IMG/VR virus record: IMGVR_UViG_3300031963_000006
Location: 151,251-215,250 of that record
Reading direction: 5' to 3' (one strand)
DNA length: 64,000 nt
The notes below the pieces were generated by a model. That model was not told where the DNA came from. It saw nothing but the letters and a program-made list of their open reading frames with translations, and searched no databases. The position numbers were made by a program, and so were the translations under genes. The first letter of the stretch is position 1; every line of letters begins with the position of its first letter. Positions 1 through 64,000 of the stretch are shown piece after piece.

Positions 1-760
1 TGTTGGAGTTTTAGTTGATGTTCTTGTTGGTGTTGGGCTATCAGTTGGTTGTGGTGTTGGGGTTGGAGTACTTGTTGATGTTGGAGTTTCAGTTTTAGTT
101 GGAGTTGGAGTTTTAGTATTAGTTGGAGTTTTTGTTGAAGTTTTTGTAGGGGTTACTGTTGGCGTCGAAGTTTTAGTTGGAGTTTTAGTTTGAGTTGGAC
201 TTATTGTGTTTGTTGGGGTATTAGTTTGAGTCGGAGTCTGAGTTTTAGTTGGAGTTTTAGTTTGAGTTCTGGTTTGAGTTTGTGTTTTAGTTTGTGTTGG
301 GGTTTGAGTTACGTCAGGAGTCGGAGTTTGTGTTTGAGTCGATGTTTTAGTTGGAGTTTTGGTGGGTGTTTGTGTTCTAGTTTCAGTTCGTGTTTGTGTT
401 TGTGTTATTGTATTTGTGGGAGTATTTGTTGGGGTTTGAGTTGTTGTTGGGGTTTGAGTATTAGTTCTTGTTGGAGTTCTTGTTGGAGTTTTTGTAACAC
501 AAAATGTTTGAGTTGGAGTTGGTGTTGGTAAATCGTTATTGGTAGGTGTTTGAGTTTTAGTTGTGGTAACAGTTGGAGTTACGGTATTTTGAGGAGTTTT
601 TGTTTGAGTTCTAGTCTTTGTAGGTGTTTGAGTCCTTGTTGTTGTATTTGTAGGAGTTTTCGTTGGAGTTGGAGTTTTTGTAGGAGTTTTTGTTTGAGTC
701 TGAGTTTTTGTTGGAGTTTTTGTTTGAGTTTGAGTTATGGTCGGAGTTTGTGTTACGGCT
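1..760 (-). repeat. Low-complexity coding repeat (ACT-CCA-ACA-type codons; Thr-Pro/Gln/Lys)
   Basis: Repeated gttggagtt / gtttgagtt units on the + strand. Confidence 0.9.
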
Positions 761-1248
761 CCTGGAGCTCCTCCTGGACAACAATAAGATGTTGTTGAAC
801 ATTCTGCATTAGGCAATAAAAATTCCGTAAAATTTGTAGGGTAATCCTCGGTACTAAAAGAAATATCCTGAACTAAACCACAAAAAGTGTATTCAACTAA
901 ATTAATAGGGTCCAAACAATTTGATAAACATATTGTAATACGCCATAAATCAAAAGGTTGTGTGTTGGTACCTAAGGTGACATATCTATTAATACCAGCA
1001 CAACAATCGTATACCTCGAAAACGTCTTGAGGGATAAATGATTTAAAATTTTGACAATCGGAAGCAACTAATTTTACCCCTACTTCAGGAGAATTTTCAT
1101 AAGGGTAGGGTACTGTGATATCTATTGGTTTTGATGTGTAAGTAATAACTCTTGAAACAAATACACAATTTTCACCATTTGGTTCACAAACATAAATGTC
1201 ATAAGGTGCCGTTAAACCTGATATGTCTGTTATTTTAACTGTTGCCAT
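1..1248 (-). CDS. Thr/Pro-repeat, Cys-rich protein, 3' end outside the window; probable virion or surface protein
   Basis: Not in the ORF track. ATG at 1248 overlaps the stop of the upstream gene. Reads [28 protein letters not shown]..., then a long TPT/TQT/TKT tract open to base 1. Confidence 0.85.
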
Positions 1249-3797
1249 TAGTTACATAAAATTGTTGAATTACAAATATTATTTATAGTACCTTGACTGA
1301 ATGATGACTGACAAGCCTCAATTACTACCGCACCTGTGACAGGGGTATTAGATTGTCGACAGAAGCAAGCGGCTCCAGCAATCCCTGCTCCACCTGGTAC
1401 GGTAATTTGTGCGGGATTTCCATCACAATCAGTATAAAACGCAGTTCCTTGAAAACCTGATATAGTCCTAACTGCAGTACATTGACATGTTATGGATGAT
1501 GGGTTTGGGCCTCCATCTGGAGTATTGCCATTATTACCACCTGACCCGCCAGAACCACCGGTTCCATTAGGGTTTGATGGTGAAGTACCATTTTCAGGAT
1601 TACACGGCCAAAGATTGACAATGACACAATTTGAAAGCTCGACTATAGTGTATATATTAAGGATAAATGACCTAATATAATAAAAACCATCTCCATAACA
1701 ATTACAATTTGCTTGGTTAAGATACGCGTAACTTCCGACCTCTAATGATTCTAAATAAATCGGTTGACTAGAAACACCCCAACTATCAATAACATTATTA
1801 CTTAAATCCTCAACTAAAGAATATATAATATCACAAATTTCAGTTTCAGATTGAGGCCAATTAATATTGGGTCCATTATTAAATTTATATGCGAATGAGA
1901 AAGGATAACTTGTTAAGTTTGATGGAGGGTTACATTCGGTTTCTGAAATACATTGAGCACAATTTGTGTATATTGTTGAAGAAACTTCAGTAAAGTAATT
2001 TCCTTGGTAAACTATGATGTCGTCTGTAGTATTTTGTGGTATTGTTGTTGAAGAACCGTTGTATTGCCAACAAGTATTAGTAGTTAAGTTAAATATTGTT
2101 TGAGTACCTATAGTTGTTAACGAAGGTTCGGTTTGATAAACTATTGTTTGAGGTCCATTAGTATCATTACAAAGTCTGTATTTGTAATACGTTGTTGGGG
2201 TAAATTCAAATGATACGTTATTACAACTTATACTATTAGAAGCCCCGTAAATATTAATACTTGGTGATGTAATTACCGTTACTGTATACGGAGGAGATGT
2301 TTCAATATTATAAACTATAGCGTTATTGTCTGTAACATATATTAAACCATTTTCTACAAAAATAGAAGTTGGCGTTAATATTGTTGGAGATATTAAAATT
2401 TCAACCTCAGGGTCTCCATCTGGATAAGAATATTGTGATAAGTAAGTATTATCACCTTCTCTTGAAAGTATTAAAATTTTGTTATTAGTGGTTGCCAATA
2501 AATCCCCCGCAAACAGCCTTCCTGGTGGTAAACTAAATAATTCATTATAATTTAAATTACTTAATGAAGTTTGACCCGCTGAAGGTAAATATATTTCAAA
2601 TACTGTTTGAGGTGATAAACCAACTTGAACATTACATGTTAACAACTTGTTATTATTAATTGCAAAAAGTCCGGCACCAAATGTAACGTTAGATTCTGTG
2701 TCATTTAACTCCCTAACAAATGTTGCAGAGAATGGGTTTAAAACAATATCCCATTCTTTAATTTTATCTGTTGTTGATATGAATAATTTTGTTTGAGTAT
2801 TTCCAATATCATTCCAATTTGATAAATTTGGAATAGTTAGTGATGTTGTGGTATTAGTATCTACAACATATGTATACACCCCTCCTTCTCCGATTATAAA
2901 TGTAGGACATAAATTCAATATTGACGGAGATGAAGGTGTCATTGTCATTGTAGGTGTTGGAGTTGGGGTAAGTTGAACTGCGCACAATGAACATTGACCT
3001 AAATTAGAATAACCAATTGGCCCACTCGATAATGTAATGTTATTAGTACCAATATAAGTTGAATTATTACCTATGTATGTTATACATCTTTCGTTCCCAT
3101 CCACAACTCCTAAGAAAATCATAAATTGGGATAAATCACCACCTGAAGGGTTATTTACCACATTTGTGGTATAATACATAAATCCGTTATTACAATCTTG
3201 GAATTGTTTACTAACAGGACAATTTATAACAGAATCTATGGTGACAAAAGTAACGTCACCTGAAAAATTACACTGAATTTGATTACTCCTATTTCTATAA
3301 ATCATTATTGTTGGAGTCATTGTTGGTGTCGGAGTCATAGTAGGGGTTATTCCTGTTATATAAGCATCGACATAAATATTGGGACAGAAATTTGATGACG
3401 TAGGGGTGTTTGTCATTGTTGGAGTGTAAGAAGGGGTATAAGACGGTGTTGGAGTTGGTGGAATATCAATTAGTGTTGCCTCAAAATTGAAGACATCACA
3501 ATTAACAGTTGGTGTAGGAGTAGGGGTCAAACAAACTGACGAGTTTACATACTCAAAAGTTAAATCAGGGCATACTCCGTTATATGGGTATTTTCCCTGT
3601 AAAAAACAAGGACTACCACCTAAAGTCGTTGCTAAACACCAAAAACCACCAGAGTCGTAAAATATATAATATCCGTTAGTTGAACCAACATAATAATCTC
3701 TTAAATTGTATACACCTGATTGGGTATATACATCATCATAGGCCGGAAATCCAGTACCACTTACACAATAATCATCATTTGCACAATATACGGCCAT
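1248..3797 (-). CDS. 849-aa Cys-rich modular protein with PT linkers and a possible beta-propeller-like middle
   Basis: Long ORF; TPTPTPT linkers separate Cys-rich modules; Gly/Asn-rich linker near the C-terminus. Confidence 0.85.
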
Positions 3798-3798
3798 A

Positions 3799-4014
3799 TT
3801 ATAACGTTAAATTTGTTGTAACTTCACAACCTATTGAGTCTACAATTTTTAGAGTAAATTCAGAAAAGTTTAACATTATTGTGGGAATCTCAAATGTATA
3901 TGGTGCCGAGTCAGTTCTGTCTATATAAATGCATTGTGTTTGAGGGTTGTCACATATATAAATGTCATATGGTGTTGTTCCTGAAAGGTCGTTAATTGTA
4001 ACTACAGTTGGCAT
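3799..4014 (-). CDS. Small protein homologous to the N-terminus of the 1..1248 gene
   Basis: TINDLSGTTPYDIYICD vs [18 protein letters not shown]; TATTTAT upstream. Confidence 0.8.
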   Translation of the reverse strand: MPTVVTINDLSGTTPYDIYICDNPQTQCIYIDRTDSAPYTFEIPTIMLNFSEFTLKIVDSIGCEVTTNLTL

Positions 4015-4063
4015 TAGTAAATTTTATTTCAATAAATATAATACTGACCCAAAACTTGTGAAG

Positions 4064-4092
4064 TTGACATGAACTAATTTGTACCTTATTTT
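4064..4092 (+). promoter_or_regulatory. TTGACA-N17-TATTTT promoter, 6 nt before the primase ATG
   Basis: Read directly from the sequence. Confidence 0.6.
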
Positions 4093-4098
4093 TACCTG

Positions 4099-5001
4099 AT
4101 GTCCGATGAAAAAGAAATATTGGTTGAGTTACTACGTGAAATTCTTGGTGATGAAAAGATGCACTACGAACACAGAGGACAAATCTCATTCAACTGTCCC
4201 CTCTGCGACGAGGACCGAAACAAGGGTAATTTAGAGGTCAACTACCTACAACACGTATACAAATGTTGGAGTTGTTCGGAAACAAACGGTATGCACGGAC
4301 CTCTTGGTAAACTAATTGATAACTACGGAAACAAAAAACATAAAAAGGTTTATAAACTTTTTCAACCTGAGGACATAAAACCAAAGGAAAAACCAAAACA
4401 AAAGTTAAGGCTACCTGAAAGTTTTGTTTTATTCAAAGATTCAAACCCAATCTATCCGGTATATAAACAAGCATACAACTACCTGAAAAACAGAGGGATA
4501 ACCGATGAGATTATCGAAAGGTATTCAATAGGATTTTGTGACAACGGAAGTCACGCTGGTAGAATTATTGTACCATCATATAATATTGAGGGGGAATTGA
4601 ATTATTATATTGCAAGGAGTTGGGACCCCAAGTCACGAGCCAAATATAAAAACCCTCAAGCCGAAAAGGATAAGATAATCTTTAACCAACACTTAATTGA
4701 CTGGAAAAAGGATGTGTATCTTGTTGAGGGGGTATTTGACGGATTCTTTTTATCAAATAGTATTCCGATGCTTGGTAAACATATGTCAGAGTTGTTGTTT
4801 AATACCCTATACGATAAGGTTAAAAAGAATATCATTATTGCCCTCGATGGTGATGCTTGGGACAACGCTGTTAAATTATATCGTGAGTTAAATGGGGGTA
4901 AATTATACGGAAAAATAAAAATTATTCATCTACCCAAAGATAAGGACGTATGTGATTTGAGGGGTCAGATAGATGAATACTATGTACAAATAAAGGATTA
5001 A
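4099..5001 (+). CDS. DNA primase (zinc finger + Toprim)
   Basis: CPLC...YKCWSC zinc finger; GRIIVP; VEGVFD and LDGD Toprim motifs. Confidence 0.85.
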   Translation: MSDEKEILVELLREILGDEKMHYEHRGQISFNCPLCDEDRNKGNLEVNYLQHVYKCWSCSETNGMHGPLGKLIDNYGNKKHKKVYKLFQPEDIKPKEKPKQKLRLPESFVLFKDSNPIYPVYKQAYNYLKNRGITDEIIERYSIGFCDNGSHAGRIIVPSYNIEGELNYYIARSWDPKSRAKYKNPQAEKDKIIFNQHLIDWKKDVYLVEGVFDGFFLSNSIPMLGKHMSELLFNTLYDKVKKNIIIALDGDAWDNAVKLYRELNGGKLYGKIKIIHLPKDKDVCDLRGQIDEYYVQIKD

Positions 5002-5002
5002 T

Positions 5003-5857
5003 ATGGATTTAAACAAAATTAGAGACGAAATTAACGGTATAATAAAAAAAAGACAGGAAGAAATTCAATTAACATTTGAGGAGGAGACCCACACTTACAC
5101 TATGATGAATAATCAAGGGGTTCTTGTATCGAATTGGATATCAGTAAGTAAAGTCCTGAAAAAATTTTATGAAGAATTTCCGGCTGAAGAAATATCATTA
5201 AAAAAAGCGAAAGGAGATGTTGTAGAACAACAAAGATTACTTGCGGAGTGGAAAGCCGCGGGTGATTACTCGACAAATATGGGAAGTAGGGTTCACTATT
5301 TTTTGGAAAAAAAATCGCATGAAATTTTTAACATTGTTAAGGAAGTGAGAAAACCTGAATTTGATTGTGACTTTACTCAAATTTTAAAGGGTGATAGTAT
5401 GATAAACGCTGGAACAAACTTTCTTAAACTGATGAAAGATAGAGGGGCTATTTTACTTGACACTGAAATTGTTTTAGGTGACCCTGATTTATCATATGTT
5501 GGCCAACCCGATAAAGTTTGGGTTATTGAGAGTAAAGACAAAAAAAGTGTTGGGTTAATAGTGACCGACTACAAAACCAATAAACCGAAGAACTTTGAGG
5601 AGAATCAATTTACTAAAAGAATGAAACCTCCATTTCAAAAACACCCTGACAATGCGTTAGGTCACTACTTTTTACAACTACCATTTTATGGGAAATTACT
5701 TAAGGAAATGTTAAAAGGGTCAAAATATGAGGATATTAATTTTTTTGGTTGTATCATTGTGCTACTGAAAGAAAATTCCGATTTCGAGGAGTTTAGAGTA
5801 CCAAAAGATGTTATTGATACGGTATTTTCTATGAATATGAAACAATATTTATCTTAA
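5003..5857 (+). CDS. PD-(D/E)XK exonuclease (RecB/Cas4-like)
   Basis: GSRVH, E..., GQPD...DYKT, Y.LQL..Y motifs. Confidence 0.75.
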   Translation: MDLNKIRDEINGIIKKRQEEIQLTFEEETHTYTMMNNQGVLVSNWISVSKVLKKFYEEFPAEEISLKKAKGDVVEQQRLLAEWKAAGDYSTNMGSRVHYFLEKKSHEIFNIVKEVRKPEFDCDFTQILKGDSMINAGTNFLKLMKDRGAILLDTEIVLGDPDLSYVGQPDKVWVIESKDKKSVGLIVTDYKTNKPKNFEENQFTKRMKPPFQKHPDNALGHYFLQLPFYGKLLKEMLKGSKYEDINFFGCIIVLLKENSDFEEFRVPKDVIDTVFSMNMKQYLS

Positions 5858-5875
5858 CACTAAAAAATAAATGCT

Positions 5876-6412
5876 ATGAAAAACTTATTAATTTTATTTT
5901 CACTCATTACAACAATTTTTATTTATGCTCAAGTAACACATAAAAATCCTGATTGCCAACCTAAAACAAATGCGGAAAAAATGTATGAATCAATTTTAAT
6001 TCATGCGGATTCGTTTAACATACCGCTTCATATTGCTTTTAATGTTGCCCGAATGGAAACAGGGTATTTAGGCCCAAACCATGAAAATTATAATCACAAA
6101 CAAGTATCAAAAGCGGGTGCGGTTGGACCAATGCAAATTATGCCACAGTACGCCTCATTTTTTGCGGGATTTCCCGTAAATAAAAAAGAGCTAAAAGAGA
6201 ATATCGATTTAAATGTTTATATATCGATGAAATTGTTAGCCCAACATTTTAAAAAGTATGGTGATTGGAAAAAAGTATTAGGTGCTTATAACACAGGTAG
6301 ACCAATTATTAATAAGTATGCTCAACAAGGTGTCAAAAAGGATTATTTGAAATATTGGATACCGAATCCTATTGAAAGAGATACCATTGAGTTTTTAACA
6401 ATCAAAGGATAG
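5876..6412 (+). CDS. Lytic transglycosylase (SLT) with signal peptide
   Basis: Catalytic ETG, GAVGPMQIMP, AYNTG. Confidence 0.85.
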   Translation: MKNLLILFSLITTIFIYAQVTHKNPDCQPKTNAEKMYESILIHADSFNIPLHIAFNVARMETGYLGPNHENYNHKQVSKAGAVGPMQIMPQYASFFAGFPVNKKELKENIDLNVYISMKLLAQHFKKYGDWKKVLGAYNTGRPIINKYAQQGVKKDYLKYWIPNPIERDTIEFLTIKG

Positions 6413-6458
6413 GTACTTGATTGTTTGGTTTTTGTTTAGTATGTTTTCATAAAAAAAT

Positions 6459-6683
6459 ATGGAAGACTTATTACCAAAAATTGATTTAAAAGAACAACCT
6501 AGTGAGGTTTGTGAAAGCTGTGGAAGTGAATATTTTAAGGAAGTCGTTTTAATTAAAAGGGTGTCTAAACTCTACACAGGTAGTTCTGAAGACACCCTTG
6601 TTCCTTTTCCTACATACATGTGTGAAAAGTGTGGACACGTTAACAAAGATTTTGCTTTATTTGATAAAGGAACTCAACTATGA
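6459..6683 (+). CDS. Small zinc-ribbon protein
   Basis: CESC and CEKC pairs. Confidence 0.75.
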   Translation: MEDLLPKIDLKEQPSEVCESCGSEYFKEVVLIKRVSKLYTGSSEDTLVPFPTYMCEKCGHVNKDFALFDKGTQL

Positions 6684-7459
6684 TAAAAAAACTAGTACAC
6701 TTTAGTGACCTACATGTTAGGTTGTTTAAGGACCATAACCTATACCGAAGTATATTGGAAGAAGCTTTTAGTCAATGGAGAAAAATTAATCCTGACCGAA
6801 TAGTTTTTACAGGTGATTTAGTTCATAGTAAAAACCAAATGACTCCTGAACTTGTTGAGTTCATAGCGTGGACATTAAACGAGTGTTCTAAAATTGCAAA
6901 GACTATTTTGATACCCGGAAACCACGACTTCTTGGAAAATAATATGGAAAGACTAGACGCTCTTACTCCTGTAGTAGACTCACTTCAAAATGAAATGGTG
7001 GTTTATTATAAAAACAGAGGAGTTTATCAAGATGCAAATATTGACTGGTGTGTTTATTCACTTATGGACCACAATATCCCACCCGATATTACAAAAAATA
7101 ATAGAAAGAAAATCGGATTGTTTCATGGACCAGTTCAAGGGTTGACAACTGATGTTGGATACAAGTTTGATAGTGGATTTGAGTCAGATAAGTTTGATGG
7201 GTGTGACCTTGTTTTGTGTGGTGATATTCATAAAAGACAAGTTTTTAACATACCTGGAGGCAAGAAGGCTTATATGATTGGCTCAACAATTCAACAAAAC
7301 TTTGGTGAAACAATTGAAAAACATGGATATGGTATATATGATGTGGAAAATGACAAATATGAGTTTGTTAATTTGGTAAACCCAAAACCTTTCCTATCAT
7401 TCAAATTAAATTCTTATGACCAAATAATTGATGGAACAGAAAAACTCCTTAACTATTGA
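6680..7459 (+). CDS. SbcD/Mre11-like metallophosphoesterase nuclease
   Basis: SDLH, GDLVH, GNHD, HG, GDIH motifs; near an SbcC-like gene. Confidence 0.85.
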   Translation: MIKKLVHFSDLHVRLFKDHNLYRSILEEAFSQWRKINPDRIVFTGDLVHSKNQMTPELVEFIAWTLNECSKIAKTILIPGNHDFLENNMERLDALTPVVDSLQNEMVVYYKNRGVYQDANIDWCVYSLMDHNIPPDITKNNRKKIGLFHGPVQGLTTDVGYKFDSGFESDKFDGCDLVLCGDIHKRQVFNIPGGKKAYMIGSTIQQNFGETIEKHGYGIYDVENDKYEFVNLVNPKPFLSFKLNSYDQIIDGTEKLLNY

Positions 7460-7925
7460 TTTAAGTATTCAAGACTATAAAGACTTAATGACTTTTTGTA
7501 ACCTTAATGAAATTAAGTTAGTTGACGATTTTGTAAGACTTTGTTTTAGAAAAGGGTATTACATAGAGAAATATGGTTTATTAAACCAAGGTCAATTACC
7601 TGAAGTTATTGACCGTGAATTAGAGAAAGAAGTTATTAAAGAAGTTATAGTTGAGAAAGAAATTTTCATCGAAAAACCTGTAGTTGATAATACAAAGATT
7701 GAAGAGTTACAAAACGAGATTTATATTTTAAAAGGTAAACTTGAAAATCAAAAAGAAGTTGAATGTGGTAAATTACAGGAAACTCTGATGAACTTAAACA
7801 GACAACTAGGTGAAAAGAATGAGGTTATAAAAGAATTAAGAAATAAGGTTGATGACCTTGAAAATCTCACAAAAACTTCTTATGCTTTCTACATGAAAAG
7901 TTCAAATTTAAAAGATAGATTATAA
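7431..7925 (+). CDS. Coiled-coil hypothetical protein
   Basis: In-operon ORF; EKEVIKEVIVEK tract. Confidence 0.7.
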   Translation: MEQKNSLTIDLSIQDYKDLMTFCNLNEIKLVDDFVRLCFRKGYYIEKYGLLNQGQLPEVIDRELEKEVIKEVIVEKEIFIEKPVVDNTKIEELQNEIYILKGKLENQKEVECGKLQETLMNLNRQLGEKNEVIKELRNKVDDLENLTKTSYAFYMKSSNLKDRL

Positions 7926-7935
7926 AACAAATAAA

Positions 7936-8280
7936 ATGATGACAACTTTAATTGCGTGGTTCGTGTTGGCCTACGGGTTTTCCAACATTATGGTTTATGG
8001 TAGTATTTTCGAAGGATTTAGAAATACCATAAGTTTATTGGGAATTAGATTCTCACTATTTAAATTCTTTTCTGACCTATTGTCATGTATGATGTGTACG
8101 TCTACATGGGTTGGATTTTTCTTGGGACTTGTCCTTATTTCCCCCTCTCACCATCTTTTCCTAACACCAAAATGGATATCTTGGTTCTTTGATGGACTTA
8201 TGGCTTCAGGAGCGGTATGGGCGATTAACTCCATCGTTGAATGGTTTGAAGAAAATAGACCAAAAACTAATCATTTATAA
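7936..8280 (+). CDS. Membrane protein, DUF1360-like
   Basis: TM segments with CMMCTSTWVG. Confidence 0.6.
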   Translation: MMTTLIAWFVLAYGFSNIMVYGSIFEGFRNTISLLGIRFSLFKFFSDLLSCMMCTSTWVGFFLGLVLISPSHHLFLTPKWISWFFDGLMASGAVWAINSIVEWFEENRPKTNHL

Positions 8281-8290
8281 ATTTAATATT

Positions 8291-8485
8291 ATGCCAAAGT
8301 CAAGACAACGTAAAAATCACAAACAAAAGGTTGAAAATCGTAACAACCTACTCAAGGGTGTTCGTCGTAAGATGGAAAAAGAATATACTGAAATGTTGGA
8401 AAAACAACTTCAGCAATATCAAGAACAAATGTCAGCCATGACAGAAGAGAACAACTCAGAAGTAGTTGACGTTACCCCAATTTAA
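8291..8485 (+). CDS. Small basic/coiled-coil protein
   Basis: Start moved to MPKSRQRK after the upstream stop. Confidence 0.7.
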   Translation: MPKSRQRKNHKQKVENRNNLLKGVRRKMEKEYTEMLEKQLQQYQEQMSAMTEENNSEVVDVTPI

Positions 8486-8488
8486 TAT

Positions 8489-10861
8489 ATGGATTTGTTT
8501 AATCCACCGCCCAATTTTAATTATAAAAATATGACTCACGATTTAGAAGTAGAAAATTTAGAAAACCCTTATATACAAGTCGTTTGGGAGGATTATGCGG
8601 AGAACTTCACTCAGGAAAAGATTAAAAGTGTTAGACAGTATTTCCAAAAAAAATACTTCTCAACTAATGTGAATGTTATAACCAAAACAATCATAACTGA
8701 AGAGACGACACATACTGTTGACATATCTTTTAATATTCTTGATAAGAACTATCAACATGAACTAATAAAGTCATATTTGAAATCCAAATCAAATGAGGAA
8801 TTATTTGAAGAAGTTTATAAATTGGATTCAGTGGTGGATAACAAATTGGTGTTAGACCAGTCAGAAGCGTCCCCATTCAAAAGATGGTACATTAAAAACA
8901 TTGAGTTCTCAAATTTTCTATCTTATGGTGAAAACCAAAAGTTGGATTTTGAAAAGTGTAATGGTATTAGTGTAGTTGAGTCTAATCCGCCAAATTTTGG
9001 TGGTAAGACGGTTCTGACGGTTGATTTACTTTTATTTCTTTTCTTTAATGAAACAACCAAAACAACAAAGGCTGAGGAAATCTTTAATAGATTTACCGAT
9101 AAGAATAAAGTATCGGTTAAAGGTGAAATTGTTATTGATGGAGATGAATACATTATTGTTCGTAACATTGAAAGAAAGAAAGCGAAATCGGGGGAATGGA
9201 ATGTTAAGACTGAATTAGATTTTTTTAAAAAGTTATCCGATGGTAGTTTACAGAACTTCACTGGTGAACAACGTAGAGAGACTGAGTCCTTTATCAAAAC
9301 TTCTATAGGTTCTAAGGATGACTTTTTGATGACAATACTAACAACGGCAACAAACCTTGAGGAATTGATTGACTCTAAACCAACAGCAAGGGGTCAAGTA
9401 TTGTCTCGTTTTATGGGATTAGACTTTCTAAAGAGAAAGGAAGAAGCGGGTAAGGAGATTTATTCTGAGTTTTCTAAGTCAATGATATCAAATGTTTACA
9501 ATAGTGAACAACTTAAGAATGACATCGAGACTTATGAGGAGACTATTAAAACCAATGAGAAACTTATCACAACTGAACAAGGTAACTTGATTGATGTTCA
9601 AGGACGTATTATAAAAGGACAAGAGTATCGTGATGGATTGTTGAAGAACAAACACATGGATATTGATAAGGAGATTGGTTTATTACAACCTGATAAAGTT
9701 AAAGTTGAAATTTCAGGTTTTGAAACTCAAAAATCCCAAGTTGAGAAACAATTATCCGAAGTTAAAGTTGTTGAACCTAGCGAATACTATCATGAAGACA
9801 AACATGATGAGGTCAAGGACGAATACAACACAGCGTTTAAGAAAAAGGTTGAAGTTGAAACCAATATTTCATCAATCGAAAAGTTAAAAAGTTCTGTTAG
9901 TGGTGGTATTAAATGTGAACACTGTGGTATTGAATTAATGAACGCGGCCATAACACAGTCAAGAATCTCAGAACTTGACGGATATCTCACGAATAAAAAG
10001 GAAATTGAGGACTTAATGAATGATTTATCAAACAAAGAGAAGGGATTTGTTAACCTAAAGAAAGAGTTTGATGAGTATGAAAAAAATAAGTTAATCAAAG
10101 AGAAGTTGGAACTTAACATAGAAAGTTTCAATATGAAAATTGAAAAACTTAATGAAAAGCTTACAAAATACGAACAGGCTCAAGAAAAAATACAAGCAAA
10201 CAATAAGATTGACGAATTGTTAATAAAGGCCGACATTAGACTTGGTGAGTTGGAGAGAGAAAAGGACGATATCAACAAAAAGATAACAGGTTATCAATTT
10301 GAAATTGACAGTCTTAATGAAAAAATTGACAAAAACAAAAAGTTAATTGAAAAAATTAAGGAAGAATCGTCAAAGGAACGGGTTTATAAGGTATATTTGG
10401 AAACATTTGGAAAAAATGGTATTTCCAAACTAATTATGAAAACAATGATGCCTTTAATTAATTCAGAATTACAAAGGTTGCTTGAAGATAGTTGTCATTT
10501 TAGATTGGAAATTAGAATCAATGACAAAAACGAGGTTGAGTTTTTGATGATTGATAACAATACTCAAATTGAAAAGTTAATGTCATCGGGTTCGGGATAT
10601 GAAAGAACTATCGCTTCCTTAGCTTTGAGAGCGGTATTGAGTAAAATATGTTCTTTACCAAAACCAAACATCATAGTTTTTGATGAAGTATTCGGAAAGA
10701 TTTCAAATGAAAACTTAGATATGGTTTCAGAGTTCTTTAAGAAAATTAAAGAATATTTTGAAAAAATATTTGTAATAACACACAACCCTTTGGTTACAAA
10801 TTGGTCAGATAATGTTGTTAGAATAGAAAAAGTTGATAACATTAGTTTTGTGAATCAATAA
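8489..10861 (+). CDS. SbcC/Rad50-like ATPase (recombination nuclease subunit)
   Basis: Walker A NFGGKT, coiled coils, CEHC zinc hook, SGSGYE signature, IVFDE Walker B, ITH. Confidence 0.9.
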   Translation: MDLFNPPPNFNYKNMTHDLEVENLENPYIQVVWEDYAENFTQEKIKSVRQYFQKKYFSTNVNVITKTIITEETTHTVDISFNILDKNYQHELIKSYLKSKSNEELFEEVYKLDSVVDNKLVLDQSEASPFKRWYIKNIEFSNFLSYGENQKLDFEKCNGISVVESNPPNFGGKTVLTVDLLLFLFFNETTKTTKAEEIFNRFTDKNKVSVKGEIVIDGDEYIIVRNIERKKAKSGEWNVKTELDFFKKLSDGSLQNFTGEQRRETESFIKTSIGSKDDFLMTILTTATNLEELIDSKPTARGQVLSRFMGLDFLKRKEEAGKEIYSEFSKSMISNVYNSEQLKNDIETYEETIKTNEKLITTEQGNLIDVQGRIIKGQEYRDGLLKNKHMDIDKEIGLLQPDKVKVEISGFETQKSQVEKQLSEVKVVEPSEYYHEDKHDEVKDEYNTAFKKKVEVETNISSIEKLKSSVSGGIKCEHCGIELMNAAITQSRISELDGYLTNKKEIEDLMNDLSNKEKGFVNLKKEFDEYEKNKLIKEKLELNIESFNMKIEKLNEKLTKYEQAQEKIQANNKIDELLIKADIRLGELEREKDDINKKITGYQFEIDSLNEKIDKNKKLIEKIKEESSKERVYKVYLETFGKNGISKLIMKTMMPLINSELQRLLEDSCHFRLEIRINDKNEVEFLMIDNNTQIEKLMSSGSGYERTIASLALRAVLSKICSLPKPNIIVFDEVFGKISNENLDMVSEFFKKIKEYFEKIFVITHNPLVTNWSDNVVRIEKVDNISFVNQ

Positions 10862-10887
10862 TTTTGGTTATTTTTGTAAAAAATTAT

Positions 10888-11442
10888 ATGAAGTACATTA
10901 TTTTTATATTCGGAGAGACAGATAATCAAGACAAATTTGTTAATTTGTTATGTGACAATATTATTTTGAACATCAATGTTGATTATATAAAGTTTTTTTA
11001 TGGAGATACCTCTTGTGTGTTTACATTTAAAAGTGAAACACAGTTCGAAGAGGTATCTAAAAAAGTTACTAAAATATTAGAAAAGATTGATATTTCTTAT
11101 TTCTTGTTACCTTATAGTGATTTTGAAATTAACGCGAGAATTGATGATGCGACTCTTGAACATTTGTTTGGTAAAGAGTTAGACGAAGAAACACCCGATT
11201 CGGATGAGATGGATTTGGTTGAACCACAAACTTTTTTCTCAAGACTTGATGAGGCACTGGCAAATATGAAAGATAATATAGAAGATTATGATGATGAGAT
11301 TGATATTGACATATTACCAAGATTGAAGAAGAAGAAACCAATAAAAACTCTTGATGAAATTTTGGACCAGATTAACGAAAATGGATTAAATTCGCTCACA
11401 GAAGAAGACAAACAACTTTTAGAAAAATACTCAAACATATAA
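10888..11442 (+). CDS. Hypothetical protein with a C-terminal DUF6576-like helical motif
   Basis: TLDEILDQINENGLNSLTEEDKQLL; TATTTTTG upstream. Confidence 0.65.
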   Translation: MKYIIFIFGETDNQDKFVNLLCDNIILNINVDYIKFFYGDTSCVFTFKSETQFEEVSKKVTKILEKIDISYFLLPYSDFEINARIDDATLEHLFGKELDEETPDSDEMDLVEPQTFFSRLDEALANMKDNIEDYDDEIDIDILPRLKKKKPIKTLDEILDQINENGLNSLTEEDKQLLEKYSNI

Positions 11443-11443
11443 T

Positions 11444-12244
11444 ATGAAAGAAAAAAACACCGGTATTCCAATTAATCAAGAAGAAATTCAACATTACCTA
11501 AAAGATATTCGTAAAATTAAGGTTATGACCCCCGAGAGGGAACGTGAGTTGGCTAAGATGATTCAATCTGAAAATCTAACCAAACAACAACGAGATGAAA
11601 TCAACCAAGAAATTTTGGAAGGTAATCTCAGGTTTGTTATCACGGTGGCAAAACAATATCAAAATCAAGGTTTGGATTTTCCTGACTTGATTGCCGAGGG
11701 TAACTTAGGACTATTGAAAGCCATTCAAAACTTTGATTGGAGTAAAAACTTGAGGTTTATATCATATGCGGTTTGGTGGGTTAAACAATCTATCTTACAG
11801 TCCCTCAACGACAACGCTCGTACTATTCGACTTCCAGTAAATGTGGTTCAGGACCTACAACGAGCAAAGAAAGAGGTGGAATCTAAGGGTGGTAAATTGG
11901 ATGAGAGATTTGAAATGTTACCGTCTATTATTGATTTGGATATGAACATCAATGAAGAAGGTGATACTTTGGTTGATGTTATTAAGAACGAAGACGCGGA
12001 TATGCCTGATGCGGTGTTTAATAACAAAGACGTTCTTAAGATGGAACTAGTTGGATTGTTAAACGTTTTGGATGAGAGAGAACGAATAATCATATTGGAT
12101 TATTTCGGACTATCAGGTACACCAAGAACACTCGAAGACATAGGGTCTGACTTTAATTTGACGAAAGAGAGAGTACGACAAATTAAAGAAAAGGCTCTAA
12201 GAAAACTGAGGAACGAAAGTTCGGTTTTGTTCGACTACATGTAA
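11444..12244 (+). CDS. RNA polymerase sigma-70 factor, Bacteroidota sigma-A-like
   Basis: NLRFVITVAKQYQNQG, DLIAEGNLGL, FISYAVWW, TLEDIG..TKERVRQIKEKALRKLR; no region 1.1. Confidence 0.95.
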   Translation: MKEKNTGIPINQEEIQHYLKDIRKIKVMTPERERELAKMIQSENLTKQQRDEINQEILEGNLRFVITVAKQYQNQGLDFPDLIAEGNLGLLKAIQNFDWSKNLRFISYAVWWVKQSILQSLNDNARTIRLPVNVVQDLQRAKKEVESKGGKLDERFEMLPSIIDLDMNINEEGDTLVDVIKNEDADMPDAVFNNKDVLKMELVGLLNVLDERERIIILDYFGLSGTPRTLEDIGSDFNLTKERVRQIKEKALRKLRNESSVLFDYM

Positions 12245-12251
12245 AAAACAG

Positions 12252-12289
12252 AAAACCTTCTATTTATTATGATAGAAGGTTTTTTATTT
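12252..12289 (+). terminator. Intrinsic terminator after the sigma gene, with TATTTAT inside the hairpin
   Basis: 12-bp stem aaaaccttctat/atagaaggtttt followed by a T-run. Confidence 0.7.
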
Positions 12290-12309
12290 TATTTAAAAAC
12301 TAATTTGAT

Positions 12310-12603
12310 ATGAAAAATTTTTTAAACATTTTGGATGTGTGGGGAGTTAGATTAATGACCCTATTAATTCTTATTATTTTTATGAAAACTTGTTCTACAA
12401 ACTCTCGAGTAGATAAGGTTAAAACACAAGTACAATTAAACAATGCAAAAATAGATTCTTTGACCATTGAGTTGAGAAAAGAAATCAGAATCGAAGGTCT
12501 CGAAACTGAAAGAAGAATGATTCAATCAACTGACAGAGACATCATGGATGTAAATAGACAGGGTAAAATTGGAGAGATAATCGACAGTTTAAGAGCCCAA
12601 TGA
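12310..12603 (+). CDS. Membrane-anchored coiled-coil protein
   Basis: N-terminal TM segment. Confidence 0.7.
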   Translation: MKNFLNILDVWGVRLMTLLILIIFMKTCSTNSRVDKVKTQVQLNNAKIDSLTIELRKEIRIEGLETERRMIQSTDRDIMDVNRQGKIGEIIDSLRAQ

Positions 12604-13340
12604 TAAAGAAATCTTTACAGTGGATTAAGGATAATCCAAACAGAACAATGTTCTTGGTCCCAATTATATTGGTAGCCGGAATATCAATCTCTCACGTAGT
12701 TGCATGGTACGATATCGCCAATCCAATTAATTGGGCAATTTATCTTTCAATCGCAATCGAGGTAGGTGCGATGACAGCTCTTGTTGCGGCAACAAATAAA
12801 ATAAAGGGTGGAGTTTGGTTTATGTTTGGATTGGTCACCTTAATACAAATGATAGGTAATATTTTTTATTCGTATAAAGAAATCGATGCTAATAGTGAAT
12901 TGTTCAAAGCATGGGTGGAGTTAACCTCACCACTTTGGGAGGCTTTAGGGTCCGATACGAATGATGTTATCTCACTAAAAAGATGGTTGGCGTTTTTAGA
13001 AGGGGGGTTACTTCCGATAATTTCATTAACATCATTACACTTCTTTACAAAATATGATAGTGGTAAAAAGTCTGAAGTAGTTGTTGAAGAAAAGTTTGTT
13101 GAGATAGAAAAAATAGTTGAAGTCGAAAAGATTGTAGAAGTACCGGTTGAGGTAGAAAAAATTGTTGAAAAAGTAATTGAAGTACCGGTTGAGGTTGAGA
13201 AAATTGTAGAGGTTCCTGTCGAAGTTGAAAAAATAGTTGAAAGAATAGTGGAAGTTCCGGTTGAAAATAAGTTAGATGAAGTGATTGAAGAACCAACAGA
13301 AACTGATTCACAGGTAAAAAGACTAACCTACAGAAAATAA
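12600..13340 (+). CDS. Multi-TM membrane protein with C-terminal EKIVEVPV repeats
   Basis: About 4 TM segments plus tandem VEKIVEVP repeats. Confidence 0.8.
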   Translation: MIKKSLQWIKDNPNRTMFLVPIILVAGISISHVVAWYDIANPINWAIYLSIAIEVGAMTALVAATNKIKGGVWFMFGLVTLIQMIGNIFYSYKEIDANSELFKAWVELTSPLWEALGSDTNDVISLKRWLAFLEGGLLPIISLTSLHFFTKYDSGKKSEVVVEEKFVEIEKIVEVEKIVEVPVEVEKIVEKVIEVPVEVEKIVEVPVEVEKIVERIVEVPVENKLDEVIEEPTETDSQVKRLTYRK

Positions 13341-13360
13341 ATCACAAATTGTGATATATT

Positions 13361-13966
13361 ATGATAGAAGTTATCAAATACGGTGATTTCAAGCCGACAG
13401 GTAAACAGAAGAAAAAACAACAAATTATATTACAACACACCTCAAGAAATATTGAGGAATATCTCCTTAGTTTGAAATATAGATTTAACGGTGGGTATAA
13501 AAAAATACCTAACTACGTTGTCAGTCGAGATGGAAAGATATTACAACTTTTAGAAAACGAATCTCACTCTAAAATATTTTCTGAAGAAAACATAAACAGA
13601 AATTCCATAATTATTTCATTGGAAAATTTGGGATGGTTAGAAAAAGAACCATTAAATAATCAATATGTTAACTGGATTGGAGATATTTATAAGGGTGACG
13701 CTTATGAAAAAAAATGGAGAGACTATTTTTTTTGGCAACCTTATACCGAAACTCAAATAGAATACACTGCTAAATTGTGTAGAAAAATTTTAGATGAGAC
13801 AGGAATACCAAGAGAGGTTGTGGAACATAACACACGTATAAATGGAGTTGAGAAATTTAGAGGGGTAACCTCAAAAAGTAATTTCGATAGTGTTTTTACT
13901 GATTTGAGTCCGGCCTTTAATTTTGAAACATTTTTAAAATATTTGAATGATGAACAATTCACATGA
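13361..13966 (+). CDS. N-acetylmuramoyl-L-alanine amidase-like protein (Amidase_2 fold, divergent)
   Basis: IILQHT, NYVVSRDGKI, SIIISLE, YTETQ, DLSPAF. Confidence 0.65.
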   Translation: MIEVIKYGDFKPTGKQKKKQQIILQHTSRNIEEYLLSLKYRFNGGYKKIPNYVVSRDGKILQLLENESHSKIFSEENINRNSIIISLENLGWLEKEPLNNQYVNWIGDIYKGDAYEKKWRDYFFWQPYTETQIEYTAKLCRKILDETGIPREVVEHNTRINGVEKFRGVTSKSNFDSVFTDLSPAFNFETFLKYLNDEQFT

Positions 13967-14555
13967 TGAAATTAAAAAATTATTAAAAGCTTCGAGGAGT
14001 ATGCTCTCGAATAATACCATCAACGAACAGATAAGTGAGATTAAGAATAGATATGGTATTATTACAGAACAGGGTTCGGACTTAGCGTCAGATAACATCA
14101 CTAAAAAAATGAATATTGCTAAGTCTGTTGAGGATAAAATCGAAGACGATACTGAACCCGACAGAGATAAAAGTCAGGGTTATAGAATATCAGGGGGAAT
14201 AATGGTTTTACACGGAAAAGATTCCTCAGATTTAGAATTGACAACCGACGATAAAATCGCGTTCCAAGAAACAATGGATGAGTTTGTTAATGAGGTATCA
14301 GACTTGGTAGATTTTAATAAATTAAACGTATATCCAAACAATGTTGAATGGTCAGGAAAAATTATCGATTTTGATATTGAATTTTTCTTTTCAATAGGTG
14401 AAGACGGAGGAATGTACATTAATGGAGATATGATTAAGGCTGATGAAAATTTTGTGGAGATGATTAATAAGTTAAAAACTTATTATGATAAGTTCAAGTC
14501 AAAATGGGCTAAAGTTTTGGCTTCACGTAAAAAAACAAATAAGGTAGAAAAATGA
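13947..14555 (+). CDS. Hypothetical protein
   Basis: ORF; INE/ITE motifs in the N-terminus. Confidence 0.75.
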   Translation: MMNNSHDEIKKLLKASRSMLSNNTINEQISEIKNRYGIITEQGSDLASDNITKKMNIAKSVEDKIEDDTEPDRDKSQGYRISGGIMVLHGKDSSDLELTTDDKIAFQETMDEFVNEVSDLVDFNKLNVYPNNVEWSGKIIDFDIEFFFSIGEDGGMYINGDMIKADENFVEMINKLKTYYDKFKSKWAKVLASRKKTNKVEK

Positions 14556-14899
14556 ACGAAATTTTAAAAACAGTATTGTTATTTGTTATAGTAGCTTTGG
14601 TGGGATATTCAGTTTTCTTGACTAATGGTATAAAAACTGATGTTCAATCGCACTATGATAAGATTGATAGTTTACAAATATCTATAGATTCCGCAACGGC
14701 TGTAAACTCAATGATAGACGAAAAATTACTAAAATTAGATGCCGACATAAACAATGTGACTAACGAAATTTTGGCGGTAGACCAAACAATAAACGATATT
14801 AAAATTCAAACAAATGGTAAGGTTATTAATGTTGATAAGTATACTCATACTGAGCTTAAAAAGTTTTTCTCAAAAAGATACAACTCAGCTGGAAATTAG
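14552..14899 (+). CDS. TM + coiled-coil protein (spanin-like architecture, unproven)
   Basis: N-terminal TM and coiled coil; overlaps the next gene. Confidence 0.6.
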   Translation: MNEILKTVLLFVIVALVGYSVFLTNGIKTDVQSHYDKIDSLQISIDSATAVNSMIDEKLLKLDADINNVTNEILAVDQTINDIKIQTNGKVINVDKYTHTELKKFFSKRYNSAGN

Positions 14900-15218
14900 T
14901 ACTCAGACTGCACGACTGATTATAAAAGATTTAATTAAGTATGATGGATGTAAAGACGAGTTGACTCAAGCTTATATAAAAATTGGAAAGCTTGAAGAAA
15001 GAGAATCTCTTAAAGACACCATGATAACTTATTTGGAAAAGAAAGATTCAACATACCAATTTATTATTCAACAAAAAGATGGTCAAATAGTTGAGTACGG
15101 TAAAGTAAATACAAAACTCCAAAGTGAATTGGACTCTAAGAATAAACAATTCAAATGGTATAAACGAGGTACTATCGCAGGAGGAGTATTTCTTATACTA
15201 TTACTATTAGCAATTTAA
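14814..15218 (+). CDS. Signal peptide + coiled coil + C-terminal TM protein
   Basis: Hydrophobic ends. Confidence 0.65.
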   Translation: MVRLLMLISILILSLKSFSQKDTTQLEISTQTARLIIKDLIKYDGCKDELTQAYIKIGKLEERESLKDTMITYLEKKDSTYQFIIQQKDGQIVEYGKVNTKLQSELDSKNKQFKWYKRGTIAGGVFLILLLLAI

Positions 15219-15220
15219 CT

Positions 15221-15466
15221 ATGGCACTTTCAGATTCAGATAAAAAACAAATAGAAGTTATGATTCGAAAGGAAATTAAGGATTTCATCGGAAGTAACAC
15301 TATGAGACAGTATGAGGATAAGATTTTAGAATTAGTGTCTAAAGAAATCCGTAGAGGTAAACTTGAAAGTGACACTAAAGAAATAGTAATAAAAGTCTTC
15401 AGAGAGTTCTACAATTTTATGTGGTCTCAACGAGGATATTGGGAACCAAGATTAAAAAATGCGTAA
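15221..15466 (+). CDS. Hypothetical protein
   Basis: In-operon ORF. Confidence 0.7.
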   Translation: MALSDSDKKQIEVMIRKEIKDFIGSNTMRQYEDKILELVSKEIRRGKLESDTKEIVIKVFREFYNFMWSQRGYWEPRLKNA

Positions 15467-16394
15467 AATTAAATTAACCGAGAATATTCTCAAGCAACTT
15501 TCTTCAAAAATTTCAGACAATATTTTGTCTAATTCTAATATTATGTCAACAAATCCTATCGAAGGAATGAAAGACATTAATGTTTTACAAAAAAAGATAG
15601 AGAGTAATGAGGAAATTGAAGAAAAATGGTCTGAAAAATACAAAAAAAGTATAGATTGTAACAATCCCAAAGGATTTAGCCAAAAAGCCCATTGCCAAGG
15701 AAGAAAAAAGAAAGTAAAGGAAGAGATTGAAGAATCTGAAGTTAAAGACATAAAACTGTATGACTTGGCAAAACAACATTCTAAAAGTGATTCTACTGAA
15801 AAAATTTCCAAAATATATAATATTCTCAAGAGACAACTTAAAAAAGGGATGAAAGTTGAAATGGAACATGAGATGGGTCTTAAAAAGGCTAAGAAAATTG
15901 CAATGGACCACCTTAAGGAAGACCCAAAATATTATGATAAACTAGAGAAGATAGAGAATAAGGAAGCGACTGGTGCAGGGGTGGCCGGAGGTTTTGTTGG
16001 ACCTGTAGGATTTAATCCTGATAGTGATTTTGTTAAGAAAAGCTTTAAAGAGACTCCTAAAAAAATTGAATCAAATGAAGCCACGGGCGCTTCCTCAGCT
16101 GGCGCATATGACGCTCCTGGATTTGAAGATGTTAATATGAAAGGTAATCATGAACGTGGTTCAGGTAAGTCGTTCAAAAAAACACAGATACCCCAAGGAA
16201 AGTTCGTTCAAGTAAAAAAGAAATGTAAAAAGTTTCCTTATTGTAATCAAGGAGATATTAAAGCTTTAAACATATTTGAAAATAACACTCTCAACAAGGT
16301 TATTAAAGATGTTAGTAAAAAGTATAACATCAGTGAACAGGTCGTTAAAAATATTATAGAGTACGAATATAATTTGATAAAAGATAAACTATAA
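15459..16394 (+). CDS. DUF5661-like domain protein
   Basis: GMKVEMEH...KIAMDHLKEDPKYYDKL. Confidence 0.65.
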   Translation: MRKIKLTENILKQLSSKISDNILSNSNIMSTNPIEGMKDINVLQKKIESNEEIEEKWSEKYKKSIDCNNPKGFSQKAHCQGRKKKVKEEIEESEVKDIKLYDLAKQHSKSDSTEKISKIYNILKRQLKKGMKVEMEHEMGLKKAKKIAMDHLKEDPKYYDKLEKIENKEATGAGVAGGFVGPVGFNPDSDFVKKSFKETPKKIESNEATGASSAGAYDAPGFEDVNMKGNHERGSGKSFKKTQIPQGKFVQVKKKCKKFPYCNQGDIKALNIFENNTLNKVIKDVSKKYNISEQVVKNIIEYEYNLIKDKL

Positions 16395-16429
16395 CGTAAA
16401 AATTAGATATTTATAAATAAAAAAATCGC

Positions 16430-17647
16430 ATGAAAAAGTCTTTAAACAACTATATTAATTCGTTAGTAAATAAAATTATTAACGAAACTATTGAAGAAAG
16501 AGCTGACGAATTAGTTACAAAATTAACCGAAGGTGATAAAATGGTTTGTGAACAATGTGGTGGAGAAACGAGAGAGGGAATTTGTGAACAGTGTTCATCT
16601 GGTTCTATGAATGAAACTGATAATTTTGACTATGTTGCTGAAGAAGAGGAATTTGGTTCAGACCCGGCAGGTATGATTGATAAATTCTGTGATACAAGTA
16701 GTGATGAATATAATAAAGCTGCTTGTAAATATCATGAAGAAAGATTTATGGGTGGTGAAGTAAGTGAAAAATTACACGGTGGGCAGAAAAAAATTGATGT
16801 TGCAGAACCTAAAGGTAAAATTACAGGTGCTGACTTCAAAAAATTAAGAAGCATGAAAAAAGAAACTGATGAAGAAGTTGAAGAAGGTAATGCTTTTACA
16901 GGCGCTTTGGCTAATGCTAAAGAAGAAGGATATGAAACTTTTGAAGTTGATGGTAAAAAGTATAATGTTAAAGAATCTATTAGAATGACAGAAAGTGAAA
17001 TGATTGATTTCATTGAAAAAATTGTTTTGCAGGAGGAGGAAAAATTAAAGTCTATGGGTAAAACTAAAGGTCTTAATGTTTATCAAAAGGCCCACACCGC
17101 TTCAGGAAAGGAAAATAAAGAATACTTACAATCTGTCGTTAAAAAAATGAAGGATTATTTGAAAGATGGTTCTAAAGGAGAATATGATATGAATCCTGAA
17201 ATATTTCCAAAGGGAAACGGAGAGTTAGCTAAGATGGATAAAAAGGCTTACACACCTTCAGATGCGGTTAAAGATTATACAGATAATTTTATAGCTGCGG
17301 GATTAGAAAATCTTGATTATGATGAAATTCATCCTAATGAGGATTGGGTTGATGACAATGTTGAGGGTTCTTCAAGAACTGGAAACAATCCTGAATGGGT
17401 AAATACAGGTAAATCTGATGTTAACAAAAAAAGAAATAAAATTAGAAAAGACAACATGTTAGCGAAGGTTAAAAGAAAAGCTTACAATAAGTCACCACAA
17501 CCAGTCGTTCAAGACACTCAAGATGGAGAAAAGGCTAATAAGATTTTGATGAAATTGGAGTCAGTTGATGAAAAAACCACAAAACAAATAAATGAAGAGT
17601 TTGAAAGAATGAAAAATTTAATTGGTTATAATCAAAAGACTCAATAA
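16430..17647 (+). CDS. Acidic protein, probable head/internal protein
   Basis: TATTTAT upstream; several (I/L/M)xE sites; C-terminal INEEFERMKNLIGY. Confidence 0.7.
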   Translation: MKKSLNNYINSLVNKIINETIEERADELVTKLTEGDKMVCEQCGGETREGICEQCSSGSMNETDNFDYVAEEEEFGSDPAGMIDKFCDTSSDEYNKAACKYHEERFMGGEVSEKLHGGQKKIDVAEPKGKITGADFKKLRSMKKETDEEVEEGNAFTGALANAKEEGYETFEVDGKKYNVKESIRMTESEMIDFIEKIVLQEEEKLKSMGKTKGLNVYQKAHTASGKENKEYLQSVVKKMKDYLKDGSKGEYDMNPEIFPKGNGELAKMDKKAYTPSDAVKDYTDNFIAAGLENLDYDEIHPNEDWVDDNVEGSSRTGNNPEWVNTGKSDVNKKRNKIRKDNMLAKVKRKAYNKSPQPVVQDTQDGEKANKILMKLESVDEKTTKQINEEFERMKNLIGYNQKTQ

Positions 17648-17694
17648 TATACATTAAAAATATCTTAACTATATTTTATCCATAAGAGTTTCTT

Positions 17695-18162
17695 ATGGAT
17701 AATTTTTTTAATTACGTTACAAAACAGGTTAGCCCTGAAGAAGTTGATTTATGGTTCAAAAGTAACAACATAATTCCTGAAAAATTGGAATTGTTCTCTG
17801 ATTTTTGTAGGTCATTAAATGAGTTAATAATCGAGACTTATTTAGGAGAAACGGATTCACCGAATGAAACAAAAGTTAATATGTCTGAAGAGGATAAGAT
17901 TAATCACTTTATTTGGTGCTGGAATAAAGTCATAGATAACTTTTTAAAAGAAAACATCAAGTTCAGCAAAAAAGGAGAACACTTCGATTACATGGTTTCA
18001 TTTTTCGAAGAAATATTCTACAAACAAGAAAATAAAAAAGTAAGAGATTCAGTTACTGATTTTTTTGAAGACCTTTTTGATTTGAAAACACCGTTCACCA
18101 AATCTGATTTGGACATGATAAGTACTGTCTATAAAAGTCTCGATAAAAATATGAATAAATAA
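17695..18162 (+). CDS. Hypothetical protein
   Basis: ORF. Confidence 0.75.
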   Translation: MDNFFNYVTKQVSPEEVDLWFKSNNIIPEKLELFSDFCRSLNELIIETYLGETDSPNETKVNMSEEDKINHFIWCWNKVIDNFLKENIKFSKKGEHFDYMVSFFEEIFYKQENKKVRDSVTDFFEDLFDLKTPFTKSDLDMISTVYKSLDKNMNK

Positions 18163-18240
18163 AAAAATTGTTTTTCTCTTTACTACTATCAAGGAAAAAT
18201 TAATATTAATTATTATAATAAATTTGTAAAAATAATTACG

Positions 18241-18423
18241 ATGGAAACTTTAGAAAAAATCAAATCACTGACAGAAGAACTGTCAATGGATGCGACCAAA
18301 TTCTTCAAAGGTAATAAAAGTGCTGGGACAAGAGCTAGAAAATCTGCTCAAGAACTTAAGGCTTTGTTACAAACCTTGAGAGGTGAAATTTTGGAAGAAA
18401 GAAAAAAAACTGATAATGCTTAA
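18241..18423 (+). CDS. Histone H1-like (Hc1-family) small DNA-binding protein
   Basis: GNKSAGTRARKSAQEL motif. Confidence 0.8.
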   Translation: METLEKIKSLTEELSMDATKFFKGNKSAGTRARKSAQELKALLQTLRGEILEERKKTDNA

Positions 18424-18601
18424 TATAGATAATTTATTTTTTTTCATTTTCATTTTTTCAGTTTTAGTTGTTTTAAGAACAACAGTTAGGTTAATAGGCG
18501 CCCTGTCACAAAACTCTGAAACAAGAGTTATTAAAAGTGATAGGGAGCTTGTTATCCTCGGATTAACAATATCATACATCATAACTTACTTATTTCGATA
18601 A
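18416..18601 (+). CDS. Small 2-TM membrane protein
   Basis: Start at MLNIDN; two hydrophobic segments. Confidence 0.6.
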   Translation: MLNIDNLFFFIFIFSVLVVLRTTVRLIGALSQNSETRVIKSDRELVILGLTISYIITYLFR

Positions 18602-18605
18602 TCAT

Positions 18606-19037
18606 ATGAGTCTATATAAAGAATTTTCAAGTTTATTTCCTTATTTACAATCGGTTAGGAAGTTAAAAAACTATTTAAGTTTTGATGTAAGTTTTCCTGA
18701 ATCATGGAAGTTACCCAAAAAGTATGTTGAAGAGGATAAAATCCTACAACAAGAATCACAAACACCGGGTGAAAAACTATTCTCATTTGTTTCTGAGTTT
18801 AATGAAGAAGAAGTAGAGAGAGTATCCGGAAATGTTAAAAATATTATCAATTATAATTTGGAAAGAGAAGAAAAAGAAAGATTATTCCAATCCAAAGTTG
18901 ACGAGTTAAAAAATGTATTTGAAAAACAAAGTCTAACAAATTTAAAAAATCTCAAATTTGATATTAAGTCAACACAAACTTTAGAATTAGAAGACAATGA
19001 AGACGAGCTCAAAACAACTGCAGTGGCTACAAAGTGA
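18606..19037 (+). CDS. Hypothetical protein
   Basis: ORF. Confidence 0.75.
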   Translation: MSLYKEFSSLFPYLQSVRKLKNYLSFDVSFPESWKLPKKYVEEDKILQQESQTPGEKLFSFVSEFNEEEVERVSGNVKNIINYNLEREEKERLFQSKVDELKNVFEKQSLTNLKNLKFDIKSTQTLELEDNEDELKTTAVATK

Positions 19038-19173
19038 AATTGAGAAGGATAAACGAGACATTGAAAATGAAAAACTTAAGTTTATCCAACAAATTAAAAA
19101 AATAAAAAAAGAGGATGTAGTTCCTAAAAAACTGAGTCTATGGAAAAGAATCCTGAGATTATTTATGGGATGA
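18997..19173 (+). CDS. 58-aa hypothetical protein (not in the ORF track)
   Basis: MKTSSKQLQWLQSEIEKDKRD...LWKRILRLFMG; fills the gap in the operon. Confidence 0.6.
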   Translation: MKTSSKQLQWLQSEIEKDKRDIENEKLKFIQQIKKIKKEDVVPKKLSLWKRILRLFMG

Positions 19174-19406
19174 TAGAAAGAATGGCGTTAATTTCTGACG
19201 CTATTGATAACTTATTTATTAACGGTAGAAAAGTTATTGTTATTGAGCTTAATAAGATTGATTTTGAGGAAACCAAAAAACAATTTAAGAATGTAAGTCC
19301 TGATTTAAACCAGTTCAAAATTGATATATCAGGAGTTGAATTTATCTTTATTTTGGATGAGTTGTTGAATGTCTCTGAAGATAAGTCCGAGGAAACCCTT
19401 GGGTAA
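19140..19406 (+). CDS. Hypothetical protein
   Basis: ORF. Confidence 0.65.
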   Translation: MEKNPEIIYGMIERMALISDAIDNLFINGRKVIVIELNKIDFEETKKQFKNVSPDLNQFKIDISGVEFIFILDELLNVSEDKSEETLG

Positions 19407-19989
19407 CCAAAATATCATATAAGTATTTCCTATGGATTGTTGAGTAATCTTTTACTAATATACAATCGTTTTTGTTTGTTTTTCTTAAGTATTGACCTAA
19501 ATCGTCCAAAAACCTATCAGCATCTGAGTTATTCTTAAAAGTGAATAAATTGTAACTCTCATCTATTTGAACCACAATCTTATTATTTAATTTAGATATC
19601 ATCTTGATACCGACCACCGAAAGATATTTTCTAACAAAATCTTTAGAGTTTATTTTCTTTTTAGTTTGATAGTCTAAAAATTCTTCCTCAATTTCAAATG
19701 AAATTATTTTACTGATAGTAAATTCATCATCATCTAAATCAACTTTGATTTGCCTGCCGAGCTCATCTTTGATGAATATTTTATCATTCTTTGAACTTTT
19801 TCTTTCTAATATTGCAAGTTCATAAAATGAGGGATTACCGTTTTCATATTTAACTGGGAAAATAACATTATTAGATTCATCAATAAGACTTTTGAACTTA
19901 GTATTTGTTTTTTTATAAGTTTTAAACTTATTGATTATTTTCTTTTTTACTTTATTTTTGAATAAAACAATTTGGAAATTATAGTCCAT
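19348..19989 (-). CDS. Hypothetical protein
   Basis: 213-aa ORF. Confidence 0.75.
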   Translation of the reverse strand: MDYNFQIVLFKNKVKKKIINKFKTYKKTNTKFKSLIDESNNVIFPVKYENGNPSFYELAILERKSSKNDKIFIKDELGRQIKVDLDDDEFTISKIISFEIEEEFLDYQTKKKINSKDFVRKYLSVVGIKMISKLNNKIVVQIDESYNLFTFKNNSDADRFLDDLGQYLRKTNKNDCILVKDYSTIHRKYLYDILVTQGFPRTYLQRHSTTHPK

Positions 19990-20030
19990 ACTAAATAATA
20001 AGAATCATTAAATAATATTAAATATTGATT

Positions 20031-20957
20031 ATGAGTACTGAAAGTTATTATGACATTTTAGGTGTTTCAGAAACCGCAACACAAGATGAAATTAAAAAGG
20101 CGTATAGAAAGAAGGCGGTAGAACATCACCCTGACAAAGGTGGGGATGAACAAGTATTTAAAAAAATATCAGAGGCGTATGATACGGTAGGTGATGAGAA
20201 TAAACGCAGACAGTATGACGCTCAGAAAAATAATCCGTTTGGAGGAGGGTTCAATCCTTTTGAAGACTTTTTCTCTCAATTTGGAGGAAGACAACAACGT
20301 CAACAAAGACCTCAAGTACCTGATAAGGTTGTAAATCTTGATGTTACGGTTATTGAATCTTATTTGGGTGTTGATAAAACTATTAATTATAGTCGTAAAC
20401 ACGCTTGTAATACTTGTAGCGGTAGTGGGGGTGATAGGAATACCTGTAGTAAATGTAATGGACAAGGTTTCGTTACAGTTAGAATGGGTAATGGAATGTT
20501 CATTCAAATGATGCAACAGATGTGTGATTTATGTGGAGGACAAGGTTCTGTATTGACAAGGAGATGCGGTACTTGTAACGGACAAGGTACAAGGTCTGAA
20601 ATGGAAAGTGTGACATTCAAATTACCGCACGGCTCAGACAACGGTCAATTCTATAGAATGAATGACTTAGGTGATTATCACAATGGTTTTTACGGAAACT
20701 TAGTTATTAAAGTCAACTTGGTTAATTCCGATAACTTTGAAAAAATGGGTAATGATTTAATTTATAACTCTTACCTCAATTTAGATGATTTAAATAAAAA
20801 TTCTGTTGGTGTTCCTCATCCTGACGGTGAAATGAGAGTTAACTTTCCTTTAGAGTTTGATACATCAAAACCCCTTAGAGTAAAATCTAAAGGGTTCAAA
20901 AATGGAGGTCAAGGAGACCTTTATGTAAAATTGTTCGTTAAGTTTAAAAGAGGTTGA
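20031..20957 (+). CDS. dnaJ: DnaJ chaperone
   Basis: J-domain with HPD, G/F region, four CxxCxGxG repeats, C-terminal domain. Confidence 0.95.
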   Translation: MSTESYYDILGVSETATQDEIKKAYRKKAVEHHPDKGGDEQVFKKISEAYDTVGDENKRRQYDAQKNNPFGGGFNPFEDFFSQFGGRQQRQQRPQVPDKVVNLDVTVIESYLGVDKTINYSRKHACNTCSGSGGDRNTCSKCNGQGFVTVRMGNGMFIQMMQQMCDLCGGQGSVLTRRCGTCNGQGTRSEMESVTFKLPHGSDNGQFYRMNDLGDYHNGFYGNLVIKVNLVNSDNFEKMGNDLIYNSYLNLDDLNKNSVGVPHPDGEMRVNFPLEFDTSKPLRVKSKGFKNGGQGDLYVKLFVKFKRG

Positions 20958-21117
20958 TTATATTCTCGATAATTTTAACGGTCCCATAAACTGCGGATAT
21001 TAAAAAATAAACTGTAAAAACAATCAAAGAAGTTGGAAGAGTCTCCAACTTTTTTTGTGCGCTACACTTACTACATGATTTTTTTTCAGGGGTGACATCT
21101 ATTATATTGTTTGACAT
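20944..21117 (-). CDS. 57-aa membrane protein with CxxC (not in the ORF track)
   Basis: MSNNIIDVTPEKKSCSKCSAQ...TM segment. Confidence 0.5.
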   Translation of the reverse strand: MSNNIIDVTPEKKSCSKCSAQKKLETLPTSLIVFTVYFLISAVYGTVKIIENIINLF

Positions 21118-21172
21118 ATTATTAATTTTAAATAAAATATAAGGGTTATTTTCAAATCTATAAATATTTTAT

Positions 21173-21201
21173 TTGCCTTTTTAAAATTTATTGTTTATTA
21201 T
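21173..21201 (+). promoter_or_regulatory. TTGCCT-N17-TATTAT promoter, 6 nt before the MTase ATG
   Basis: Read directly from the sequence. Confidence 0.55.
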
Positions 21202-21207
21202 TAACTC

Positions 21208-22050
21208 ATGTTAAGCTATATAGGAGGAAAATCAAAAATAGGTAAGTGGATAGTTCCATATTACCCAACTGACATGGAAACATACGTGGAAACATTCGGA
21301 GGAATGTTTTGGTGTTTCTTTAATATGGATTTGAAACAATATCCCAACCTAAAAAGGGTTGTTTATAATGACTTCAATCCGCTAAATTACAATCTGTTTA
21401 TGTGTTTACAGAACCCAACAGTCTTGTTAAACGCAATAAATAATATACCTTGCCAACAACAAGGAGTTGAGGAGACACCGTCAATCTATCGAGAACAGTT
21501 TAACACATTCCAAAAAGAAATATTTGGAGATGGATTTACAATAAACTATCCAGATTATGATGTCGCCGCTAAGTATGCGTATGTTCTTACACAAGTGTTC
21601 AGTGGGTCAAAACCTGAAACAAGTTCGTTTATTGATTTGAAGGGTAAGTATAAATCAAAGTATCTTACGTTCAGAGACAAGTTATCAAAGCCTGATTGGG
21701 TGGAACACTTTAACAGGATAAGTCATTTTAGATTGGGGGATTTTGAGAATGTCATTAAGGAGTTCGATAGCCCAACAACTTATTTCTATTTGGACCCCCC
21801 GTATTGGAAGACCGAGAATTATTATTCAAATCACGACTTTGACCGTGACGACCACGAGAGACTGGCAAATGTGTTGAAAACTATTGAAGGAAAGTTTTCG
21901 TTATCTTACTATGATTTCGTACTTTTGCACGAGTGGTTTCCTGAAGACCAATATAGATGGGAAAAGAAAGAATTTGCTAAGGCCGCGGCCGCCAAAAAAG
22001 GACAGACCCAAAATATGGGAGAGGAACTACTTATTATGAATTATTTTTAA
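21208..22050 (+). CDS. DNA adenine methyltransferase (D12/Dam family)
   Basis: YIGGKS, ETFGG, NDFN, DPPY. Confidence 0.9.
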   Translation: MLSYIGGKSKIGKWIVPYYPTDMETYVETFGGMFWCFFNMDLKQYPNLKRVVYNDFNPLNYNLFMCLQNPTVLLNAINNIPCQQQGVEETPSIYREQFNTFQKEIFGDGFTINYPDYDVAAKYAYVLTQVFSGSKPETSSFIDLKGKYKSKYLTFRDKLSKPDWVEHFNRISHFRLGDFENVIKEFDSPTTYFYLDPPYWKTENYYSNHDFDRDDHERLANVLKTIEGKFSLSYYDFVLLHEWFPEDQYRWEKKEFAKAAAAKKGQTQNMGEELLIMNYF

Positions 22051-22083
22051 TTTATTTGATATTTATTAAGTAAAAACATTCAA

Positions 22084-23475
22084 ATGAGATTTACACAACT
22101 TCTAACAAATTTGATTTTGGAACAATCACGTTTCCAAGTTCTGTATGACAAAATGGTTAAACCCGCAAAAGGTTCTGACGAGGAGGGTAAAAAGGCAAAA
22201 GGATTGATGCCCTTTGAAGTATTAAAACATATTATTTTTGCTGACCCAACCACAGTAGGCCCAAGATTTACAGATAATGAAAGTCGCTTGGAGTTTATAT
22301 TAACTGCCACAGAGGAAGAAATGGAGAAAGTTAAAGTTGGTAAGTATACTCAATGGTTGTTGAAGAATTTTGTGGCTCCTACGTTTGATGACATAGATGA
22401 GAGAGCTAATATAGAAAAAGGTACTACCGAGTATAAAAGAATGATGAAAGATTATCAAAGTTTGTTCTTGGAAGACTTACACAAAATTACCGAAGACCTT
22501 AAAAAGTACGAGAGATTTAAGAATCAGTTACCTCAAGATAAAAGAGATATCAATAAAATCTCCGCTAGTGAACTTTATGATTTGGTTAAAGATTTTAAAT
22601 TAGAAAAGACCAAAGCATCCAAAGAGGAAAAAGAACAAGCTAAAACATCATACCAATATCCTGGTAGTGAAATCATGTACAGAGGTTCTGATTGGACTTT
22701 GATTAAGATTGAAGATAAAGGTGAGATTGGAAAAAATGCCGCAATATTTTTCGGAGGTTACCAAGATGGAGATAATGGTGAATCAAGATGGTGTACATCC
22801 GCACCTGGATTAAGTTACTTTAATACATACATTAAAGATGGACCTTTGTATGTTGTTTTACCAAACGATGATAAAGGACAAGTTGGTAAAAGAACAGGAC
22901 TTCCAGTTGAAAGATATCAGTTTCACTTCCCATCTAATCAATTTATGGATAGACACGATAGAACTGTAAGTTTAGTTGAATTGTTAAATGGAAAAATGTC
23001 TGAACTTAAAGAGTTCTTTAAACCTGAATTTGCAAAAGGTTTGGTAAGTAAAGGTGGAAATAAAGTTGAAGTTAATTATCCTGATAGTTCGGCGGGTAAG
23101 TTTATTGCTCTATACGGATTTGAAGAATTATTTGAAAGTTTACCTGATACAATTGAACATCTTATTGTTACAAACAAATCAAAAGAAAATATTGCTTTGG
23201 ATGTTCCAGAAAGTATCACAAGATTTAAGAACCTTGATGCGTTACTAATGTCAAATATTGTTAGAACATTACCTGAAAATTTGGGTGACCTGAAAAATTT
23301 GAAGTTTTTGAATTTGGCAAATAACAAAGATTTAGTATCTTTGCCAGAATCAATCAAGGACATACCTAATTTGGCCCTACTCAACCTTAAAGGAGCAAAT
23401 CCAAATGTTGAGATACCACCGGCACTTAAAGAGGTATTGTCTGACGAAGGAGAAGGATTTTACTATCTTACTTAA
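22084..23475 (+). CDS. Protein with a WCTSA-motif domain and C-terminal leucine-rich repeats
   Basis: LPENLGDLKNLKFLNLANNKDLVSLPESIKDIPNLALLNL; TATTTAT upstream. Confidence 0.8.
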   Translation: MRFTQLLTNLILEQSRFQVLYDKMVKPAKGSDEEGKKAKGLMPFEVLKHIIFADPTTVGPRFTDNESRLEFILTATEEEMEKVKVGKYTQWLLKNFVAPTFDDIDERANIEKGTTEYKRMMKDYQSLFLEDLHKITEDLKKYERFKNQLPQDKRDINKISASELYDLVKDFKLEKTKASKEEKEQAKTSYQYPGSEIMYRGSDWTLIKIEDKGEIGKNAAIFFGGYQDGDNGESRWCTSAPGLSYFNTYIKDGPLYVVLPNDDKGQVGKRTGLPVERYQFHFPSNQFMDRHDRTVSLVELLNGKMSELKEFFKPEFAKGLVSKGGNKVEVNYPDSSAGKFIALYGFEELFESLPDTIEHLIVTNKSKENIALDVPESITRFKNLDALLMSNIVRTLPENLGDLKNLKFLNLANNKDLVSLPESIKDIPNLALLNLKGANPNVEIPPALKEVLSDEGEGFYYLT

Positions 23476-23487
23476 AAAATATTTTGT

Positions 23488-23778
23488 ATGAAGAACATTG
23501 ATGTTGAAATTTACCTAAACCAACTTATCTCATTTTTTGAGAAAAACCCAAACGATTTGACCGAACTTATTGGAACTTCAATGAAAGAGACCTTTTTTGA
23601 TAAAGTAAGGGAAGCCTGTACTGAAAATGTTGAAAATGGAGACGAAGTAACTCTAACAAATCAACAATTAATTAATATTGTATTGGATATCAAAGGTGTT
23701 AAAGGTACCAAAGAAGAATTGGAAGTTATTAACAAAATATTTGTTAAAAACAAGTTCGGAACTTTTTGTTTAAATTAA
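23488..23778 (+). CDS. Hypothetical protein
   Basis: ORF. Confidence 0.7.
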   Translation: MKNIDVEIYLNQLISFFEKNPNDLTELIGTSMKETFFDKVREACTENVENGDEVTLTNQQLINIVLDIKGVKGTKEELEVINKIFVKNKFGTFCLN

Positions 23779-23834
23779 TTTGGTGGGATAGAGTTTCCGC
23801 CATATATTTGTACCACAATTAAAAACAATAACCC

Positions 23835-24584
23835 ATGATGACAATCCAAGAACTTCAATCAGTAGCACCATCAGTATTCACCACAGAAAAATCCCCAAAA
23901 CTATCTGACCGTTATATGATGGTCCCAACCATTGATGTCGTAAATAAATTTATTGACGCAGGTTGGGAAATATCAAAAGCTAATCAAGTAGGTTCGGGTC
24001 CGTTTGGACGACACTCAGTTCGTATGAGGAACTCAGTCCTACCAAAAGTCGGTGATTCTTTGGTTGAGGCTATTATTACCAACTCACACAATGGTACATC
24101 TAAACTCGAAATCGGAGCAGGACTATTCCGACTCGTATGTTCCAACGGGCTTGTTATTTCACAACAAGAATTGATTTCACTCAATCAACGTCACATGAAA
24201 ATCTCAATGGACGAGGTTGAGATGATTACTGAGACATTCATCAAGTCAACTCCTGTGATAGAACGTTCTGTTAACCGTATGACTGAGGTTAAGATGGATA
24301 CAGACAAACAGGTTGACTTTGCAACCAAGGCGATGGGAATCCGATGGAAGAATACCGAGGATATCTCAACAATGACCATCGATAGTATTCTTAATCCAAT
24401 CCGTCGTGATGACATGGACCCGACACTTTGGAACACATTCAATGTAGTTCAAGAGAAACTAATTCGTGGTGGTTTTGTTAAACAACAGAGTAACAAAACA
24501 CGTCAGGTGAAACCAATCACATCCCTGACTATGGACACCATGATTAACCAAAAATTGTGGGAACTCGCTGAGTCCTACATCTAA
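23835..24584 (+). CDS. DUF932/DUF945-family protein
   Basis: NSHNGTS, AGLFRLVCSNG, LWNTFNVVQE; host-type TATATTTG promoter upstream. Confidence 0.85.
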   Translation: MMTIQELQSVAPSVFTTEKSPKLSDRYMMVPTIDVVNKFIDAGWEISKANQVGSGPFGRHSVRMRNSVLPKVGDSLVEAIITNSHNGTSKLEIGAGLFRLVCSNGLVISQQELISLNQRHMKISMDEVEMITETFIKSTPVIERSVNRMTEVKMDTDKQVDFATKAMGIRWKNTEDISTMTIDSILNPIRRDDMDPTLWNTFNVVQEKLIRGGFVKQQSNKTRQVKPITSLTMDTMINQKLWELAESYI

Positions 24585-24591
24585 TTAAACA

Positions 24592-24616
24592 TGGGGGAGG
24601 AAACTCCCCCACTTTT
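24592..24616 (+). terminator. Intrinsic terminator
   Basis: tgggggag-GAAA-ctccccca followed by ctttt. Confidence 0.75.
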
Positions 24617-24627
24617 AACTTTATTTT

Positions 24628-26352
24628 ATGGAAGAAGTATTTGGTAAAAAATTTGAAACTCATAAGGTCATAGAATATTATGACTTCAATCCCCTTAAGG
24701 AACCAGTCCCTGAGGGAGAAATCGATGTTTTCGGTTTGTATCCTTTTCTTTATAACCCACCTGTAACGGTATGGAATGAAAAAAGGAGGTCTGAAAGTAA
24801 TGAAGATTTTGAGGTAAATAAAACCAATACTTTATGTAGGTTGGAACACAAGAGACTTAGCGTGTTTGTGGTTAAAAATGAGAACAAAATCACCCTCAAA
24901 TGGTTTTTGTATGCAAGAATAAAAGCAGTTGGTAAAAAGTATTACAAAATTACAACTAATTGTTCTTATATTTCTTATAACATTAAAAAGAACTGTTTGT
25001 ACGTAGGTTCAATTAATAACTTCCATAAGAAAAGAAAAACCTCAAAGTCAGTAAGGATTTTTACTTTCACAACTGACATAGTTAGAGATAAAATTAGTAG
25101 TATTAATTTACTGTTTAATCACATATTTGAGGACCATCCCGGTAAAAAAGTAAACGTAACAATTGGTCACGATGCATTCAGAGAGTTTTTATCCCACATA
25201 CCAAAAATAAGATATGAGGAAAACAAAATCTCTACACAGACTTTGTATGGCACCATTCTAAATAACAAAGGTATAAAACTTTGTAACAATTGGGGAGTCT
25301 TTGGTAACATGTGGCCTCAACCAAAAACTATAGATTACAAAAAGAATGGACCAAAGTATTTGGACTCTATTATGAAACTTAACGGTTTAAGTGGGGATAA
25401 AATTAAACGGGTACTACACAGAGTTAGACATTTTAATGCGGACTTTTTTAAAACCGCCGTAAATTTATTCGGGAATGATTTTATTTTGGGTCAAAGTGAT
25501 GACGTGGTTCAAATTTTATTTGAATGTACAGTTAATTCTGAACCACGTATGGATTTCTCAGTTATAACATCTAAAAAGGAACGTAATAATATTTTTGAGA
25601 TATTCAAATTGGTTGCCAAAAATGAGGTGGACCTCCACACATTTTCCGACCACATAACCTTCATTAAAAACATTCGACGATTTGAGGATGTTAGATGGAA
25701 CTCAACAACTTATGATGAGTTTAGGGAAGAACATTTGAATTTAACTGAACTTAATCAATATTATACCAAAGGAACCTTCCGTAGAATTTACGGAGATAGA
25801 TTTGAGGATTATCTAACTCAACCGATTAAGGATGGGGATAACACATATTACCCTGTAATACTTAAAACCTCCAAAGAGTATAACACAGAGTCCTTCATTC
25901 AATCTAATTGTGTGAAAGGTTATATTCAAAGAGCTGAGGCCTTAATTATTTCCTTCAGAAAGAATGACCCTGAATCAAAGGAAAGAGCCACGGTTGAATA
26001 CAAAATCCTCAAAGAAAAAGAAATTGAAATCCAAAGGGTACAAACCAGAGGAAGGTTTAATAAAGATTTAGAGGAGAGTTGGGAAATACCACTTCAAATA
26101 TTAGATAAGAGAATGTTTGAATCCACCGAATACAATTTATTTGAGTTACCTAAGATTGTTTGTAAAGTTGGAAACAAAGAATTTATTTCTGGCTCAATAT
26201 TCGAAAAACCACAAAGTTATAGTGGTTTAAGATATCAAATGTATGTATTAAATGCGACTGACATCTTAGTTTGGGAGGATAAAAAGGTTTTAAATATTGA
26301 TTATAGTGGTAATGATTTAGTTACTATTTTAGATGATGATTTAAATTTCTAA
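24628..26352 (+). CDS. PcfJ-like protein
   Basis: ESFIQSNCVKGY, RATVEY, QTRGRFN. Confidence 0.7.
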   Translation: MEEVFGKKFETHKVIEYYDFNPLKEPVPEGEIDVFGLYPFLYNPPVTVWNEKRRSESNEDFEVNKTNTLCRLEHKRLSVFVVKNENKITLKWFLYARIKAVGKKYYKITTNCSYISYNIKKNCLYVGSINNFHKKRKTSKSVRIFTFTTDIVRDKISSINLLFNHIFEDHPGKKVNVTIGHDAFREFLSHIPKIRYEENKISTQTLYGTILNNKGIKLCNNWGVFGNMWPQPKTIDYKKNGPKYLDSIMKLNGLSGDKIKRVLHRVRHFNADFFKTAVNLFGNDFILGQSDDVVQILFECTVNSEPRMDFSVITSKKERNNIFEIFKLVAKNEVDLHTFSDHITFIKNIRRFEDVRWNSTTYDEFREEHLNLTELNQYYTKGTFRRIYGDRFEDYLTQPIKDGDNTYYPVILKTSKEYNTESFIQSNCVKGYIQRAEALIISFRKNDPESKERATVEYKILKEKEIEIQRVQTRGRFNKDLEESWEIPLQILDKRMFESTEYNLFELPKIVCKVGNKEFISGSIFEKPQSYSGLRYQMYVLNATDILVWEDKKVLNIDYSGNDLVTILDDDLNF

Positions 26353-26353
26353 T

Positions 26354-26671
26354 ATGATTGAAATACCTAAATTTTGTGTTGACAAATTTAAAACCACATT
26401 TGGTTATGAACCGTCATTTATTCAAATAAAGATGGATAACGATGAACGTATTGAAAAACTAACTTCTAAATCAAGAACAATATGGTTTTCATCCGTTTTT
26501 AGATATAACGGTGTGTTTATAAAAGAGAAATTAGTTGAATATGATGCGATGGGTATCTATATTTATATTTTAAGAGATGACGAATCTCCTATAACCGATG
26601 TGACATTCATGACCACTATTGATAGACAAAGTGTTTCAGAATTCACAATACACAATCTAAATAAAAAATAA
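26354..26671 (+). CDS. Hypothetical protein
   Basis: ORF. Confidence 0.7.
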   Translation: MIEIPKFCVDKFKTTFGYEPSFIQIKMDNDERIEKLTSKSRTIWFSSVFRYNGVFIKEKLVEYDAMGIYIYILRDDESPITDVTFMTTIDRQSVSEFTIHNLNKK

Positions 26672-26710
26672 AATTTAGGCACAATGGTGATATTTATACA
26701 AAAGACACCA

Positions 26711-27370
26711 ATGAGCACAGAAAAAGGAAAAATATACAAAATAACAAACTTAGTTAATGGTTTGATTTATATTGGGTGTACTGTGAATCCAATCAAACAC
26801 AGATTCGAAGAACATTTGTATAGATGTCTCAAAACTGATTATAAGTCAAAGTTATACAATTCAATAAAAAAATACGGTAAAGAAAATTTTACTATAGAAT
26901 TGATTGAAGAATGTGACTTGAATATTATTTACGAAACCGAAAAAAAATATATTGAAAAATATGATACTTTTAAAAATGGTTTAAATTCAACATTAGGAGG
27001 AGAAGGTTGTTTAGGATATGTTCATTCTGATGATATAAGAAAAAAAATATCGGAAAATACTAAAAAAGGAAATTCTCATAAAGGAAAGACTTATGAACAA
27101 TTATATGGTGATAGAGCCGAAGAGGAAAAATTAAAAAGGAGAGAAAATTCGGAATGGAAAGAAATGACCGAAGAAGAAAGAAAAAAAAGAGTAGAAAATA
27201 TTAAAATTGGAAATAGAAAAAAATCAAAGTACAGTTTTGAATTAGTAAAAGAAATTAAACAAAAAATAAATGAAGGGTTCAAAATAAAAGAACTTAAAAA
27301 ATTATATCCCCAAGTCTACGAAAATTTTTTCTATGATTTGAAAAATAATAGAAGATGGTCGGATATATAA
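26711..27370 (+). CDS. Free-standing GIY-YIG homing endonuclease (NUMOD3-like)
   Basis: GKIYKITN...IYIG, GLNSTLGGEG, HSDDIRKKIS; own TATTTAT promoter. Confidence 0.85.
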   Translation: MSTEKGKIYKITNLVNGLIYIGCTVNPIKHRFEEHLYRCLKTDYKSKLYNSIKKYGKENFTIELIEECDLNIIYETEKKYIEKYDTFKNGLNSTLGGEGCLGYVHSDDIRKKISENTKKGNSHKGKTYEQLYGDRAEEEKLKRRENSEWKEMTEEERKKRVENIKIGNRKKSKYSFELVKEIKQKINEGFKIKELKKLYPQVYENFFYDLKNNRRWSDI

Positions 27371-27383
27371 AAAAACAAAAAAT

Positions 27384-27707
27384 ATGGAAATAGGAACGCA
27401 AGAACTAAAGGAAAAAATTCAAAAAGGGGAAAAATTAATTGTCGACTTTTATGGAAGTTGGTGTGGTCCCTGTAAAATCTTAAAACCAATTTATGAAAAA
27501 GTTGCTAAAGATTTGGAAAATCAAAAATCTGAAGTAAAACTTTACACTATGGATGTCGATAAAAATAGAGAAATGGCGGCGTCATTAGGTATTAGAAGTG
27601 TGCCAACCGTAAAAAGTTTTGCGAATGGTAAAGAAATGAACACTAAAGTGGGATTGTTACAGGAAAATATGATATTAGATTTAGCAAAAAATTTATTAAA
27701 TGGATAA
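27384..27707 (+). CDS. trxA: Thioredoxin
   Basis: WCGPC, IRSVPT. Confidence 0.92.
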   Translation: MEIGTQELKEKIQKGEKLIVDFYGSWCGPCKILKPIYEKVAKDLENQKSEVKLYTMDVDKNREMAASLGIRSVPTVKSFANGKEMNTKVGLLQENMILDLAKNLLNG

Positions 27708-27981
27708 GATTGTAGTTGTGTTCACAATGAAAACATGTGGATTCTGTGAACAATTTAAAACAAAATTGACTGAGAATAACATTGGGTTCGTAAATAGAGA
27801 TATTAACGAAAACAAAGAGGAATATGACGCTTTCGTGAAAGCCACGGGAAATGATTTTGTTCCTTCTTTTATGGTTATAGAATCTCCGAATGAAAATCCA
27901 AAGTCGTATTTGTACGCACCTGGAAAAGATTTCGAAGATTTGGACAAAGCTTTAGGTATTATCAAAGAACACTTAGGTTAG
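27700..27981 (+). CDS. Glutaredoxin-like protein
   Basis: CGFC, FVP. Confidence 0.8.
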   Translation: MDKIVVVFTMKTCGFCEQFKTKLTENNIGFVNRDINENKEEYDAFVKATGNDFVPSFMVIESPNENPKSYLYAPGKDFEDLDKALGIIKEHLG

Positions 27982-27983
27982 TT

Positions 27984-28508
27984 ATGAACCTTTCTTTTAG
28001 AAAAAAAGGAGTATTACACGTACCTGTCAACTCATGGGAGTTGGATGATGGTAATACCGTTGTTATATATCAGGGTTCGCGTGGTGCGAATCCTGATTTA
28101 GATTTTATTGTCAAATATAAAGCTCCGAATAAAAGATTGAGAGCACCATCCCATACTCATTGGATTGTTGATTTAATTATCAAATCTAAGTTTGCTCCCG
28201 ATGAACTATGTTTATTTGTAAATGAATGGATTGAACTCTATGATGTTATTGAACCGTTCAAAACGGTTGAAGAGAGGGGTAACTACCAATTGATATATAA
28301 AGACTACTTCAATGAAAAACATTTTACGTTAGATAATTTGGGAGAATTTTCACTCGAGTTTGTTTCTACACTTATTGAGTTATTTATACGTTGTGAAAAA
28401 CAAACGCCAAACGCGTTCATGTTCAAAAATCTACTCCAACTCATGAGTGATTATTGTCAAAATAAAAAAGATTTCTATCAAGTCGTATCTTACTCAAAAA
28501 GAGTTTAG
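27984..28508 (+). CDS. Hypothetical protein
   Basis: ORF. Confidence 0.75.
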   Translation: MNLSFRKKGVLHVPVNSWELDDGNTVVIYQGSRGANPDLDFIVKYKAPNKRLRAPSHTHWIVDLIIKSKFAPDELCLFVNEWIELYDVIEPFKTVEERGNYQLIYKDYFNEKHFTLDNLGEFSLEFVSTLIELFIRCEKQTPNAFMFKNLLQLMSDYCQNKKDFYQVVSYSKRV

Positions 28509-29329
28509 ATAATATACAACTCTGAAATTCTATCTTTAATCAGCCAAGGTTTGGTTTCTAATTGACTATCAATTTCTTTGGACAAGTCGTACTTCTTAAG
28601 TGTTGTATTTCTGAATCTTTGTATATTGAAGTCAAATACATCTAAAACCATTGAACGAACTTGTTCAGTTAAGTATGGAGATGAGGAGATAATCTGAATA
28701 TCTAAATCACTGTTATCGTCTTTAATATCACTGATTTTAAATGTAATCTTATCTGTCTTGATTGATGAGAATAATTGGTTACAAATATATTCAGAATAAT
28801 ACATATGGGCTCTCCCAGTATCTAAACCATAACCATATGGGAATTCTGATGTAACACATATGAAATTTTCAGTGAAAAAAGAATTGGGTTCAGGTAAATC
28901 GTTGTATTCCAAATCAAACGTTAATTCTTTTTTAAAGTCTAAACTGTTGAAGGTTAATTCTTTGTGATTATATACATAATTCAGTACTCTATCATGAAAC
29001 ATCGGACGAGGAGTACTGTGAAATTCAAAATAGTATTCGTAAGTTTCTTTCCAATAACTCTCATCATATTTTATCAAATCAATGGTATTGAGTCTTTCAT
29101 AATTTAAATCCACCATAGTTTGTTTATTCTCCTCGTAAAATCTTTCTTTGAGTTCAGTTAAATCGATTACGTTTTTTGATTCAGTTTTACCCGCAACAAT
29201 CAAAAAATTTTTGAAATCAGAAACTTCAATTATCGTTTTATATTTTTTTTCTTTCTGAATCTCACAAAGAATAAAATCCGCAAACTTATTCACAATACCT
29301 CTTCTCGATTTTGGATTAATGTACCTCAT
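28505..29329 (-). CDS. Hypothetical protein, weak resemblance to the SAM-synthetase fold
   Basis: VNKFADFIL, IVAGKTES, FPYGY. Confidence 0.6.
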   Translation of the reverse strand: MRYINPKSRRGIVNKFADFILCEIQKEKKYKTIIEVSDFKNFLIVAGKTESKNVIDLTELKERFYEENKQTMVDLNYERLNTIDLIKYDESYWKETYEYYFEFHSTPRPMFHDRVLNYVYNHKELTFNSLDFKKELTFDLEYNDLPEPNSFFTENFICVTSEFPYGYGLDTGRAHMYYSEYICNQLFSSIKTDKITFKISDIKDDNSDLDIQIISSSPYLTEQVRSMVLDVFDFNIQRFRNTTLKKYDLSKEIDSQLETKPWLIKDRISELYII

Positions 29330-29386
29330 ATAAAATGTTTTTGAAATAGATAAACAAAAAAATTCAAATCCTAAATACTTTAAATT

Positions 29387-29412
29387 AAAAAAGGGGTCAA
29401 AACCCCTTTTTT
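29387..29412. terminator. Symmetric intrinsic terminator
   Basis: aaaaaagggg-tcaaaa-cccctttttt. Confidence 0.7.
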
Positions 29413-29426
29413 AATTTTTCGAAAAA

Positions 29427-29588
29427 TTACTTTTTGTAGTATTTCTCCACTGTCTTCCTAATAGACTCCTGAATATTTTGATTGTTACTCGGTGGTGGAG
29501 CCTGTTGAGGTTGAGGTTGTGGAGGAACCTGTTGACCCAACGGTTGAGGTTGAGCCTGATTACCTTTGTTTTTACATCCGCATCCCAT
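29427..29588 (-). CDS. 53-aa MGCGCK Gln/Pro-rich protein (not in the ORF track)
   Basis: TATTTAT upstream and a terminator directly downstream. Confidence 0.7.
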   Translation of the reverse strand: MGCGCKNKGNQAQPQPLGQQVPPQPQPQQAPPPSNNQNIQESIRKTVEKYYKK

Positions 29589-29680
29589 ATCTTTTTATTT
29601 TTAAACGTTTATATATCATAAATATCTAAATTTGGTATATATTGTAAATATTTTATTTGAATTAACAAATATTTATGATT

Positions 29681-31075
29681 ATGACAAAAAGTCTTAGTTT
29701 TAAAAATACCGTAAAAAATATATTGATAGAACAGAATGAAGAAGAGTTCTACAAAATTTCACCTGAAGAGTTTACAGAACTAATGAAGTTTGGAAGTTAT
29801 AATGGTAAAGGTGTGAGTAAACTTAAAATGTTCGGAGGTAAACCAATATGGATTACTGGTAATTTAGATTTGTCAAATACACCAACAGACTCGTTGGGTA
29901 ATGTTAAATATGTTGAGGGTAGATTAGATATCAGTAGAACAAATATTAGTGATTTGTCAGGTGTTAAGGTTAAAGGGTATATTTGGGATGGAGGTTCACC
30001 TATTGAAAAAAAGAGACTTGCGGCCATTTTAAAGGAAAAGATGAGAGAGGCCGATGAAAGAAGACAAAGAGATGAATGGAGTATAGATGGAGGAGACGAA
30101 ATAGGTTTAAGAGCCCAAGCGTTATATAAAAATTTGATAAATGATGAAAAAATTTTCGCCCCAACAGGAGAATACGTAGGAGAAATAGAAGGTTTAAAGG
30201 CCGACTTGGAGGAATTAACTATTAGGTATAATGAAACTGAAGGGGAAGACGATGAATTATATAATAAGATAAGTGATATAGAAGAGAGAATTAACGAACT
30301 CCAACAAGGAGTGGTGGATGTATATAACATAGTACCAATGAATTATAACTATTATGGTTTACCTCAGTTTGAAGTTATTGGTGTTGATGATTTAGTAGGG
30401 GAAGAATATGCGGTTGGTGATGAAAGTGAAATGGATGCCGCGGCACTTCAATACGCTAAAAATTATCTTGATGAAGCCGGTGTTGAAGGTTTAAGAGATT
30501 ATTTTATTGAGGACAATTTAGATACCGATGCGATTGAACAATATTTCAGAGATTTTTATGATGATGATGTTAGGAATAATCTTGAGGTTTATTTTGACGA
30601 AAGTGAACTACCTAACACAGAAGAACAAGAAGAAAGGAAACAGGAATTAGAGGAATACATTGACAAAGCAGAAGGAGTAGTTAAAAAATTTGAACAAAAA
30701 CAAGAAGACCTTAAAAATAAAATTGAAGACCCCGATGAATATACTAAACAGTATAACGAGATTCAATCAAAAATAGATATCATTCAAAATCATATTGATA
30801 ACTCACAAGAGGAAATTGATAATATAGAATCCACAGGACAGATAACTGAGGAGATGATTGAAGAAAAGATTGAGGATATGGTATCAGATAAAATGAGTGA
30901 CCCGAGGGGTTCTTTATCTGAATTTGGTATGGATATTAGTGAATATGTTGATATGGATTCACTGGCTGAAGCGCTTGCTGAAAGTGATGGATATGAAGTA
31001 TTAGCATCTTATGATGGAAGTTATGATGGTGAATACATTGACAACAAGTTTTACTACGTAATCAGAGTTAACTAA
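29681..31075 (+). CDS. Acidic protein with short LRR-like repeats and a coiled coil
   Basis: GNLDLSNT..LGNVKYVEGRLDISRT; TATTTAT 4 nt before the ATG. Confidence 0.8.
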   Translation: MTKSLSFKNTVKNILIEQNEEEFYKISPEEFTELMKFGSYNGKGVSKLKMFGGKPIWITGNLDLSNTPTDSLGNVKYVEGRLDISRTNISDLSGVKVKGYIWDGGSPIEKKRLAAILKEKMREADERRQRDEWSIDGGDEIGLRAQALYKNLINDEKIFAPTGEYVGEIEGLKADLEELTIRYNETEGEDDELYNKISDIEERINELQQGVVDVYNIVPMNYNYYGLPQFEVIGVDDLVGEEYAVGDESEMDAAALQYAKNYLDEAGVEGLRDYFIEDNLDTDAIEQYFRDFYDDDVRNNLEVYFDESELPNTEEQEERKQELEEYIDKAEGVVKKFEQKQEDLKNKIEDPDEYTKQYNEIQSKIDIIQNHIDNSQEEIDNIESTGQITEEMIEEKIEDMVSDKMSDPRGSLSEFGMDISEYVDMDSLAEALAESDGYEVLASYDGSYDGEYIDNKFYYVIRVN

Positions 31076-31116
31076 ATCTTTTTTTTATCACTAATATCAA
31101 CTATATTTGTGATAAC

Positions 31117-31908
31117 ATGTCTAAAAAAACCAAAAATAATAATTCGTTTGTAATGGATACCGATTGGCTCTTCAATGGGACAATCGACGCCGAACAAAAA
31201 GAATATGTACTTTTAGGTTATTTCCAAAAAATGAATAAAAATTTGGAGGAGATGAGAATTTACCCTATGTTTACCGAACTTTCAATACATTTGGGTAATA
31301 TTCAAACATTGTTAACTCAAAACAAAATATTATATACTGACAAAAAGTTAACTACAGATAATGATGAAATCTTCATTAAAGATTTGAAGGTTAAAGATAT
31401 ACCTGATTTAACTGATGAGGAATTTGCCGAGTATCAAAAAATAATCAAAGTAAGTCAACCAATGTTATTTGATTATTTTAATATTGCCAAATCATTGTGG
31501 TCTTTAGCTTATGACTCAGTAACTGTAAATGCTAAAAGAAATAAAAAGAATTTAACAAGTAAGACAGGATTTTATTACACAATTTATAAAGATAATCTTT
31601 ATGTTTGGAGATATACGATGAAAAAAATAAGGGGTTTTAACAACCAAATTAGAACCGATGCTAAGTTGATGTTTAGTGGAAGTCCTGATTCAACTGTTAT
31701 TAAGATTATTTCACAAACATCACCAACATATCGAAAAAACAACGAAAGTAAGTTACCTGTGATGGAAGTTGTTTGTCATGAAATGTTTCCATTAAATGAA
31801 ACATTGGTACCAATAATGAAAAGAAAAGTAGTATCTTTGATACACCAAAGTATGAAAGTTGAAAAGTTATTAGAAGAAAATAAAACTGTTGAAAATGGGG
31901 TTCAATAA
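31117..31908 (+). CDS. Hypothetical protein
   Basis: ORF; TATATTTG upstream. Confidence 0.75.
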   Translation: MSKKTKNNNSFVMDTDWLFNGTIDAEQKEYVLLGYFQKMNKNLEEMRIYPMFTELSIHLGNIQTLLTQNKILYTDKKLTTDNDEIFIKDLKVKDIPDLTDEEFAEYQKIIKVSQPMLFDYFNIAKSLWSLAYDSVTVNAKRNKKNLTSKTGFYYTIYKDNLYVWRYTMKKIRGFNNQIRTDAKLMFSGSPDSTVIKIISQTSPTYRKNNESKLPVMEVVCHEMFPLNETLVPIMKRKVVSLIHQSMKVEKLLEENKTVENGVQ

Positions 31909-32068
31909 AATAGTAGTCGGAAAAAATAAAATAAACGAAATTGAGTCGGATTTAAATTTGATTGAAATTTATAAAAAGTACGACGCCATGATATTTGAAT
32001 CTAATGAAATAAGAAATAAATTTAAATTTTTTGAAAATGAATACAATCAAAAAAAAGTTATTGGATAA
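31895..32068 (+). CDS. 57-aa hypothetical protein (not in the ORF track)
   Basis: MGFNKIVVGK...; bridges neighbouring genes. Confidence 0.55.
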   Translation: MGFNKIVVGKNKINEIESDLNLIEIYKKYDAMIFESNEIRNKFKFFENEYNQKKVIG

Positions 32069-32222
32069 GTTAAGAAGACCCGTCCACATTACGTTTATTT
32101 CTAAACACATTTTAAAACTTTCTATGGAAGAAACTGAAAAAGTTATAAATGAAATGGTGGATGAAGGGTTGGTAGAAGAAAGTAAGTATGGTAAAGGTTA
32201 TTATGTTGTAAAAAGTATATAA
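32037..32222 (+). CDS. Small winged-helix-like protein
   Basis: ISKHILKLSMEETEKVINEMVDEGLVE. Confidence 0.6.
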   Translation: MNTIKKKLLDKLRRPVHITFISKHILKLSMEETEKVINEMVDEGLVEESKYGKGYYVVKSI

Positions 32223-32226
32223 AATT

Positions 32227-32451
32227 ATGAAAGAAATGGTGAATCATCCTGACCATTACGGTGGTGAGGAAAACACATATGAAGTAGTAAAAGTATGTGA
32301 GGCTTGGGGACTTGACATGGATGCTTATCTATTCAATGTGGTTAAATACGTGGCAAGAGCGGGCAAGAAAGATTCAGATAAGGAACTCCAAGACCTAAAG
32401 AAGGCCCTTTGGTATTTAGATAGAAAAATTCAAAATCTTGAAAAAAAATGA
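32227..32451 (+). CDS. DUF3310-family phage protein
   Basis: VNHPDHY...NVVKYVARAGKK...DLKKALWYL. Confidence 0.85.
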   Translation: MKEMVNHPDHYGGEENTYEVVKVCEAWGLDMDAYLFNVVKYVARAGKKDSDKELQDLKKALWYLDRKIQNLEKK

Positions 32452-32580
32452 ATTTGATTTGGTGGGTGTTTGTTTTTTCAATATTTTTTTATCCATTGTT
32501 TATATTTGTGGTAATTTATACTAACAAATATCCAAACAATAGATTTTCGAAGTGGTGGAAAAAACACATTATAGATAAAA

Positions 32581-33447
32581 ATGAAAATTATGATTGAAAA
32601 CTATATAAATAAAGTAATTAACGGAGATTGCATCAAAGTTATGGGTGAAATGCCCGAAGGTTCTATTGACTTGATTGTTACTAGTCCACCCTATGGAGTG
32701 AACATTGCATATGACACCCATGATGATGATATGGAAATTAATGAGTATCTTGAGTTCAGTAAGAACTGGCTAACCGAGGCTTATAAAGTTTTGAAAGACG
32801 ATGGAAGAATTGCCTTGAATATCCCCTACGAGATTAACCGTCAAGAAAAGGGTGGTCGTATATTTTTTGTATCCGAGGTTTATCAGATTATGAAACAAAT
32901 TGGATTTAAATTCTTTGGAATTGTTGACCTTGAAGAGGATAGTCCCCACAGAAGTAAGACAACGGCTTGGGGTAGTTGGATGAGTCCGTCAAGTCCATAT
33001 ATCTATAACCCAAAAGAGTGTGTAATACTTGCATATAAGAAAAACCACATTAAGAAAGTTAAGGGTCAACCACAATGGAAGGGCGAACCAATAACAACCG
33101 AGGAAGGTAAGACAAAGATGTTGTACACCGAACAGGACAAAAAGGAATTTATGGAATTGGTGTTCGGGCAATGGAAGTATCTTAATGACTCAAGACCACT
33201 AACCAAGGCAACTTTCTCAATGGACATCCCAACCAAGGCAATTAAGATATTGTCATATAAGAATGACATAATATTAGACCCCTTCAATGGTAGTGGAACA
33301 AGTTGTGTGGCTGCAGAAATTTTAGATAGAAGGTGGATTGGTATTGAACTTTCTGAAAATTATACTAAAATTGCTACAGAAAGGATACAATCTTTCGTTG
33401 ACCAAAAAAGGCAACAAGTTTTAGAGTTTGAAAATGGGGGTGAATAA
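32581..33447 (+). CDS. DNA methyltransferase, N4/N6 beta class
   Basis: TSPPY precedes DPFNGSGT. Confidence 0.9.
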   Translation: MKIMIENYINKVINGDCIKVMGEMPEGSIDLIVTSPPYGVNIAYDTHDDDMEINEYLEFSKNWLTEAYKVLKDDGRIALNIPYEINRQEKGGRIFFVSEVYQIMKQIGFKFFGIVDLEEDSPHRSKTTAWGSWMSPSSPYIYNPKECVILAYKKNHIKKVKGQPQWKGEPITTEEGKTKMLYTEQDKKEFMELVFGQWKYLNDSRPLTKATFSMDIPTKAIKILSYKNDIILDPFNGSGTSCVAAEILDRRWIGIELSENYTKIATERIQSFVDQKRQQVLEFENGGE

Positions 33448-33489
33448 CCTCCATTTTTGTTTTTGTGAATATTTATATAAAAAAAATCT

Positions 33490-33675
33490 ATGAGAGGTAA
33501 AATTCTATCTGAAGAACAATTTAAAGATAAGTTAATCCAAATTTATAATGAGGAGAAACATTCTTTGGTCAAAGAAAAAATTCAAATGTATGTTGAAAAA
33601 AGAAAGTCTTCCGTTAACGAAGAGGTTCAAGATTCATTAATAACATTGAAGAATATTTTTGGAGGTAAAAAGTAA
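33490..33675 (+). CDS. Small protein with an ILSE leader
   Basis: TATTTAT upstream. Confidence 0.6.
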   Translation: MRGKILSEEQFKDKLIQIYNEEKHSLVKEKIQMYVEKRKSSVNEEVQDSLITLKNIFGGKK

Positions 33676-35075
33676 TGAAAAAAATACTCTCAGAAAGTGG
33701 TATAAGAGATATCAAAGCTTTATCTCAAAGATATCCAAAGGCTGAAATATATTTTCACCAAGACCTTGATGGGGTCACTACGGCCATAGCCATGAAATCA
33801 TATCTTGAACAACATGGTATTGAGGTAATTGACGCTCACGTAATTCAATATGGTGACAAAGAGTTTTCAATAAAGAAAAACGACGCAACAGGTGATGTGA
33901 TGCCGGTTCTTGTTGATTTTGCCCACGGTAAACCAATGTTCGTTATTCATACTGACCACCACGATAGACAAGCTGGCGCCGAAGATACCAAATCAACATC
34001 TTTCAGACAATCTCGTTCAAATGTAGAGACAATATCACAGATTGTTTCACCTAAAGAAATATTTCCAGAAAAAGATATTTTATTAATTTCAACAGTTGAT
34101 TCTGCCAACTTCGCAAAATATGATATTACTCCTGAACAAGTAATGAATTATTTGTTTAAGTTTGATAAAGACTCGTCATTATTAAAGAATAAAATGGCGA
34201 TGGGTATGGTTGCTAATAAATTATTATTGGCGTTTAAGAACAAACCTGGATTCTTAGAAAGATTAGTTATGGAATCAACTCCATCTTTAACTAATATTCT
34301 TGTTAATATAAGACAAATTATGAAGGAAAAGGGATATGCTGATATTCCCGAACTTGAAAAACATAAGGAGGATTATGTTCAAAAAATGAAGAGTTATCCT
34401 GAAGTATCTAATAATATAATAGTTCAATACGGTGGTGGTAGTATGATGAAACCAGGTTCATATGATAGATATACACCATTTAGAAATAACCCTGAGGCGG
34501 ACTTTTTAGTTATTGCCTGGCCAATGGGACTGTTACAGGCTTCTTGTAATCCATTTAAAAAAGATAGAGAATTGAAAGGTGTTAACTTAGGTGATATTGC
34601 CCAAGAGGTATTATCTAAATGGGAAGGACAATTAAAGGACAGACAAATACCACTATCAACTATCAAATGGATATCTGAAGACGTTAAAGGTTTTGGACCT
34701 GAGTCAGTTGGATTTACCTTCAAAGATTTTGTGGCTTTATATGGTAAGAACTATAAGTCAATGCAAAATGGAAAAGAAGAGTTGATTAACATAGGTAATT
34801 TGATGGAAAAACCATTTGAACAGTTGACCGATGAAGAGAGACAAATATTAGATGATGTTACGGTTAGTGCTTGGGATGTCATTCAATCCAATTCAGGGGG
34901 GCACAAATGTATTACAAACATTTCAGGTTTAATGTATATGGGAAGGTCCAATAGACCACCACAAGGAAAATACAAGTATGACCCCGAGAGAGAGGATTCC
35001 CCATACGTTAAATTTCTTAAGATGTTACAAAGAGAATTTGTTAGAGTATTACAGGAAAAGATTGGTCAGTCTTAA
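33675..35075 (+). CDS. DHH-family phosphoesterase
   Basis: HQDLDG, VDF, TDHH, GGH. Confidence 0.8.
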   Translation: MKKILSESGIRDIKALSQRYPKAEIYFHQDLDGVTTAIAMKSYLEQHGIEVIDAHVIQYGDKEFSIKKNDATGDVMPVLVDFAHGKPMFVIHTDHHDRQAGAEDTKSTSFRQSRSNVETISQIVSPKEIFPEKDILLISTVDSANFAKYDITPEQVMNYLFKFDKDSSLLKNKMAMGMVANKLLLAFKNKPGFLERLVMESTPSLTNILVNIRQIMKEKGYADIPELEKHKEDYVQKMKSYPEVSNNIIVQYGGGSMMKPGSYDRYTPFRNNPEADFLVIAWPMGLLQASCNPFKKDRELKGVNLGDIAQEVLSKWEGQLKDRQIPLSTIKWISEDVKGFGPESVGFTFKDFVALYGKNYKSMQNGKEELINIGNLMEKPFEQLTDEERQILDDVTVSAWDVIQSNSGGHKCITNISGLMYMGRSNRPPQGKYKYDPEREDSPYVKFLKMLQREFVRVLQEKIGQS

Positions 35076-35413
35076 TAGACTAATTCATCACCCTCTAATA
35101 TACCTTTTTGTTTACAGGTTCCACCCTTTACTTCTAAAACCATATCACCTTCACCACAATAATTCCTACATTCATCGTCTTTACATGGAAGACAATTGTG
35201 ATGTATTTTTGTTATGATGTCATCTTTAATAAAAATGATATCCAAATTTATAATACAGTTATTCATCCAAAAACAATGTTCATCACTACCCATCATGAAT
35301 AACATACCGTTAAAGTCTTTGTCGAATTTTTTACCCATCATACCTTTTTGGGTTTCTTTTTCCGACACTAAAACTTTAACTTTGAATTTAGTGTTATTTA
35401 TACTTAACATCAT
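35072..35413 (-). CDS. DUF192-family protein
   Basis: GMM...GMLF...FWMNN...LDIIF...VLEV. Confidence 0.85.
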   Translation of the reverse strand: MMLSINNTKFKVKVLVSEKETQKGMMGKKFDKDFNGMLFMMGSDEHCFWMNNCIINLDIIFIKDDIITKIHHNCLPCKDDECRNYCGEGDMVLEVKGGTCKQKGILEGDELVY

Positions 35414-35620
35414 AATGATAAATACTTTATGATATGAAAATGATTTATTTTATAAAATAATTAAGTTTTTTTGTTTAAAATTTAACTTTTTAATAATTTA
35501 TACATATTTATACGAAAAATAAGCCCAACACCCCTTTCTAAATAGTTGGTTAAAACTAAACCCTAAAATTCCCCCAAAGATTTTTAGGGTTTTTGTTTTT
35601 TTCGTATATTTGTACCCATT

Positions 35621-36052
35621 ATGAAAAATAAACTATCCATAGTTAATAAGAAAGCTCGTTATGAATATGAGTTTATTTCTACGTTCACTGCAGGTATCCA
35701 ATTGATTGGAAGTGAGGTAAAGACAATAAAAAAGGGTAAACTTTCAATAAATGACGCCTTCTGTATTTTTAAAGAAAATGAACTTTTTATTAAAAATATG
35801 GTTTTGACTGAGAAAGTTAATGAGTTTTCACCTGATGTTAAACGAGATAAAAAATTGTTGTTAAAAAAGTCCGAACTAAATGGATTGAAAAGAGATATGA
35901 TTAAAGGACTAACAATAATTGTTAATAAAGTGTTTGAAAATGATAAAGGGTTGATAAAAGTTGAAATTTCTCTTGCAAAAGGTAAAAAACTGTACGATAA
36001 ACGTAATACAATTAAGGAAAGAGAACTAAATAGGGACAAAAAATTTGTATGA
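35621..36052 (+). CDS. smpB: SsrA-binding protein SmpB
   Basis: NKKARYEY, AGIQLIGSEVK, KKLLL, AKGKKLYDKR. Confidence 0.93.
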   Translation: MKNKLSIVNKKARYEYEFISTFTAGIQLIGSEVKTIKKGKLSINDAFCIFKENELFIKNMVLTEKVNEFSPDVKRDKKLLLKKSELNGLKRDMIKGLTIIVNKVFENDKGLIKVEISLAKGKKLYDKRNTIKERELNRDKKFV

Positions 36053-36089
36053 TTGTAAATTATTCGTATATTTGTAAAAATTATAACTC

Positions 36090-36365
36090 ATGACCACAAT
36101 TACCCACACAATCAAAATAGAAAACGAAAAGTTCGGAGTTATCCTTAATGAGACTTTTATTGACCCTATCCAGTTTAAGTTGTTTCTTAAAATGATACAA
36201 GCTTGTATTGAACTTAAGAATGACCTATCATTCTTCAACGGGGTTGAATTTTTAGTTCACGTACCGCATCGGTTCCTCTCTGATTCTATTATTACTACAT
36301 CTCTTAGTTCAATCGAGATGTCAGAAATTGTAAAAAGTAAAATCGAAGCACTAGTAACAAAATGA
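36090..36365 (+). CDS. Hypothetical protein
   Basis: TTTG...TATATTTG promoter upstream. Confidence 0.75.
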   Translation: MTTITHTIKIENEKFGVILNETFIDPIQFKLFLKMIQACIELKNDLSFFNGVEFLVHVPHRFLSDSIITTSLSSIEMSEIVKSKIEALVTK

Positions 36366-36718
36366 TTATAGATTCAAATACATTCGGTTGGTTATTGTCA
36401 GCGGCTATTGCCGTGTTGATATTAGTAAAGTTTTGGAAACGAACCATCAAATTTATTTTGATTGCGGTTGCTGCTTTATTTGTATTAATGGTTGTTCAAA
36501 TTAAGTCATTTTACGATTCTGTCATTCTTCCCGATAAAGTAAATAAAACTGAAAAGGTTGATATTAAAATTGAGGATGACACCAAAGTTAAGATTCCAAA
36601 AAAAGATACTGTAAAAACAAAATCATCAGAAAAACAATCAAAGGTTATGGTTCATGCCAAGTATGATACCTTAACCAAAAAGATTGAAATTGAGGATATT
36701 GAGGTTCTGAATGAGTGA
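36362..36718 (+). CDS. Membrane protein
   Basis: Two N-terminal TM segments. Confidence 0.7.
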   Translation: MIIDSNTFGWLLSAAIAVLILVKFWKRTIKFILIAVAALFVLMVVQIKSFYDSVILPDKVNKTEKVDIKIEDDTKVKIPKKDTVKTKSSEKQSKVMVHAKYDTLTKKIEIEDIEVLNE

Positions 36719-36765
36719 TTTTCTTGGTATATTAAAACCAAGTGGTGGACCGGTAAAACGGGCTC

Positions 36766-36793
36766 AAAAAAGGAGAGAAATCTCCTTTTTTTT
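36766..36793. terminator. Intrinsic terminator
   Basis: aaaaaggaga-GAAA-tctccttttt. Confidence 0.75.
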
Positions 36794-36822
36794 GTTTTTT
36801 GATATTTATAATAAAAGACCAT

Positions 36823-37137
36823 ATGAAAAACATTCTTATATCTGAAAAACAACTTGCCGACTTGGTCGGTAAAGTTAAAAATAATGTTAGTGAGTCTAAT
36901 GAACCTGGTTCATACATGGCAAAACAACAACTTTTTATGTTGGCGACCATGGCTTATACCATGTGGGAAAAAATGGAAGACGGAGAACAACTTGAGGATT
37001 GGATGGAGAGTAAAATTGCTCAATCCGAACAAAGTATTTTGTCAGTTGTTAAAGCTTACATGTATGATGAATTCGTAGAAGACGAGAATTCAGGTATGGG
37101 TAAATTAAATTTTGACGAATTAGTTATAGGTAAATAA
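36823..37137 (+). CDS. Protein with an ILISE leader
   Basis: MKNILISEKQL; LEDWMESKI; TATTTAT upstream. Confidence 0.75.
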   Translation: MKNILISEKQLADLVGKVKNNVSESNEPGSYMAKQQLFMLATMAYTMWEKMEDGEQLEDWMESKIAQSEQSILSVVKAYMYDEFVEDENSGMGKLNFDELVIGK

Positions 37138-37157
37138 CCTTTAAAAAAAAAATTGAA

Positions 37158-37598
37158 ATGAACCTCTCTGAACTAAAATTAGTTAAGTTTCAATATTTAC
37201 TTAATCCTGATGAAGTTGATGACTTTTTGGCTACTAATATGACCAAGAAACAGAGAGAATGGGCTCAGAAAGTTTCTGAAACTGTACCAAGCGATAGTTC
37301 AAGTGAGGATTCTGGAAAGGCATGGGATGTGTTCTTGGCTGACGAAGACATGTTAAAACAAATCGAAAAATTTATAAAAGAGATTGGATTGTCGTTTCAT
37401 AAGATAGATTTATCCGAAGAATACTGTAAAAACGAAGGTATTGCTGATTCCATCCTTCAAAATAAAATTAGACGTTTTTTAGAGACCAATTATTCCATAG
37501 ATTATATATTAGATAGAATTAATGAAGTTGGAATAAAAAACTTAAATGTTTTTGAAAATTTTTATTTGGAAAAATATGGTGGTAAACAAGAGGAATAA
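37158..37598 (+). CDS. Hypothetical protein with a DUF6576-like C-terminus
   Basis: SIDYILDRINEVGIKNL. Confidence 0.7.
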   Translation: MNLSELKLVKFQYLLNPDEVDDFLATNMTKKQREWAQKVSETVPSDSSSEDSGKAWDVFLADEDMLKQIEKFIKEIGLSFHKIDLSEEYCKNEGIADSILQNKIRRFLETNYSIDYILDRINEVGIKNLNVFENFYLEKYGGKQEE

Positions 37599-37626
37599 AT
37601 AAAAAATTTATATTTATAAATAAAAA

Positions 37627-38076
37627 ATGGACAACAAATTTAAAAACAAACTCTTTGAAGAAGTTAAAAAAAGAGGATTGTTATCGGAACAAGAAGAAAC
37701 CGAAAAAAAATCAGGAAGTCTAACAGAAATGTTATCAATACTACTTCATTCAAGAAATCAAATTCATGTATTTCACTTACAAACTGAATCATACGCCGAA
37801 CATAAGGCTTTGGGTGATTTCTATGAAGGGATTGGTGATTTAATTGATGGTATTGTTGAAAGTCACCAAGGTAAACACGGAATTATTAAAGGATATGGTA
37901 CTGGTAAAATTGAAGACTACAAAAGTGGAGAACAAGTTATAACATATCTTGAAAAAATTGATTCAGTTATTGAAAAAAATAGAAAGTCAGTTAAAGAATC
38001 ATACATACAAAACCAAATTGATGAGGTTCAAACCTTACTCTATTCGACTTTATATAAAATGAAGTTTTTAAAATAA
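37627..38076 (+). CDS. Ferritin/Dps-like (DUF5856-like) protein
   Basis: HVFHLQTESYAEHKALGDFYE...QNQIDE. Confidence 0.7.
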   Translation: MDNKFKNKLFEEVKKRGLLSEQEETEKKSGSLTEMLSILLHSRNQIHVFHLQTESYAEHKALGDFYEGIGDLIDGIVESHQGKHGIIKGYGTGKIEDYKSGEQVITYLEKIDSVIEKNRKSVKESYIQNQIDEVQTLLYSTLYKMKFLK

Positions 38077-38145
38077 CTTAAATTGTCTTATCTTTGAACC
38101 CTCACCAATGGTGGGGGTTTTTAAATTTAAAGATATTTATACAAT

Positions 38146-38721
38146 ATGACAAAGTTCGATAAAACATTAATATCTTATATCAGTACAACTACTGATTTTG
38201 CAGATATTGATATAAGTGTGGAGGAACATCACGGTAGTAAGTATTTGATTGCTCGAGTTGATGTTGAAAAGATTGACGAAAATAGTCCAAAGTATGACCA
38301 ATCTTATGCGGAAAAATTAATCAGAAAAAGAAGACCAAATCAACCGGCTTTCATCACCCCTATGAATGCTTTGGAAAAAAGATTAGTAGAAGCGGGAAAA
38401 TTTTTTGGTGAATTAGAATATAAGACGGCTTTTTTACCAAAAAATCATGAATTTTTAGATGATATTGAGAAAAAAGTTCAAGAAGCGGTTAAAGAAATAA
38501 GTCCTGAGTTTGACGCTGGAATTTCGTGGGACTCCGATTACCCAAAACCTGTATTAACAATATATCTTGGTGGTCATAAAAACTACAATCAATTTTATAG
38601 AGCAAAATATGGTCTTGGCGGTGAAAATTTCTTAGAGGACATAGAAAAAAAAGTAGGTGATAATATATCACTCAGACATTATCAATGGAGAATTTCAAGT
38701 AGTAAGAAAACCGCTGATTAG
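38146..38721 (+). CDS. Hypothetical protein
   Basis: TATTTAT upstream. Confidence 0.75.
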   Translation: MTKFDKTLISYISTTTDFADIDISVEEHHGSKYLIARVDVEKIDENSPKYDQSYAEKLIRKRRPNQPAFITPMNALEKRLVEAGKFFGELEYKTAFLPKNHEFLDDIEKKVQEAVKEISPEFDAGISWDSDYPKPVLTIYLGGHKNYNQFYRAKYGLGGENFLEDIEKKVGDNISLRHYQWRISSSKKTAD

Positions 38722-39410
38722 AATTCTACATAACCAACAGTACCGTCACCTTCATCTTCCTCAATGTTTTGTTCAAATTGAAGTTCTATCAATTTTCTTG
38801 ATGGGTAAATATAAAACGAACCCTGAGACCCTTCATTAATCTCCCAACCACCAAAATGATATTGTAACATATCGTAACACCATTCTTCAATAAATGATGG
38901 TATGTCCATTGATTGACCGCTAGATAATTCAATATTGTCATGTATTTGACCTGAGTCACCACTACCATCAAAACTTAGTTTACCGGGCTCGTCACCCATT
39001 TGTTCAAAGAATCTATCAAAATCCTCTTTTAAATCACCAAAATCATCATCCTCACTATTCCATTCTTTATAAGAATCATCGGTTGAATATTCTCTATGAT
39101 AACCTTCAATATTCATTTTGCGCTCTTTAACATCAATTTCAAAGTGTAATGTACCGGAGCCATCGTAGTCATAATAATTCAATAATTCGGTTTCCCTTAA
39201 AATATAATCAATTAATTCATTAATTTTATCATAAGTATCAATTAGTGTATTTGTTTCAGAATACCAATAACTATCTACCCAATCTATACTACCACCTTCA
39301 TTAAGATATACTGTTAATGTTGCCGTTTTAGCACCATAACTACCGCAGTAGTATGAAAACAATTTTAAAGTTTTTAATTGTTCTTCTGATAATTTAAGAT
39401 TTTTTGTCAT
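38718..39410 (-). CDS. DUF6878-like acidic protein
   Basis: FDGSGDSGQI, GWEINEGSQG. Confidence 0.65.
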   Translation of the reverse strand: MTKNLKLSEEQLKTLKLFSYYCGSYGAKTATLTVYLNEGGSIDWVDSYWYSETNTLIDTYDKINELIDYILRETELLNYYDYDGSGTLHFEIDVKERKMNIEGYHREYSTDDSYKEWNSEDDDFGDLKEDFDRFFEQMGDEPGKLSFDGSGDSGQIHDNIELSSGQSMDIPSFIEEWCYDMLQYHFGGWEINEGSQGSFYIYPSRKLIELQFEQNIEEDEGDGTVGYVEF

Positions 39411-39423
39411 ACCAATAAATATT

Positions 39424-39780
39424 CTAATCTAGATTTAAGTCCAAAGTCCTAATCATCCACATTGGTTTTTCTTTGGACTCAATGGCTTGTATCCATTCAC
39501 GAGCCGATGGTATATAATTGTAACAATCCTCCTTGACATGTTGTTCTCCTACATAACGAGTATAGACAGTTTTACCATCACTATTTTCAAATGACATACC
39601 GAACTTCTTCTCACATTCAAAAATACCCTCAGAGTGATGTCTCATCATTCTGTGATAAGAACTACCAATCCATGACTTGGTTTCATCAAACCAATTGTGA
39701 ATCTCAATATAATCTTCAACTTTACCACCCCACTTTTTAACGGATGATTTTGAATGTTGTAAAGGATGAGCCATACTCAA
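39424..39780 (-). CDS. DUF6915-like protein
   Basis: MAHPLQHSKSSVKKWGG..DYIEIHNWFD..RHH..EQHVKED. Confidence 0.7.
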   Translation of the reverse strand: MSMAHPLQHSKSSVKKWGGKVEDYIEIHNWFDETKSWIGSSYHRMMRHHSEGIFECEKKFGMSFENSDGKTVYTRYVGEQHVKEDCYNYIPSAREWIQAIESKEKPMWMIRTLDLNLD

Positions 39781-39809
39781 AAATAGTAATTTTGATTATA
39801 TTTATCAAT

Positions 39810-40361
39810 ATGAAGTTTATTATCTCTGAACATCAACAAGAAAGATTGAGTGTTTATGACAAGGCTCAAAGAATGTTTTTTAAATTTTGGGACAAAAACG
39901 GGCCAAAGGCTGATGACTTGTTCTTCAAACTTTTTGGATTTACTAATATTGGTTTAGAGTTCGGAGGATTTATGATAAGTAGAAACGACGTTTATAGAAT
40001 GTTAAGAAAGTGGTATGGTGGTGATAACGCAAAATCTAAGGCAATTGACTTATTGAAACAAAAAAACTATACGGTTAATTCTTGTGGAGGATATAACTTT
40101 GATTTTGAAGTTGTTCATTATAAAATTGATAATGATATTGGTGAAATATATGTTATAGTAAAACCTGATGTAGAAAATGGAACAGTTACTTTATTAATGA
40201 TTGGAGGTGAGGAAGAAAATTTGGGTGATGCAATAAACAATCCTGATTATGGGTTTGAAATAGAAGGAGAAATAGCCGATTGCATCTATGAATTATTGAT
40301 TAAAAAAATCACAGAAACAACCGGCTTTTTAATTAGTATCGATAGATTAATTTTAGATTAA
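39810..40361 (+). CDS. Protein with an MKFIISE leader
   Basis: Start moved to the ATG 4 nt after TATTTAT. Confidence 0.75.
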   Translation: MKFIISEHQQERLSVYDKAQRMFFKFWDKNGPKADDLFFKLFGFTNIGLEFGGFMISRNDVYRMLRKWYGGDNAKSKAIDLLKQKNYTVNSCGGYNFDFEVVHYKIDNDIGEIYVIVKPDVENGTVTLLMIGGEEENLGDAINNPDYGFEIEGEIADCIYELLIKKITETTGFLISIDRLILD

Positions 40362-40966
40362 ACAATATCCGTAGATTCAACCAAAGTATAAGAAAACTTA
40401 TTACCATGAATTTTGGCGGCTTTCTTACATATTGACATAAATACGTCAAAATCTTTAACTCTTTTAAATACCTGACATCCCTCGCTCCAATTTTCCACCC
40501 ATTGAGAATCTTGACCGGCTTTGTGAATATTGATACCAAAGATACCAGTATCTGTTACTTTTTCTTCAAAAATTAAATCTTTGTTAGCATCTCTCCAAAC
40601 AGTAACGTTACCTAATCTCTGACACAAAGCGTCGTATTTACCCTGATGTTTGTCAATTTTCCAAACACCTCTGTATTGGTTTGGTACCAATCTAGCAACG
40701 CCCTTTTTATTGTGAAATTCCATAACACCTTTTTTACCTGGGTCTGTTGTGGCGCTCCAGCAGTGGAACTTCCAATTTCCTGTTTCATCCTTATAGGTGA
40801 TAGTAAGACAATCATCAAAAAGATTTGTAACTTTGTCTGCAATTGATGGGTGATTGTTTCTCACACCAACAATGTTAACATCGTAAGTTTTATTACTTGC
40901 ATCCTCAAACCAAGTGTAACCTTTTGATTTGACTGTTTTTTCAATTTGTTCTCTTGTGTAGCACAT
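40358..40966 (-). CDS. Putative peptidoglycan enzyme (YkuD/L,D-transpeptidase-like catalytic motif)
   Basis: GINIHKAG...WSEGCQV. Confidence 0.55.
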   Translation of the reverse strand: MCYTREQIEKTVKSKGYTWFEDASNKTYDVNIVGVRNNHPSIADKVTNLFDDCLTITYKDETGNWKFHCWSATTDPGKKGVMEFHNKKGVARLVPNQYRGVWKIDKHQGKYDALCQRLGNVTVWRDANKDLIFEEKVTDTGIFGINIHKAGQDSQWVENWSEGCQVFKRVKDFDVFMSICKKAAKIHGNKFSYTLVESTDIV

Positions 40967-41021
40967 AACTTATTTTTTTTGTTTTATTTAATCATAAATA
41001 TTTATTATCATATAAAATGTT

Positions 41022-41429
41022 ATGTCTAAAATTAAAGAAACATTAAGAGATAGGATTGGTAAAATTTTGGTTGAGACAGCAACCGAAAAATACTTAGAGA
41101 TTATCAAACACACATTAAAGGGTGATAGGGAATTTAAAGGTAAATACCTCATGCCTTATACTGATAAGGATGACTATGTTGATTTTATAATTAATTACCA
41201 TGTAACCAAAGTTAGTCTTTGGAAATCAAATGGAAAACATTGTCAGTACGAAGGTGTCGTTTATGTTAAAATAGATAAAATAATGGTTGGGTTTGAAGGT
41301 ACAAATGATTGGGAAGAAGTTAGAAGAATACAATATTTACCTTCTTGGGTTGAAGATGAGTTTAAAGATTTGATTCAAAACGAATTAAGTGTATTTGATA
41401 ATATCTGTATGGACGTTGATTACGAATAG
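41022..41429 (+). CDS. Hypothetical protein
   Basis: TATTTAT upstream; KILVE. Confidence 0.7.
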   Translation: MSKIKETLRDRIGKILVETATEKYLEIIKHTLKGDREFKGKYLMPYTDKDDYVDFIINYHVTKVSLWKSNGKHCQYEGVVYVKIDKIMVGFEGTNDWEEVRRIQYLPSWVEDEFKDLIQNELSVFDNICMDVDYE

Positions 41430-41441
41430 TCTAATTTTTGA

Positions 41442-41834
41442 TTATCTAACCGTTTTAACTTTATAGGGGAATTTACTTTCAAACCAAGTTTTTATACCAC
41501 TGTGCCATATCTTTTTCCCGAACATCTCATCCAATAAATTTTCTATTGGCACTTCTACCGATAACATTGGGGAATTTGACCTCCTTATATCCCCTGTTGG
41601 ATTATTACTTGTCCAATAACCTACACCATACCAATAAAATAAAACGTCATCCTCATCGTACTTACCCATGTAGAATATAACTTTATTTGGGTCTAGACCC
41701 TCAAAATGATTACCTTCTTCATCTACAAAATAGTCATAGGGATGAAAATAATTTATTTCTTCATTTTTAAAGTAGTTCTCTAAGAACTTTATAACTACTT
41801 CATCTAATCTATTTTGATTAATTTCATATTCCAT
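41442..41834 (-). CDS. Distant member of the MKYLITESQ family
   Basis: MEYEINQNRLDEVVIKFLE...IKTWFESKF. Confidence 0.7.
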   Translation of the reverse strand: MEYEINQNRLDEVVIKFLENYFKNEEINYFHPYDYFVDEEGNHFEGLDPNKVIFYMGKYDEDDVLFYWYGVGYWTSNNPTGDIRRSNSPMLSVEVPIENLLDEMFGKKIWHSGIKTWFESKFPYKVKTVR

Positions 41835-41902
41835 GTTAATAAATAGTTTTAAAATAAAAAAACCCCTCTTTATTGGAGGGGTTTAACTTACTGATTATCA
41901 GT

Positions 41903-42262
41903 TTAAGGCTTAACAGTGTAAGTTCTTAGACAGTGAGCTGACCATGCCAAACTACCAAGTAGGATTGGCATAAAGATACCAACTCCACCTAATATTGCAA
42001 AGTGAACTGCAACAGCTCCTGACATAGCAGATGATACTCCGAGAGCTCCCAATACTGAAGTTCTTGGATAAACCAACAGTGCTAATGAAGCTAGTTCAAA
42101 AACACCAATCCATGTCATTTGAGGAAGCATTCCGAAGAATGTAAAATTCTGAACCATTTCCTCTGAATGAGTAACTTTTGAAATTGCTCCCATTCCTAGC
42201 ATAAACACCACAACTGCGGTGATAAGCCATCCTAAATTTTTAAGTGTAAGATATTTTTTCAT
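41903..42262 (-). CDS. DoxX-like membrane protein
   Basis: 4 TM; IGVFEL...PRT..LG...MSGAVAVH. Confidence 0.75.
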   Translation of the reverse strand: MKKYLTLKNLGWLITAVVVFMLGMGAISKVTHSEEMVQNFTFFGMLPQMTWIGVFELASLALLVYPRTSVLGALGVSSAMSGAVAVHFAILGGVGIFMPILLGSLAWSAHCLRTYTVKP

Positions 42263-42268
42263 AAATGA

Positions 42269-42297
42269 ATTATACACAACAATATCAATATTGTCAA
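42269..42297 (-). promoter_or_regulatory. Perfect TTGACA-N17-TATAAT promoter, 6 nt before the DoxX ATG
   Basis: Read directly on the reverse strand. Confidence 0.75.
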
Positions 42298-42308
42298 TAT
42301 TTATGAAT

Positions 42309-43418
42309 ATGAGTTTGAAAATGAACATTCAAGAGGAACCAAAAAAATCATCAAGGGATGAGACTATATTGGATTTAGTTGATAAATTTAATAACAACGA
42401 AATAGATTTAGAGTTTTTGGAATCATTTGTTGGAGGTTTGGATAGTTTCATTAATATTTTATCAAAAAAAGGTTGGTTACATTTAATTAATCCATTTGCT
42501 GACGGGGCAAAAGATTTACAAAATTCTTTATTTTATTCATTCTATAAAAATGACAAGAACTTTGTTTGGAAAATAGTTGATAATTATTTATCAGATGTTA
42601 CCAAAATTGGTAATGATTATTATTATGATACAAATTCAGAGGAATTAAGTGAATATTTTTACGAAGGTAGAGGGGGTGTAAGTAATAATATCATCAGAAC
42701 AATTTTGAATTTTGATTATGACGGTAGTTGGTATGGTGATTTAACAGATGATGAATATGGTGATGTGTATTCTGTTTTAACTCCTGAAAATAAAGAACTT
42801 GTTGACCAAGAAATCATTAAAGAATTAAAAAGTATGACCCAAATCAATAATGGGTATAAGTCACCCAAAGTAATCAATACTTTGGCTAATGAGCAAGGAC
42901 ACGAAGAATACGTTGAGCTCGATGATGAAATTATTACACAGTTAATTCAGGATAAAGATTCTTTAAAGTATCTTATTAACCAAGAACTAGATGATGTTAG
43001 GGGTAATCTTTATAACATATATAGTATGTGTTATAACGATACTTTGACTGATGATTGGTATGATGATATTATGAATGGACTCGTTGGATTTGTTATTGAT
43101 GACACAAAAACAGAAGAATACAAATATCAAAAATCAGGTTGGGATAAAGAGGGTAACAGGGTTAGTAGAACTTTGTATGGTAAAAGATACAAAGCAACAA
43201 GAGCTATTTATAATAATATGGTTATATGGTTAGAAAATAATCATAATCATAATAATAGTTATGACGACACGATTGAAAGTTTAGGTTCGTTTTATTATCT
43301 CATGAAGGATTTAATAAATGACGGAGACGTTGAGGAAATAAGAATCAGTTTGAGTGAATATCCTGATTATAGAAAAATTTATAACTGTATAAATGACAAC
43401 GTAACAAGTTATTTTTAA
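42309..43418 (+). CDS. Acidic hypothetical protein
   Basis: Start set to the ATG 4 nt after TATTTAT. Confidence 0.75.
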   Translation: MSLKMNIQEEPKKSSRDETILDLVDKFNNNEIDLEFLESFVGGLDSFINILSKKGWLHLINPFADGAKDLQNSLFYSFYKNDKNFVWKIVDNYLSDVTKIGNDYYYDTNSEELSEYFYEGRGGVSNNIIRTILNFDYDGSWYGDLTDDEYGDVYSVLTPENKELVDQEIIKELKSMTQINNGYKSPKVINTLANEQGHEEYVELDDEIITQLIQDKDSLKYLINQELDDVRGNLYNIYSMCYNDTLTDDWYDDIMNGLVGFVIDDTKTEEYKYQKSGWDKEGNRVSRTLYGKRYKATRAIYNNMVIWLENNHNHNNSYDDTIESLGSFYYLMKDLINDGDVEEIRISLSEYPDYRKIYNCINDNVTSYF

Positions 43419-43798
43419 TTTTCTAATTCATACATCCAAGATTCATTTTTTGAATTGACCATCAAATATTTTCTATCAAAGTCATCCTCTGTAAAAAGAT
43501 ACACTTTCAATTTTTCATTTTTTGTATTGTGAACGTCAAGAACCATTGCTTCCCCTGACTTCAAATTATCATTGATTTTATCAACGTAATAAATCTGTTT
43601 AGTTAAAGAATTGATGATAATACTATCGGAAGATATATGTATCGATATTGGTTCGATTCTCACCCATTCATTCCACTCAAATTTACCCGTATTAATATTC
43701 TTTGTACCAAACTTAAATTGTTCGGTTATCCCGTTAAATTGTGAAAATAGACATGTTGCGTTAAGTAAAAAGATTACTGAGATAATTAAGGTTTTCAT
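43415..43798 (-). CDS. Secreted hypothetical protein
   Basis: Signal peptide. Confidence 0.7.
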   Translation of the reverse strand: MKTLIISVIFLLNATCLFSQFNGITEQFKFGTKNINTGKFEWNEWVRIEPISIHISSDSIIINSLTKQIYYVDKINDNLKSGEAMVLDVHNTKNEKLKVYLFTEDDFDRKYLMVNSKNESWMYELEN

Positions 43799-43814
43799 AA
43801 GATATTTTTTACAA

Positions 43815-44492
43815 TTATACTACATTAATATAAGTTGACCAAACCATCCAATCGGGGTCATAAAATGATTGCAGCGAAGATAGGGTATTTCTTGAACAAC
43901 GCCAAATTGGGTCCTCAAATCTTTCGCTGTAATCCCATTTAATATAGTTAATTATATTCTCCATTTCATTATCGGGAATGCTTTTTATAACATTGTACCT
44001 ATCTTCACCCACAACGTCAATTTTAATTGGCTTAAAGTCCACCCACCATATAAGGCCATCACTTTCATGTTCAAACCAATAATTACCAGTGAATTGCCCC
44101 TCAACCGTATAATTCGCATTTGTTGTATAAATAACTTTATTAAAATTTACTGATTGCAAACACGCTGAAAGTTCTTTTCTAATTCTTTCGGGTATGTAGA
44201 TATCCAATACAGAGTCATCAAATTGAATTAGATTTTTTACACCTATAAAGTCGGCAGAAACAAATTGGCTGAATTTAGTTACTTCGTCTAATAAAAACTC
44301 TAAAATGGCTTCTTTTGTATACGGTAAATCTTGTGGATTATCTATGGTAAAAACAGGTACCTCAAATCTTTCACCTGTAACACGATAAACGGTTTCTAAA
44401 TACTCATCTTCATGAGTTTTAATAATAATCCCGTTTACATCAATATTCTTAACAAAATCGGGTAATAATTTGAAAAATTTACTTATTTTCAT
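43815..44492 (-). CDS. Hypothetical protein
   Basis: Start MKISK after TATTTAT. Confidence 0.75.
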   Translation of the reverse strand: MKISKFFKLLPDFVKNIDVNGIIIKTHEDEYLETVYRVTGERFEVPVFTIDNPQDLPYTKEAILEFLLDEVTKFSQFVSADFIGVKNLIQFDDSVLDIYIPERIRKELSACLQSVNFNKVIYTTNANYTVEGQFTGNYWFEHESDGLIWWVDFKPIKIDVVGEDRYNVIKSIPDNEMENIINYIKWDYSERFEDPIWRCSRNTLSSLQSFYDPDWMVWSTYINVV

Positions 44493-44526
44493 TACTAATA
44501 AATATAAAAAGTTATATATTTGTCTA

Positions 44527-44889
44527 ATGAATAGTTTAGAAAGGTTCAAAAAATATGTTGTTGGAAAAGAGTTTAACTTTCAAACAATGATATTCAAGGG
44601 TAAATTTACGTTAGTTAGAGTGAAAGAACGTAAATTAAACTATTTTGTACATACAGCTTACGGTGAATATGATACCGAATATGATTTAACCGTTAATTTA
44701 AACAAATGTCAGTGGTGGGCATTGGCGGGTTATTGGTTCGAACCTGTAAAAGGATTTAGGAGAGGTAAAAAAACCGCTAATGCGGGGTTAAGAGTTATTA
44801 TCGATGAAGAAATAAGAAGTATGATGAAATTGATTGGTGATGATAATGGAATTGGTAAAATAACCATTAAATGGTTACATGAGCATTAA
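44527..44889 (+). CDS. Hypothetical protein, possible paralog of 55509..55940
   Basis: TATATTTG 4 nt before the ATG; GKEFNF...KGKFTL vs GKKLFPF...KGTLRF. Confidence 0.7.
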   Translation: MNSLERFKKYVVGKEFNFQTMIFKGKFTLVRVKERKLNYFVHTAYGEYDTEYDLTVNLNKCQWWALAGYWFEPVKGFRRGKKTANAGLRVIIDEEIRSMMKLIGDDNGIGKITIKWLHEH

Positions 44890-45338
44890 GATTTATAAAT
44901 GAAGTTGTCTGCAGATATACTTGGCTTATTTTCAGACCTTAAACTACCTGTACCAAAACTATAAAAAATACTCATATCATCTGGAATAAATTGGTAGGCC
45001 TTTGACAAAGTATCATTAATTTTTAGCCTCAAATTATGAGATATGTCTGAAATTTTCTCCCAATTATCAGTACCATAATCACCCCAATCAAACGGAGTTA
45101 GTAAAGCTCCAGTTACAAACTTTTCACCACTTTTAATACTTTCTAACCAATATTCTCTAACTTCCATATTCAAAAATTTACCAAGCTCAATAAAATCAAT
45201 ATAAAGATTGACGTAAATCACAGTGGAATATTTTTCCCAATCAGGTGTAAATTCCCAACCTTTAACAAAAGGAAATACCTTTTTAGTTGCTCTAACCGAT
45301 AAATCAATACCTTTAATTTGTTTTTCTGAAATTGCCAT
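44886..45338 (-). CDS. Hypothetical protein (MAISE leader)
   Basis: TATTTAT upstream; resembles 48230..48559 (KK.F/YP). Confidence 0.7.
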   Translation of the reverse strand: MAISEKQIKGIDLSVRATKKVFPFVKGWEFTPDWEKYSTVIYVNLYIDFIELGKFLNMEVREYWLESIKSGEKFVTGALLTPFDWGDYGTDNWEKISDISHNLRLKINDTLSKAYQFIPDDMSIFYSFGTGSLRSENKPSISADNFIYKS

Positions 45339-45372
45339 TGTATTGAATAAATATACAATAAACTAAAAGGGG

Positions 45373-45834
45373 TTACTTGACCCCCTTTTTTAACTTACCA
45401 CCTACAACCCTATTCTTCTTTGCTATATTCAAGTTTGACCAATCCTTATTACCCGTGATTTCTTCACCACAATAATCAGGAATATTAACAAGATTAATCT
45501 CATATTCTATTTCTGCCGATGTTTTACCATCAGGGTATACATCTATATCAACTTTGTTACCTTCAAACGTTGTTTTATATCTTGTTTTTTCAAGTTTAAT
45601 ATCGGTAGATTGATACAGGTGATTTGCATCCTGTATAGGAATTTCATATTCATACTCAGACTTTGTCGTCTTATCAATCTTAACTTTGTAGGCAACCCAT
45701 GCTTCCTTATCATCAATGATTCTAACCCTGAATTGTTTCTTCTTATCAAACATAAGATAGGCTTGTTTGATATGAATCGGGGTTAGACCTTCAGGTAGAT
45801 ACTTGAGTTTGAATTTACGTTCCCTTTCTATCAT
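45373..45834 (-). CDS. CYTH-domain (triphosphate tunnel) protein
   Basis: ERERKF, RVR, EYEY, EKTRY, DVY, AEIE. Confidence 0.85.
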   Translation of the reverse strand: MIERERKFKLKYLPEGLTPIHIKQAYLMFDKKKQFRVRIIDDKEAWVAYKVKIDKTTKSEYEYEIPIQDANHLYQSTDIKLEKTRYKTTFEGNKVDIDVYPDGKTSAEIEYEINLVNIPDYCGEEITGNKDWSNLNIAKKNRVVGGKLKKGVK

Positions 45835-46100
45835 CGGTATTTGTTATAAAGGTTTTCTAAAACCTCAATTTCCTCAGTTGTCATCTGATAATATTTGTCA
45901 GATAACAATAGCATTTTATCACTGAACTCAATTTCATTTGCGGTCATTTTTGTGTCATCCTTAACTTTGTGACGACTCAAATGACCCACTTCTCCAAGAT
46001 AGTTAATTAATAGTTGAATTTCTCTGTCAGTACAAGAATCAACAAATTCATCAATTTCAATGTCAACATCAACGTCGACTGTAGTGTAAATGGTTCCCAT
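45831..46100 (-). CDS. Hypothetical protein
   Basis: ORF; TACATTTG promoter near 46210. Confidence 0.7.
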   Translation of the reverse strand: MGTIYTTVDVDVDIEIDEFVDSCTDREIQLLINYLGEVGHLSRHKVKDDTKMTANEIEFSDKMLLLSDKYYQMTTEEIEVLENLYNKYR

Positions 46101-46239
46101 GTTATTTATCTTTTTCGGTTTTAATTGTTATTACACAAATTAAGAACAAGTATACGTAAAACGATATAATTGCTAATATTACTCCTACCACTTGTTTAAT
46201 TTTCTACAAATGTAAGAACAAAAACCTAAACAGACAAAT

Positions 46240-46572
46240 TTAATTTGGTGTGATATCTGAACAAATATCTAACAAAGATTCAAGACTGATTTTGATATTC
46301 TCAGATTCCAACTTGTTAAGGATTCTTTTTAGACTTAAACCAATAATAAAGTGGTCAATACCACCAACAGTTATTGTTCCAATAAAGGCAAAAGCCCAAT
46401 AAGTAATTGGCCATGGAGACCAAATTAAAGCCATTGATAATACGGCAACAAACGTTAATGCAAAAAATGGTTTAAGCCAATTCTTCATTCTGTTTAACCA
46501 TCTGTAGATTCCTAAATCGAAATAGTTATCGTGGAATACTTTTTTGATTCTGTTAATTTCTAATTGTGTCAT
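46240..46572 (-). CDS. Membrane protein
   Basis: 2 TM segments. Confidence 0.7.
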   Translation of the reverse strand: MTQLEINRIKKVFHDNYFDLGIYRWLNRMKNWLKPFFALTFVAVLSMALIWSPWPITYWAFAFIGTITVGGIDHFIIGLSLKRILNKLESENIKISLESLLDICSDITPN

Positions 46573-46576
46573 AGTA

Positions 46577-47089
46577 TTAATCTCTTATATAGTTATCTGG
46601 TATAACCTCTAAAACTTCTCTATCACTTACTCCACCCCCCAATAATTGAAATATCTGACCATTTATTTGGTCTACGTGAATCCAAATTTCTTTCATATTT
46701 AATTTACTGTCATTAAAACTTCCAACCTCAGACCCCATATCAGTAAGATAATCAAATAACCAAGACAATAAAATTTGTTTTTCTCTACTCTCTGTTAATT
46801 CAGGTATTATAACATTAACAGTTGCATCATAATGGTCTGGCATTTCTTCATCAAGTACTTGAAGTTCAGTTATAATAAATGGTAATTCAAACGGAATCAT
46901 AATTTCATCCTCATCTGCCGCTGAACAATAAAGATAACCACCAAGTTTGGACTGTACCATTGCTTGTAGGTAAGGATATTTTTTGGTAATATCTAATAAT
47001 TCATCTATACCACCAAAATATTTTGCAATGTCAAAAATATCTTGACCTTTATCCATCATTGATATTATGGTTTCAGAAACTCTACTCAT
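46577..47089 (-). CDS. Hypothetical protein
   Basis: TATTTAT upstream. Confidence 0.75.
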   Translation of the reverse strand: MSRVSETIISMMDKGQDIFDIAKYFGGIDELLDITKKYPYLQAMVQSKLGGYLYCSAADEDEIMIPFELPFIITELQVLDEEMPDHYDATVNVIIPELTESREKQILLSWLFDYLTDMGSEVGSFNDSKLNMKEIWIHVDQINGQIFQLLGGGVSDREVLEVIPDNYIRD

Positions 47090-47137
47090 AATCTATAAAT
47101 ATAAATATTATGAGATATTTATAATAAACTTAAAGTC

Positions 47138-47413
47138 ATGGATTGGATATTATTTTTAACAGTCATTTGGAAGACATGGAAATATCATATGGGAATGTGT
47201 TTATTGATATTAACTGGGTATTTTATGAATGAGTTTGGTTTTTGGGAAGATGAATACAGTTTATTTTACACATATGGTTTTGTTAGTTTGATTATCCCTG
47301 CTTTGGTTGTTATACCAATGATACTTATGGTTAGGGATTCGTATAAACATTATTTAGGTGTTAAAAAATACTATCCAAACGGATACATTAATAGAGATAA
47401 AACCAATAAATAA
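47138..47413 (+). CDS. Membrane protein
   Basis: TM segments; TATTTAT upstream. Confidence 0.65.
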   Translation: MDWILFLTVIWKTWKYHMGMCLLILTGYFMNEFGFWEDEYSLFYTYGFVSLIIPALVVIPMILMVRDSYKHYLGVKKYYPNGYINRDKTNK

Positions 47414-47814
47414 TGTTACTTAACGCTTTTATTTTTTTAGTTTTTGCAGGTATAACCAAAGGATTTTTGGATTATTATGCCGACTCAGGAATTAAAGAGA
47501 AGGAATGGAGAAACAAATATAAGATATCCGAACACGGTGATTTGATTAAGACTGAGGATATAAAACATTGGTGGTATTTAGGTTTATATAAACCAAGATT
47601 CGCAGAAAGATTTCCATTTAGTACGACAATATTGGTGGCTTTCACAGATAGATGGCACTTGGCTCAGTTAATTATGTTAAGATTCTTCTATTTGGCGGTA
47701 GCTGTAGGTGTGAGTAATAGTATATGGTGGGAATTATTATTATCATTCGTTGTATTTCCTATGGTAATAGGGGTGTTCTTTGATTTCACCTATTGTAAAC
47801 TCAAAAAGAGATGA
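47413..47814 (+). CDS. Membrane protein
   Basis: W.NKY...FPFSTT.LV..TD.WHL. Confidence 0.7.
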   Translation: MLLNAFIFLVFAGITKGFLDYYADSGIKEKEWRNKYKISEHGDLIKTEDIKHWWYLGLYKPRFAERFPFSTTILVAFTDRWHLAQLIMLRFFYLAVAVGVSNSIWWELLLSFVVFPMVIGVFFDFTYCKLKKR

Positions 47815-48233
47815 AATTTATAATCAAAGAAAGTAAGTTTAAAGAAACTATTATTGATAACATAGACAAGAATGGTCTATTAGATACACTTACTGTTACA
47901 AATATGAGTTTTACCAAATTGTTCTCAATGATTGGTATGGATTTTCTAACCAACAAAGTAATGATTAATTTTATTAGAGATTTTATAAAAGATTATGGAG
48001 TTTTTTCAGTTCACGATATAGGTGAAGACCCAATTCCATATAATAAAACGGGTGATGAATATAGAGAAATATCATATTTTTCAAAACAATATGTATATGT
48101 TGATGTTTATAGTGGAAATAACAATTTGGGTAATTTCAAAGTACATTATGAAAATTTATCTGATGATATACTGACGGAAGTCTTTGATTTAGTTATGGAA
48201 GCATATGAGGATGGAAAATTTAACAACATATGA
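47811..48233 (+). CDS. Protein with an MKFIIKES leader
   Basis: N-terminal motif. Confidence 0.75.
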   Translation: MKFIIKESKFKETIIDNIDKNGLLDTLTVTNMSFTKLFSMIGMDFLTNKVMINFIRDFIKDYGVFSVHDIGEDPIPYNKTGDEYREISYFSKQYVYVDVYSGNNNLGNFKVHYENLSDDILTEVFDLVMEAYEDGKFNNI

Positions 48234-48559
48234 TTCTCAACAATAAAATATTAAATAAACTTATTAACTCGGATTATATCAAAAAGATATATCCGATGAT
48301 TGACCGTATTGACACAAGAGTTGTTTGGGATGGGGATGAAGAATTTCCATTTTACAATATCGAATTGAATATACATTTAAATGACCCTGATATAACAACT
48401 TTCAATATGTTTGAAAAAGGGTTTGACCCACATTATTTGATTAATGAACATATGATTTTCATACTTAAAATGGCGGGAATTAACAGAAACACCGCAACAA
48501 TAGAACAAGTTTATATTAATGTATTAAGTCCTAACGGAGAAAATATATATAGGTATTAA
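48230..48559 (+). CDS. Hypothetical protein
   Basis: ORF. Confidence 0.7.
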   Translation: MILNNKILNKLINSDYIKKIYPMIDRIDTRVVWDGDEEFPFYNIELNIHLNDPDITTFNMFEKGFDPHYLINEHMIFILKMAGINRNTATIEQVYINVLSPNGENIYRY

Positions 48560-48570
48560 AATTAAATAAA

Positions 48571-49062
48571 ATGAATAATAATTTAAAAGAAGAATTACAA
48601 AGGATTAAAGAAATAATGGAGGTTTTAAATGAACAACTTCCATCAGTTCCTCAGTTATCTGATATAGGACTATCTTTACCCACGCCAGCAAGTACCTTTA
48701 GTGAACCAAGTTGTAAAGAAGAATATACGAAAGAAGAACTAGTTAAGGGTCTTGTGAAATGGTGTAAAAGTAAACCAAATTTTAATAAAGATGCCGGTAA
48801 CAGAGCAGGTGTAATACACAACGATTTAATTAATGTGTCAACTTCAATGATTACTACAGGTGAACTTAAAAATACCAAAACAACAGAGTCTTTTTGTGGT
48901 GTAATTAATAATTATTATTCAAAAGGATGGGACTTTATAAAGGACATTGATAATAAAACTCTTCTTAGTTGGGATAATGTCTATGAATCAATTCCTCAAA
49001 GTATTAAAACTGACTCAAAACAACAAAAATGTAAAATAAGACGTACTAGTTTTGATGCCTGA
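48571..49062 (+). CDS. Protein with an LKEELQRIKEIM...LNEQ leader
   Basis: N-terminal motif. Confidence 0.7.
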   Translation: MNNNLKEELQRIKEIMEVLNEQLPSVPQLSDIGLSLPTPASTFSEPSCKEEYTKEELVKGLVKWCKSKPNFNKDAGNRAGVIHNDLINVSTSMITTGELKNTKTTESFCGVINNYYSKGWDFIKDIDNKTLLSWDNVYESIPQSIKTDSKQQKCKIRRTSFDA

Positions 49063-49081
49063 TTAAGTATAACAAAAAAGA

Positions 49082-49480
49082 TTAATATACTGGTGTGTTT
49101 CTTCTGTGAGGGTAGATTGATACTTCATCAATATCAACATCAAACTTCTCACTAAACCAATCGGCAACAACATCCATAACCTTTGTTTCTCTAATTGATA
49201 CCATGAGACGGATTGTCTCTACAATATCAGGATGGATGTGTAAGTTACCAATACCATAATGTTTGCGTGCCTCCATACCAAAGTACGCGTCATCAAATTC
49301 GCCTGAACCAAAAAAGTAATATGTGATTCCCCCATTCCCTGTATTAGGGAGTAATGCAATTCTATATGCGTCACGATTATGAGGATTTACAATTTTTTTG
49401 CCATCTGATTCTGAAAATTTCTCATCCAAATATTTGTAGATGATACTATGAAGTTGAGTTTGTGTTATTATATATCTCAT
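49082..49480 (-). CDS. MKYLITESQ-family member (divergent)
   Basis: MRYIITQTQLHSIIYKYLD...VVADWFSEKF. Confidence 0.8.
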   Translation of the reverse strand: MRYIITQTQLHSIIYKYLDEKFSESDGKKIVNPHNRDAYRIALLPNTGNGGITYYFFGSGEFDDAYFGMEARKHYGIGNLHIHPDIVETIRLMVSIRETKVMDVVADWFSEKFDVDIDEVSIYPHRRNTPVY

Positions 49481-49481
49481 A

Positions 49482-49787
49482 TTAGGATAACGAATTTATT
49501 TTTAAATCATATTCTTTTTCTAAGTAAAGTGCCATCATGTCTATGAACGTGATAATTTTTATACTAAACATATCCCACTCATTACTAAAATATCCTCCAT
49601 TAAAATAATAATTATGGAGCTCACCTTCTGAGGGAGAGCCAACTAATAACTCTCCATCAGGACCCCATAATACTTTCCATTTTTCACCGTCATAATTTCT
49701 TATCTCCAATTTTGAATTCTTAAATCTTGAATCAAAAAACGGTTTCATTAGTTTGTAAAGTTGTTCTTGGTTTAAAAGGTATTCCAT
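49482..49787 (-). CDS. MKYLITESQ-family member (divergent)
   Basis: MEYLLNQEQL; TATTTAT upstream. Confidence 0.7.
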   Translation of the reverse strand: MEYLLNQEQLYKLMKPFFDSRFKNSKLEIRNYDGEKWKVLWGPDGELLVGSPSEGELHNYYFNGGYFSNEWDMFSIKIITFIDMMALYLEKEYDLKINSLS

Positions 49788-49799
49788 AACGTATAAATA

Positions 49800-50117
49800 T
49801 TAACCAGCACCGTAATCTGAGTAGGGGTATTTAATTTCAATACCAATTTTACCCTCAACCCATTTTGCAATTATCATTAAAGAACGAGTCAAGTTCAAAG
49901 AAAAGAATTCTGCAACTTCGGTTAGAATATCTGAACTTATATAACAATCATCACTCATGTAATAATATGCAATTTTTGCATATTGATTGTCTTTATAACT
50001 ACGTTCAGATTCAAAGAAATAATGACCTCCACCATCTTCACGATGATAAAAGTCCTGAGTATTAAGATACTTAAATACTATACTATCAATTTGAGATTCG
50101 GTTATTAGATATTTCAT
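49800..50117 (-). CDS. MKYLITESQ-family core paralog
   Basis: MKYLITESQIDSIVFKYLNTQDF...FFSL...IIAKWVE. Confidence 0.85.
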   Translation of the reverse strand: MKYLITESQIDSIVFKYLNTQDFYHREDGGGHYFFESERSYKDNQYAKIAYYYMSDDCYISSDILTEVAEFFSLNLTRSLMIIAKWVEGKIGIEIKYPYSDYGAG

Positions 50118-50118
50118 A

Positions 50119-50502
50119 TTAAGAGATATTAGCGTTTCTCACATCAAATACTTTATATTCGGGGAACACAACATTAAAGGCGTCTGACATTAAATATTTA
50201 CCGTGAACATACCAAAAAGGATGTGGAAGTATCTTTTCAAACAAGTCACCAAATTCTCTACTATAATATAATTCACCTGTCATACCATCCTCATATATAA
50301 CAAAAACACATATTGTTTCACCATTAGAATTGGATATGAAAATTCTATTAGTTCCATCATCATATGAATCAAATTGGTCAACAATGTAAGGAATAATTTT
50401 ATCCTTTATCTTATTGTATTGTTCCTCATATTGAAAATCCCTCCAATCCCTTTCAAGTTCGGAGATAAGTTTAAGTTGTGATTCTGTGATTATATATTTC
50501 AT
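50119..50502 (-). CDS. MKYIITESQ-leader protein with a different body
   Basis: Shares only the leader. Confidence 0.8.
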   Translation of the reverse strand: MKYIITESQLKLISELERDWRDFQYEEQYNKIKDKIIPYIVDQFDSYDDGTNRIFISNSNGETICVFVIYEDGMTGELYYSREFGDLFEKILPHPFWYVHGKYLMSDAFNVVFPEYKVFDVRNANIS

Positions 50503-50505
50503 GTT

Positions 50506-50817
50506 TTAAAAATAATATACAACGATATCTGATTGAACATCAACCGCACTATAATGTGTGCCAGTTTTACTTTCAACCCACTTAGAAATTGCGGAAATAG
50601 CATCGATATTACTCAAAGAAAAGAAAGAAACGATTTCATCCATTAATTTTCTATCAATCGTACACCAATAACTATTGAATCTAATTTGAGCGTATTCATC
50701 TTTCTCTGAATTAAGGAAATAACCGTTTATTCCATACTCCATATAAACAAAGTCCTGATTATCCAAATACTTAAAGATTAGGTTTTCAATTTGAGATTCG
50801 GTGATTAGGTATTTCAT
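50506..50817 (-). CDS. MKYLITESQ-family core paralog
   Basis: True start 50817 (track ORF over-extended); TATTTAT 5 nt upstream. Confidence 0.85.
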   Translation of the reverse strand: MKYLITESQIENLIFKYLDNQDFVYMEYGINGYFLNSEKDEYAQIRFNSYWCTIDRKLMDEIVSFFSLSNIDAISAISKWVESKTGTHYSAVDVQSDIVVYYF

Positions 50818-50842
50818 ATGATTATAAATATAACGTATTACT

Positions 50843-51160
50843 CTATCTAACGTGTACTTCCCTAACATTCGTATCCAATTTATTTTCAACCCATCTACCG
50901 ATAATATATTTAGAATCATTAAAGTCCAATGAAAAGAATGTGGTAATCTCATCAATCAATTCATGATTTATCCAACAATCACCATCTCGATAGAAATTAA
51001 TTAATGAATCAGTATATAAATCTTCACTTGAATTAAGAAAGTGAATTATATTGCTAAACCCAAAAGACGTTTTAGGTGATTTTTTTATAATAAAGTCCTG
51101 ATTATCGAGGTACTTAAAAACAACATTATCAAGCTTAGATTCGGTGATAAGATATTTCAT
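50843..51160 (-). CDS. MKYLITESQ-family core paralog
   Basis: MKYLITESKLDNVVFKYLDNQDF. Confidence 0.85.
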   Translation of the reverse strand: MKYLITESKLDNVVFKYLDNQDFIIKKSPKTSFGFSNIIHFLNSSEDLYTDSLINFYRDGDCWINHELIDEITTFFSLDFNDSKYIIGRWVENKLDTNVREVHVR

Positions 51161-51172
51161 ATGATATAAATA

Positions 51173-51502
51173 TTAGTTAGGAGTTCTTAAAGAAGAAACC
51201 ATATCTTCAGTGACAAAGAATATGTTGGTAACCTTCATTTTTAAATTATTTTCAACCCACTTACCAATAACTTTTTTAGAATTAGATTCTCGCAGAGAAA
51301 AGAAGGAAGAAATTTCGTTAACCAATTTATAAGATATAAAACACCACTCATCATTTTCATCATATCTAATCTGAGCATATTCATCATTTTCGGAATTAAC
51401 AAAAAATAAACTAACACTATCGCCGACAACAATAAAGTCCTGATTATTCAAGTACTTAAAGATTACATTATCAATTTGTGATTCGGTGATAATATATTTC
51501 AT
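51173..51502 (-). CDS. MKYLITESQ-family core paralog
   Basis: MKYIITESQIDNVIFKYLNNQDF. Confidence 0.85.
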   Translation of the reverse strand: MKYIITESQIDNVIFKYLNNQDFIVVGDSVSLFFVNSENDEYAQIRYDENDEWCFISYKLVNEISSFFSLRESNSKKVIGKWVENNLKMKVTNIFFVTEDMVSSLRTPN

Positions 51503-51524
51503 ATGATATAAATACTAGTTATAT

Positions 51525-51830
51525 CTATCTAATTATAATTTCTTTAACTCTTCTACCCAAAGTATTTTCAACCCATCTGGCAATAACATATTTAGAACCA
51601 TCAAATTCCATAGAGAAGAATTCTGCAATTTCATTAATTAACTCAAAACTCATGACACACTCACCACCACTTCTATAGTATTGGATTAATCCGCCCGAAA
51701 ATTCATCATTTTCTGAATTAACGAAGTAAGTTATATTATCACTATTCATTTTCTTAATAATAAAGTCCTGATTATCCAAATACATGAATATAAGGTTATC
51801 AATCTGTGATTCGGTGATAAGATATTTCAT
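51525..51830 (-). CDS. MKYLITESQ-family core paralog
   Basis: MKYLITESQIDNLIFMYLDNQDF. Confidence 0.85.
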   Translation of the reverse strand: MKYLITESQIDNLIFMYLDNQDFIIKKMNSDNITYFVNSENDEFSGGLIQYYRSGGECVMSFELINEIAEFFSMEFDGSKYVIARWVENTLGRRVKEIIIR

Positions 51831-51842
51831 ATGGTATAAATA

Positions 51843-52178
51843 TTAATTATAATAGGGTATTCTCAACGCAAACCACTTCGTGTTGTTGCGCCATTCGGTG
51901 TTTGTGACCTTCATTTGTAGTCTATTTTCAACCCATCTACCAATAACTGGTTCAGAATCATAATGTGACATAGAAAAGAAGGTGGAAATTTCTTCAATTA
52001 ATTTATAATGTACATAACACCAATTATCATTTTTATCATATTTAATTTGAGCGTATACATCATTCACTGAGTTCACGAAGTATATTTTTTCATCAAAGTT
52101 AATCTGAATAAAATCTTGGTTATCCAAATACTTAAAGATTACTTTATCAATTTGTGATTCGGTGATTAGGTATTTCAT
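51843..52178 (-). CDS. MKYLITESQ-family core paralog
   Basis: MKYLITESQIDKVIFKYLDNQDF. Confidence 0.85.
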   Translation of the reverse strand: MKYLITESQIDKVIFKYLDNQDFIQINFDEKIYFVNSVNDVYAQIKYDKNDNWCYVHYKLIEEISTFFSMSHYDSEPVIGRWVENRLQMKVTNTEWRNNTKWFALRIPYYN

Positions 52179-52486
52179 TTGATTAATATTACGTCTATTG
52201 TTATACCATAAACTTCATACGGGGGAAAACCTGTATTGGGGCTATAACCACTTGTTTTAATATCCAAATAAGTCAATATTGTTCTCCTAATCTCACGTTC
52301 AAAATTTCGTTCTTTTAATTCGTCAGGGTTATAATGGTTAGGGTTGGTTATGTATGAATCATCAATATCATAAAAATAAACATCAATTAATATCTCATCA
52401 TCATATTCACTCTTTCTAACTTTAATCTTTTCAGGTGAGTATAACGATTCAATCAACTTAACAATGGCTTTAATTTTACTGTTCAT
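52175..52486 (-). CDS. Unrelated gene inside the array, sharing the upstream TTTATATCATATG signal
   Basis: Start MNSKIK. Confidence 0.75.
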   Translation of the reverse strand: MNSKIKAIVKLIESLYSPEKIKVRKSEYDDEILIDVYFYDIDDSYITNPNHYNPDELKERNFEREIRRTILTYLDIKTSGYSPNTGFPPYEVYGITIDVILIK

Positions 52487-52496
52487 ATGATATAAA

Positions 52497-52826
52497 TTAC
52501 GACCATATACCACCGACGCGTTTCTGAGCCGCGGAGAGAGGTTTAATGTGAGACACCTCTACCTCTAAAGTTTTTTCAACCCATCTAGCGATAACTACTT
52601 TAGAATCAGATTTATCCATAGAAAAGAAGTCGGAAATTTGATTAATTACTTTGTCACTAAGCATACAAACTCCACTTTCTTTATTGTATACAATTATAGA
52701 GGTGACATCTCCCTCAGATTTTTTAAAGTATATTTTATTATCCTTTTTAACTTGAACTAATCCTTGACTATCCAAATACATGAATATAAAGTTATCCATT
52801 TGTGATTCTGTTATAATGTATTTCAT
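52497..52826 (-). CDS. MKYLITESQ-family core paralog
   Basis: MKYIITESQMDNFIFMYLD...FFSM...VIARWVE. Confidence 0.85.
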   Translation of the reverse strand: MKYIITESQMDNFIFMYLDSQGLVQVKKDNKIYFKKSEGDVTSIIVYNKESGVCMLSDKVINQISDFFSMDKSDSKVVIARWVEKTLEVEVSHIKPLSAAQKRVGGIWS

Positions 52827-52910
52827 ATGATATAAATATAATGACGCAACAAAATAACCACCTTTACTTAACGGGGGGAATTTACTATAATTAAAATAAA
52901 AAATATAGAT

Positions 52911-53540
52911 ATGAATATAATCGAATCGTTGCAGTGGAGATACGCCACAAAGAAAATGAATGGGGAGAAAATCCCACAGGATAAATTAGATAGAATATTA
53001 GAGGCAACACGACTGGCCCCGAGTTCATATGGACTAACACCATATAATGTAATCGTGGTGGAGAACCAAGAACTAAAGGAACAACTTGTTTCAGCATGTT
53101 ATGGTCAGACACAACTGGCAGATTCATCAGCGGTATTAGTATTTGCCACATGGGACACAATCAATGAAGAATCGGTGGACAAGTATATGAATGAAATTGC
53201 CACCCAAAGAGGAATCGGTGTAGATATGTTAGCTGACTTTAATGGTATGGTTAAAGGAACACTCTCATATATGAATGAAGAACAGAAAACAACATGGGCT
53301 CAGAAACAAACATATATAGGATTAGGTTTCGCATTAGTAACAGCGGCATTAGAAGAAGTAGATTCAACTCCAATGGAGGGATTCGTTCCAGCACAAGTAG
53401 ATGAAATATTAGGTCTTAAAGAGTTAGGTCTAAAGTCATCAGTACTTCTTACATTAGGATATAGAGATTCAGACAATGATTACCTATCAGCACTTAAGAA
53501 AGTAAGATGGGATAATGAGATGTTCTTTATTAGAAAATAA
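52911..53540 (+). CDS. NAD(P)H nitroreductase (NfsB-like)
   Basis: WRYATK, LAPSSYGL, DSTPMEGF, LGY; TTTACT-N17-TATAAT upstream. Confidence 0.9.
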   Translation: MNIIESLQWRYATKKMNGEKIPQDKLDRILEATRLAPSSYGLTPYNVIVVENQELKEQLVSACYGQTQLADSSAVLVFATWDTINEESVDKYMNEIATQRGIGVDMLADFNGMVKGTLSYMNEEQKTTWAQKQTYIGLGFALVTAALEEVDSTPMEGFVPAQVDEILGLKELGLKSSVLLTLGYRDSDNDYLSALKKVRWDNEMFFIRK

Positions 53541-53614
53541 TATAATATACTCACTCACTACAATGGGGACTCCTAAAGGGTCCCCTTTTTCGTTCATTCG
53601 TACATTATATTATT
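53536..53614. terminator. Terminator hairpin nested in a longer bulged inverted repeat
   Basis: Inner ggggactc/gggtcccc + T5; outer aataatataat/attatattatt. Confidence 0.7.
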
Positions 53615-53686
53615 ATACCCGATTAGTTTGATATTTAATATAATATACGTATATTTGTATATATTTATAATGTAAAGGGTATAATT

Positions 53687-54235
53687 ATGGAACAAATGAT
53701 GATTTACGGACTATATTGTCCGAATACAAATAAGCCAGTATATGTTGGGCAATCAAAGGTGGGGTTATATAGACCCTTTGCACATATAAATGAGAAGTCA
53801 CATAGTGATAAAGTAAACGAGTGGGTTAAGTTTCTAAAGAAGGATGGACAAAGTCCCGTATTAGTTATATTAGAACAAAACTTCCCAAACAAATATACAA
53901 ATGATAAGGAGTTGTTTTGGATTAATAAGTTCATCAATGACGGGAATGTATTACTAAATCAGGCGGGAATCAAACCATACTATTTCTATCACACGCAACT
54001 AAAGAACGAGAATGAGGATGATTACCTATTAGAACTCAGGAACTTTGTGAAGACGAGGAGAAAGATGTTAAAGTTAAGTCAGAAAGAACTTGCTGAAAAG
54101 TCAGGTCTCGGACTACGATTCATTAGAGAATTCGAACAGGGGACAAAGACAAACTTCCAAACTGATTCAATATATCAACTGTGTAGAATGTTCGGACGTA
54201 ATAAGATGTCAATTACATTTGTGGTAGATAATTAA
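53687..54235 (+). CDS. GIY-YIG-like domain fused to an XRE HTH
   Basis: IYGL...VYVGQS...E..WI...LLN; LSQKELAEKSGLGLRFIREFEQG. Confidence 0.8.
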   Translation: MEQMMIYGLYCPNTNKPVYVGQSKVGLYRPFAHINEKSHSDKVNEWVKFLKKDGQSPVLVILEQNFPNKYTNDKELFWINKFINDGNVLLNQAGIKPYYFYHTQLKNENEDDYLLELRNFVKTRRKMLKLSQKELAEKSGLGLRFIREFEQGTKTNFQTDSIYQLCRMFGRNKMSITFVVDN

Positions 54236-54332
54236 TAAGATAATCTCATTCCCCCCATTTTACTACGTAATCGTTCCACTCCACTATCGTTACGTTCCAC
54301 TAATGGGTTCATTCGTTTATCTTATTAATTAT
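54228..54332. repeat. Perfect 16-bp inverted repeat closing a bulged hairpin
   Basis: ataattaataagataa (54228-43) / ttatcttattaattat (54317-32); inner cccatt/aatggg. Confidence 0.8.
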
Positions 54333-55186
54333 TCCCCCATATATGAGGGACACAATGTATAGGACATATAGTAACCCATAGTGAAATAATGTGTGAGATG
54401 TATAAGATTATACTATATGGTATTATACTAATGGGTATAATTTTGGTGTGTGATTATGGTGGGAGATTACAGGTCATTAATGACAATGATTTCTCCCACA
54501 ATTTACCACACATATTATTGTCCATATGTAAGGTGTCTATGTTTAAGGGGAAGTATAATGTCCCACTAAAGTGGTTTCGTTGAAGGTCTATCCTAACACA
54601 CTACGTGTTCCCCCGCTGTATGGGGATTAATAGACATTTTTTGCTGGGTTTTATATATAGTAAAAAAAATAGTGTTCCTGACTACTACAGAGGGGGAAAA
54701 TCCCCTTTCTTATACCCTACGTGACCATTAGTGGTGGTAAATTGTGGTAAGACATGGTGGTAAAAGGTGGGAGAAATACGTCAAAAGGGATTATCCCCAT
54801 CTTAACGTTCACCTGACATTTTGACAAAATCAAGTTTTTTAACACATTTAACAATAAAAAAATGGACCTGACACTATGACAGAATTGACTTCCCCCTATT
54901 ATATCTTATCATTATAACATGTACTTAAACAAGTTTTCAACAAGTGTGGAAAAAAAGGGTGAGGACTTTATTGTGAATTATGAAGACAACACTCACTACG
55001 GACATTGTATATACAGGACAATGGAACTTACGGGAAATAAGAAACCCATCCGTCAGTCAGTACTCTTAATGACTCACTGTCAGATGGGGGGAATTATTGA
55101 TTCAATAAATAATCAAACTCCACTTACAGAAAAGGACCACGAAGGTCTATCCAAAGAGATTAGGGAACACTCACTACAGACTCTGA

Positions 55187-55582
55187 CTACTTGGCTCTCA
55201 GGTCAGAAAGAAGATAACGATTAAACTTCTTCTCAACAAACCTAGCCTCAACCTCAAAGGGGTTGTCCCAATAACCATGTGTAATAAGAGCGGGGATATA
55301 CTTGGTACGAACAGGTTGTAAGTAGTGAGTATATTCATGAATGAATGTGGAGGTTAAACGACCAACAGTCTTACACTCGGTAAGAGATACATGGATATGA
55401 TTATTGACGGGACAATAAAAACCATAGAACCCATCATCATCTTTTCCAAAGGAGTATGTGAGACCAGAGCGTTTTCTATTGTTAACCCCCATGTTCTCAT
55501 AACACCACTCAGCGCAGAACTGAAGAACTTTCTTGATTTGTTTCTTGGTTAAGGTTTCTATTGGTGTTTTGCTGTATATCAT
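55187..55582 (-). CDS. HExxH zinc-metallopeptidase-like protein
   Basis: TFIHEYTHYLQ...NPFEVEAR. Confidence 0.75.
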   Translation of the reverse strand: MIYSKTPIETLTKKQIKKVLQFCAEWCYENMGVNNRKRSGLTYSFGKDDDGFYGFYCPVNNHIHVSLTECKTVGRLTSTFIHEYTHYLQPVRTKYIPALITHGYWDNPFEVEARFVEKKFNRYLLSDLRAK

Positions 55583-55940
55583 TCTTTTTCTTTTTATAGG
55601 TGAACTTATGAACTCGTGAACTTTGGATACCATAGAACATCAGCATGGTATGTAGAAGATTATTGGGGAAAAAATAGTACATATTATTATTCCTTCTTCG
55701 GGTAATGGCCGTCTTGCTATACCAACCATTCTCTGCCATTCTTTGGTACCTTGGATTATCCTCGGTGATATCCACTTCAACATTGATTCTTGCCCAAGCA
55801 ATCTCCCCATCATTATGAGGGTATGACATCTCATGAATGGAGATAAACCTAAGGGTCCCTTTCATGCCATCACAGTCAAAGGGGAATAACTTCTTTCCCA
55901 TTGTCTCTCTAATAATCTTGGTGAGTCGTTTGTTATCCAT
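55509..55940 (-). CDS. Hypothetical protein
   Basis: TTTG...TATATTTG 4 nt before the ATG (MDNKRL). Confidence 0.7.
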   Translation of the reverse strand: MDNKRLTKIIRETMGKKLFPFDCDGMKGTLRFISIHEMSYPHNDGEIAWARINVEVDITEDNPRYQRMAENGWYSKTAITRRRNNNMYYFFPNNLLHTMLMFYGIQSSRVHKFTYKKKKNDIQQNTNRNLNQETNQESSSVLR

Positions 55941-56400
55941 GACACAAATATACGGCGACTTCCCCATTGTACAAATCTACTTATCAACAATATTATTTGT
56001 TAAATCTCTTGGAGGATATTAATCTGTGCCGTACCTTTGGTTGATGCCTTTCTGTGTGGGGGAAACAATAAAGCATCATGCTAAGTTACGACCCCCAAGG
56101 TTAACTACCAAACAATTTAACACTTATAGTTATTAACAATCCTTGTATATATCCCCATTCTGACATGACATCATTAGAGACCATTTAACAACAGGGGGGA
56201 CCCACTATGTCAGACTGTCATAATAGGTGGGGGTATGGGGTATATAGGGGGGTGGGTCCCTATAGTGGGGGTATCCCCCCTCCCCCTCCCCGTCATATTG
56301 TCAGTAAAAAGGGGGGACAATCCCTTTTGCAAAATATGGAAATAAAATTCTGGAAAAATTTTCTGGAAAATTTTGGTATTTATATGTAAAATAATACACT

Positions 56401-56739
56401 ATGAAAAAAGTTATAAGATTAACGGAGTCTGATTTAACAAAACTTGTTAAGAGGATAATTAACGAAATGGATAATGATGATTTTTATTATAAGGCAAAAC
56501 CTGATATGAATTATTATTATGATAAATTTGATAATGTGGGTCCATCTGATGATGAATTCGGTGACTATGATGTTGATGAGTATGGTGAAGACGAATTTGA
56601 AAGATTCATGTCAAAATATCCTTTTGGGGATAAACAGAATACTTTCCCTGATGATGAACATGGAAGAAGATATTTCAAGGGGTATTCCAAATCACATGGT
56701 GGTAAATTTCCTGTATATAAAAGAAAAGGTAAAATGTAA
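56401..56739 (+). CDS. Protein with an MKKVIRLTESDL leader
   Basis: TATTTAT upstream; terminator downstream (56768-56798). Confidence 0.8.
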   Translation: MKKVIRLTESDLTKLVKRIINEMDNDDFYYKAKPDMNYYYDKFDNVGPSDDEFGDYDVDEYGEDEFERFMSKYPFGDKQNTFPDDEHGRRYFKGYSKSHGGKFPVYKRKGKM

Positions 56740-56842
56740 CCCCTCCGATGATAGTATTGTCGGACTGACCCCATCTCTAATAAAGGTGGGGTTTTTTTAT
56801 TTGATATATACTTATTGGTATAAACCTTGTTATAATTTAATT

Positions 56843-57022
56843 ATGAAAAAAATACTTATATCTTTTCTTATGATTGGTTTGTTTGGATGTGCCAGTGTTA
56901 ATGGGTCCACTTGTTGTGACTCAAAGACTGAATGTGTAAAACAAACTGAGTGTTGTGGTATGGACCACTGTGATAAAACAAAATGTGAAGGACAATGTTG
57001 TGACAAATCTTGTTGCGGTTAA
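56843..57022 (+). CDS. 59-aa Cys-rich lipoprotein
   Basis: Lipobox LFGC plus 11 further Cys; terminator after the stop. Confidence 0.7.
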   Translation: MKKILISFLMIGLFGCASVNGSTCCDSKTECVKQTECCGMDHCDKTKCEGQCCDKSCCG

Positions 57023-57196
57023 TTGTTTTTTGTAAACTAATTAAACCCCATTCCAAAAAGAGTGGGGTTTTTTATTTCCCCATATATTGACCCCCTATTC
57101 TAAAATGTCCCCCAATGTAGAAAAAAAATTTCTGGAAAAATTTTGACAATTTGGGTATTATCTTATATCATTAGGTAAATTAAAAAAATACATATT

Positions 57197-57841
57197 ATGA
57201 AAAAAATTAATTATTTATTTGCGGTTGTGTTAGCAACAATGTTTTTAACGAGCTGTACTGTTTATTCAGGAACATATCAGGTTGAACTCCAAGGAGTAGA
57301 GAGTCCCGAAAATTCAGAAGAACAATTTGGTAAAACCAAAATTGTAAATCTACAAGAGGGAGGAATAACTAAATATAGTTACGAAGATAGTCTTATTAAA
57401 ATTATTTGGTTACCTGAAAGAACCCAATTTAGTTTTAACCTAACTAACAAATCAAGTCACTCAATTAGGGTAATGTGGGATGAGGCGGTTTATGTTAATG
57501 TAAATGGAGAAAGTCAAAAAGTATTTCACTCAGGGGTAAAGTTTATCGATAGAAATAATTCTCAACCTCCTACTATTGTAGTTAAAGGGGCTAGTATTTC
57601 TGATGTGGTAATCCCTACCGATAATGTTTATTATGTAAAACCAAGTCAATACTCGGCAGGCGGATGGCAAGTAAGTGGGCTATTTATAACATCTTCTTTC
57701 TCGGCTGAGGAAATGGAAAAGGCGAAATCATCTTATGTTGGAAAAACTGTCAAAGTACTATTACCAATTAGGATTGAAAATACTAATAATGAATATTTGT
57801 TTTCTTTTAAAATTGAAAACTTTAAATACAATACCAAATAA
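57197..57841 (+). CDS. Lipoprotein
   Basis: Lipobox LTSC; TTGACA-N17-TATCAT at 57143-57171. Confidence 0.8.
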   Translation: MKKINYLFAVVLATMFLTSCTVYSGTYQVELQGVESPENSEEQFGKTKIVNLQEGGITKYSYEDSLIKIIWLPERTQFSFNLTNKSSHSIRVMWDEAVYVNVNGESQKVFHSGVKFIDRNNSQPPTIVVKGASISDVVIPTDNVYYVKPSQYSAGGWQVSGLFITSSFSAEEMEKAKSSYVGKTVKVLLPIRIENTNNEYLFSFKIENFKYNTK

Positions 57842-57958
57842 ATTTAATAAGACATTAACCCCCTTTCTTTTGATTGGGGGTTTTTTATTTTCTAAAAATT
57901 TTTTCGACGGTTCCCGATTCCCCCTACCCCCTTTTTTATTTCTGATATATTTATTGAT

Positions 57959-58495
57959 ATGAAATTTATTCTTACAGAGTCACAATACGCAGGATTAATG
58001 AAACTAATCAAAAAACATGAAGACGATTTAAGTTTTTTGAAAAGTAGCGTGGTCACATCAATTGAACATGATGTAACAGATTTATTAAACTCCAAGTTTC
58101 AAGGTAGATTTGGACACTATGGTTATATGCAATACCCCTCATTTTTTATTTATCCCGAAAAATTGGCGTCCGAACTTGCGAAATATAATGTAAGGGAACC
58201 ATTTTTGGTTATTGAGTATCATGTAAAAAAATCCACAGGTAAAGTTGAAATTAACATCTTTTGGAATTCAAACATATATTTTGATTATAAAAAAGAAAAT
58301 GGTAGATGGGAAAGACATAGACAACCCAAAAATAGTATTAAGTGGGACTATATAAATAACCCTGATGGACAAGAGGAATTCTTATCTAAATTGGAAAAGA
58401 CCATTAACGGAAGAATTAGTGAAAAGGCTCAAAACAAAATTATTAATGATTTTGAAAAACTTTATTCAGGGCCATCACCTAAGTTTTTTTCCTAA
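57959..58495 (+). CDS. Protein with an MKFILTESQ leader
   Basis: TATTTAT 4 nt upstream. Confidence 0.8.
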   Translation: MKFILTESQYAGLMKLIKKHEDDLSFLKSSVVTSIEHDVTDLLNSKFQGRFGHYGYMQYPSFFIYPEKLASELAKYNVREPFLVIEYHVKKSTGKVEINIFWNSNIYFDYKKENGRWERHRQPKNSIKWDYINNPDGQEEFLSKLEKTINGRISEKAQNKIINDFEKLYSGPSPKFFS

Positions 58496-58696
58496 ATTTT
58501 TCCCTTCGGGTTGTCAATCCCCCTACCCCCTTTTTTATTTGGTCTATTTGCTTTATCTTTGCCCAAAGATTAATTAACAATATATTTATTACTATGAAAC
58601 CTGAAGAAATCAACATTCCAAAAAACTACGTAGACAAAACTGACGAGACAAGGAACAAATTGATTCGAGATATGTTTCCTATTAGTGAAAAAAAGA

Positions 58697-59803
58697 ATGA
58701 ATCTAAAACAAAGAATTAAGTTAATCTTAAATGAAGCTTTAGGAATTCCCGATGATATTGATATGATTGTCAATATCTATACGGACCTTATAATTGATAC
58801 CATTAAAAACGATATTGATAATGTTGACTCCAAAGAAGTTCAAATCAACGTTGAAGGGTATGAAGATGGGGAAGCATTCAAATATGATTTCAAAATAAGT
58901 CCAAAAGAGTCTTGGGAGTATCTTAAAAACTCACCACTTTTCAATATGGAAGATTGGAAGAAGTTTCCAACCTTCATTAATAAAATTAGTTTTTCTTTAA
59001 TTACATTCCCTGATGGAATGTTTGAAGACCGGGGAGTTACATCCCCACAGATTGAAGCAACACATATTTTCCAACCATCAACATTTCAAGTTAAACAAGT
59101 TAAGAAATGGGGTGAAGTTTATGCTATAAGTTCATATGACTTTTCAATTAATATGAAACAGTCCGACCTTGATAATATTGAGAATATTAGAACAAAACTG
59201 AAATCAGTTATCGCTCACGAAATCTTCCACTCATATCAGTTGTATAAAAAATATAAGGGTACATCTAAAGTGGGATTTGGAAAGGAGGCCGTTATGAATT
59301 CTTTCCAACAGATTTTACAGAGTCAGTGGAACCCAGAGTGGAATAACTTTATGAGGGGGATATATTATGCTTTAAGGTTTGAACAACAAGCAAGAACCCC
59401 CCAATTATACTATGAACTCAAAGACAAAGGTATAAGTTCATATGAGGATTTTATGAGAGAACTATCAAAGACAGAATATTTTAATGAGATTAATTTTTTG
59501 AGAAACTTCTCGGCTCAAAAAATGATTGATTCCATTACAAAAATTGAAAGTTTTGAGGACCTAATTTTACAAGGGGCGAAAGGTCAAGAATTTAGAGAGA
59601 ACATAGAAAATTGGAATGAATATCTTCAGATTATTGCTCGTAAGTTAAGGAATAATGGCGTTGATGTTGATAATTTCAGGGGAATAAGTAATAGAGTTAG
59701 ACAAGACCCAAGAACCTTCTTTGAATATTGGGAAAAGTTTTTTGACAAAAGAGCCGAAGAAATGTTTAGAAGAGCAACAAGGATTTACGATAAGATTAAA
59801 TAA
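58697..59803 (+). CDS. HExxH-motif protein with an ILNE leader
   Basis: IAHEIFHSYQ...FEQQAR. Confidence 0.75.
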   Translation: MNLKQRIKLILNEALGIPDDIDMIVNIYTDLIIDTIKNDIDNVDSKEVQINVEGYEDGEAFKYDFKISPKESWEYLKNSPLFNMEDWKKFPTFINKISFSLITFPDGMFEDRGVTSPQIEATHIFQPSTFQVKQVKKWGEVYAISSYDFSINMKQSDLDNIENIRTKLKSVIAHEIFHSYQLYKKYKGTSKVGFGKEAVMNSFQQILQSQWNPEWNNFMRGIYYALRFEQQARTPQLYYELKDKGISSYEDFMRELSKTEYFNEINFLRNFSAQKMIDSITKIESFEDLILQGAKGQEFRENIENWNEYLQIIARKLRNNGVDVDNFRGISNRVRQDPRTFFEYWEKFFDKRAEEMFRRATRIYDKIK

Positions 59804-59873
59804 TTTATAACATATTTCCCTTCGGGTTGTCAATCCCCCAACCCCCTTTTTTATTCCTAGTATATTTATTGAT

Positions 59874-60218
59874 ATGAATAATATTGAACAATATAGAAAA
59901 AGGTTCTTTATGTTAATGGAGTCATCAATGGGTGATGTTAAACCATTAATCTTGGAAACCAGTTTAGATTTGAATACTGCAACCATATATTGGATGAGTT
60001 GTGGAGGTGATGAAGTTGAATTAACTCCCGATTCTAAGAAACTGTTATTACCTGGTAAGGTAATAAATAATACACAATATTATTATTTTGATTCTGAACC
60101 TAATGACGCCATTGGTGAATATAAAATTATGGAATGTCTTGGACCTGAGATTGGCAAACAAGATGATTTGTATATTGATGGGGATTCGGGTAAATTATTC
60201 TTAACTAAGAATTATTAA
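59874..60218 (+). CDS. Hypothetical protein (LME...PLILE leader)
   Basis: TATTTAT 4 nt upstream. Confidence 0.75.
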   Translation: MNNIEQYRKRFFMLMESSMGDVKPLILETSLDLNTATIYWMSCGGDEVELTPDSKKLLLPGKVINNTQYYYFDSEPNDAIGEYKIMECLGPEIGKQDDLYIDGDSGKLFLTKNY

Positions 60219-60223
60219 GAGGT

Positions 60224-60499
60224 ATGGACTACATTGTAAATTACTCACAACTTGCGGCATGCATTCGTAGAAGGTTTTCTATTGAAGACATAAATCAGAT
60301 TATACGTTCAGTTAAGGAACAGATTGAAGATGGTGAGAGTGTGGACACGGCGGTGTATGATACAATCAGACATTATATCGCATTAAAACGACCTACCCGT
60401 ATTAATGACGAGGGAACCGAACAACAATATTGGGATTCTTATATCAAATATGAAATCCCCCTTGTTGAATTTGTTAAACATGTTTTGGAATTAAAATAA
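60224..60499 (+). CDS. Hypothetical protein
   Basis: MDYIVNYSQL, leader-like. Confidence 0.7.
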   Translation: MDYIVNYSQLAACIRRRFSIEDINQIIRSVKEQIEDGESVDTAVYDTIRHYIALKRPTRINDEGTEQQYWDSYIKYEIPLVEFVKHVLELK

Positions 60500-60638
60500 T
60501 TCCTAAAATTTTTCCCTTCGGGTTATCAATCCCCCTACCCCCTTTTTTTAAAAGGGTTCCCCATTGTTGAAAAAAAATTTCTGGAAAAAATTTTGGGGAA
60601 TTGGGACTTTGTGGTATCTTTGTCAAAAATTAATCACA

Positions 60639-61562
60639 ATGAGTAAAGTTACAATGGAAATCGGACAACGTTTAATTATTGAGAAGTATGTGCAAGATGC
60701 TTATGACAGATTGAAAAATGTTCCAAACCCCAAAATGACAGATAGTCTTCATAAATTCATATGTGATTGTGTGGGACATCTTCCGGCAACCTATGGTCCT
60801 AAGATTCAGAATAAAATTATTCGTGAACTTAAAGCCATTGTTGTATCAAGTGATAAGGAACGAGGTGACTTTAGAAAGAATGTCACATTCTTTGAGGTTA
60901 AATGTTCATTCCTTTCAAAGGGGGTTAGCTATTCAATTACCAATATTCGAAATTGGCATAACTTTGACTATTATGTTCTTTGTTTTATTGATGTTACCAA
61001 TAACTTTACTCCAAACTTCTATGTTATCAAAAAGGATGATATCAATAACTTCAAACTAAGGGGGATGAACGGTACTGCCGAATCTAATACCGTTAATCAG
61101 AATGTTGGTATGCGTACCGCCATTCAAGTTGATTCCCCTGATATGGAACTTTTGAAAAGTTTGAATCTTTTGAAGGACAATAGTTTTGAATCTTTATATG
61201 AGTTTGTTGATTCATTCAAGATGAAAAAGACAAAACCTAATGGATTTAAATTTAAATTCAATGGACAGAATTTTGATAGTGATAATGTTACCGAGAACTA
61301 CATTAATTTCTTGAAATATTTTTTGTATATTAATCAGGGTTCCAATTCTTTGGGTATTCAAAACATTCAACGTTCTTTGGGTAAGTTCTTTTCTTTCAAT
61401 GTTAAAAATCTTTCAAGTTGTACAAGAAAGAAAAAACAATATGTTAAGATTATGGATACGTTCTATGTTTCAACATACACATCAACCCAAAAGAAAATTG
61501 GTCATATTCAGAAAATATGTGACTCTTATCCATATGAACTTAACTTTGAATTCTATGGTTAA
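60639..61562 (+). CDS. Possible PD-(D/E)XK endonuclease-like protein
   Basis: RGD...FEVKCS...FDYY; TATCTTTG upstream. Confidence 0.55.
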   Translation: MSKVTMEIGQRLIIEKYVQDAYDRLKNVPNPKMTDSLHKFICDCVGHLPATYGPKIQNKIIRELKAIVVSSDKERGDFRKNVTFFEVKCSFLSKGVSYSITNIRNWHNFDYYVLCFIDVTNNFTPNFYVIKKDDINNFKLRGMNGTAESNTVNQNVGMRTAIQVDSPDMELLKSLNLLKDNSFESLYEFVDSFKMKKTKPNGFKFKFNGQNFDSDNVTENYINFLKYFLYINQGSNSLGIQNIQRSLGKFFSFNVKNLSSCTRKKKQYVKIMDTFYVSTYTSTQKKIGHIQKICDSYPYELNFEFYG

Positions 61563-61673
61563 TTTGCTATCCCCCATTTCTTATTGTAGAGTGGGGGATT
61601 TTTTTCTATAAATTTTTTTCGACGGTTTCCGATTCCCCCTACCCCCTTTTTTATTTATAGTATATTTATTTAT

Positions 61674-62735
61674 ATGTCTAAAAGATTTGTAATTAGTGAA
61701 AACGAAATCCGAGAAATCAGGTCAATGTACGGATTATTAAATGAACAAGAAAGAGTTATAAATGCGTCTACATCTCCTGAAAAAATGTCCAACTTTCCTG
61801 GAAATCAAAAATTTGGTTTGAGAGGGGATAAAACTAAAGAAAATTTTTATTTCAAGTCAACATTAAAAAATTTAATATTTGCCAGTACTGGTGATGCAAC
61901 AAATTATCTCTCAAGTTTCACTCCTACAAATGATGCTAAACAATATGTTGACTACATAAAAATTGGGGATAATGAATTAACAAATCAAGGAAGTATTAGT
62001 TTTGATTTGAGAACTTTACCTTCCTCAACTGAAGTTATTGCGACTCACAATGGTTTATTGTTATTGAGAAGAATGATGAATGAATTGGGAGGACAAAAAA
62101 ATGGAAAAGTAACTTTGAGTATGAGTTCGGAGGTTAGAGAGTCGGGGCAAAAAAACTATACAATATCAGGTTTATCTTCCTCAATAATTGCCGGATTCAA
62201 TGGGTTATCATCTGTTTTGGGAGTTTTGATTGTTCCCCAACAAGAAAGAGAGAAAATAAGTGATGGATACGCTGTCCAATATTTTAAAGATAAAAGTGAC
62301 GATGAACTTAAAAGTATGGCCCTAAAATTTATGAAAAACATAACATCTTACTATTTTTTGGCAAAACAAGATGTTCCCCAAATAGATACAATAATTACTG
62401 ATAAACAATTTACAACTGCTGCTGACACAAGTGCATTTGAAACTTATTATGGTAATGGACTAACCAGAGATAATTTATCTGTTTTAAATTCATCTTGGAA
62501 AAAATTACAAGACGAGTTAAAAAGTATTATGATATCCAACATGAAATTGTATTACCCTGAGGATTTCCAAGGGTTAGCCGAGAAAGCGGCTGAGATGGTT
62601 AAATCAGCATATTCTACAGATAAGTTTAATGAAAATTACAGTAGATTATTCAAACAAAGTGAACTTGGTAGATTATCTCCAATCCAACAAGGTACAAAAA
62701 CCCAATCTTCCACTTCTTATCAATTAGGAAAGTAA
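61674..62735 (+). CDS. Protein with a VISE...LLNEQ leader
   Basis: TATTTAT 4 nt upstream. Confidence 0.8.
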   Translation: MSKRFVISENEIREIRSMYGLLNEQERVINASTSPEKMSNFPGNQKFGLRGDKTKENFYFKSTLKNLIFASTGDATNYLSSFTPTNDAKQYVDYIKIGDNELTNQGSISFDLRTLPSSTEVIATHNGLLLLRRMMNELGGQKNGKVTLSMSSEVRESGQKNYTISGLSSSIIAGFNGLSSVLGVLIVPQQEREKISDGYAVQYFKDKSDDELKSMALKFMKNITSYYFLAKQDVPQIDTIITDKQFTTAADTSAFETYYGNGLTRDNLSVLNSSWKKLQDELKSIMISNMKLYYPEDFQGLAEKAAEMVKSAYSTDKFNENYSRLFKQSELGRLSPIQQGTKTQSSTSYQLGK

Positions 62736-62737
62736 TT

Positions 62738-63022
62738 TTATTTATAAACTTTTACCGTCTTAACGTTAAACCAAGTCGAAGTTTCAGGTGCGACATAACT
62801 TTTTCCATCAATAATAATGAATTCGTTTTCATAGATTACGGTGGTGTCGCCCTGAGAAAAAACAAGTTCTTTATAAACCGTGAGAGCTGGCTCCTCAACA
62901 TATGAAGTATCAGTATAAACTGTAATTACCCTGTCACTATCGGAATCCTTGACTGACAATTGGGTTGTCTTACAAGAAAACAAGTATAGAGAAATAAAAG
63001 AGAATACGATTATTTTTTTCAT
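62738..63022 (-). CDS. Lipoprotein
   Basis: Lipobox LFSC; TATTTTTG upstream. Confidence 0.75.
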   Translation of the reverse strand: MKKIIVFSFISLYLFSCKTTQLSVKDSDSDRVITVYTDTSYVEEPALTVYKELVFSQGDTTVIYENEFIIIDGKSYVAPETSTWFNVKTVKVYK

Positions 63023-63176
63023 GTGGTTTATTATTTAACTACAAAAATACAACAAAACTAACCTAAAACAAAATTTTTTATTCTGTGTTACCAATCTCCT
63101 ACCCCCTTTTTTATTTAAATCTATATTGACATAGTAATTCATTTTGTTTATCATTATGAAAAATTAATTAAACAAT

Positions 63177-64000
63177 ATGAAAAAAACATTATTTTCTTTT
63201 ATCCTAACCGTATTGAGTATTTGTTCATTCGCTCAAAACACGGTTGTTGACATTATCGTTAACAGTGCTGAACATGACACATTGGAAGCTGCCGTTATTG
63301 CTGCAGAACTTGCCGATGATTTATCGGGACCTGGTCCATTTACAGTTTTTGCCCCAACTGATGAGGCTTTTGCGGCTCTTCCTTCAGGTACAATCGAAAC
63401 TCTACTAGCTGACCCAACTGGAACACTTGCTCAGATTCTTTTGTATCACGTTGTTGGTGGTCAAGCTCTTTCAACAGATTTGAGTGATGGTCAAATTATT
63501 GCAACACTACAAGGACAAACTGTAGAGGTTACTATTAATGCCGAGGGAGTATTCATCAACGATGCTCAAGTTATAGTTGCTGACATCACGGCTACCAACG
63601 GAGTAGTTCACGTAATTGACGCTATCCTTCTACCACCGGCTCCACAACCAACAACTACTGTTGTAGATGTAATTGTTAATAGTGATGTTCACAATACACT
63701 TGAAGCGGCTGTTGTTGCAGCAGGTTTGGTTGAAACACTTAGTGGTACTGGACCGTTCACCGTATTTGCTCCTACTGATAACGCGTTTGCCGCACTTCCT
63801 GCCGGTACAGTTGAGGCTCTTTTGGCGAACATCGGAGAACTACAAAACATATTACTTTACCACGTTGCGTCAGGTTCAGTTTTGTCAACTGATTTGACAA
63901 ATGGTCAAGAAATTCCAACTTTAACGTTCTTCCCTCCACTTGTTGTAACAATTGATAACAATGGTGTTATGATTAATAACGCAATGGTTACAGTTGCTGA
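63177..64000 (+). CDS. Secreted tandem fasciclin (FAS1) domain protein, runs off the window
   Basis: Not in the ORF track. Signal peptide; twice GPFTVFAPTD.AF and ILLYHV; NGVVHVID; TTGACA-N17-TATCAT at 63126-63154. Confidence 0.92.
   Translation, partial: MKKTLFSFILTVLSICSFAQNTVVDIIVNSAEHDTLEAAVIAAELADDLSGPGPFTVFAPTDEAFAALPSGTIETLLADPTGTLAQILLYHVVGGQALSTDLSDGQIIATLQGQTVEVTINAEGVFINDAQVIVADITATNGVVHVIDAILLPPAPQPTTTVVDVIVNSDVHNTLEAAVVAAGLVETLSGTGPFTVFAPTDNAFAALPAGTVEALLANIGELQNILLYHVASGSVLSTDLTNGQEIPTLTFFPPLVVTIDNNGVMINNAMVTVA

What the first reader, a model, noticed from the sequence alone, without database searches (positions are those of the whole stretch)
4014..63177. Three distinct promoter classes in one phage segment
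Seen: (A) Bacteroidota-type TAnnTTTG, often with an upstream TTTG, before 10888, 23835, 31117, 35621, 36090, 44527, 53687, 55940(-), 60639 and 63022(-). (B) Enteric-like TTGACA-N17-TAnnnT before primase (4064), the Dam-like MTase (21173), DoxX (42297, perfect), nitroreductase (52863), a lipoprotein (57143) and fasciclin (63126). (C) (A)TATTTAT before more than 25 genes. Class C looks like class A with the final G changed to A. Known: Bacteroidota sigma-A reads TTTG/TAnnTTTG, not TTGACA/TATAAT. Inference: an early/middle/late cascade with B and/or C read by phage-encoded sigma factors.
Basis: partly seen in the sequence, partly recalled or inferred. Interest (0 to 1): 0.65.

Follow-up and report, generated by a model that had tools for sequence, protein, structure and literature searches.

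The report
Two phage promoter classes, not three
A 321-kb freshwater jumbo phage of Bacteroidota starts a few dozen genes from host-type promoters and about a hundred others, including its virion genes, from its own strict TATTTAT promoter placed so close to the start codon that many messages would have no leader. The proposed third, E. coli-like promoter class does not hold up.

Summary
The window lies in a complete 321,403-bp IMG/VR phage genome with T4-type capsid, portal and terminase genes. No RNA polymerase gene was detected.

- **Class A (TAnnTTTG) is real.** All 10 sites are present. A TTTG box sits 19-20 nt upstream in 13 of 51 intergenic sites. The motif is kept in 52 of 52 relatives ahead of the operon that carries the phage sigma gene.
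- **Class C (TATTTAT) is real and is the main signal.** It is the most enriched 7-mer upstream of genes (109 observed, 5 expected). It precedes 27 window genes and 103 of 346 genome genes. It is invariant in all orthologous upstream regions of relatives.
- **Class C behaves as a promoter with no -35 box.** An A-run, or the A of the ATG, lies 4-5 nt downstream of the motif. That predicts leaderless or very short-leader mRNAs.
- **Class B (TTGACA-N17-TAnnnT) is not a separate class.** Two of the six sites are misdescribed. The window count equals chance (6 against 5.65). The sites are not conserved, and two are variants of class A promoters.
- **The phage carries two sigma-like genes.** One is a sigma-A-like gene in the window (11444-12244) under a class A promoter. 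The other is a diverged gp55-like candidate elsewhere in the genome.

A host-sigma to phage-sigma switch is likely. Which sigma reads TATTTAT is unresolved, and no transcription start site (TSS) data exist.

The parts
10843..10876 (+). Class A promoter cluster (TAGTTTTG, TAATTTTG, TATTTTTG) ahead of the DUF6576 + sigma operon
   Evidence: TAnnTTTG is kept in 52 of 52 unique orthologous upstream regions of relatives.
10888..11442 (+). DUF6576 gene, first gene of the sigma operon
   Evidence: Pfam PF20216, 36.8 bits. It lies next to the sigma gene in all relatives listed.
11444..12244 (+). Phage sigma factor, 266 aa, sigma-A-like (regions 1.2, 2 and 4; region 3.1 shortened)
   Evidence: PF04542 59.8 bits, PF04545 56.6 bits, PF00140 31.5 bits. 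It is 40-45% identical to Bacteroidota/FCB RpoD; alignment. It is the only strong sigma hit in the genome.
12252..12289 (+). Terminator-like hairpin after the sigma gene, with TATTTAT (12261-12267) in its loop
   Evidence: Hairpin and loop motif are kept in 29 of 29 unique relatives.
23779..23810 (+). Class A two-box promoter TTTG-N20-TATATTTG ahead of the DUF932 gene (23835)
31102..31109 (+). Class A TATATTTG, 7 nt before the ATG at 31117
35605..35612 (+). Class A TATATTTG, 8 nt before the ATG at 35621
36044..36074 (+). Class A two-box TTTG-N19-TATATTTG ahead of 36090
44515..44522 (+). Class A TATATTTG, exactly 4 nt before the ATG at 44527 (leaderless geometry)
53627..53657 (+). Class A two-box TTTG-N19-TATATTTG ahead of the HTH gene at 53687
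55945..55975 (-). Class A two-box TTTG-N19-TATATTTG, 4 nt before the ATG at 55940
60592..60622 (+). Class A two-box TTTG-N19-TATCTTTG ahead of 60639
63042..63072 (-). Class A two-box TTTG-N19-TATTTTTG ahead of 63022
4032..4039 (-). Class C ATATTTAT ahead of gene 3799-4014(-)
   Evidence: Kept in 30 of 30 unique relatives while the flanks diverge.
16407..16414 (+). Class C ATATTTAT followed by an A-run, 15 nt before the ATG at 16430
   Evidence: Kept in all unique relatives (29 of 29; 28 listed).
22059..22066 (+). Class C ahead of the 463-aa gene at 22084
   Evidence: Kept in 5 of 5 relatives.
33469..33476 (+). Class C after a terminator hairpin, ahead of 33490
36802..36809 (+). Class C after a terminator hairpin, ahead of 36823
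37610..37617 (+). Class C ahead of 37627
38133..38140 (+). Class C, 5 nt before the ATG at 38146 (leaderless geometry), after a terminator hairpin
39415..39422 (-). Class C, 4 nt before the ATG of 38718-39410(-)
40994..41005 (.). Back-to-back class C motifs for the divergent genes 40358-40966(-) and 41022-41429(+)
44498..44505 (-). Class C, 5 nt before the ATG of 43815-44492(-)
45347..45354 (-). Class C ahead of 44886-45338(-), after a terminator hairpin
47095..47122 (.). Class C motifs for the divergent genes 46577-47089(-) and 47138-47413(+)
49793..49800 (-). Class C, 5 nt before the ATG of 49482-49787(-)
51836..51843 (-). Class C, 5 nt before the ATG of 51525-51830(-)
52832..52839 (-). Class C, 5 nt before the ATG of 52497-52826(-)
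57947..57954 (+). Class C, 4 nt before the ATG at 57959, after the repeated CCCCCTACCCCC cassette
59862..59869 (+). Class C, 4 nt before the ATG at 59874, after the repeated cassette
61662..61669 (+). Class C ahead of 61674, after the repeated cassette
4064..4092 (+). 'Class B' at primase: TTGACA-N17-TATTTT(TA), ending about 4-6 nt from the ATG. Read here as a variant of a host-type promoter.
   Evidence: In relatives the slot holds TTGAC/TTTGAT plus TATCTTTG/TATATTTG (9 relatives), TTATTTTTA or other forms. The class B pattern is kept in 7 of 31.
21111..21138 (+).
   Evidence: Kept in 2 of 25 relatives; others carry TAAATTTG or TATTTAT there.
42269..42297 (-). Perfect TTGACA-N17-TATAAT ahead of the DoxX_2 gene (ATG at 42256)
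   Evidence: Conservation not tested.
52863..52891 (+). TTTACT-N17-TATAAT ahead of the nitroreductase gene (10 of 12 matches, not TTGACA)
57143..57171 (+). TTGACA-N17-TATCAT ahead of 57197; paralogue of the class A promoter at 60592-60622
63126..63154 (+). TTGACA-N17-TATCAT ahead of the fasciclin/T9SS-tail gene (63177)

Best explanation
The window carries two real kinds of transcription start signal.

1. **Class A is the ordinary Bacteroidota sigma-A promoter.** It has TTTG at about -33 and TAnnTTTG at -12 to -5, and is read by the unmodified host holoenzyme early in infection. It drives about 40-50 mostly small genes clustered at 160-290 kb of the genome. These include the operon DUF6576 + phage sigma (window 10888-12244).
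2. **Class C is a phage-specific single-element promoter, [A/G]TATTTAT, with no -33/-35 box.** Transcription would start at an A 4-5 nt downstream of the motif.
   - In about a third of cases that A is the A of the ATG, giving a leaderless mRNA.
   - In most others an AAA run starts a leader of roughly 7-15 nt.
   - Class C heads about 100 transcription units: the replication region, the endolysin-containing block and the T4-type virion genes. It often sits directly behind a terminator hairpin.
3. **Class C is most likely read by host core RNA polymerase carrying a phage-encoded sigma.** My first choice is the sigma-A-like protein of the window. It is made from a class A promoter. It keeps the host-type -12/-11 reading helix but differs in region 1.2 and the start of region 2.3, the parts that read the downstream half of the -10 element.
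4. **The TTGACA-type 'class B' sites are not a class of their own.** They are sporadic variants of host-type promoters or chance matches.

Shown: motif enrichment, strand bias, spacing, conservation and gene content. Inferred: that these are TSSs, their timing, and which sigma reads class C.
For: **Enrichment and strand bias of classes A and C:**

**Class C is not a per-gene translation signal:**
- It is present before 2% of genes that abut the upstream gene.
- It is present before 53-62% of genes with a 20-99 nt spacer.

**Fixed geometry:**
- The distance from TATTTAT to the ATG is bimodal: 4-5 nt (33 sites) and 13-17 nt (43 sites). TATATTTG peaks at exactly 4 nt.
- In the leadered group, positions 5-7 after the motif are A in 45-47 of 54 sites. 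That is the same place as the A of the ATG in the other group.
- TAnnTTTG lies at -12 to -5 of mapped TSSs in Flavobacterium psychrophilum (PMC9723704), so 4 nt of spacing puts +1 on the A of the ATG.

**The -33 box** peaks at N19-20 for class A and is absent for class C.

**Phylogenetic footprint in 82 relatives' loci:**
- TATTTAT is kept in 30 of 30, 29 of 29, 29 of 29 and 5 of 5 unique orthologous upstream regions, in diverged flanks.
- TAnnTTTG is kept in 52 of 52 before the sigma operon.

**Gene content:**
- Class C precedes terminase (16 nt), portal (29 nt), sheath (35 nt) and tail fibre (33 nt), and nearly every spacer in the structural and replication regions.
- Class A genes have a median length of 132 aa.

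**RNA polymerase and sigma:**
- No RNA polymerase was found.
- One strong sigma is present. It is related to Bacteroidota RpoD. Regions 2.4 and 4.2 are conserved, and 1.2, early 2.3 and 3.1 are altered.
- The gp55-like candidate sits without a promoter of its own in an operon headed by class C motifs. It abuts the upstream gene in all 46 unique relatives. Something made earlier must therefore open class C.

**Class B:**
Against: - No TSS or expression timing has been measured. The only RNA data were short metatranscriptome contigs that show nothing about 5' ends.
- The sigma-A-like protein keeps a host-identical region 4.2 recognition helix. That suggests its promoters have a -33 box, and class C has none.
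- The phage has T4-type virion genes. In T4-like phages a -10-only late promoter is read by gp55. A gp55-like candidate exists here.
- Gene calls are my own simple caller, so some start codons and spacings may be off.
- A small intergenic excess of near-consensus TTGACA/TATAAT sites remains unexplained (7 against 1.1).
Confidence: 0.6

Rival explanations
1. This is a T4-style arrangement. The diverged gp55-like sigma (genome 12159-12908, minus strand, outside the window) reads TATTTAT as a late promoter, perhaps helped by a sliding clamp. The sigma-A-like protein of the window then stands in for host sigma-A on promoters that have a -33/-35 box (class A, or the TTGACA sites), for instance after the host sigma is inactivated.
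For: **T4-type core genes:**
- Gp23 capsid 249.6 bits, gp20 portal 258 bits, Terminase_6N.
- gp46/gp47-like genes lie beside the sigma gene.

**Class C has the form of a T4 late promoter:** one strict 7-8 bp element, no -35, and a position before virion genes (PMC2988020).

**The 249-aa protein is a plausible gp55 relative:**
- It is the best hit of T4 gp55 among 346 proteins (E 0.01).
- It hits PHROG 234 'late sigma transcription factor' (E 0.009).
- It hits Sigma70_r2 weakly (12 bits).
- Its model aligns to sigma region 2 domains in the top 40 rows (Z 5.5-8.4, rmsd 2.6-3.2 Å over 78-96 residues).

**The sigma-A-like protein** keeps host-like 2.4 and 4.2 helices.
Against: - Every sigma signal for the 249-aa protein is weak: hhalign probability 5%, no PDB sequence hit, model pLDDT 67, and Z under 8.5 for a helical domain.
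- Its gene has no promoter of its own and lies in an operon headed only by class C motifs. It would need another route for its first expression. An internal two-box site about 400 nt upstream is present in only about a third of relatives.
- The motif is not TATAAATA.
Confidence: 0.28
2. One reading: three separate classes form an early/middle/late cascade, with the TTGACA-N17-TAnnnT class read by a phage sigma.
For: - Intergenic, sense-oriented excess of the two-box pattern: 8 against 1.1, and 7 against 1.1 for matches of at least 11 of 12.
- A perfect 12 of 12 site before DoxX.
- The phage sigma has an intact region 4.2 that could read TTGACA, and an altered region 1.2 that might drop the need for the G of TTTG.
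Against: - The window count is at chance. General sigma-70-like sites are at chance.
- Two of the six sites are misdescribed.
- The sites are not kept in relatives: 7 of 31 and 2 of 25. The primase slot is class A in 9 relatives.
- 57143 is paralogous to a class A promoter.
- There are at most about 10 sites genome-wide, which is very few for a core, clade-wide sigma.
Confidence: 0.08
3. TATTTAT acts on the RNA rather than as a promoter: as a translation enhancer or a processing site.
For: - It lies very close to start codons.
- Bacteroidota lack Shine-Dalgarno sequences and use A/U-rich leaders (PMC6847099, listed).
Against: - It is absent before 98% of genes that abut the upstream gene.
- Two sharp spacings share a fixed A at +5 to +7.
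- With 4-5 nt of spacing there is no room for a ribosome-binding leader.
- It commonly follows terminator hairpins.
Confidence: 0.04

Closest known systems
Bacteroidota sigma-A promoters (-33 TTTG / -7 TAnnTTTG), as mapped in Flavobacterium psychrophilum and Bacteroides (PMC9723704, PMC7366714)
   Same: Class A has the same two boxes and the same spacing (TTTG 19-20 nt upstream). The spacing to the ATG fits TAnnTTTG lying at -12 to -5.
   Different: - It sits on a phage genome.
- About a third of strong sites lie exactly 4 nt from the ATG (leaderless geometry). Leaderless mRNAs are only 5.5% of mRNAs in F. psychrophilum.
- A subset shares a long extended consensus.
Phage T4 late promoters read by gp55, with gp33 and the gp45 clamp (PMC2988020)
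   Same: - One strict AT-rich element of about 8 bp near -10 and no -35 box.
- About 100 copies, placed before virion genes.
- The phage has T4-type capsid, portal and terminase genes and a possible gp55 relative.
   Different: - The sequence is [A/G]TATTTAT, not TATAAATA.
- It also heads replication genes and many small non-structural genes.
- Many sites are leaderless.
- A full-length sigma-A-like sigma is present as well, which T4 lacks.
- Dependence on a clamp or a gp33-like protein is unknown.
Bacillus phage SPO1 sigma cascade (host sigma-A, then gp28, then gp33/34)
   Same: Host sigma promoters drive a phage sigma gene, whose product then redirects host core polymerase to phage-specific promoters. 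There are two phage sigma-like proteins.
   Different: - Only two promoter motifs are visible here.
- The phage sigma is a close structural copy of the host primary sigma rather than a small divergent one.
'Moraphages', freshwater Bacteroidota jumbo phages (PMC12619734)
   Same: Freshwater habitat, predicted Bacteroidota host, genome of about 300 kb, a DnaJ gene, a core sigma factor, and no RNA polymerase genes.
   Different: - Membership was not tested by phylogeny.
- That paper reports genomes up to 307 kb and gives no promoter analysis.

Membership tests
Bacteroidota sigma-A promoter | TAnnTTTG box enriched upstream of genes in sense orientation | tested here: met
   60 against 26 (z 6.7). 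TATATTTG 28 against 2.7 (z 16). Antisense and coding densities are 2-15 times lower.
Bacteroidota sigma-A promoter | TTTG (-33) box about 19-21 nt upstream of the TA | tested here: met
   13 of 51 intergenic class A sites have TTTG at N19-20, with none at N21-28. Class C has 2 of 119.
Bacteroidota sigma-A promoter | TSS about 5 nt downstream of the G (box at -12 to -5) | not testable with these tools
   Only geometry is available: a peak of ATG exactly 4 nt after the G fits PMC9723704. No 5'-end data exist.
T4-type late promoter (gp55-dependent) | Single strict -10-region element without a -35 box | tested here: met
   All 7 positions are near invariant. There is no upstream box.
T4-type late promoter (gp55-dependent) | Consensus TATAAATA | tested here: not met
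   The consensus is [A/G]TATTTAT in sense orientation. The reverse orientation shows no positional peak.
T4-type late promoter (gp55-dependent) | Phage encodes a gp55 homologue | tested here: inconclusive
   Genome 12159-12908(-): phmmer E 0.01, PHROG 234 E 0.009, fold Z up to 8.4 to sigma region 2. Against this, hhalign probability is 5%.
T4-type late promoter (gp55-dependent) | Precedes virion (late) genes | tested here: met
   Terminase, portal, sheath and tail fibre. It also precedes non-late genes.
Sigma-70 consensus promoter class (TTGACA-N17-TATAAT) | More sites than the AT-rich background gives | tested here: not met
   Window 6 against 5.65; 110 against 110 and 110 against 103. Only a small intergenic excess remains.
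Sigma-70 consensus promoter class (TTGACA-N17-TATAAT) | Kept at orthologous positions in relatives | tested here: not met
   7 of 31 at primase and 2 of 25 at Dam. The other four sites were not tested.
Sigma-70 family, primary-like (group 1/2) sigma | Regions 1.2, 2 and 4 present | tested here: met
   PF00140, PF04542 and PF04545 all score over their cut-offs. PDB SigA E 4e-47.
Sigma-70 family, primary-like (group 1/2) sigma | Complete region 3 | tested here: not met
   About 24 residues of region 3.1 are missing relative to Bacteroidota RpoD, and there is no Pfam region 3 hit.
Leaderless mRNA | Primary 5' end at the A of the AUG | not testable with these tools
   Only promoter-to-ATG spacing supports it.
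Moraphage lineage | Clusters with moraphages in TerL/MCP trees | not tested
   Only shared traits were compared.

The most novel reading that the evidence does not exclude
A widespread clade of freshwater Bacteroidota jumbo phages has copied the host's primary sigma factor and reshaped its region 1.2, early 2.3 and 3.1. As a result, host core polymerase switches from TTTG/TAnnTTTG promoters to a box-less [A/G]TATTTAT promoter. That promoter heads about 100 units and makes leaderless mRNAs for about a third of them, in a phylum where leaderless mRNAs are rare. A second, gp55-like sigma made from these promoters would add a further tier that has no motif of its own.
Probability: 0.35. Interest if true: 0.7.

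Novelty: new variant of a known kind. Interest (0 to 1): 0.55.

Why it matters
- **Little is known about transcription in Bacteroidota phages.** The promoters of this abundant group of freshwater jumbo phages have not been described in the literature I could search.
- **The motif is a practical annotation tool.** A strict, conserved TATTTAT promoter marks transcription units and true start codons in hundreds of related metagenomic genomes.
- **The pair of promoters is a natural specificity experiment.** A host-type promoter and a near-relative phage promoter, together with a phage copy of the host primary sigma, could show which sigma residues read the TTTG part of the Bacteroidota -7 box.
- **The predicted leaderless messages bear on translation.** Their abundance would be unusual for the phylum and relevant to how Bacteroidota ribosomes, which do not use Shine-Dalgarno pairing, start translation.
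- **The negative result also matters.** Enteric-type TTGACA/TATAAT matches in AT-rich phage DNA are mostly background.

Tried and rejected
- **RNA evidence.** Four metatranscriptome runs held only 150-270-nt contigs at low depth on window 41400-47400 (6,001 bases, one over the 6,000-letter limit the operators set for read laying; it ran). They give no information on starts, strand or level.
- **Similar records.** Megablast of 22 kb against the phage collection found no match. tblastn of both sigma proteins against cultured phages found no close relative that could separate their roles.
- **Family scans of large proteins.** PHROG scans of 20 large proteins were mostly blank.
- **Phage RNA polymerase.**
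  - Pfam Rpb1 and Rpb2 searches found nothing, with positive controls.
  - The T7-type model found nothing, but its control was silent, so it is uninformative.
  - There is no DxDGD motif in any large protein.
  - Very diverged polymerases cannot be excluded.
- **Second sigma.** PDB sequence and profile searches were blank. hhalign to T4 gp55 gave a probability of only 5%.
- **An early promoter for the gp55-like gene.** A TTTG-N19-TACTTTTG inside the upstream gene is not kept in the nearest relatives; a similar site occurs in about a third of the others. I judged it unreliable.
- **A third motif.** I looked in spacers lacking class A and class C and in the structural region, and found none.
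- **The T-rich signal about 13 nt upstream of class C** is explained by terminator T-runs, not by a -35 box.
- **Crude control in cellular genomes.** In 296 kb of Bacteroidota/FCB DNA around rpoD, TATTTAT precedes 8 of 298 ORFs and TAnnTTTG 40 of 298.
- **Genetic code.** No other genetic code was used.

Full report
**What the window is**

The window is bases 151383-215382 of a single 321,403-bp IMG/VR virus record with direct terminal repeats. CheckV rates it complete. GC content is 32.7%.
- It has T4-type virion genes: Gp23-like capsid 249.6 bits, gp20-like portal 258 bits, Terminase_6N.
- It also has a tail sheath and a family B DNA polymerase.
- It carries DnaJ, a Dam-like MTase and an N6/N4 MTase.
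- No RNA polymerase was found by Pfam (one search is uninformative) or by a catalytic-motif scan.
- Near-identical and 78-90% related contigs of 305-328 kb are common in lake and river metagenomes.
- A Bacteroidota host is indicated by two results. The closest cellular relatives of the phage sigma are Bacteroidota/FCB RpoD at 40-45% identity. The fasciclin gene has a type IX secretion sorting tail.
- The traits match the recently described 'moraphages' (PMC12619734). That paper contains no promoter analysis, and I did not test membership.

**Method**

I called genes with my own periodic Markov caller, giving 346 genes and 91% coding. I counted motifs in four compartments:
- intergenic DNA oriented towards a gene start (28.9 kb);
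- the same DNA in antisense;
- coding DNA;
- dinucleotide-preserving shuffles.

**Class A**

- TAnnTTTG occurs 60 times in sense intergenic DNA against 26 in shuffles. TATATTTG occurs 28 times against 2.7.
- A TTTG box lies 19-20 nt upstream in 13 of 51 intergenic sites, with none at 21-28 nt. This is the two-box form of the Bacteroidota primary sigma.
- Class A precedes 42 genes with a median length of 132 aa, almost all between 160 and 290 kb of the genome.

**Class C**

TATTTAT is the strongest signal in the genome.
- It is the most enriched 7-mer in the 60 nt before genes: 109 observed, 5.0 expected, P 4e-103.
- ATATTTAT occurs 75 times in sense intergenic DNA against 8.2 in shuffles. There is 1 antisense copy and 22 copies in 292 kb of coding sense.
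- In the window ATATTTAT occurs 36 times against 14.5 +/- 4, and 27 genes have the motif close upstream.
- Single-base variants are not enriched. The exceptions are A/G/C (not T) at the preceding position, and A to G at the sixth base, which gives the class A core ATATTTGT.
- There is no -33/-35 element. The faint T-run about 13 nt upstream comes from terminator hairpins that often sit just before the motif.

**Class C is a start signal for transcription, not translation**

- The motif is present before 2% of the 133 genes that abut their upstream neighbour. It is present before 53-62% of genes with a 20-99 nt spacer.
- Its distance to the ATG is bimodal: 4-5 nt at 33 sites and 13-17 nt at 43 sites.
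- In the longer group, positions 5-7 after the motif are A in 45-47 of 54 sites. That is exactly where the A of the ATG lies in the short group.
- TATATTTG shows the same pattern, with a peak at exactly 4 nt.
- In Flavobacterium psychrophilum the TAnnTTTG box occupies -12 to -5 of mapped starts, and leaderless mRNAs are only 5.5% of mRNAs (PMC9723704).
- With that geometry, 4 nt of spacing puts +1 on the A of the ATG. About a third of the predicted promoters of this phage would therefore make leaderless mRNAs, and most others would give leaders of roughly 7-15 nt beginning with AAA.
- This is inference from spacing. No 5' ends were available.

**Conservation in relatives**

I compared 82 loci from relatives with 78-100% sigma identity.
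- TATTTAT is present in every unique orthologous upstream region of genes 3799-4014(-) (30 of 30), 12310 (29 of 29), 16430 (29 of 29) and 22084 (5 of 5). The neighbouring bases differ.
- TAnnTTTG is present in 52 of 52 upstream regions of the DUF6576 + sigma operon.
- The TATTTAT at 12261-12267 lies in the loop of the terminator hairpin that follows the sigma gene. Hairpin and loop are kept in all relatives.

**Class B**

- Two of the six sites are not as described. 21173 is TTGCCT, with a TTGACA at 21111. 52863 is TTTACT.
- The pattern occurs 6 times in the window against 5.65 +/- 2.54 by chance. General sigma-70-like sites are at the shuffled level.
- A small excess appears only when counting sense intergenic DNA: 8 against 1.1, and 7 against 1.1 for matches of at least 11 of 12.
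- In relatives the pattern is kept in 7 of 31 primase upstream regions and 2 of 25 Dam upstream regions.
- The primase slot carries TTTGAT-N19-TATCTTTG or TATATTTG, 4-5 nt from the ATG, in nine relatives. The window's TTGACA-N17-TATTTTTA is therefore a local variant of a host-type leaderless promoter.
- The 57143 site is a paralogue of the class A promoter at 60592-60622. Both follow the repeat TTCTGGAAAAATT, and they differ as TTGACA against TTGGGG and TATCATTA against TATCTTTG.
- Bacteroidota RpoD and the phage sigma share the region 4.2 helix ERVRQIKEKA with other primary sigmas, so a TTGACA box is simply a good -33 box.
- I conclude that class B is not a separate class. The sites before DoxX, nitroreductase and fasciclin remain untested for conservation.

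**Sigma factors**

The window gene 11444-12244 encodes a 266-aa sigma with regions 1.2, 2 and 4. It is the only strong sigma hit in the genome. Aligned with twelve Bacteroidota/FCB RpoD proteins:
- it keeps the region 2.4 helix (YAVWWVKQSILQ against YAVWWIRQSILQ) and the region 4.2 helix;
- it differs in region 1.2 (IQHYLKDIR against LDKYLQEIG) and at the start of region 2.3 (NFDWSKNLRF against RFDETRGFKF);
- it has a 6-residue insert after region 1.2 and lacks about 24 residues of region 3.1.

From general knowledge of sigma-DNA structures, region 2.4 and late 2.3 read -12/-11. Region 1.2 with early 2.3 reads the downstream part, -7 to -4. Classes A and C share the TA and differ downstream of it. 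The pattern of change therefore fits a sigma that has moved from TAnnTTTG to TATTTAT, but this is inference.

A second candidate lies at genome 12159-12908 (minus strand, 249 aa).
- It is the best phmmer hit of T4 gp55 (E 0.01).
- It hits the PHROG 'late sigma transcription factor' (E 0.009) and Sigma70_r2 weakly.
- Its AlphaFold model (pLDDT 67) aligns to sigma region 2 domains in the top 40 rows of the second-look search (Z 5.5-8.4).
- Each signal is weak, and hhalign gives only 5%.
- The gene abuts its upstream neighbour in all 46 unique relatives and sits in a long operon headed only by class C motifs.

**Most likely mechanism**

1. Host sigma-A holoenzyme reads class A early and makes the 266-aa sigma.
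2. A phage sigma then directs core polymerase to class C. Class C heads nearly every transcription unit of the replication and virion regions, the endolysin-containing block after the sigma gene and many small genes.

The T4-style alternative is that the gp55-like protein reads class C and the sigma-A-like protein serves promoters with a -33 box. It is supported by the T4-type core genes, the box-less form of class C and the conserved 4.2 helix of the 266-aa sigma.

No third motif was found in spacers lacking class A and class C or in the structural region. The sequence therefore shows two tiers, not three.

**Novelty**

Sigma cascades in phages are classical (T4, SPO1; PMC2988020). I found no description of any of the following in the searchable literature:
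- the TATTTAT promoter;
- its leaderless arrangement;
- a phage copy of the short Bacteroidota primary sigma with a cut-down region 3.1.

I rate this a new variant of a known kind, of moderate interest, resting on strong sequence statistics and conservation but without any transcript data.

Noticed in passing
window 57920-61690: A roughly 50-nt intergenic cassette (...CCCTTCGGGTT(G/A)TCAATCCCCCTACCCCCTTTTTT...) occurs in five direct copies, at 57920, 58519, 59836, 60531 and 61635. Each copy is followed by a promoter (C, A-like, C, A, C). It is found nowhere else in the genome.
   Followed up: partly
window 56348, 56361, 57130, 60579: The repeat TTCTGGAAAA(A)TT lies immediately upstream of a class C promoter, the 'class B' promoter at 57143 and the class A promoter at 60615. 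It may be a regulator site or UP-like element. An HTH protein is encoded nearby at 53687-54235.
   Followed up: partly
window 12252-12289: The terminator-like hairpin directly after the sigma gene carries TATTTAT in its 14-nt loop. Stem and loop are kept in 29 of 29 relatives. It could be a combined stop for early transcripts and start for later ones.
   Followed up: partly
window 4048-4069: The block AAAACTTGTGAAG(g/a/t)TTGA lies between the divergent genes 3799-4014(-) and primase. It is kept in most relatives while the rest of the spacer varies. It may be a shared regulatory site.
   Followed up: no
window 63177-64000 (gene runs to 64319 in the genome): A fasciclin-domain protein carries a type IX secretion C-terminal sorting domain (PF18962, 46.7 bits). 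This phage auxiliary gene marks a Bacteroidota host.
   Followed up: partly
window 38718-39410 (-): This 230-aa protein (DUF6878 at its C-terminus) is the best, though weak (E 0.05), phmmer hit of the T4 gp45 sliding clamp and has the same length. If it is a clamp, it would matter for T4-style late transcription.
   Followed up: no
window 6680-10861: A Metallophos (gp47/SbcD-like) gene and an SbcC/gp46-like gene lie just upstream of the sigma operon. This recalls the 46-47...55 neighbourhood of T4.
   Followed up: partly
window 23779-23835; genome 3485, 225320, 275028: A subset of class A promoters shares a long extended consensus, TTTGGTGGGA-N3-AGTTT-N5-TATATTTGTAnCACAATTAAAAC. This suggests a duplicated strong early promoter with a common leader.
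   Followed up: no
window 49482-52826 (-): A run of small genes of about 100-110 aa on the minus strand. Several carry the same TATTTATa(t/c)cat-ATG leaderless arrangement, so they are probably a paralogous family.
   Followed up: no
window 18241-18423: The orthologues of this 60-aa gene in relatives are flagged as Hc1 histone-like protein (PF07432).
   Followed up: no
genome 1-400 and 321000-321403 (outside the window): The genome ends carry a 132-nt tandem repeat rich in ACA/CCT codons. This is besides the direct terminal repeat reported by IMG/VR.
   Followed up: no
genome about 277200-278170 (outside the window): A 1-kb stretch without called genes ends in a sequence that looks like the 3' part of a tRNA (GGTTCAACTCCCAC...). 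The window itself has no tRNA.
   Followed up: no

What the first reader, a model, noticed from the sequence alone, without database searches (positions are those of the whole stretch)
13947..62735. Window-wide coupling of a TATTTAT promoter with an N-terminal (I/L)xE leader on unrelated proteins: candidate capsid-cargo addressing system
Seen: at least 20 non-homologous ORFs begin with a short basic/hydrophobic leader ending in (I/L)xE, e.g. MKFILTE-SQ (57959), MKFIISE (39810), MKFIIKE-S (47811), MKKVIRLTE-SD (56401), MSKRFVISE (61674), MKNILISE (36823), MKKILSE-S (33675), MTKNLKLSE (39410), MAISE (45338), MRKIKLTE (15459), ..LILE-Q (22084), ..ILIE-Q (29681), ..ILNE (58697), ..IINE (16430). 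Almost all sit behind TATTTAT or in an operon that does. Genes behind the other two promoter types mostly lack it. The bodies include a DHH phosphoesterase, an HExxH protein, ferritin-like, LRR and DUF6878-like proteins. Known: the T4 prohead protease gp21 cleaves after Glu in (I/L)xE contexts and removes targeting leaders. Inference: a portable late-promoter plus leader module that turns any captured gene into packaged, matured and injected cargo.
Basis: partly seen in the sequence, partly recalled or inferred. Interest (0 to 1): 0.8.

Follow-up and report, generated by a model that had tools for sequence, protein, structure and literature searches.

The report
Phage-wide N-terminal protein address tag
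A 239-kb T4-like jumbo phage of Bacteroidota puts a short conserved N-terminal tag ending in Ile/Leu-x-Glu on dozens of unrelated late proteins. The same tag heads thousands of phage-only protein families, and it most likely sends them into the capsid and is then cut off, as in phage T4 but on a far larger scale.

Summary
The loose (I/L)xE rule is only about 1.8-fold enriched. A tighter N-terminal motif occurs in 15/101 genes against 2/1190 internal windows.

The leaders fall into families: A1 (MKKhIRLTESDLxxhVKRhIxE), A2, B, short forms, and a missed tandem array of 10 paralogs. They continue past the window's right edge.

TATTTAT is the late promoter: it precedes 51/163 genes against 1.7 expected and heads the virion operons. 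Leader genes are enriched behind it (OR 6.5, p=4e-5; replicated in about 100 other phage contigs, p=5e-9).

The A1 leader occurs in 8,316 protein clusters. It is almost always at residue 1, and conservation stops exactly at I-x-E-Q. It gave one match in 185,579 cellular genomes and at least 120 in viral contigs.

The phage is T4-like. Relatives carrying the leader encode a Peptidase_S77 (gp21) prohead protease, and their capsid protein has an LINE|A site where T4 gp23 is cut.

A cleaved capsid-targeting propeptide is the best reading (about 0.55), but packaging and cleavage were not shown. Promoter and leader are not one DNA module. The window's own protease gene was not reached.

The parts
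56401..56739 (+). Gene with the canonical A1 long leader MKKVIRLTESDLTKLVKRIINE|MDND (112 aa); hxE Glu at residues 9 and 22
   Evidence: (49.7 bits with a profile built only from database sequences). TATTTAT box at 56377-56383. No Pfam or PHROG family.
61674..62735 (+). Gene with the A2 long leader MSKRFVISENEIREIRSMYGLLNE|QERV (353 aa); Glu at residues 9 and 24
   Evidence: E9, L21 and E24 are invariant in 11 homologues. AF2 gives residues 1-55 low confidence, an isolated helix at 9-22, and the body from about residue 56. Boxes at 61652-61658 and 61663-61669.
59874..60218 (+). Gene with the type B leader MNNIEQYRKRFFMLMESSMGDVKPLILE|T (114 aa); Glu at residues 16 and 28
   Evidence: The same leader type heads P0013, an orthologue of the 61674 body, and two genes right of the window. 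It is also found on 106-kb and 321-kb IMG/VR contigs. Box at 59863-59869.
57959..58495 (+). Gene with the short leader MKFILTE|SQY (178 aa)
   Evidence: Box at 57948-57954, 4 nt before the ATG.
39810..40361 (+). Gene with the short leader MKFIISE|HQQ (183 aa)
   Evidence: The orthologue in L001 has MKFIISENQL. Box at 39799-39805.
47811..48233 (+). Gene with the short leader MKFIIKE|SKF (140 aa); third gene of an operon that starts at 47138
   Evidence: The operon's box is at 47116-47122.
36823..37137 (+). Gene with the short leader MKNILISE|KQL (104 aa)
   Evidence: Box at 36803-36809.
33490..33675 (+). Gene with the short leader MRGKILSE|EQF (61 aa)
   Evidence: Box at 33470-33476.
33675..35075 (+). 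Doubtful member: MKKILSE|SG on a weakly DHH-like 466-aa protein, in an operon with 33490
   Evidence: The DHH match is below the Pfam cut-off (E=5e-4) and starts at residue 25.
38718..39410 (-). Gene with the short leader MTKNLKLSE|EQL (230 aa); DUF6878 at the C-terminus
   Evidence: The Pfam domain covers residues 166-220 only. Box at 39415-39421.
44886..45338 (-). Doubtful member: MAISE|KQI (150 aa)
   Evidence: The orthologue in L001 reads MRENKFTDKQM, with Asp in place of Glu. Box at 45347-45353.
15459..16394 (+). Gene with the short leader MRKIKLTE|NIL (311 aa; DUF5661 at residues 116-168)
   Evidence: It has no TATTTAT box of its own.
49082..52826 (-). Tandem array of 10 paralogous genes of 101-132 aa. 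Most start MKY(I/L)ITESQ(I/L)DNxIFKYLDNQDF. Starts are at 49480, 49787, 50117, 50502, 50817, 51160, 51502, 51830, 52178 and 52826. An eleventh, unrelated small gene (52175-52486) lies inside the array.
   Evidence: AF2 model with pLDDT 92: residues 1-6 form a loose tail, and helix 7-19 is part of the fold. Boxes at 49793-99, 50824-30, 51166-72, 51508-14, 51836-42 and 52832-38.
41442..41834 (-). Divergent relative of the array family: MEYEINQNRLDEVVIKFLENYF (130 aa)
   Evidence: Box at 41839-41845.
13947..14555 (+). Class E2: no extreme N-terminal motif, but TINE27|Q and a further IITE|Q (202 aa)
   Evidence: This class is the weakest; it was defined post hoc.
16430..17647 (+). Class E2: MKKSLNNYINSLVNKIINE19|T on a K/E-rich 405-aa protein with a high coding score
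   Evidence: Box at 16408-16414.
22084..23475 (+). Class E2: MRFTQLLTNLILE13|Q (463 aa; weak LRR match at the C-terminus)
   Evidence: Box at 22060-22066.
29675..31075 (+). Class E2: ...VKNILIE19|Q on an acidic coiled-coil 466-aa protein (E 14%, D 10%)
37627..38076 (+). Class E2: ...KRGLLSE21|Q (149 aa).
   Evidence: Box at 37611-37617.
41022..41429 (+). Class E2: ...IGKILVE18|T (135 aa)
   Evidence: Box at 40999-41005.
48571..49062 (+). Class E2: ...IKEIMEVLNE21|Q (163 aa)
58697..59803 (+). Class E2: MNLKQRIKLILNE13|A (368 aa; contains HExxH)
4032..4038 (-). TATTTAT box heading the structural operon (genes of 71, 849, 1223, 422 and 1634 aa). This marks the box as the late promoter.
11444..12244 (+). 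Phage-encoded sigma-70-family factor (266 aa) next to the gp46/47-like genes. It is a candidate reader of TATTTAT.
   Evidence: Sigma70_r2 and Sigma70_r4. The link to TATTTAT is inference only.
57899..57958 (+). Repeated intergenic cassette (C-rich block CCCCCTACCCCC, a T-run, then TATATTTAT). Further copies lie at 59814-59873 and 61614-61673.
   Evidence: 92% identity between the 57959 and 61674 copies, 75-77% to the 59874 copy. Identity ends at the ATG.

Best explanation
The window lies in the variable arm of a 239-kb T4-like jumbo phage of Bacteroidota, probably Flavobacteriia, resembling the recently described 'moraphages'.

Dozens of late genes, at least 31 in the window and about 40 in the 116 kb that contain them, encode proteins whose first 7-28 residues form a conserved tag. 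The tag has a basic start, a short hydrophobic stretch, an (L/I)(T/S)E turn and an amphipathic helix. In the long forms it has a second (I/L)-x-E at residues 19-28, after which unrelated 'bodies' begin.

Proposed mechanism (inferred, not shown): the tag works like the T4 capsid-targeting sequence. The genes are transcribed from the TATTTAT late promoter together with the head genes. The tag binds the assembling prohead core. The phage's gp21-type (Peptidase_S77) protease then cuts after the Glu of (I/L)-x-E, which frees the cargo inside the capsid so that it is delivered with the DNA.

Shown here: the motif and its N-terminal restriction; peptide-level selection; the association with the late promoter; the sharp conservation boundary at I-x-E; restriction to phages; unrelated bodies; the T4-like nature of the genome; and the presence of S77 protease, T4-type portal and Gp23-type capsid protein, with matching predicted cut sites, in phages that carry the same tag.

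Inferred: binding to the prohead, cleavage, packaging and injection.
For: 1. N-terminal motif enrichment: 15/101 genes against 2/1190 internal windows. In the same genome only 1 of about 59 genes in the structural and replication arm carries it, against about 30/104 in the variable arm.
2. Synonymous variation, including Ser codon-family switches.
3. TATTTAT lies upstream of 51/163 genes against 1.7 expected, and upstream of the gp13, gp25, tail and fibre operons. Leader association OR 6.5, p=4e-5. Replicated in IMG/VR: 59/102 against 342/1188, p=5e-9.
4. A1 leader logo: about 4.2 bits per position to residue 20, 2.0 bits at residue 21, E22 100%, Q23 85%, under 1 bit from residue 25. The 119 proteins fall into 64 unrelated bodies.
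5. 8,316 clusters at 50% identity match at E<=1e-3. In the 150 listed hits the match nearly always starts at residue 1.
6. One match in 185,579 cellular species genomes against at least 120 in viral contigs.
7. Orthologous bodies carry alternative leaders (A2 or B) that end at the same invariant L..E.
8. In the AF2 model of the 61674 protein the leader is an isolated helix ahead of a low-confidence linker.
9. T4-like core genes.
10. Phages with the leader encode Peptidase_S77 (81-85 bits), Portal_T4 and Gp23. In some, leader genes sit between the protease and the scaffold-like gene.
11. Predicted cut sites in the clade's head proteins: the capsid protein has SFLINE60|A against T4 SFLTE65|A; the protease has GILIE against T4 LLIE9; a protein of about 314 aa in the head module has IIKKVIxE|ATGDSSGSRGSY with a free P2.
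12. T4 precedent: L/I-X-E cleavage, a 10-20 aa CTS on unrelated internal proteins, multiple cut sites per propeptide (PMC9026906, PMC5694885, PMC3012670).
13. Some cargo bodies bind peptidoglycan (PG_binding_1, OmpA, LysM) yet lack a signal peptide, as expected for proteins delivered by the virion.
Against: - There is no proteomic or biochemical evidence, and no cultured relative.
- The protease and capsid genes of the window's own contig were not found in the 162 kb read.
- In an unbiased set of head modules only 1/55 has an A1-leader gene next to the protease, so that adjacency is occasional.
- In the array family the helix after T-E is part of a compact fold. Several paralogues and orthologues replace the first Glu with Q, R or D.
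- Some proteins carry an internal copy of the tag. That fits a general binding module as well as it fits a processed polyprotein.
- The short-leader and E2 classes rest on short motifs defined partly after seeing the data.
- RNA data were too sparse to confirm transcription starts.
Confidence: 0.55

Rival explanations
1. The tag is an uncleaved docking or oligomerisation module. It is a short strand plus an amphipathic helix that tethers many late proteins to one common partner other than the prohead interior. The partner could be the capsid surface, the tail or baseplate, a membrane site, or the tag itself. No proteolysis is involved.
For: - Internal in-frame copies without a Met.
- A type B leader followed by an A-like helix in one protein.
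- The helix is integral to the fold in the array family.
- Glu is not invariant in short-leader paralogues.
- A1-leader genes are rarely adjacent to the protease.
Against: - Conservation stops exactly at I-x-E-Q with only P2 free. A plain helix gives no reason for this pattern, whereas it matches the T4-type cut sites predicted in the clade's own capsid protein and head protein.
- E9 and E22 are 100% conserved.
- Alternative leader types converge on the same terminal hh-x-E.
Confidence: 0.27
2. There is no addressing function. The proteins form one large, fast-diverging paralogous superfamily that keeps an ancestral N-terminal structural element, and the late-promoter link only reflects where such genes accumulate.
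For: - The tandem array shows that duplication is active.
- The 41442 gene is a distant member of that array family.
- Leader genes cluster in one variable arm of the genome.
Against: - Bodies include unrelated, independently known domains (PG_binding_1, OmpA, LysM, GNAT, DUF5661, DUF6878).
- 64 BLAST-unrelated groups among 119 proteins.
- Orthologous bodies carry different leader types.
- The conservation boundary is sharp rather than a gradual decay.
Confidence: 0.12
3. The pattern is an artefact of composition, or a constraint on translation initiation in an AT-rich genome that lacks Shine-Dalgarno sites (Lys/Ile-rich starts on near-leaderless mRNAs).
For: - The loose (I/L)xE rule is barely above expectation.
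- TATTTAT lies 4-5 nt from many ATGs, which implies near-leaderless mRNAs.
Against: - The tight motif: 15/101 genes against 2/1190 internal windows.
- Only 1 of about 59 genes in the other arm of the same genome carries it.
- Synonymous codon variation.
- 8,316 database clusters with a 23-residue near-invariant peptide.
Confidence: 0.03

Closest known systems
T4 capsid-targeting sequence (CTS) on internal proteins IPI/II/III and Alt, removed by prohead protease gp21 (PMC9026906, PMC3012670)
   Same: A conserved N-terminal propeptide sits on otherwise unrelated proteins. It ends in (L/I)-x-E. The genes are expressed late. The phage has a T4-type head machinery, including Peptidase_S77 in phages that carry the tag. 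Propeptides can hold more than one cut site.
   Different: - The tag here is 22-28 aa (short forms 7-9 aa), against 10-20 aa in T4.
- There are at least four leader families in one genome.
- There are dozens of carriers per genome and thousands of cargo families, against a handful in T4.
- Some proteins have internal copies.
- Similarity to the T4 CTS sequence was not examined.
- Function here is only inferred.
Propeptides of ejection and inner-body proteins of phiKZ, 201phi2-1 and SPN3US, cut by diverged gp21 homologues at S/A-x-E (PMC5694885, PMC9026906)
   Same: These are jumbo phages that package many different proteins. Cleavage is after Glu, with few other determinants. N-termini are conserved on diverged paralogues (SPN3US gp53/gp54).
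   Different: Most of those propeptides are longer than 100 aa and are not one shared tag. P3 is S/A there, against I/L/V here. The phage lineage and hosts are different.
Hyperplastic internal-protein loci and mobile promoter/stem-loop cassettes of T4-type phages (from my own knowledge of Repoila et al. 1994, Comeau & Krisch 2005 and Arbiol et al. 2010; not re-read here)
   Same: Variable gene cassettes are bounded by repeated regulatory DNA. Here the repeat is a cassette of a C-rich block, a T-run and TATATTTAT, 92% identical between two sites. One RNA contig shows a different cassette after gene 57959.
   Different: The repeated DNA here ends at the ATG and does not include the leader-coding part.
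Moraphages, large aquatic Bacteroidota phages (PMC12619734)
   Same: Genomes of 200-307 kb, mostly from freshwater, with predicted Flavobacteriia hosts. Shared T4-like genes include gp13, gp25, gp6, gp19, sheath, a sigma factor, UvsW, PolB, glutaredoxin, DnaJ and a prohead core protease in 25 genomes.
   Different: Membership of the window's contig was not tested by phylogeny. The paper does not mention any N-terminal tag.
Cargo-loading or encapsulation peptides of encapsulins and bacterial microcompartments (from my own knowledge)
   Same: A short amphipathic helix followed by a linker directs unrelated cargo into a protein shell.
   Different: Those peptides are not removed by a protease, are often C-terminal, and are cellular rather than viral.

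Membership tests
T4-type capsid-targeting propeptide system | The phage encodes a gp21-type prohead protease (Peptidase_S77) | tested here: inconclusive
   Met in relatives: loci that carry the same A1 leader also encode Peptidase_S77 at 81-85 bits against a cut-off of 27. More than 513 relatives of that protease exist in JGI metagenomes. Not reached in the window's own contig: 162 of 239 kb were read. The moraphage paper lists a prohead core protease as near-core (PMC12619734).
T4-type capsid-targeting propeptide system | The tag lies at the extreme N-terminus of the precursor | tested here: met
   Nearly all of the 150 listed hits match from residue 1. The Met is 7 aa before the core Thr in 89/107 IMG/VR leaders. 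All window examples start at the Met. Exception: a minority of proteins have a second, internal copy.
T4-type capsid-targeting propeptide system | The propeptide ends in (L/I)-X-E with the middle residue free | tested here: met
   A1 logo: I20 99%, residue 21 at 2.0 bits, E22 100%. All 11 long leaders of this genome end in hh-x-E at residues 19-28.
T4-type capsid-targeting propeptide system | The tag is conserved while the mature parts are unrelated | tested here: met
   64 BLASTP-unrelated body groups among 119 proteins. No BLASTP similarity among the window's carriers outside the array. Bodies carry different Pfam domains.
T4-type capsid-targeting propeptide system | Late expression together with the head genes | tested here: inconclusive
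   The sequence association is strong: TATTTAT heads the virion operons and is enriched before leader genes. Transcription itself was not observed; the one metatranscriptome was too sparse.
T4-type capsid-targeting propeptide system | The protein is physically inside capsids and is cut after the Glu | not testable with these tools
   This needs virion proteomics or N-terminomics, or an in vitro protease assay. No cultured relative exists.
Moraphage lineage (PMC12619734) | Genome over 200 kb, aquatic source, Bacteroidota host, shared T4-like core genes | tested here: met
   A 238,964-bp contig from a JGI metagenome; a lake-water metatranscriptome holds part of the window. Bacteroidota signals: SprB, Por_Secre_tail, TAnnTTTG boxes. 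Core genes present: gp13, gp25, sheath, tube, sigma factor, UvsW, PolB, gp32. Phylogenetic placement was not done.
Ribbon-helix-helix (CopG/Arc-like) N-terminal strand-helix | Match to RHH domain models, with a second helix following | tested here: not met
   No Pfam family at E<=0.01 for 56401 or the other carriers. Sequence after the first helix is unconserved. The resemblance is to the strand plus first helix only.
Sec or lipoprotein signal peptide | An uninterrupted hydrophobic core followed by a signal-peptidase site | tested here: not met
   Read directly from the sequence: the tag has charged residues every 3-4 positions (K2 K3 R6 E9 D11 R14 K17 R18 E22). True signal peptides in the same genome look different, for example MKKIIVFSFISLYLFSC at 63022.

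The most novel reading that the evidence does not exclude
A near-invariant 23-residue tag (MKKIIRLTESDLxRIVKRVIxE|Q) and its sister tags form a phage-restricted, clade-wide address code. Under this reading the code marks the whole set of proteins that T4-like jumbo phages of Bacteroidota load into their capsids and inject. That set would comprise thousands of unannotated cargo families, including multi-tag polyproteins cut apart by the prohead protease. It would be a ready-made catalogue of early-acting effectors, such as anti-defence, cell-wall and host-takeover proteins. The tag could also serve as a packaging signal.
Probability: 0.4. Interest if true: 0.85.

Novelty: new variant of a known kind. 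Interest (0 to 1): 0.72.

Why it matters
If the tag is a capsid-targeting propeptide, one short sequence would identify the injected protein cargo of a whole clade of uncultured jumbo phages directly from metagenomes. There are 8,316 clusters at 50% identity for the A1 form alone, and almost none has a known function or is modelled by Pfam or PHROGs.

That would make a long-standing question directly testable: what large phages deliver into cells besides DNA. It would extend the T4 CTS paradigm from a handful of proteins to dozens per genome. It would also give annotation pipelines a simple new feature.

Even if the tag is not cleaved, a phage-only peptide module this conserved on this many unrelated proteins implies an important common binding partner that has yet to be found.

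Tried and rejected
- **Cultured relatives.** Megablast and tblastn against deposited phage genomes gave no close relative. The best hit was 24% identity, with the polymerase.
- **RNA genes.** No tRNA or Rfam hits.
- **Fold of the 61674 body.** Nothing significant against the PDB.
- **Array-family profile.** It barely reaches the other leaders, so the array is a separate family that shares only the first ~10 residues.
- **Literature search for the peptide strings.** Only noise.
- **Walking the source contig** with all 12 look-ups covered record positions 14,980-177,123. It found tail, baseplate, replication and glycosyltransferase genes but no portal, protease or capsid gene. PHROGs on nine unannotated large proteins found only a tail tube and a C1-like peptidase.
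- **Leader next to the protease.** I first read this adjacency as a conserved feature. The unbiased protease-anchored sample (1/55) showed it was a selection effect, so I withdrew that argument.
- **crAssphage as an external control.** It is not in the collection. The other arm of the same genome served as the control instead.
- **RNA evidence for transcription starts.** One lake metatranscriptome gave three short contigs, which is uninformative.
- **'Promoter plus leader' as one DNA module.** Rejected, because DNA identity stops at the ATG.

Full report
**What the window is.** The window is AT-rich (31% GC) and densely packed with small genes. It has no close relative among deposited phage genomes. 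Exact-protein look-ups place it on a 238,964-bp JGI metagenome contig, Ga0315902_10000023; record position = 87,715 minus window position.

I walked that contig and joined the pieces, which overlapped with no mismatch, into about 152 kb; a last look-up extended the read region to 162 kb. To the left of the window lie fibre, baseplate and tail genes (SprB repeats, GPW_gp25, T4_baseplate, sheath, tube, Phage_T4_gp13). There is also a T4-like replication set: gp32, a DnaB-type helicase, RNase H, ribonucleotide reductase, a UvsW-like helicase and PolB. The window itself holds gp46/47-like SbcCD genes next to a sigma-70-family factor.

Host-type signals point to Bacteroidota. They are TTTG/TAnnTTTG promoters, 'FSQ/YAQ' signal peptides, SprB, and a fasciclin protein with a T9SS Por_Secre_tail domain. 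The gene set matches the freshwater 'moraphages', which are 200-307 kb, have predicted Flavobacteriia hosts, and have a prohead core protease in 25 genomes (PMC12619734). I did not test membership by phylogeny.

**The observation.** The rule as written is weak: [IL]xE occurs in the first 20 residues of 40/101 genes, against 25% of internal windows and 21.4±4.1 after shuffling. A longer motif is very strong: [ILV][ST][EQ]x[QEDK][hydrophobic] in the first 14 residues occurs in 15/101 genes against 2/1190 internal windows.

The leader codons vary synonymously, including TCN/AGY serine switches, so the peptide is what is conserved. Outside that array the carriers show no BLASTP similarity once the first 25 residues are removed.

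The sequence just right of the window makes the anatomy clear. There are long leaders of 22-28 residues in three families:
- A1: MKK(I/V)I(R/K)LTES(D/Q)L..(I/L)(V/I)KR(V/I)I.E
- A2: M(S)KR(F/L).I(S/T)E(E/N)E...I....Y..hh.E
- B: M.NI..Y(K/R).RF(Y/F).LMES.MGDV(K/R)PIh.E

Each has two hydrophobic-x-Glu sites, at about residues 7-16 and 19-28. There are also short leaders of 7-9 residues, such as MKFILTE. A weaker class has only the distal hh-x-E-[Q/T], found in 9/102 genes against 3/543 windows; I defined that class post hoc. Leader genes are confined to the variable arm: about 30/104 genes there against 1 of about 59 in the structural and replication arm of the same genome.

**The promoter.** TATTTAT lies within 30 nt of the start codon of 51/163 genes, against 1.7 expected from its density. 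The consensus is (A/g)TATTTAT(A/t), and there is no clear -35 element. It heads the operons for fibres, gp25, gp13 and other virion genes, so it is the late class. The spacing to the ATG is bimodal, at 4-5 nt and 13-17 nt, which implies very short mRNA leaders.

17/25 leader genes have the box, against 34/138 others (OR 6.5, p=4e-5; with the array removed OR 9.8, p=7e-5). Most of the remaining leader genes are downstream in operons. The single public lake metatranscriptome that holds any of this stretch was too sparse to show transcription starts.

The 60 nt upstream of 57959 and 61674 are 92% identical, but that identity ends at the ATG, where coding identity is about 30%. So the repeated unit is an intergenic terminator/promoter cassette and does not include the leader.

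**How widespread the tag is.**
- Scoring only residues 1-40 of an A1 protein found 1,117 clusters in the 61-194 aa size range.
- A leader-only profile searched against 1.84 billion representatives found 8,316 clusters at E<=1e-3 and 1,014 at E<=1e-10. In the 150 listed hits the match nearly always starts at residue 1.
- In 119 aligned examples, information content is about 4.2 bits per position up to residue 20. Residue 21 has 2.0 bits, E22 is 100%, Q23 is 85%, and positions from 25 on have under 1 bit. The bodies fall into 64 BLASTP-unrelated groups.
- A back-translated pattern matched once in 185,579 bacterial and archaeal species genomes, on a 3.3-kb contig of a Bacteroidetes MAG.
- In those independent loci the Met is 7 residues before the core Thr in 89/107 leaders. 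TATTTAT precedes 59/102 leader ORFs against 342/1188 other ORFs (p=5e-9).
- Half of the loci carry homologues of window-genome genes even with the leader removed, at a median of 66% identity.
- Neither Pfam nor PHROGs models the tag, and almost all bodies are unannotated. The few recognisable domains include PG_binding_1, OmpA, LysM and GNAT.

**Link to head assembly.** Several loci that had been fetched only because they encode the leader contain a portal (Portal_T4, 252 bits), a prohead protease (Peptidase_S77, 81-85 bits against a cut-off of 27) and a capsid protein (Gp23, 240 bits). In at least five distinct contigs, one or two leader genes sit next to the protease, in most of them between it and a very acidic scaffold-like gene of about 500 aa.

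I then checked this against 80 head modules retrieved through the protease alone. Only 1/55 has an A1-leader gene in that slot. The adjacency is therefore occasional, and I do not use it as an argument.

The following does hold across the clade:
- The capsid protein has five conserved hydrophobic-x-Glu sites in its first 60 residues. The last is SFLINE60|A(T/A)S, upstream of VFPIVRRVF...VQAM. T4 gp23 is cut at SFLTE65|AEIGG, upstream of MVRRAIP...VQPM.
- The protease begins ...KGILIE, as T4 gp21 begins ...LLIE9.
- A protein of about 314 aa encoded after the capsid gene begins ...IIKK(V/I)(I/L)xE|(A/T)(T/S)G(D/E)SSGSRGSY. P3 and P1 are fixed and P2 is free, much like T4 gp24, MAKINELLRE|STTTNSNS.

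These predicted sites have the same form as the leader junctions VINE|A, VITE|Q and LLNE|Q.

According to the literature, gp21 cuts after Glu in L/I-X-E. Propeptides of 10-20 residues target unrelated internal proteins to the prohead core. Asp at the last position blocks processing but not targeting. Propeptides often hold several sites (PMC9026906, PMC5694885, PMC3012670).

**Structure.** In the 61674 protein, modelled from 11 homologues, residues 1-55 have low confidence. The leader is an isolated helix (residues 9-22) and the confident fold starts near residue 56. The body has no PDB match. Its homologues keep E9, L21 and E24 invariant, and one orthologue carries a type B leader in place of A2.

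In the array family (pLDDT 92), residues 1-6 form a loose tail, and the helix that starts at T-E-S-Q (residues 7-19) belongs to the compact fold. Only a 7-residue tail could be removed from these proteins.

**Evidence against the targeting model.**
- The first Glu is replaced in some paralogues and orthologues: TQTQ, NQEQ, DREQ, and FTDKQM for ISEKQI.
- Some database proteins contain a second, internal, Met-less copy of the tag. One protein of this genome has a B leader followed by an A-like helix. These fit a processed polyprotein, but they fit a general binding module equally well.
- The protease of this very contig was not reached.

**Verdict.** The most likely reading (about 0.55) is a greatly expanded, T4-style capsid-targeting propeptide system cut at (I/L)-x-E by an S77 prohead protease. 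The main rival (about 0.27) is an uncleaved docking helix for some other common partner. Simple shared ancestry (about 0.12) and composition or translation effects (about 0.03) fit poorly.

I file the finding as a new variant of a known kind. Its scale, its restriction to phages and its absence from annotation resources make it worth experimental follow-up.

Noticed in passing
window 4032-61669 (32 boxes listed): The spacing between TATTTAT and the ATG is bimodal, at 4-5 nt and 13-17 nt. The same classes appear in other phages of the clade. The short class implies leaderless or nearly leaderless late mRNAs.
   Followed up: partly
window 57899-57958, 59814-59873, 61614-61673: A repeated intergenic cassette: ...TTTTTTCGACGGTT(C/T)CCGATTCCCCCTACCCCCTTTTTTATT..TATATTTAT.. 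It is 92% identical between two copies and ends at the ATG. It may act as a recombination site for swapping gene cassettes.
   Followed up: partly
window 58440-58539: One lake metatranscriptome contig matches up to 58539 and then continues with a different sequence, CTGATATATTTATTCTTATATGAAGTATAT. This is another TATTTAT cassette followed by ATG AAG TAT AT (MKY...). It suggests a strain variant with a different leader gene after gene 57959.
   Followed up: no
database proteins P0153-P0163, P0170, P0175: These proteins have two copies of the A1 tag. The second is internal and lacks a Met, for example ...NYGKLTESDLIRIVNRVIKKQ... They could be fused cassettes or polyproteins.
   Followed up: partly
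window 11444-12244 (+): A phage-encoded sigma-70-family factor (Sigma70_r2 and r4) sits beside the gp46/47-like genes, where T4 has gp55. It is a candidate late sigma factor for TATTTAT.
   Followed up: no
window 35621-36052 (+) and 20031-20957 (+): By eye, the N-termini look like SmpB (…NKKARYEYEF…) and a J-domain protein (…YYDILGV…). Neither was checked against a family library. DnaJ is reported as common in moraphages (PMC12619734).
   Followed up: no
window 63177-64000 (continues to about 64319; L011:11504-12646): The phage encodes a fasciclin-domain protein with a T9SS C-terminal sorting domain (Por_Secre_tail). This is a host-type secretion signal on a phage gene.
   Followed up: no
L019 (CANKZE010000111.1, 3.3 kb): This is the only match to the leader pattern in 185,579 species genomes. 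It lies on a small contig binned into a Bacteroidetes MAG, so it is probably phage DNA co-binned with its host.
   Followed up: no
window 1-1247 (-): The odd Ser/Trp-rich plus-strand ORFs at 190-798 are shadows of the 3' part of a 1223-aa structural gene on the minus strand. That gene continues beyond the window's left edge.
   Followed up: yes
L011:14081-15952 and L011:18949-19665 (window-equivalent 65754-67625 and 70622-71338): Leader-bearing proteins with peptidoglycan-binding domains (PG_binding_1, as in endolysin C-termini; OmpA) and no signal peptide. LysM appears on some database carriers.
   Followed up: partly
L139-L218 head modules (e.g. L192:14842-15786): A conserved protein of about 314 aa is encoded after the capsid gene. 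It has a 12-14 residue N-terminus ending in I-x-E, followed by an invariant ATGDSSGSRGSY. It is a good first candidate for testing the clade's protease specificity.
   Followed up: partly

What the first reader, a model, noticed from the sequence alone, without database searches (positions are those of the whole stretch)
49082..52826. Tandem hypervariable array of MKYLITESQ paralogs, most with their own start signal
Seen: eleven 100-130 aa genes head-to-tail on the minus strand. Seven are clear paralogs with a conserved N-terminus (MKY[LI]ITES[QK].D..[IV]F.YL..QDF), a conserved C-terminal block (I..FFS....[VI]I..WVE) and a highly variable middle and tail. Three share mainly the leader. One unrelated gene (52175-52486) occupies a slot with the same upstream DNA. 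Most starts follow near-identical TATTTATAnCAT-ATG, so promoter plus first codons form a repeated nucleotide block. Known: T-even phages carry variable internal-protein (IPI-type) cassettes with a shared N-terminal capsid-targeting sequence, and IPI blocks a restriction enzyme. Inference: an expandable, recombination-shuffled arsenal of small packaged effectors, possibly anti-defence, with the conserved 5' blocks as exchange points.
Basis: partly seen in the sequence, partly recalled or inferred. Interest (0 to 1): 0.85.

Follow-up and report, generated by a model that had tools for sequence, protein, structure and literature searches.

The report
Leader-tagged gene array in jumbo phage
A large uncultured lake phage carries a row of eleven small genes, most of them copies of one uncharacterised protein family, whose members all begin with the same nine amino acids and whose order is reshuffled by recombination between close relatives; what the proteins do is still unknown.

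Summary
Window 49082-52826 (minus strand) has eleven head-to-tail genes. Seven are clear paralogs, one is a distant full-length homolog, one is a remote homolog with the same fold, one is uncertain, and one is unrelated.

The window is identical to part of a 321-kb IMG/VR viral contig. Relatives show it is a contractile-tailed jumbo phage, and the window's genes lack Shine-Dalgarno sites.

The family is very large (over 2,000 clusters at 90% identity), found only in viral and metagenomic DNA. It has no Pfam, PHROG or PDB match, and a confident AlphaFold model shows an alpha/beta fold with no solved analog.

The paralogs are old duplicates. Each subtype is under purifying selection (dN/dS 0.07-0.38), but gene order and content differ between close relatives. 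One crossover maps inside the conserved 5' block, which supports recombinational shuffling.

New here: the nine-residue leader MKY[IL]ITES[QK] also heads at least 43 other protein clusters. It is conserved as a peptide, not as DNA, and it contains an I-x-E motif like T4 prohead-protease sites.

Packaging and anti-defence roles were not tested. The proteins are not IPI homologs, and ten of the eleven are acidic.

The parts
52497..52826 (-). Cassette A: family member, 109 aa, the most divergent of the seven clear paralogs. The only non-acidic member (pI 7.8).
   Evidence: (E 2e-45)
52175..52486 (-). Cassette U: unrelated 103-aa gene without the leader, preceded by AATTTATATCATATG. It recurs inside arrays of other phages.
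51843..52178 (-). Cassette B: family member, 111 aa. Its start overlaps the stop of U by 4 nt. This is the protein modelled by AlphaFold2.
51525..51830 (-). Cassette C: family member, 101 aa. Its position in the array differs in relative L006.
51173..51502 (-). Cassette D: family member, 109 aa.
50843..51160 (-). Cassette E: family member, 105 aa. It is truncated by a 211-nt deletion in the otherwise identical contig L021.
50506..50817 (-). Cassette F: family member, 103 aa. The ATG at 50817 is the real start; the listed TTG ORF extends further upstream.
50119..50502 (-). Cassette G: 127 aa, with the leader plus a body that is a remote homolog with the same fold and an extra helical insert after the leader.
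49800..50117 (-). Cassette H: family member, 105 aa. Its start lies 1 nt after the stop of G.
49482..49787 (-). Cassette I: 101 aa with a degenerate leader (MEYLLNQEQ). Homology to the family was not shown.
49082..49480 (-). Cassette J: 132 aa, a distant full-length family homolog with leader MRYIITQTQ.
   Evidence: (E 4e-10)
52827..52910 (.). Divergent intergenic region between cassette A and the nitroreductase gene (52911-53540, + strand). It holds the first TATTTATATCAT start signal of the array.
51158..51172 (-). One example of the start-proximal motif TATTTATAnCATATG. Others lie at 52824-52838, 52484-52498, 51828-51842, 51500-51514 and 49785-49799, and a variant spaced one base wider lies at 50815-50830. 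The same octamer precedes many non-array genes.
47811..48233 (+). Leader-bearing gene outside the array (MKFIIKESK, 140 aa, body unrelated at sequence level).
57959..58495 (+). Leader-bearing gene outside the array (MKFILTESQ, 178 aa, body unrelated at sequence level).

Best explanation
What it is: a tandem array from a very large, virus-only, uncharacterised protein superfamily. It lies in the accessory part of the genome of a ~321-kb uncultured contractile-tailed jumbo phage. The host is probably a Bacteroidota bacterium.

Anatomy of one member: a flexible N-terminal peptide of about 7-9 residues, MKY[IL]ITES[QK], followed by a ~100-residue alpha/beta domain (helix, four strands, two helices, one strand) that has no solved structural analog.

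Shown:
- Only the leader and the hydrophobic core are conserved. The surface and the tail vary, and no catalytic-looking residue set is conserved.
- The paralogs are ancient duplicates, and each subtype is kept by purifying selection.
- The array evolves by gain, loss and reordering of whole cassettes, through homologous recombination in the conserved block made of the start signal plus the leader codons.
- The leader is selected as a peptide, and it heads many other protein clusters in the same phage lineage.

Inferred:
- The domains are non-enzymatic binding modules, each aimed at a different partner. This would make them accessory host-interaction factors, with counter-defence or host takeover the most plausible roles.
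- The shared leader is an address tag read by one common partner.
- The leading candidate for that role is a T4-CTS-like signal for targeting and processing during capsid assembly, with cleavage after E7 at I-T-E. I put that specific step at only about 0.3.

Expression: seven cassettes have their own AT-rich start-proximal signal 4-5 nt before the ATG. Four are coupled to the preceding gene.
For: Genome identity and type:
- The window is 100% identical over 12 kb to IMGVR_UViG_3300031951_000002, a 321,403-bp contig.
- A syntenic relative carries gp25-like baseplate wedge, SprB-repeat fibre-like giant proteins, DnaK and DnaJ.
- Homologs of T4 gp18 and gp19 occur in contigs of the wider set that carry a leader-bearing gene.
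- Only 4 of 90 genes have an SD-like site, against 2.6 by chance.

Family size and novelty:
- 2,087 clusters at 90% identity and 557 clusters at 50% identity.
- None in 185,579 prokaryotic species genomes.
- No significant Pfam, PHROG or PADLOC hit.
- AlphaFold2 pLDDT 92.6. The best Foldseek match in the PDB has E 0.9 and all TM-scores are 0.33 or lower. A profile search of PDB sequences found nothing significant.

Conservation pattern.

Evolution:
- Old duplicates: pS about 0.6 in every region. pN is 0.12 in the N-block against 0.34 in the C-terminal block, 0.44 in the middle and 0.56 in the tail.
- Subtypes cluster across genomes rather than within them.
- Ortholog dN/dS is 0.07-0.38, pooled 0.27.
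- Gene order differs between relatives.
- Mosaic: L006 cassette B matches window B with a single mismatch from about nt 60 onward, but carries an E-type first ~45 nt and a different upstream junction.
- Between orthologs, dS is higher in the conserved blocks (0.44 and 0.36) than in the middle (0.10).

Leader:
- 299 unique leader-bearing ORFs in 2.09 Mb of related loci. Of these, 157 have the family body and 142 fall into 43 other clusters.
- Synonymous codons vary freely at every degenerate leader position.
- The leader is coil or low-confidence in both models.
- I-x-E lies at residues 5-7. A second [LI]-x-E at residue 15 or 16 occurs in 35% of the other clusters, against 1.4% background.
- T4 gp21 cleaves after L/I-X-E, and the T4 CTS is 10 residues long (PMC9026906).
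Against: - No functional data of any kind exist. The phage and its host are uncultured.
- The head module and prohead protease of this lineage were not found in the DNA I could reach. T4 gp20-24 gave no hit there. The I-x-E match therefore rests on a three-residue motif.
- Positions 5 and 7 were part of the pattern used to collect the leader set. Their near-invariance in that set is partly circular.
- Ten of the eleven proteins are acidic (pI 4.4-5.8). That fits cytoplasmic early proteins at least as well as proteins packed next to DNA.
- Leader genes lie among nucleotide-metabolism and accessory genes, not head genes.
- At least one 'other body' (G) turned out to be the same fold. The number of truly unrelated bodies is therefore lower than 43.
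- The gene-order differences come from metagenome assemblies. Exact repeats between cassettes are short, about 25 nt or less, so chimeric assembly is unlikely but not excluded.
Confidence: 0.55

Rival explanations
1. The proteins are T4-IP-type internal head proteins. The leader binds the scaffolding core, a gp21-like protease removes it after E7, and the mature proteins are injected with the DNA to block host restriction or other defences.
For: - A short shared leader sits on many diverse small proteins.
- The leader is flexible in the models.
- I-T-E lies at residues 5-7, and a second L/I-x-E is enriched at residue 15 or 16.
- The rules for the T4 CTS and for gp21 cleavage are in PMC9026906. 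The diversity of T-even internal proteins, with only the CTS conserved, is in PMC3012670.
- Contigs of the wider set that carry a leader-bearing gene have T4-like sheath and tube genes, and a syntenic relative has a gp25-like baseplate wedge.
- One leader-bearing 57-aa gene lies inside a tail-gene cluster.
Against: - No sequence or fold similarity to IPI* or to any PDB entry, and no tblastn hit in 50,697 phage records, which include T4.
- The proteins are acidic.
- No gp20-24 homologs were detected in about 3 Mb of related loci.
- There are no proteomic data.
Confidence: 0.3
2. The proteins are early or middle cytoplasmic host-takeover or anti-defence proteins that are never packaged. The leader is kept because it serves expression or stability. 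Examples would be efficient initiation and early elongation in a host that does not use Shine-Dalgarno pairing, protection from N-terminal degradation, or docking to a host or phage chaperone.
For: - They are small, acidic proteins with individual start signals, in an accessory region among replication and nucleotide-metabolism genes.
- The window's genes do not use SD sites.
- Codon choice in the leader is skewed toward C-ending codons relative to the genome: TAC 56% of Tyr codons against 24%, and ATC 43% against 14%. This hints at an expression-level constraint.
- The phages encode DnaK and DnaJ.
Against: - Strict conservation of T6, E7 and S8 across dozens of clusters, despite free synonymous change, is more than AU-richness or an optimal second codon would need.
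- The Hsp70 gene is not clearly linked to the leader genes: 18 of 190 loci. I estimate about 4-7% by chance.
Confidence: 0.3
3. The conserved block is primarily a DNA element. In this view it is a mobile regulatory and recombination cassette like the T4-type PeSLs, and the shared first codons are a by-product.
For: - A crossover maps in the block.
- The block includes a genome-wide start-proximal motif.
- PeSL-mediated shuffling is established in T4-type phages (PMC2839356).
Against: - Synonymous sites in the leader are as diverged as elsewhere (pS 0.59), and every degenerate codon position varies across 222 genes while the peptide stays fixed.
- No stem-loop terminator lies between cassettes. 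The spacers are only 1-25 nt long.
Confidence: 0.08

Closest known systems
T-even phage internal-protein loci (IPI, IPII, IPIII and variants) with the capsid targeting sequence
   Same: - Small, diverse proteins share only a short N-terminal peptide of about 10 residues.
- The peptide ends in an L/I-x-E motif.
- The gene sets differ between related phages.
- The host is a large contractile-tailed phage.
(PMC3012670, PMC9026906)
   Different: - No sequence or fold homology.
- The leader is 7-9 residues long, and the bodies are mostly one hyper-diverged alpha/beta fold.
- There are far more copies: 12 leader genes in 64 kb, and up to at least 14 family copies per 20 kb in relatives.
- The proteins are acidic.
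- Packaging, cleavage and a gp21-type protease are not shown.
PeSL regulatory cassettes that mediate modular shuffling in hyperplastic regions of T4-type genomes
   Same: Short conserved sequences at gene boundaries act as crossover points. They produce insertions, deletions and replacements of small non-essential ORFs between close relatives (PMC2839356).
   Different: - Here the homology runs into the coding sequence and is maintained at the peptide level.
- There is no promoter-plus-terminator stem-loop unit.
- Mini-circles were not examined.
Paralogous inner-body and ejection protein families of phiKZ-like giant phages (phiKZ, 201phi2-1, SPN3US)
   Same: Giant phages carry multigene families of head-internal proteins that a gp21-related protease processes after Glu at a short motif (PMC9026906).
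   Different: - Their motif is S/A-X-E and their propeptides are long (PMC9026906). From my own knowledge, those proteins are also larger.
- No homology to them was detected, and no head association is shown here.

Membership tests
T4 IPI / T-even internal proteins | Sequence or structural homology to IPI* or another internal protein | tested here: not met
   tblastn against 50,697 phage records, which include T4, gave no match. The Foldseek PDB search gave a best E of 0.9. The profile search of PDB sequences gave a best E of 0.054, to CAP, which I treat as noise.
T4 IPI / T-even internal proteins | A short N-terminal targeting peptide shared by otherwise dissimilar proteins | tested here: met
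   The leader MK[YF][IL]ITES[QK] is found on 299 unique ORFs: the family plus 43 other BLAST clusters. Caveat: at least one 'other' cluster has the same fold.
T4 IPI / T-even internal proteins | An L/I-x-E processing site at the end of the leader | tested here: inconclusive
   I-T-E at residues 5-7 is near-invariant, and a second [LI]-x-E at residue 15 or 16 is enriched about 20-fold in the other clusters. However, the motif has only three residues, and positions 5 and 7 were part of the search pattern. Cleavage itself cannot be tested here.
T4 IPI / T-even internal proteins | A gp21-type prohead protease and a scaffolding core encoded by the same phage | not testable with these tools
   Only 64 kb of about 321 kb is in the window. 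An 80-kb walk along a relative's contig and about 1 Mb of sheath-gene loci gave gp25, gp18 and gp19 homologs but no gp20-24 hit.
T4 IPI / T-even internal proteins | Presence in the virion and injection into the host | not testable with these tools
   The phage is uncultured and no proteome is available.
T4 IPI / T-even internal proteins | Basic, DNA-compatible charge, as in IPII and IPIII (own knowledge) | tested here: not met
   Ten of the eleven proteins have pI 4.4-5.8 and net charge -2 to -9.
PeSL-type shuffling cassettes | A sigma70-like promoter plus a stem-loop terminator between ORFs | tested here: not met
   No terminator-like hairpin lies between cassettes, and promoter-like hits are not above shuffled expectation (44 against 50.1). 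The spacers are 1-25 nt.
PeSL-type shuffling cassettes | Recombination at the conserved boundary element produces indels, replacements and reordering between close relatives | tested here: met
   The order differs among the window, L006, L007 and L015, and a breakpoint lies in the 5' block.
Any curated protein family (Pfam, PHROGs, PADLOC) | A significant profile match | tested here: not met
   for the array. for 46 other leader-bearing proteins, where the only hit was one DUF6576.

The most novel reading that the evidence does not exclude
The nine-residue leader is a universal sorting and processing tag in a very abundant lineage of lake jumbo phages. It would direct dozens of proteins per genome, and hundreds of hyper-diverged ones across the lineage, into the capsid for co-injection or to another phage-built compartment. 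That would define a second, independently evolved CTS-type delivery system and a huge, recombination-shuffled repertoire of injected host-interaction proteins built on a fold not seen before.
Probability: 0.3. Interest if true: 0.85.

Novelty: new variant of a known kind. Interest (0 to 1): 0.62.

Why it matters
If the leader is a targeting tag, these phages offer a second natural example of how a virus loads a changeable set of small proteins for delivery into the host. The only well-studied case is T4.

It would also give a simple sequence rule for finding the delivered proteins in metagenomes. That could annotate thousands of currently nameless phage genes at once.

Even without that, three things are useful in themselves:
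- The array is a clear natural example of cassette shuffling by recombination within a coding leader.
- The family is a large, confidently modelled fold with no solved structure.
- The leader-bearing proteins are good candidates for new inhibitors of bacterial defence or housekeeping proteins in Bacteroidota.

Tried and rejected
- Known families. Pfam, PHROGs and PADLOC on the array proteins gave nothing significant. Pfam and PHROGs on 46 other leader proteins gave only one DUF6576.
- Cultured or deposited phages. blastn and tblastn of the array against 50,697 phage records found no match.
- Structural analogs. Foldseek against the PDB found none. BFVD returned only uncharacterised proteins of an uncultured Caudovirales phage.
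- Literature. A full-text search for the leader string found 0 papers.
- Bacterial origin or prophage. No family member exists in one genome per 185,579 species.
- Recent gene conversion keeping the 5' block uniform. Rejected, because synonymous divergence there is saturated like the rest.
- Positive selection. Ortholog dN/dS values are all below 0.4. Paralog comparisons are saturated and uninformative.
- Linkage of the leader genes to the phage Hsp70. Only 18 of 190 loci carry it, so the idea was dropped.
- Locating the head protease. I walked 80 kb along a syntenic ENA contig. I searched all loci with T4 gp18-24. I tested ORFs next to the sheath gene, which proved to be an SNF2 helicase and a superoxide-dismutase fusion, not head genes.
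- Eukaryotic giant virus. I considered this because of the AT-rich start motif and the absence of SD sites. I rejected it because of overlapping and coupled genes, a bacterial-type sigma factor, SbcCD, a holin and DUF3310 in a relative, and gp18, gp19 and gp25 homologs in relatives.
- tRNAs. None were found in the window.

Full report
**1. The observation**

The minus strand between 49082 and 52826 carries eleven consecutive ORFs of 101-132 aa.
- Seven align over their whole length at 39-59% identity. They have 22 invariant columns: the N-terminus M-K-Y-x-I-T-E-S, one Cys, an FFS block and a WVE block. Each scores E 1e-41 to 1e-51 against a family HMM.
- 49082-49480 is a real but distant full-length homolog (E 4e-10).
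- 50119-50502 matches only its first 13 residues when compared as a single sequence.
- 49482-49787 shows no significant match.
- 52175-52486 is unrelated.

The upstream string TATTTATAnCATATG (up to 2 mismatches) occurs 15 times in the window against 2.7 expected, and none of 100 shuffles reached 15. Seven of the eleven genes carry it or a variant spaced one base differently, 4-5 nt before the ATG. The other four abut or overlap the preceding stop codon. A 100-nt block covering this signal and the first codons is repeated seven times at 65-84% identity.

One correction is needed. The octamer is a genome-wide signal. It lies 4-17 nt upstream of many unrelated genes, so that 22 of 90 genes have it against 4.4 expected.

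**2. The genome**

The window is 100% identical over 12 kb to three IMG/VR viral contigs, the longest 321,403 bp. It encodes a primase, an exonuclease, SbcCD, a sigma factor, two DNA methyltransferases, a homing endonuclease and a nitroreductase. It has no tRNA. SD-like sites precede only 4 of 90 genes, against 2.6 by chance.

A related 162-kb ENA contig is syntenic with the window across SbcD, SbcC, DUF6576, sigma factor and amidase. Walking along it revealed SprB-repeat and glycine-rich fibre-like giant proteins, a gp25-type baseplate wedge, ribonucleotide reductase, DnaJ and DnaK. Homologs of T4 tail sheath and tube occur in contigs of the wider set that carry a leader-bearing gene.

This is therefore a contractile-tailed jumbo phage. 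SprB and CHU_C domains, together with the lack of SD sites, point to a Bacteroidota host. That host assignment is an inference from established knowledge of that phylum.

**3. The family**

- A profile of the seven paralogs finds 2,087 clusters at 90% identity, none with an informative name, on contigs up to 294 kb.
- An exhaustive HMMER search finds 557 clusters at 50% identity.
- No member exists in one genome from each of 185,579 bacterial and archaeal species.
- There is no significant Pfam, PHROG or PADLOC match and no hit in deposited phage genomes.
- AlphaFold2 with a 109-sequence alignment gives a confident model (pLDDT 92.6, pTM 0.85). Residues 1-6 are coil. Then come helix 7-19, four strands, two helices, a fifth strand and a short, low-confidence C-terminal helix.
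- Foldseek finds nothing in the PDB (best E 0.9, all TM-scores 0.33 or lower). In BFVD it finds only uncharacterised proteins of an uncultured Caudovirales phage. A profile search of PDB sequences is also empty.
- Across 109 diverse members, only M1, K2, I5, Y17, L18, F68 and W82 are at least 90% conserved. That is the leader plus the hydrophobic core.

This pattern suggests a scaffold with variable surfaces rather than an enzyme. That reading is an inference.

**4. How the array evolves**

*Within the window.* Synonymous divergence between paralogs is saturated everywhere (pS 0.49-0.66), including the N-terminal block (0.59). Non-synonymous divergence is 0.12 in that block against 0.34-0.56 elsewhere. 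The paralogs are therefore old, and the N-terminus is kept by selection on the peptide, not by recent homogenisation.

*Across genomes.* A maximum-likelihood tree of members from six genomes groups them by subtype, not by genome. Orthologous pairs between the window and L006 (flanks about 89% identical) are 67-96% identical, or 81-96% for the six clear paralogs. Their dN/dS is 0.07-0.38, pooled 0.27. There is no sign of diversifying selection.

*What changes is content and order.*
- Window: A,U,B,C,D,E,F,G,H,I,J.
- L006: X1,X2,B,D,E,C,F,G,H,I,J.
- L007: Y,B,D',X2,E,C.
- L015 differs again.
- Copy number ranges from 1 to at least 14 per 20 kb or less across 74 loci.

*A crossover can be seen directly.* L006 cassette B matches window B with a single mismatch from about nt 60 to the stop. 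Its first ~45 coding nucleotides are E-type, and its upstream junction is that of X2. Consistent with this, dS between orthologs is higher in the blocks conserved among paralogs (0.44 and 0.36) than in the unique middle (0.10).

Exact repeats between cassettes are about 25 nt or less. Assembly chimeras are therefore unlikely, though only long reads can exclude them.

**5. The leader is the most general feature**

Searching related loci for M-[KR]-[YF]-[LIVM]-[LIV]-[TKNS]-[EQ]-[STE]-[QKE] at ORF starts gave 299 unique proteins of at least 60 aa in 2.09 Mb. Of these, 157 have the family body. The other 142 (75-403 aa) fall into 43 clusters that neither BLAST nor the family HMM links to it. None of the cluster representatives has a Pfam or PHROG match, apart from one DUF6576. 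In the window, two further leader genes lie outside the array, at 47811-48233 and 57959-58495.

Across 222 distinct genes every degenerate codon position of the leader varies: Tyr TAC 110 and TAT 85; Ile5 ATC 93, ATA 80 and ATT 41; Thr ACA 103, ACC 76 and ACT 20. The peptide stays fixed. The constraint is therefore on the peptide.

A caution applies to the count of other bodies. Cassette G, which looked like 'leader plus another body', proved to be a remote homolog.
- Profile-profile probability is 95.5%, E 1.6e-8.
- Its AlphaFold model (pLDDT 85.9) has the same order of secondary-structure elements, and its leader has low confidence.
- Foldseek matches it to main-family members with TM-scores of 0.5-0.64.

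Some of the 43 clusters are therefore likely hyper-diverged versions of one fold. Others, up to 403 aa, must contain more.

**6. What the leader might do**

In T4, the first 10 residues of the internal proteins are a capsid targeting sequence. The prohead protease gp21 removes it by cutting after Glu in L/I-X-E (PMC9026906). T-even internal proteins are otherwise highly diverse (PMC3012670).

Here the leader contains I-T-E at residues 5-7, just before the first helix of the fold. In 35% of the non-family clusters a second [LI]-x-E lies at residue 15 or 16, against 1.4% per position elsewhere. This fits a removable targeting propeptide.

The motif is short, however, and positions 5 and 7 were part of my search pattern. 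I could not find the head module or protease of this lineage. The proteins are acidic (pI 4.4-5.8 for ten of eleven), and their neighbours are replication, nucleotide-metabolism and accessory genes. One 57-aa leader-bearing zinc-ribbon-like gene does sit in a tail-gene cluster next to the sheath gene.

I therefore treat 'shared address tag read by one common partner' as likely. I put 'capsid targeting with cleavage' at about 0.3. An expression or stability role in cytoplasmic early proteins is comparably likely. A pure DNA-cassette role is largely excluded.

**7. Comparison with known systems**

In design this resembles T-even internal-protein loci and PeSL-mediated shuffling (PMC2839356). It is a member of neither.
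- There is no homology to IPI*.
- There is no promoter-terminator stem-loop unit between cassettes.

The family, its fold and its leader appear undescribed: a full-text search for the leader string returned nothing.

**8. Verdict**

It is an array from a huge, uncharacterised, leader-tagged superfamily in abundant lake jumbo phages, shuffled by recombination in the leader block and held under purifying selection. The IPI-type packaging and anti-defence inference remains an untested analogy.

Noticed in passing
L021 (IMGVR_UViG_3300008267_000598), compared with window 45000-56883: A contig from another sample is otherwise nearly identical to the window (one gap outside the deletions), but has three internal deletions of 211, 97 and 79 nt with 1-8 nt of microhomology. 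Each truncates a leader-bearing gene: cassette E, cassette G and the 47811-48233 gene. This suggests these genes are dispensable in part of the population, or that the assembly has errors.
   Followed up: partly
window, genome-wide, e.g. 16408, 33470, 36803, 37611, 38134, 47101(-), 47116, 53662, 56377, 61652: The octamer TATTTATA lies 4-17 nt upstream of the start codons of many small accessory genes, but not of the replication genes. It is the reverse complement of the T4 late-promoter octamer (own knowledge). With a 4-nt spacer it would imply leaderless or near-leaderless mRNAs if it is a promoter. A phage sigma factor is encoded at 11444-12244.
   Followed up: partly
related loci, residues 13-16 of leader proteins outside the main family: A second [LI]-x-E motif at residue 15 or 16 occurs in 35% of cluster representatives, against 1.4% background. 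This gives an extended leader of the form MKYIITESQ-x-x-x-[LI]-x-E.
   Followed up: partly
leader codons 3, 5 and 6 in 222 genes of related loci: C-ending codons are strongly over-used in the leader relative to long ORFs of the same loci: TAC 56% of Tyr codons against 24%, ATC 43% against 14%, ACC 37% against 16%. This possibly reflects a translation-level constraint on top of the peptide constraint.
   Followed up: no
L164 1410-1583 and L202, L210, L217, L220, L226, L236, L238, L239: A 57-aa protein made of the leader plus a CxxC...CxxC zinc-ribbon-like body is conserved between two ORFs of unknown function (171 and 346 aa), directly upstream of a 1066-aa T4 gp18-like tail sheath gene. It is the only leader gene I saw inside a structural gene cluster.
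   Followed up: partly
P0121, P0122, P0123, P0155 (about 200-230 aa): Some database members contain two family domains in one protein. They are either true tandem fusions or read-through of adjacent cassettes.
   Followed up: no
window 53687-54235 (+), 26684-27370 (+); L001 7492-7956: Homing-endonuclease-type genes lie near arrays. There is a GIY-YIG-type homing endonuclease at 26684-27370, an HTH_3 protein at 53687-54235 whose N-terminus looks GIY-YIG-like by eye only, and an HNH-like ORF directly upstream of the six-copy array in L001. Double-strand breaks from such enzymes could promote the cassette exchange.
   Followed up: no
L001 18519-20306; L002 12044-13930; L192 3316-4230: These phages encode a full DnaK (Hsp70) and a DnaJ. 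Hsp70 lies within about 10 kb of leader genes in 18 of 190 loci, which I estimate is only slightly above chance.
   Followed up: yes
L208 3747-5285 (-): A 512-aa ORF in a sheath-gene locus has a Mn/Fe superoxide dismutase domain (E 8e-59 to PDB entries) in residues 36-230, fused to about 280 further residues of unknown nature.
   Followed up: no
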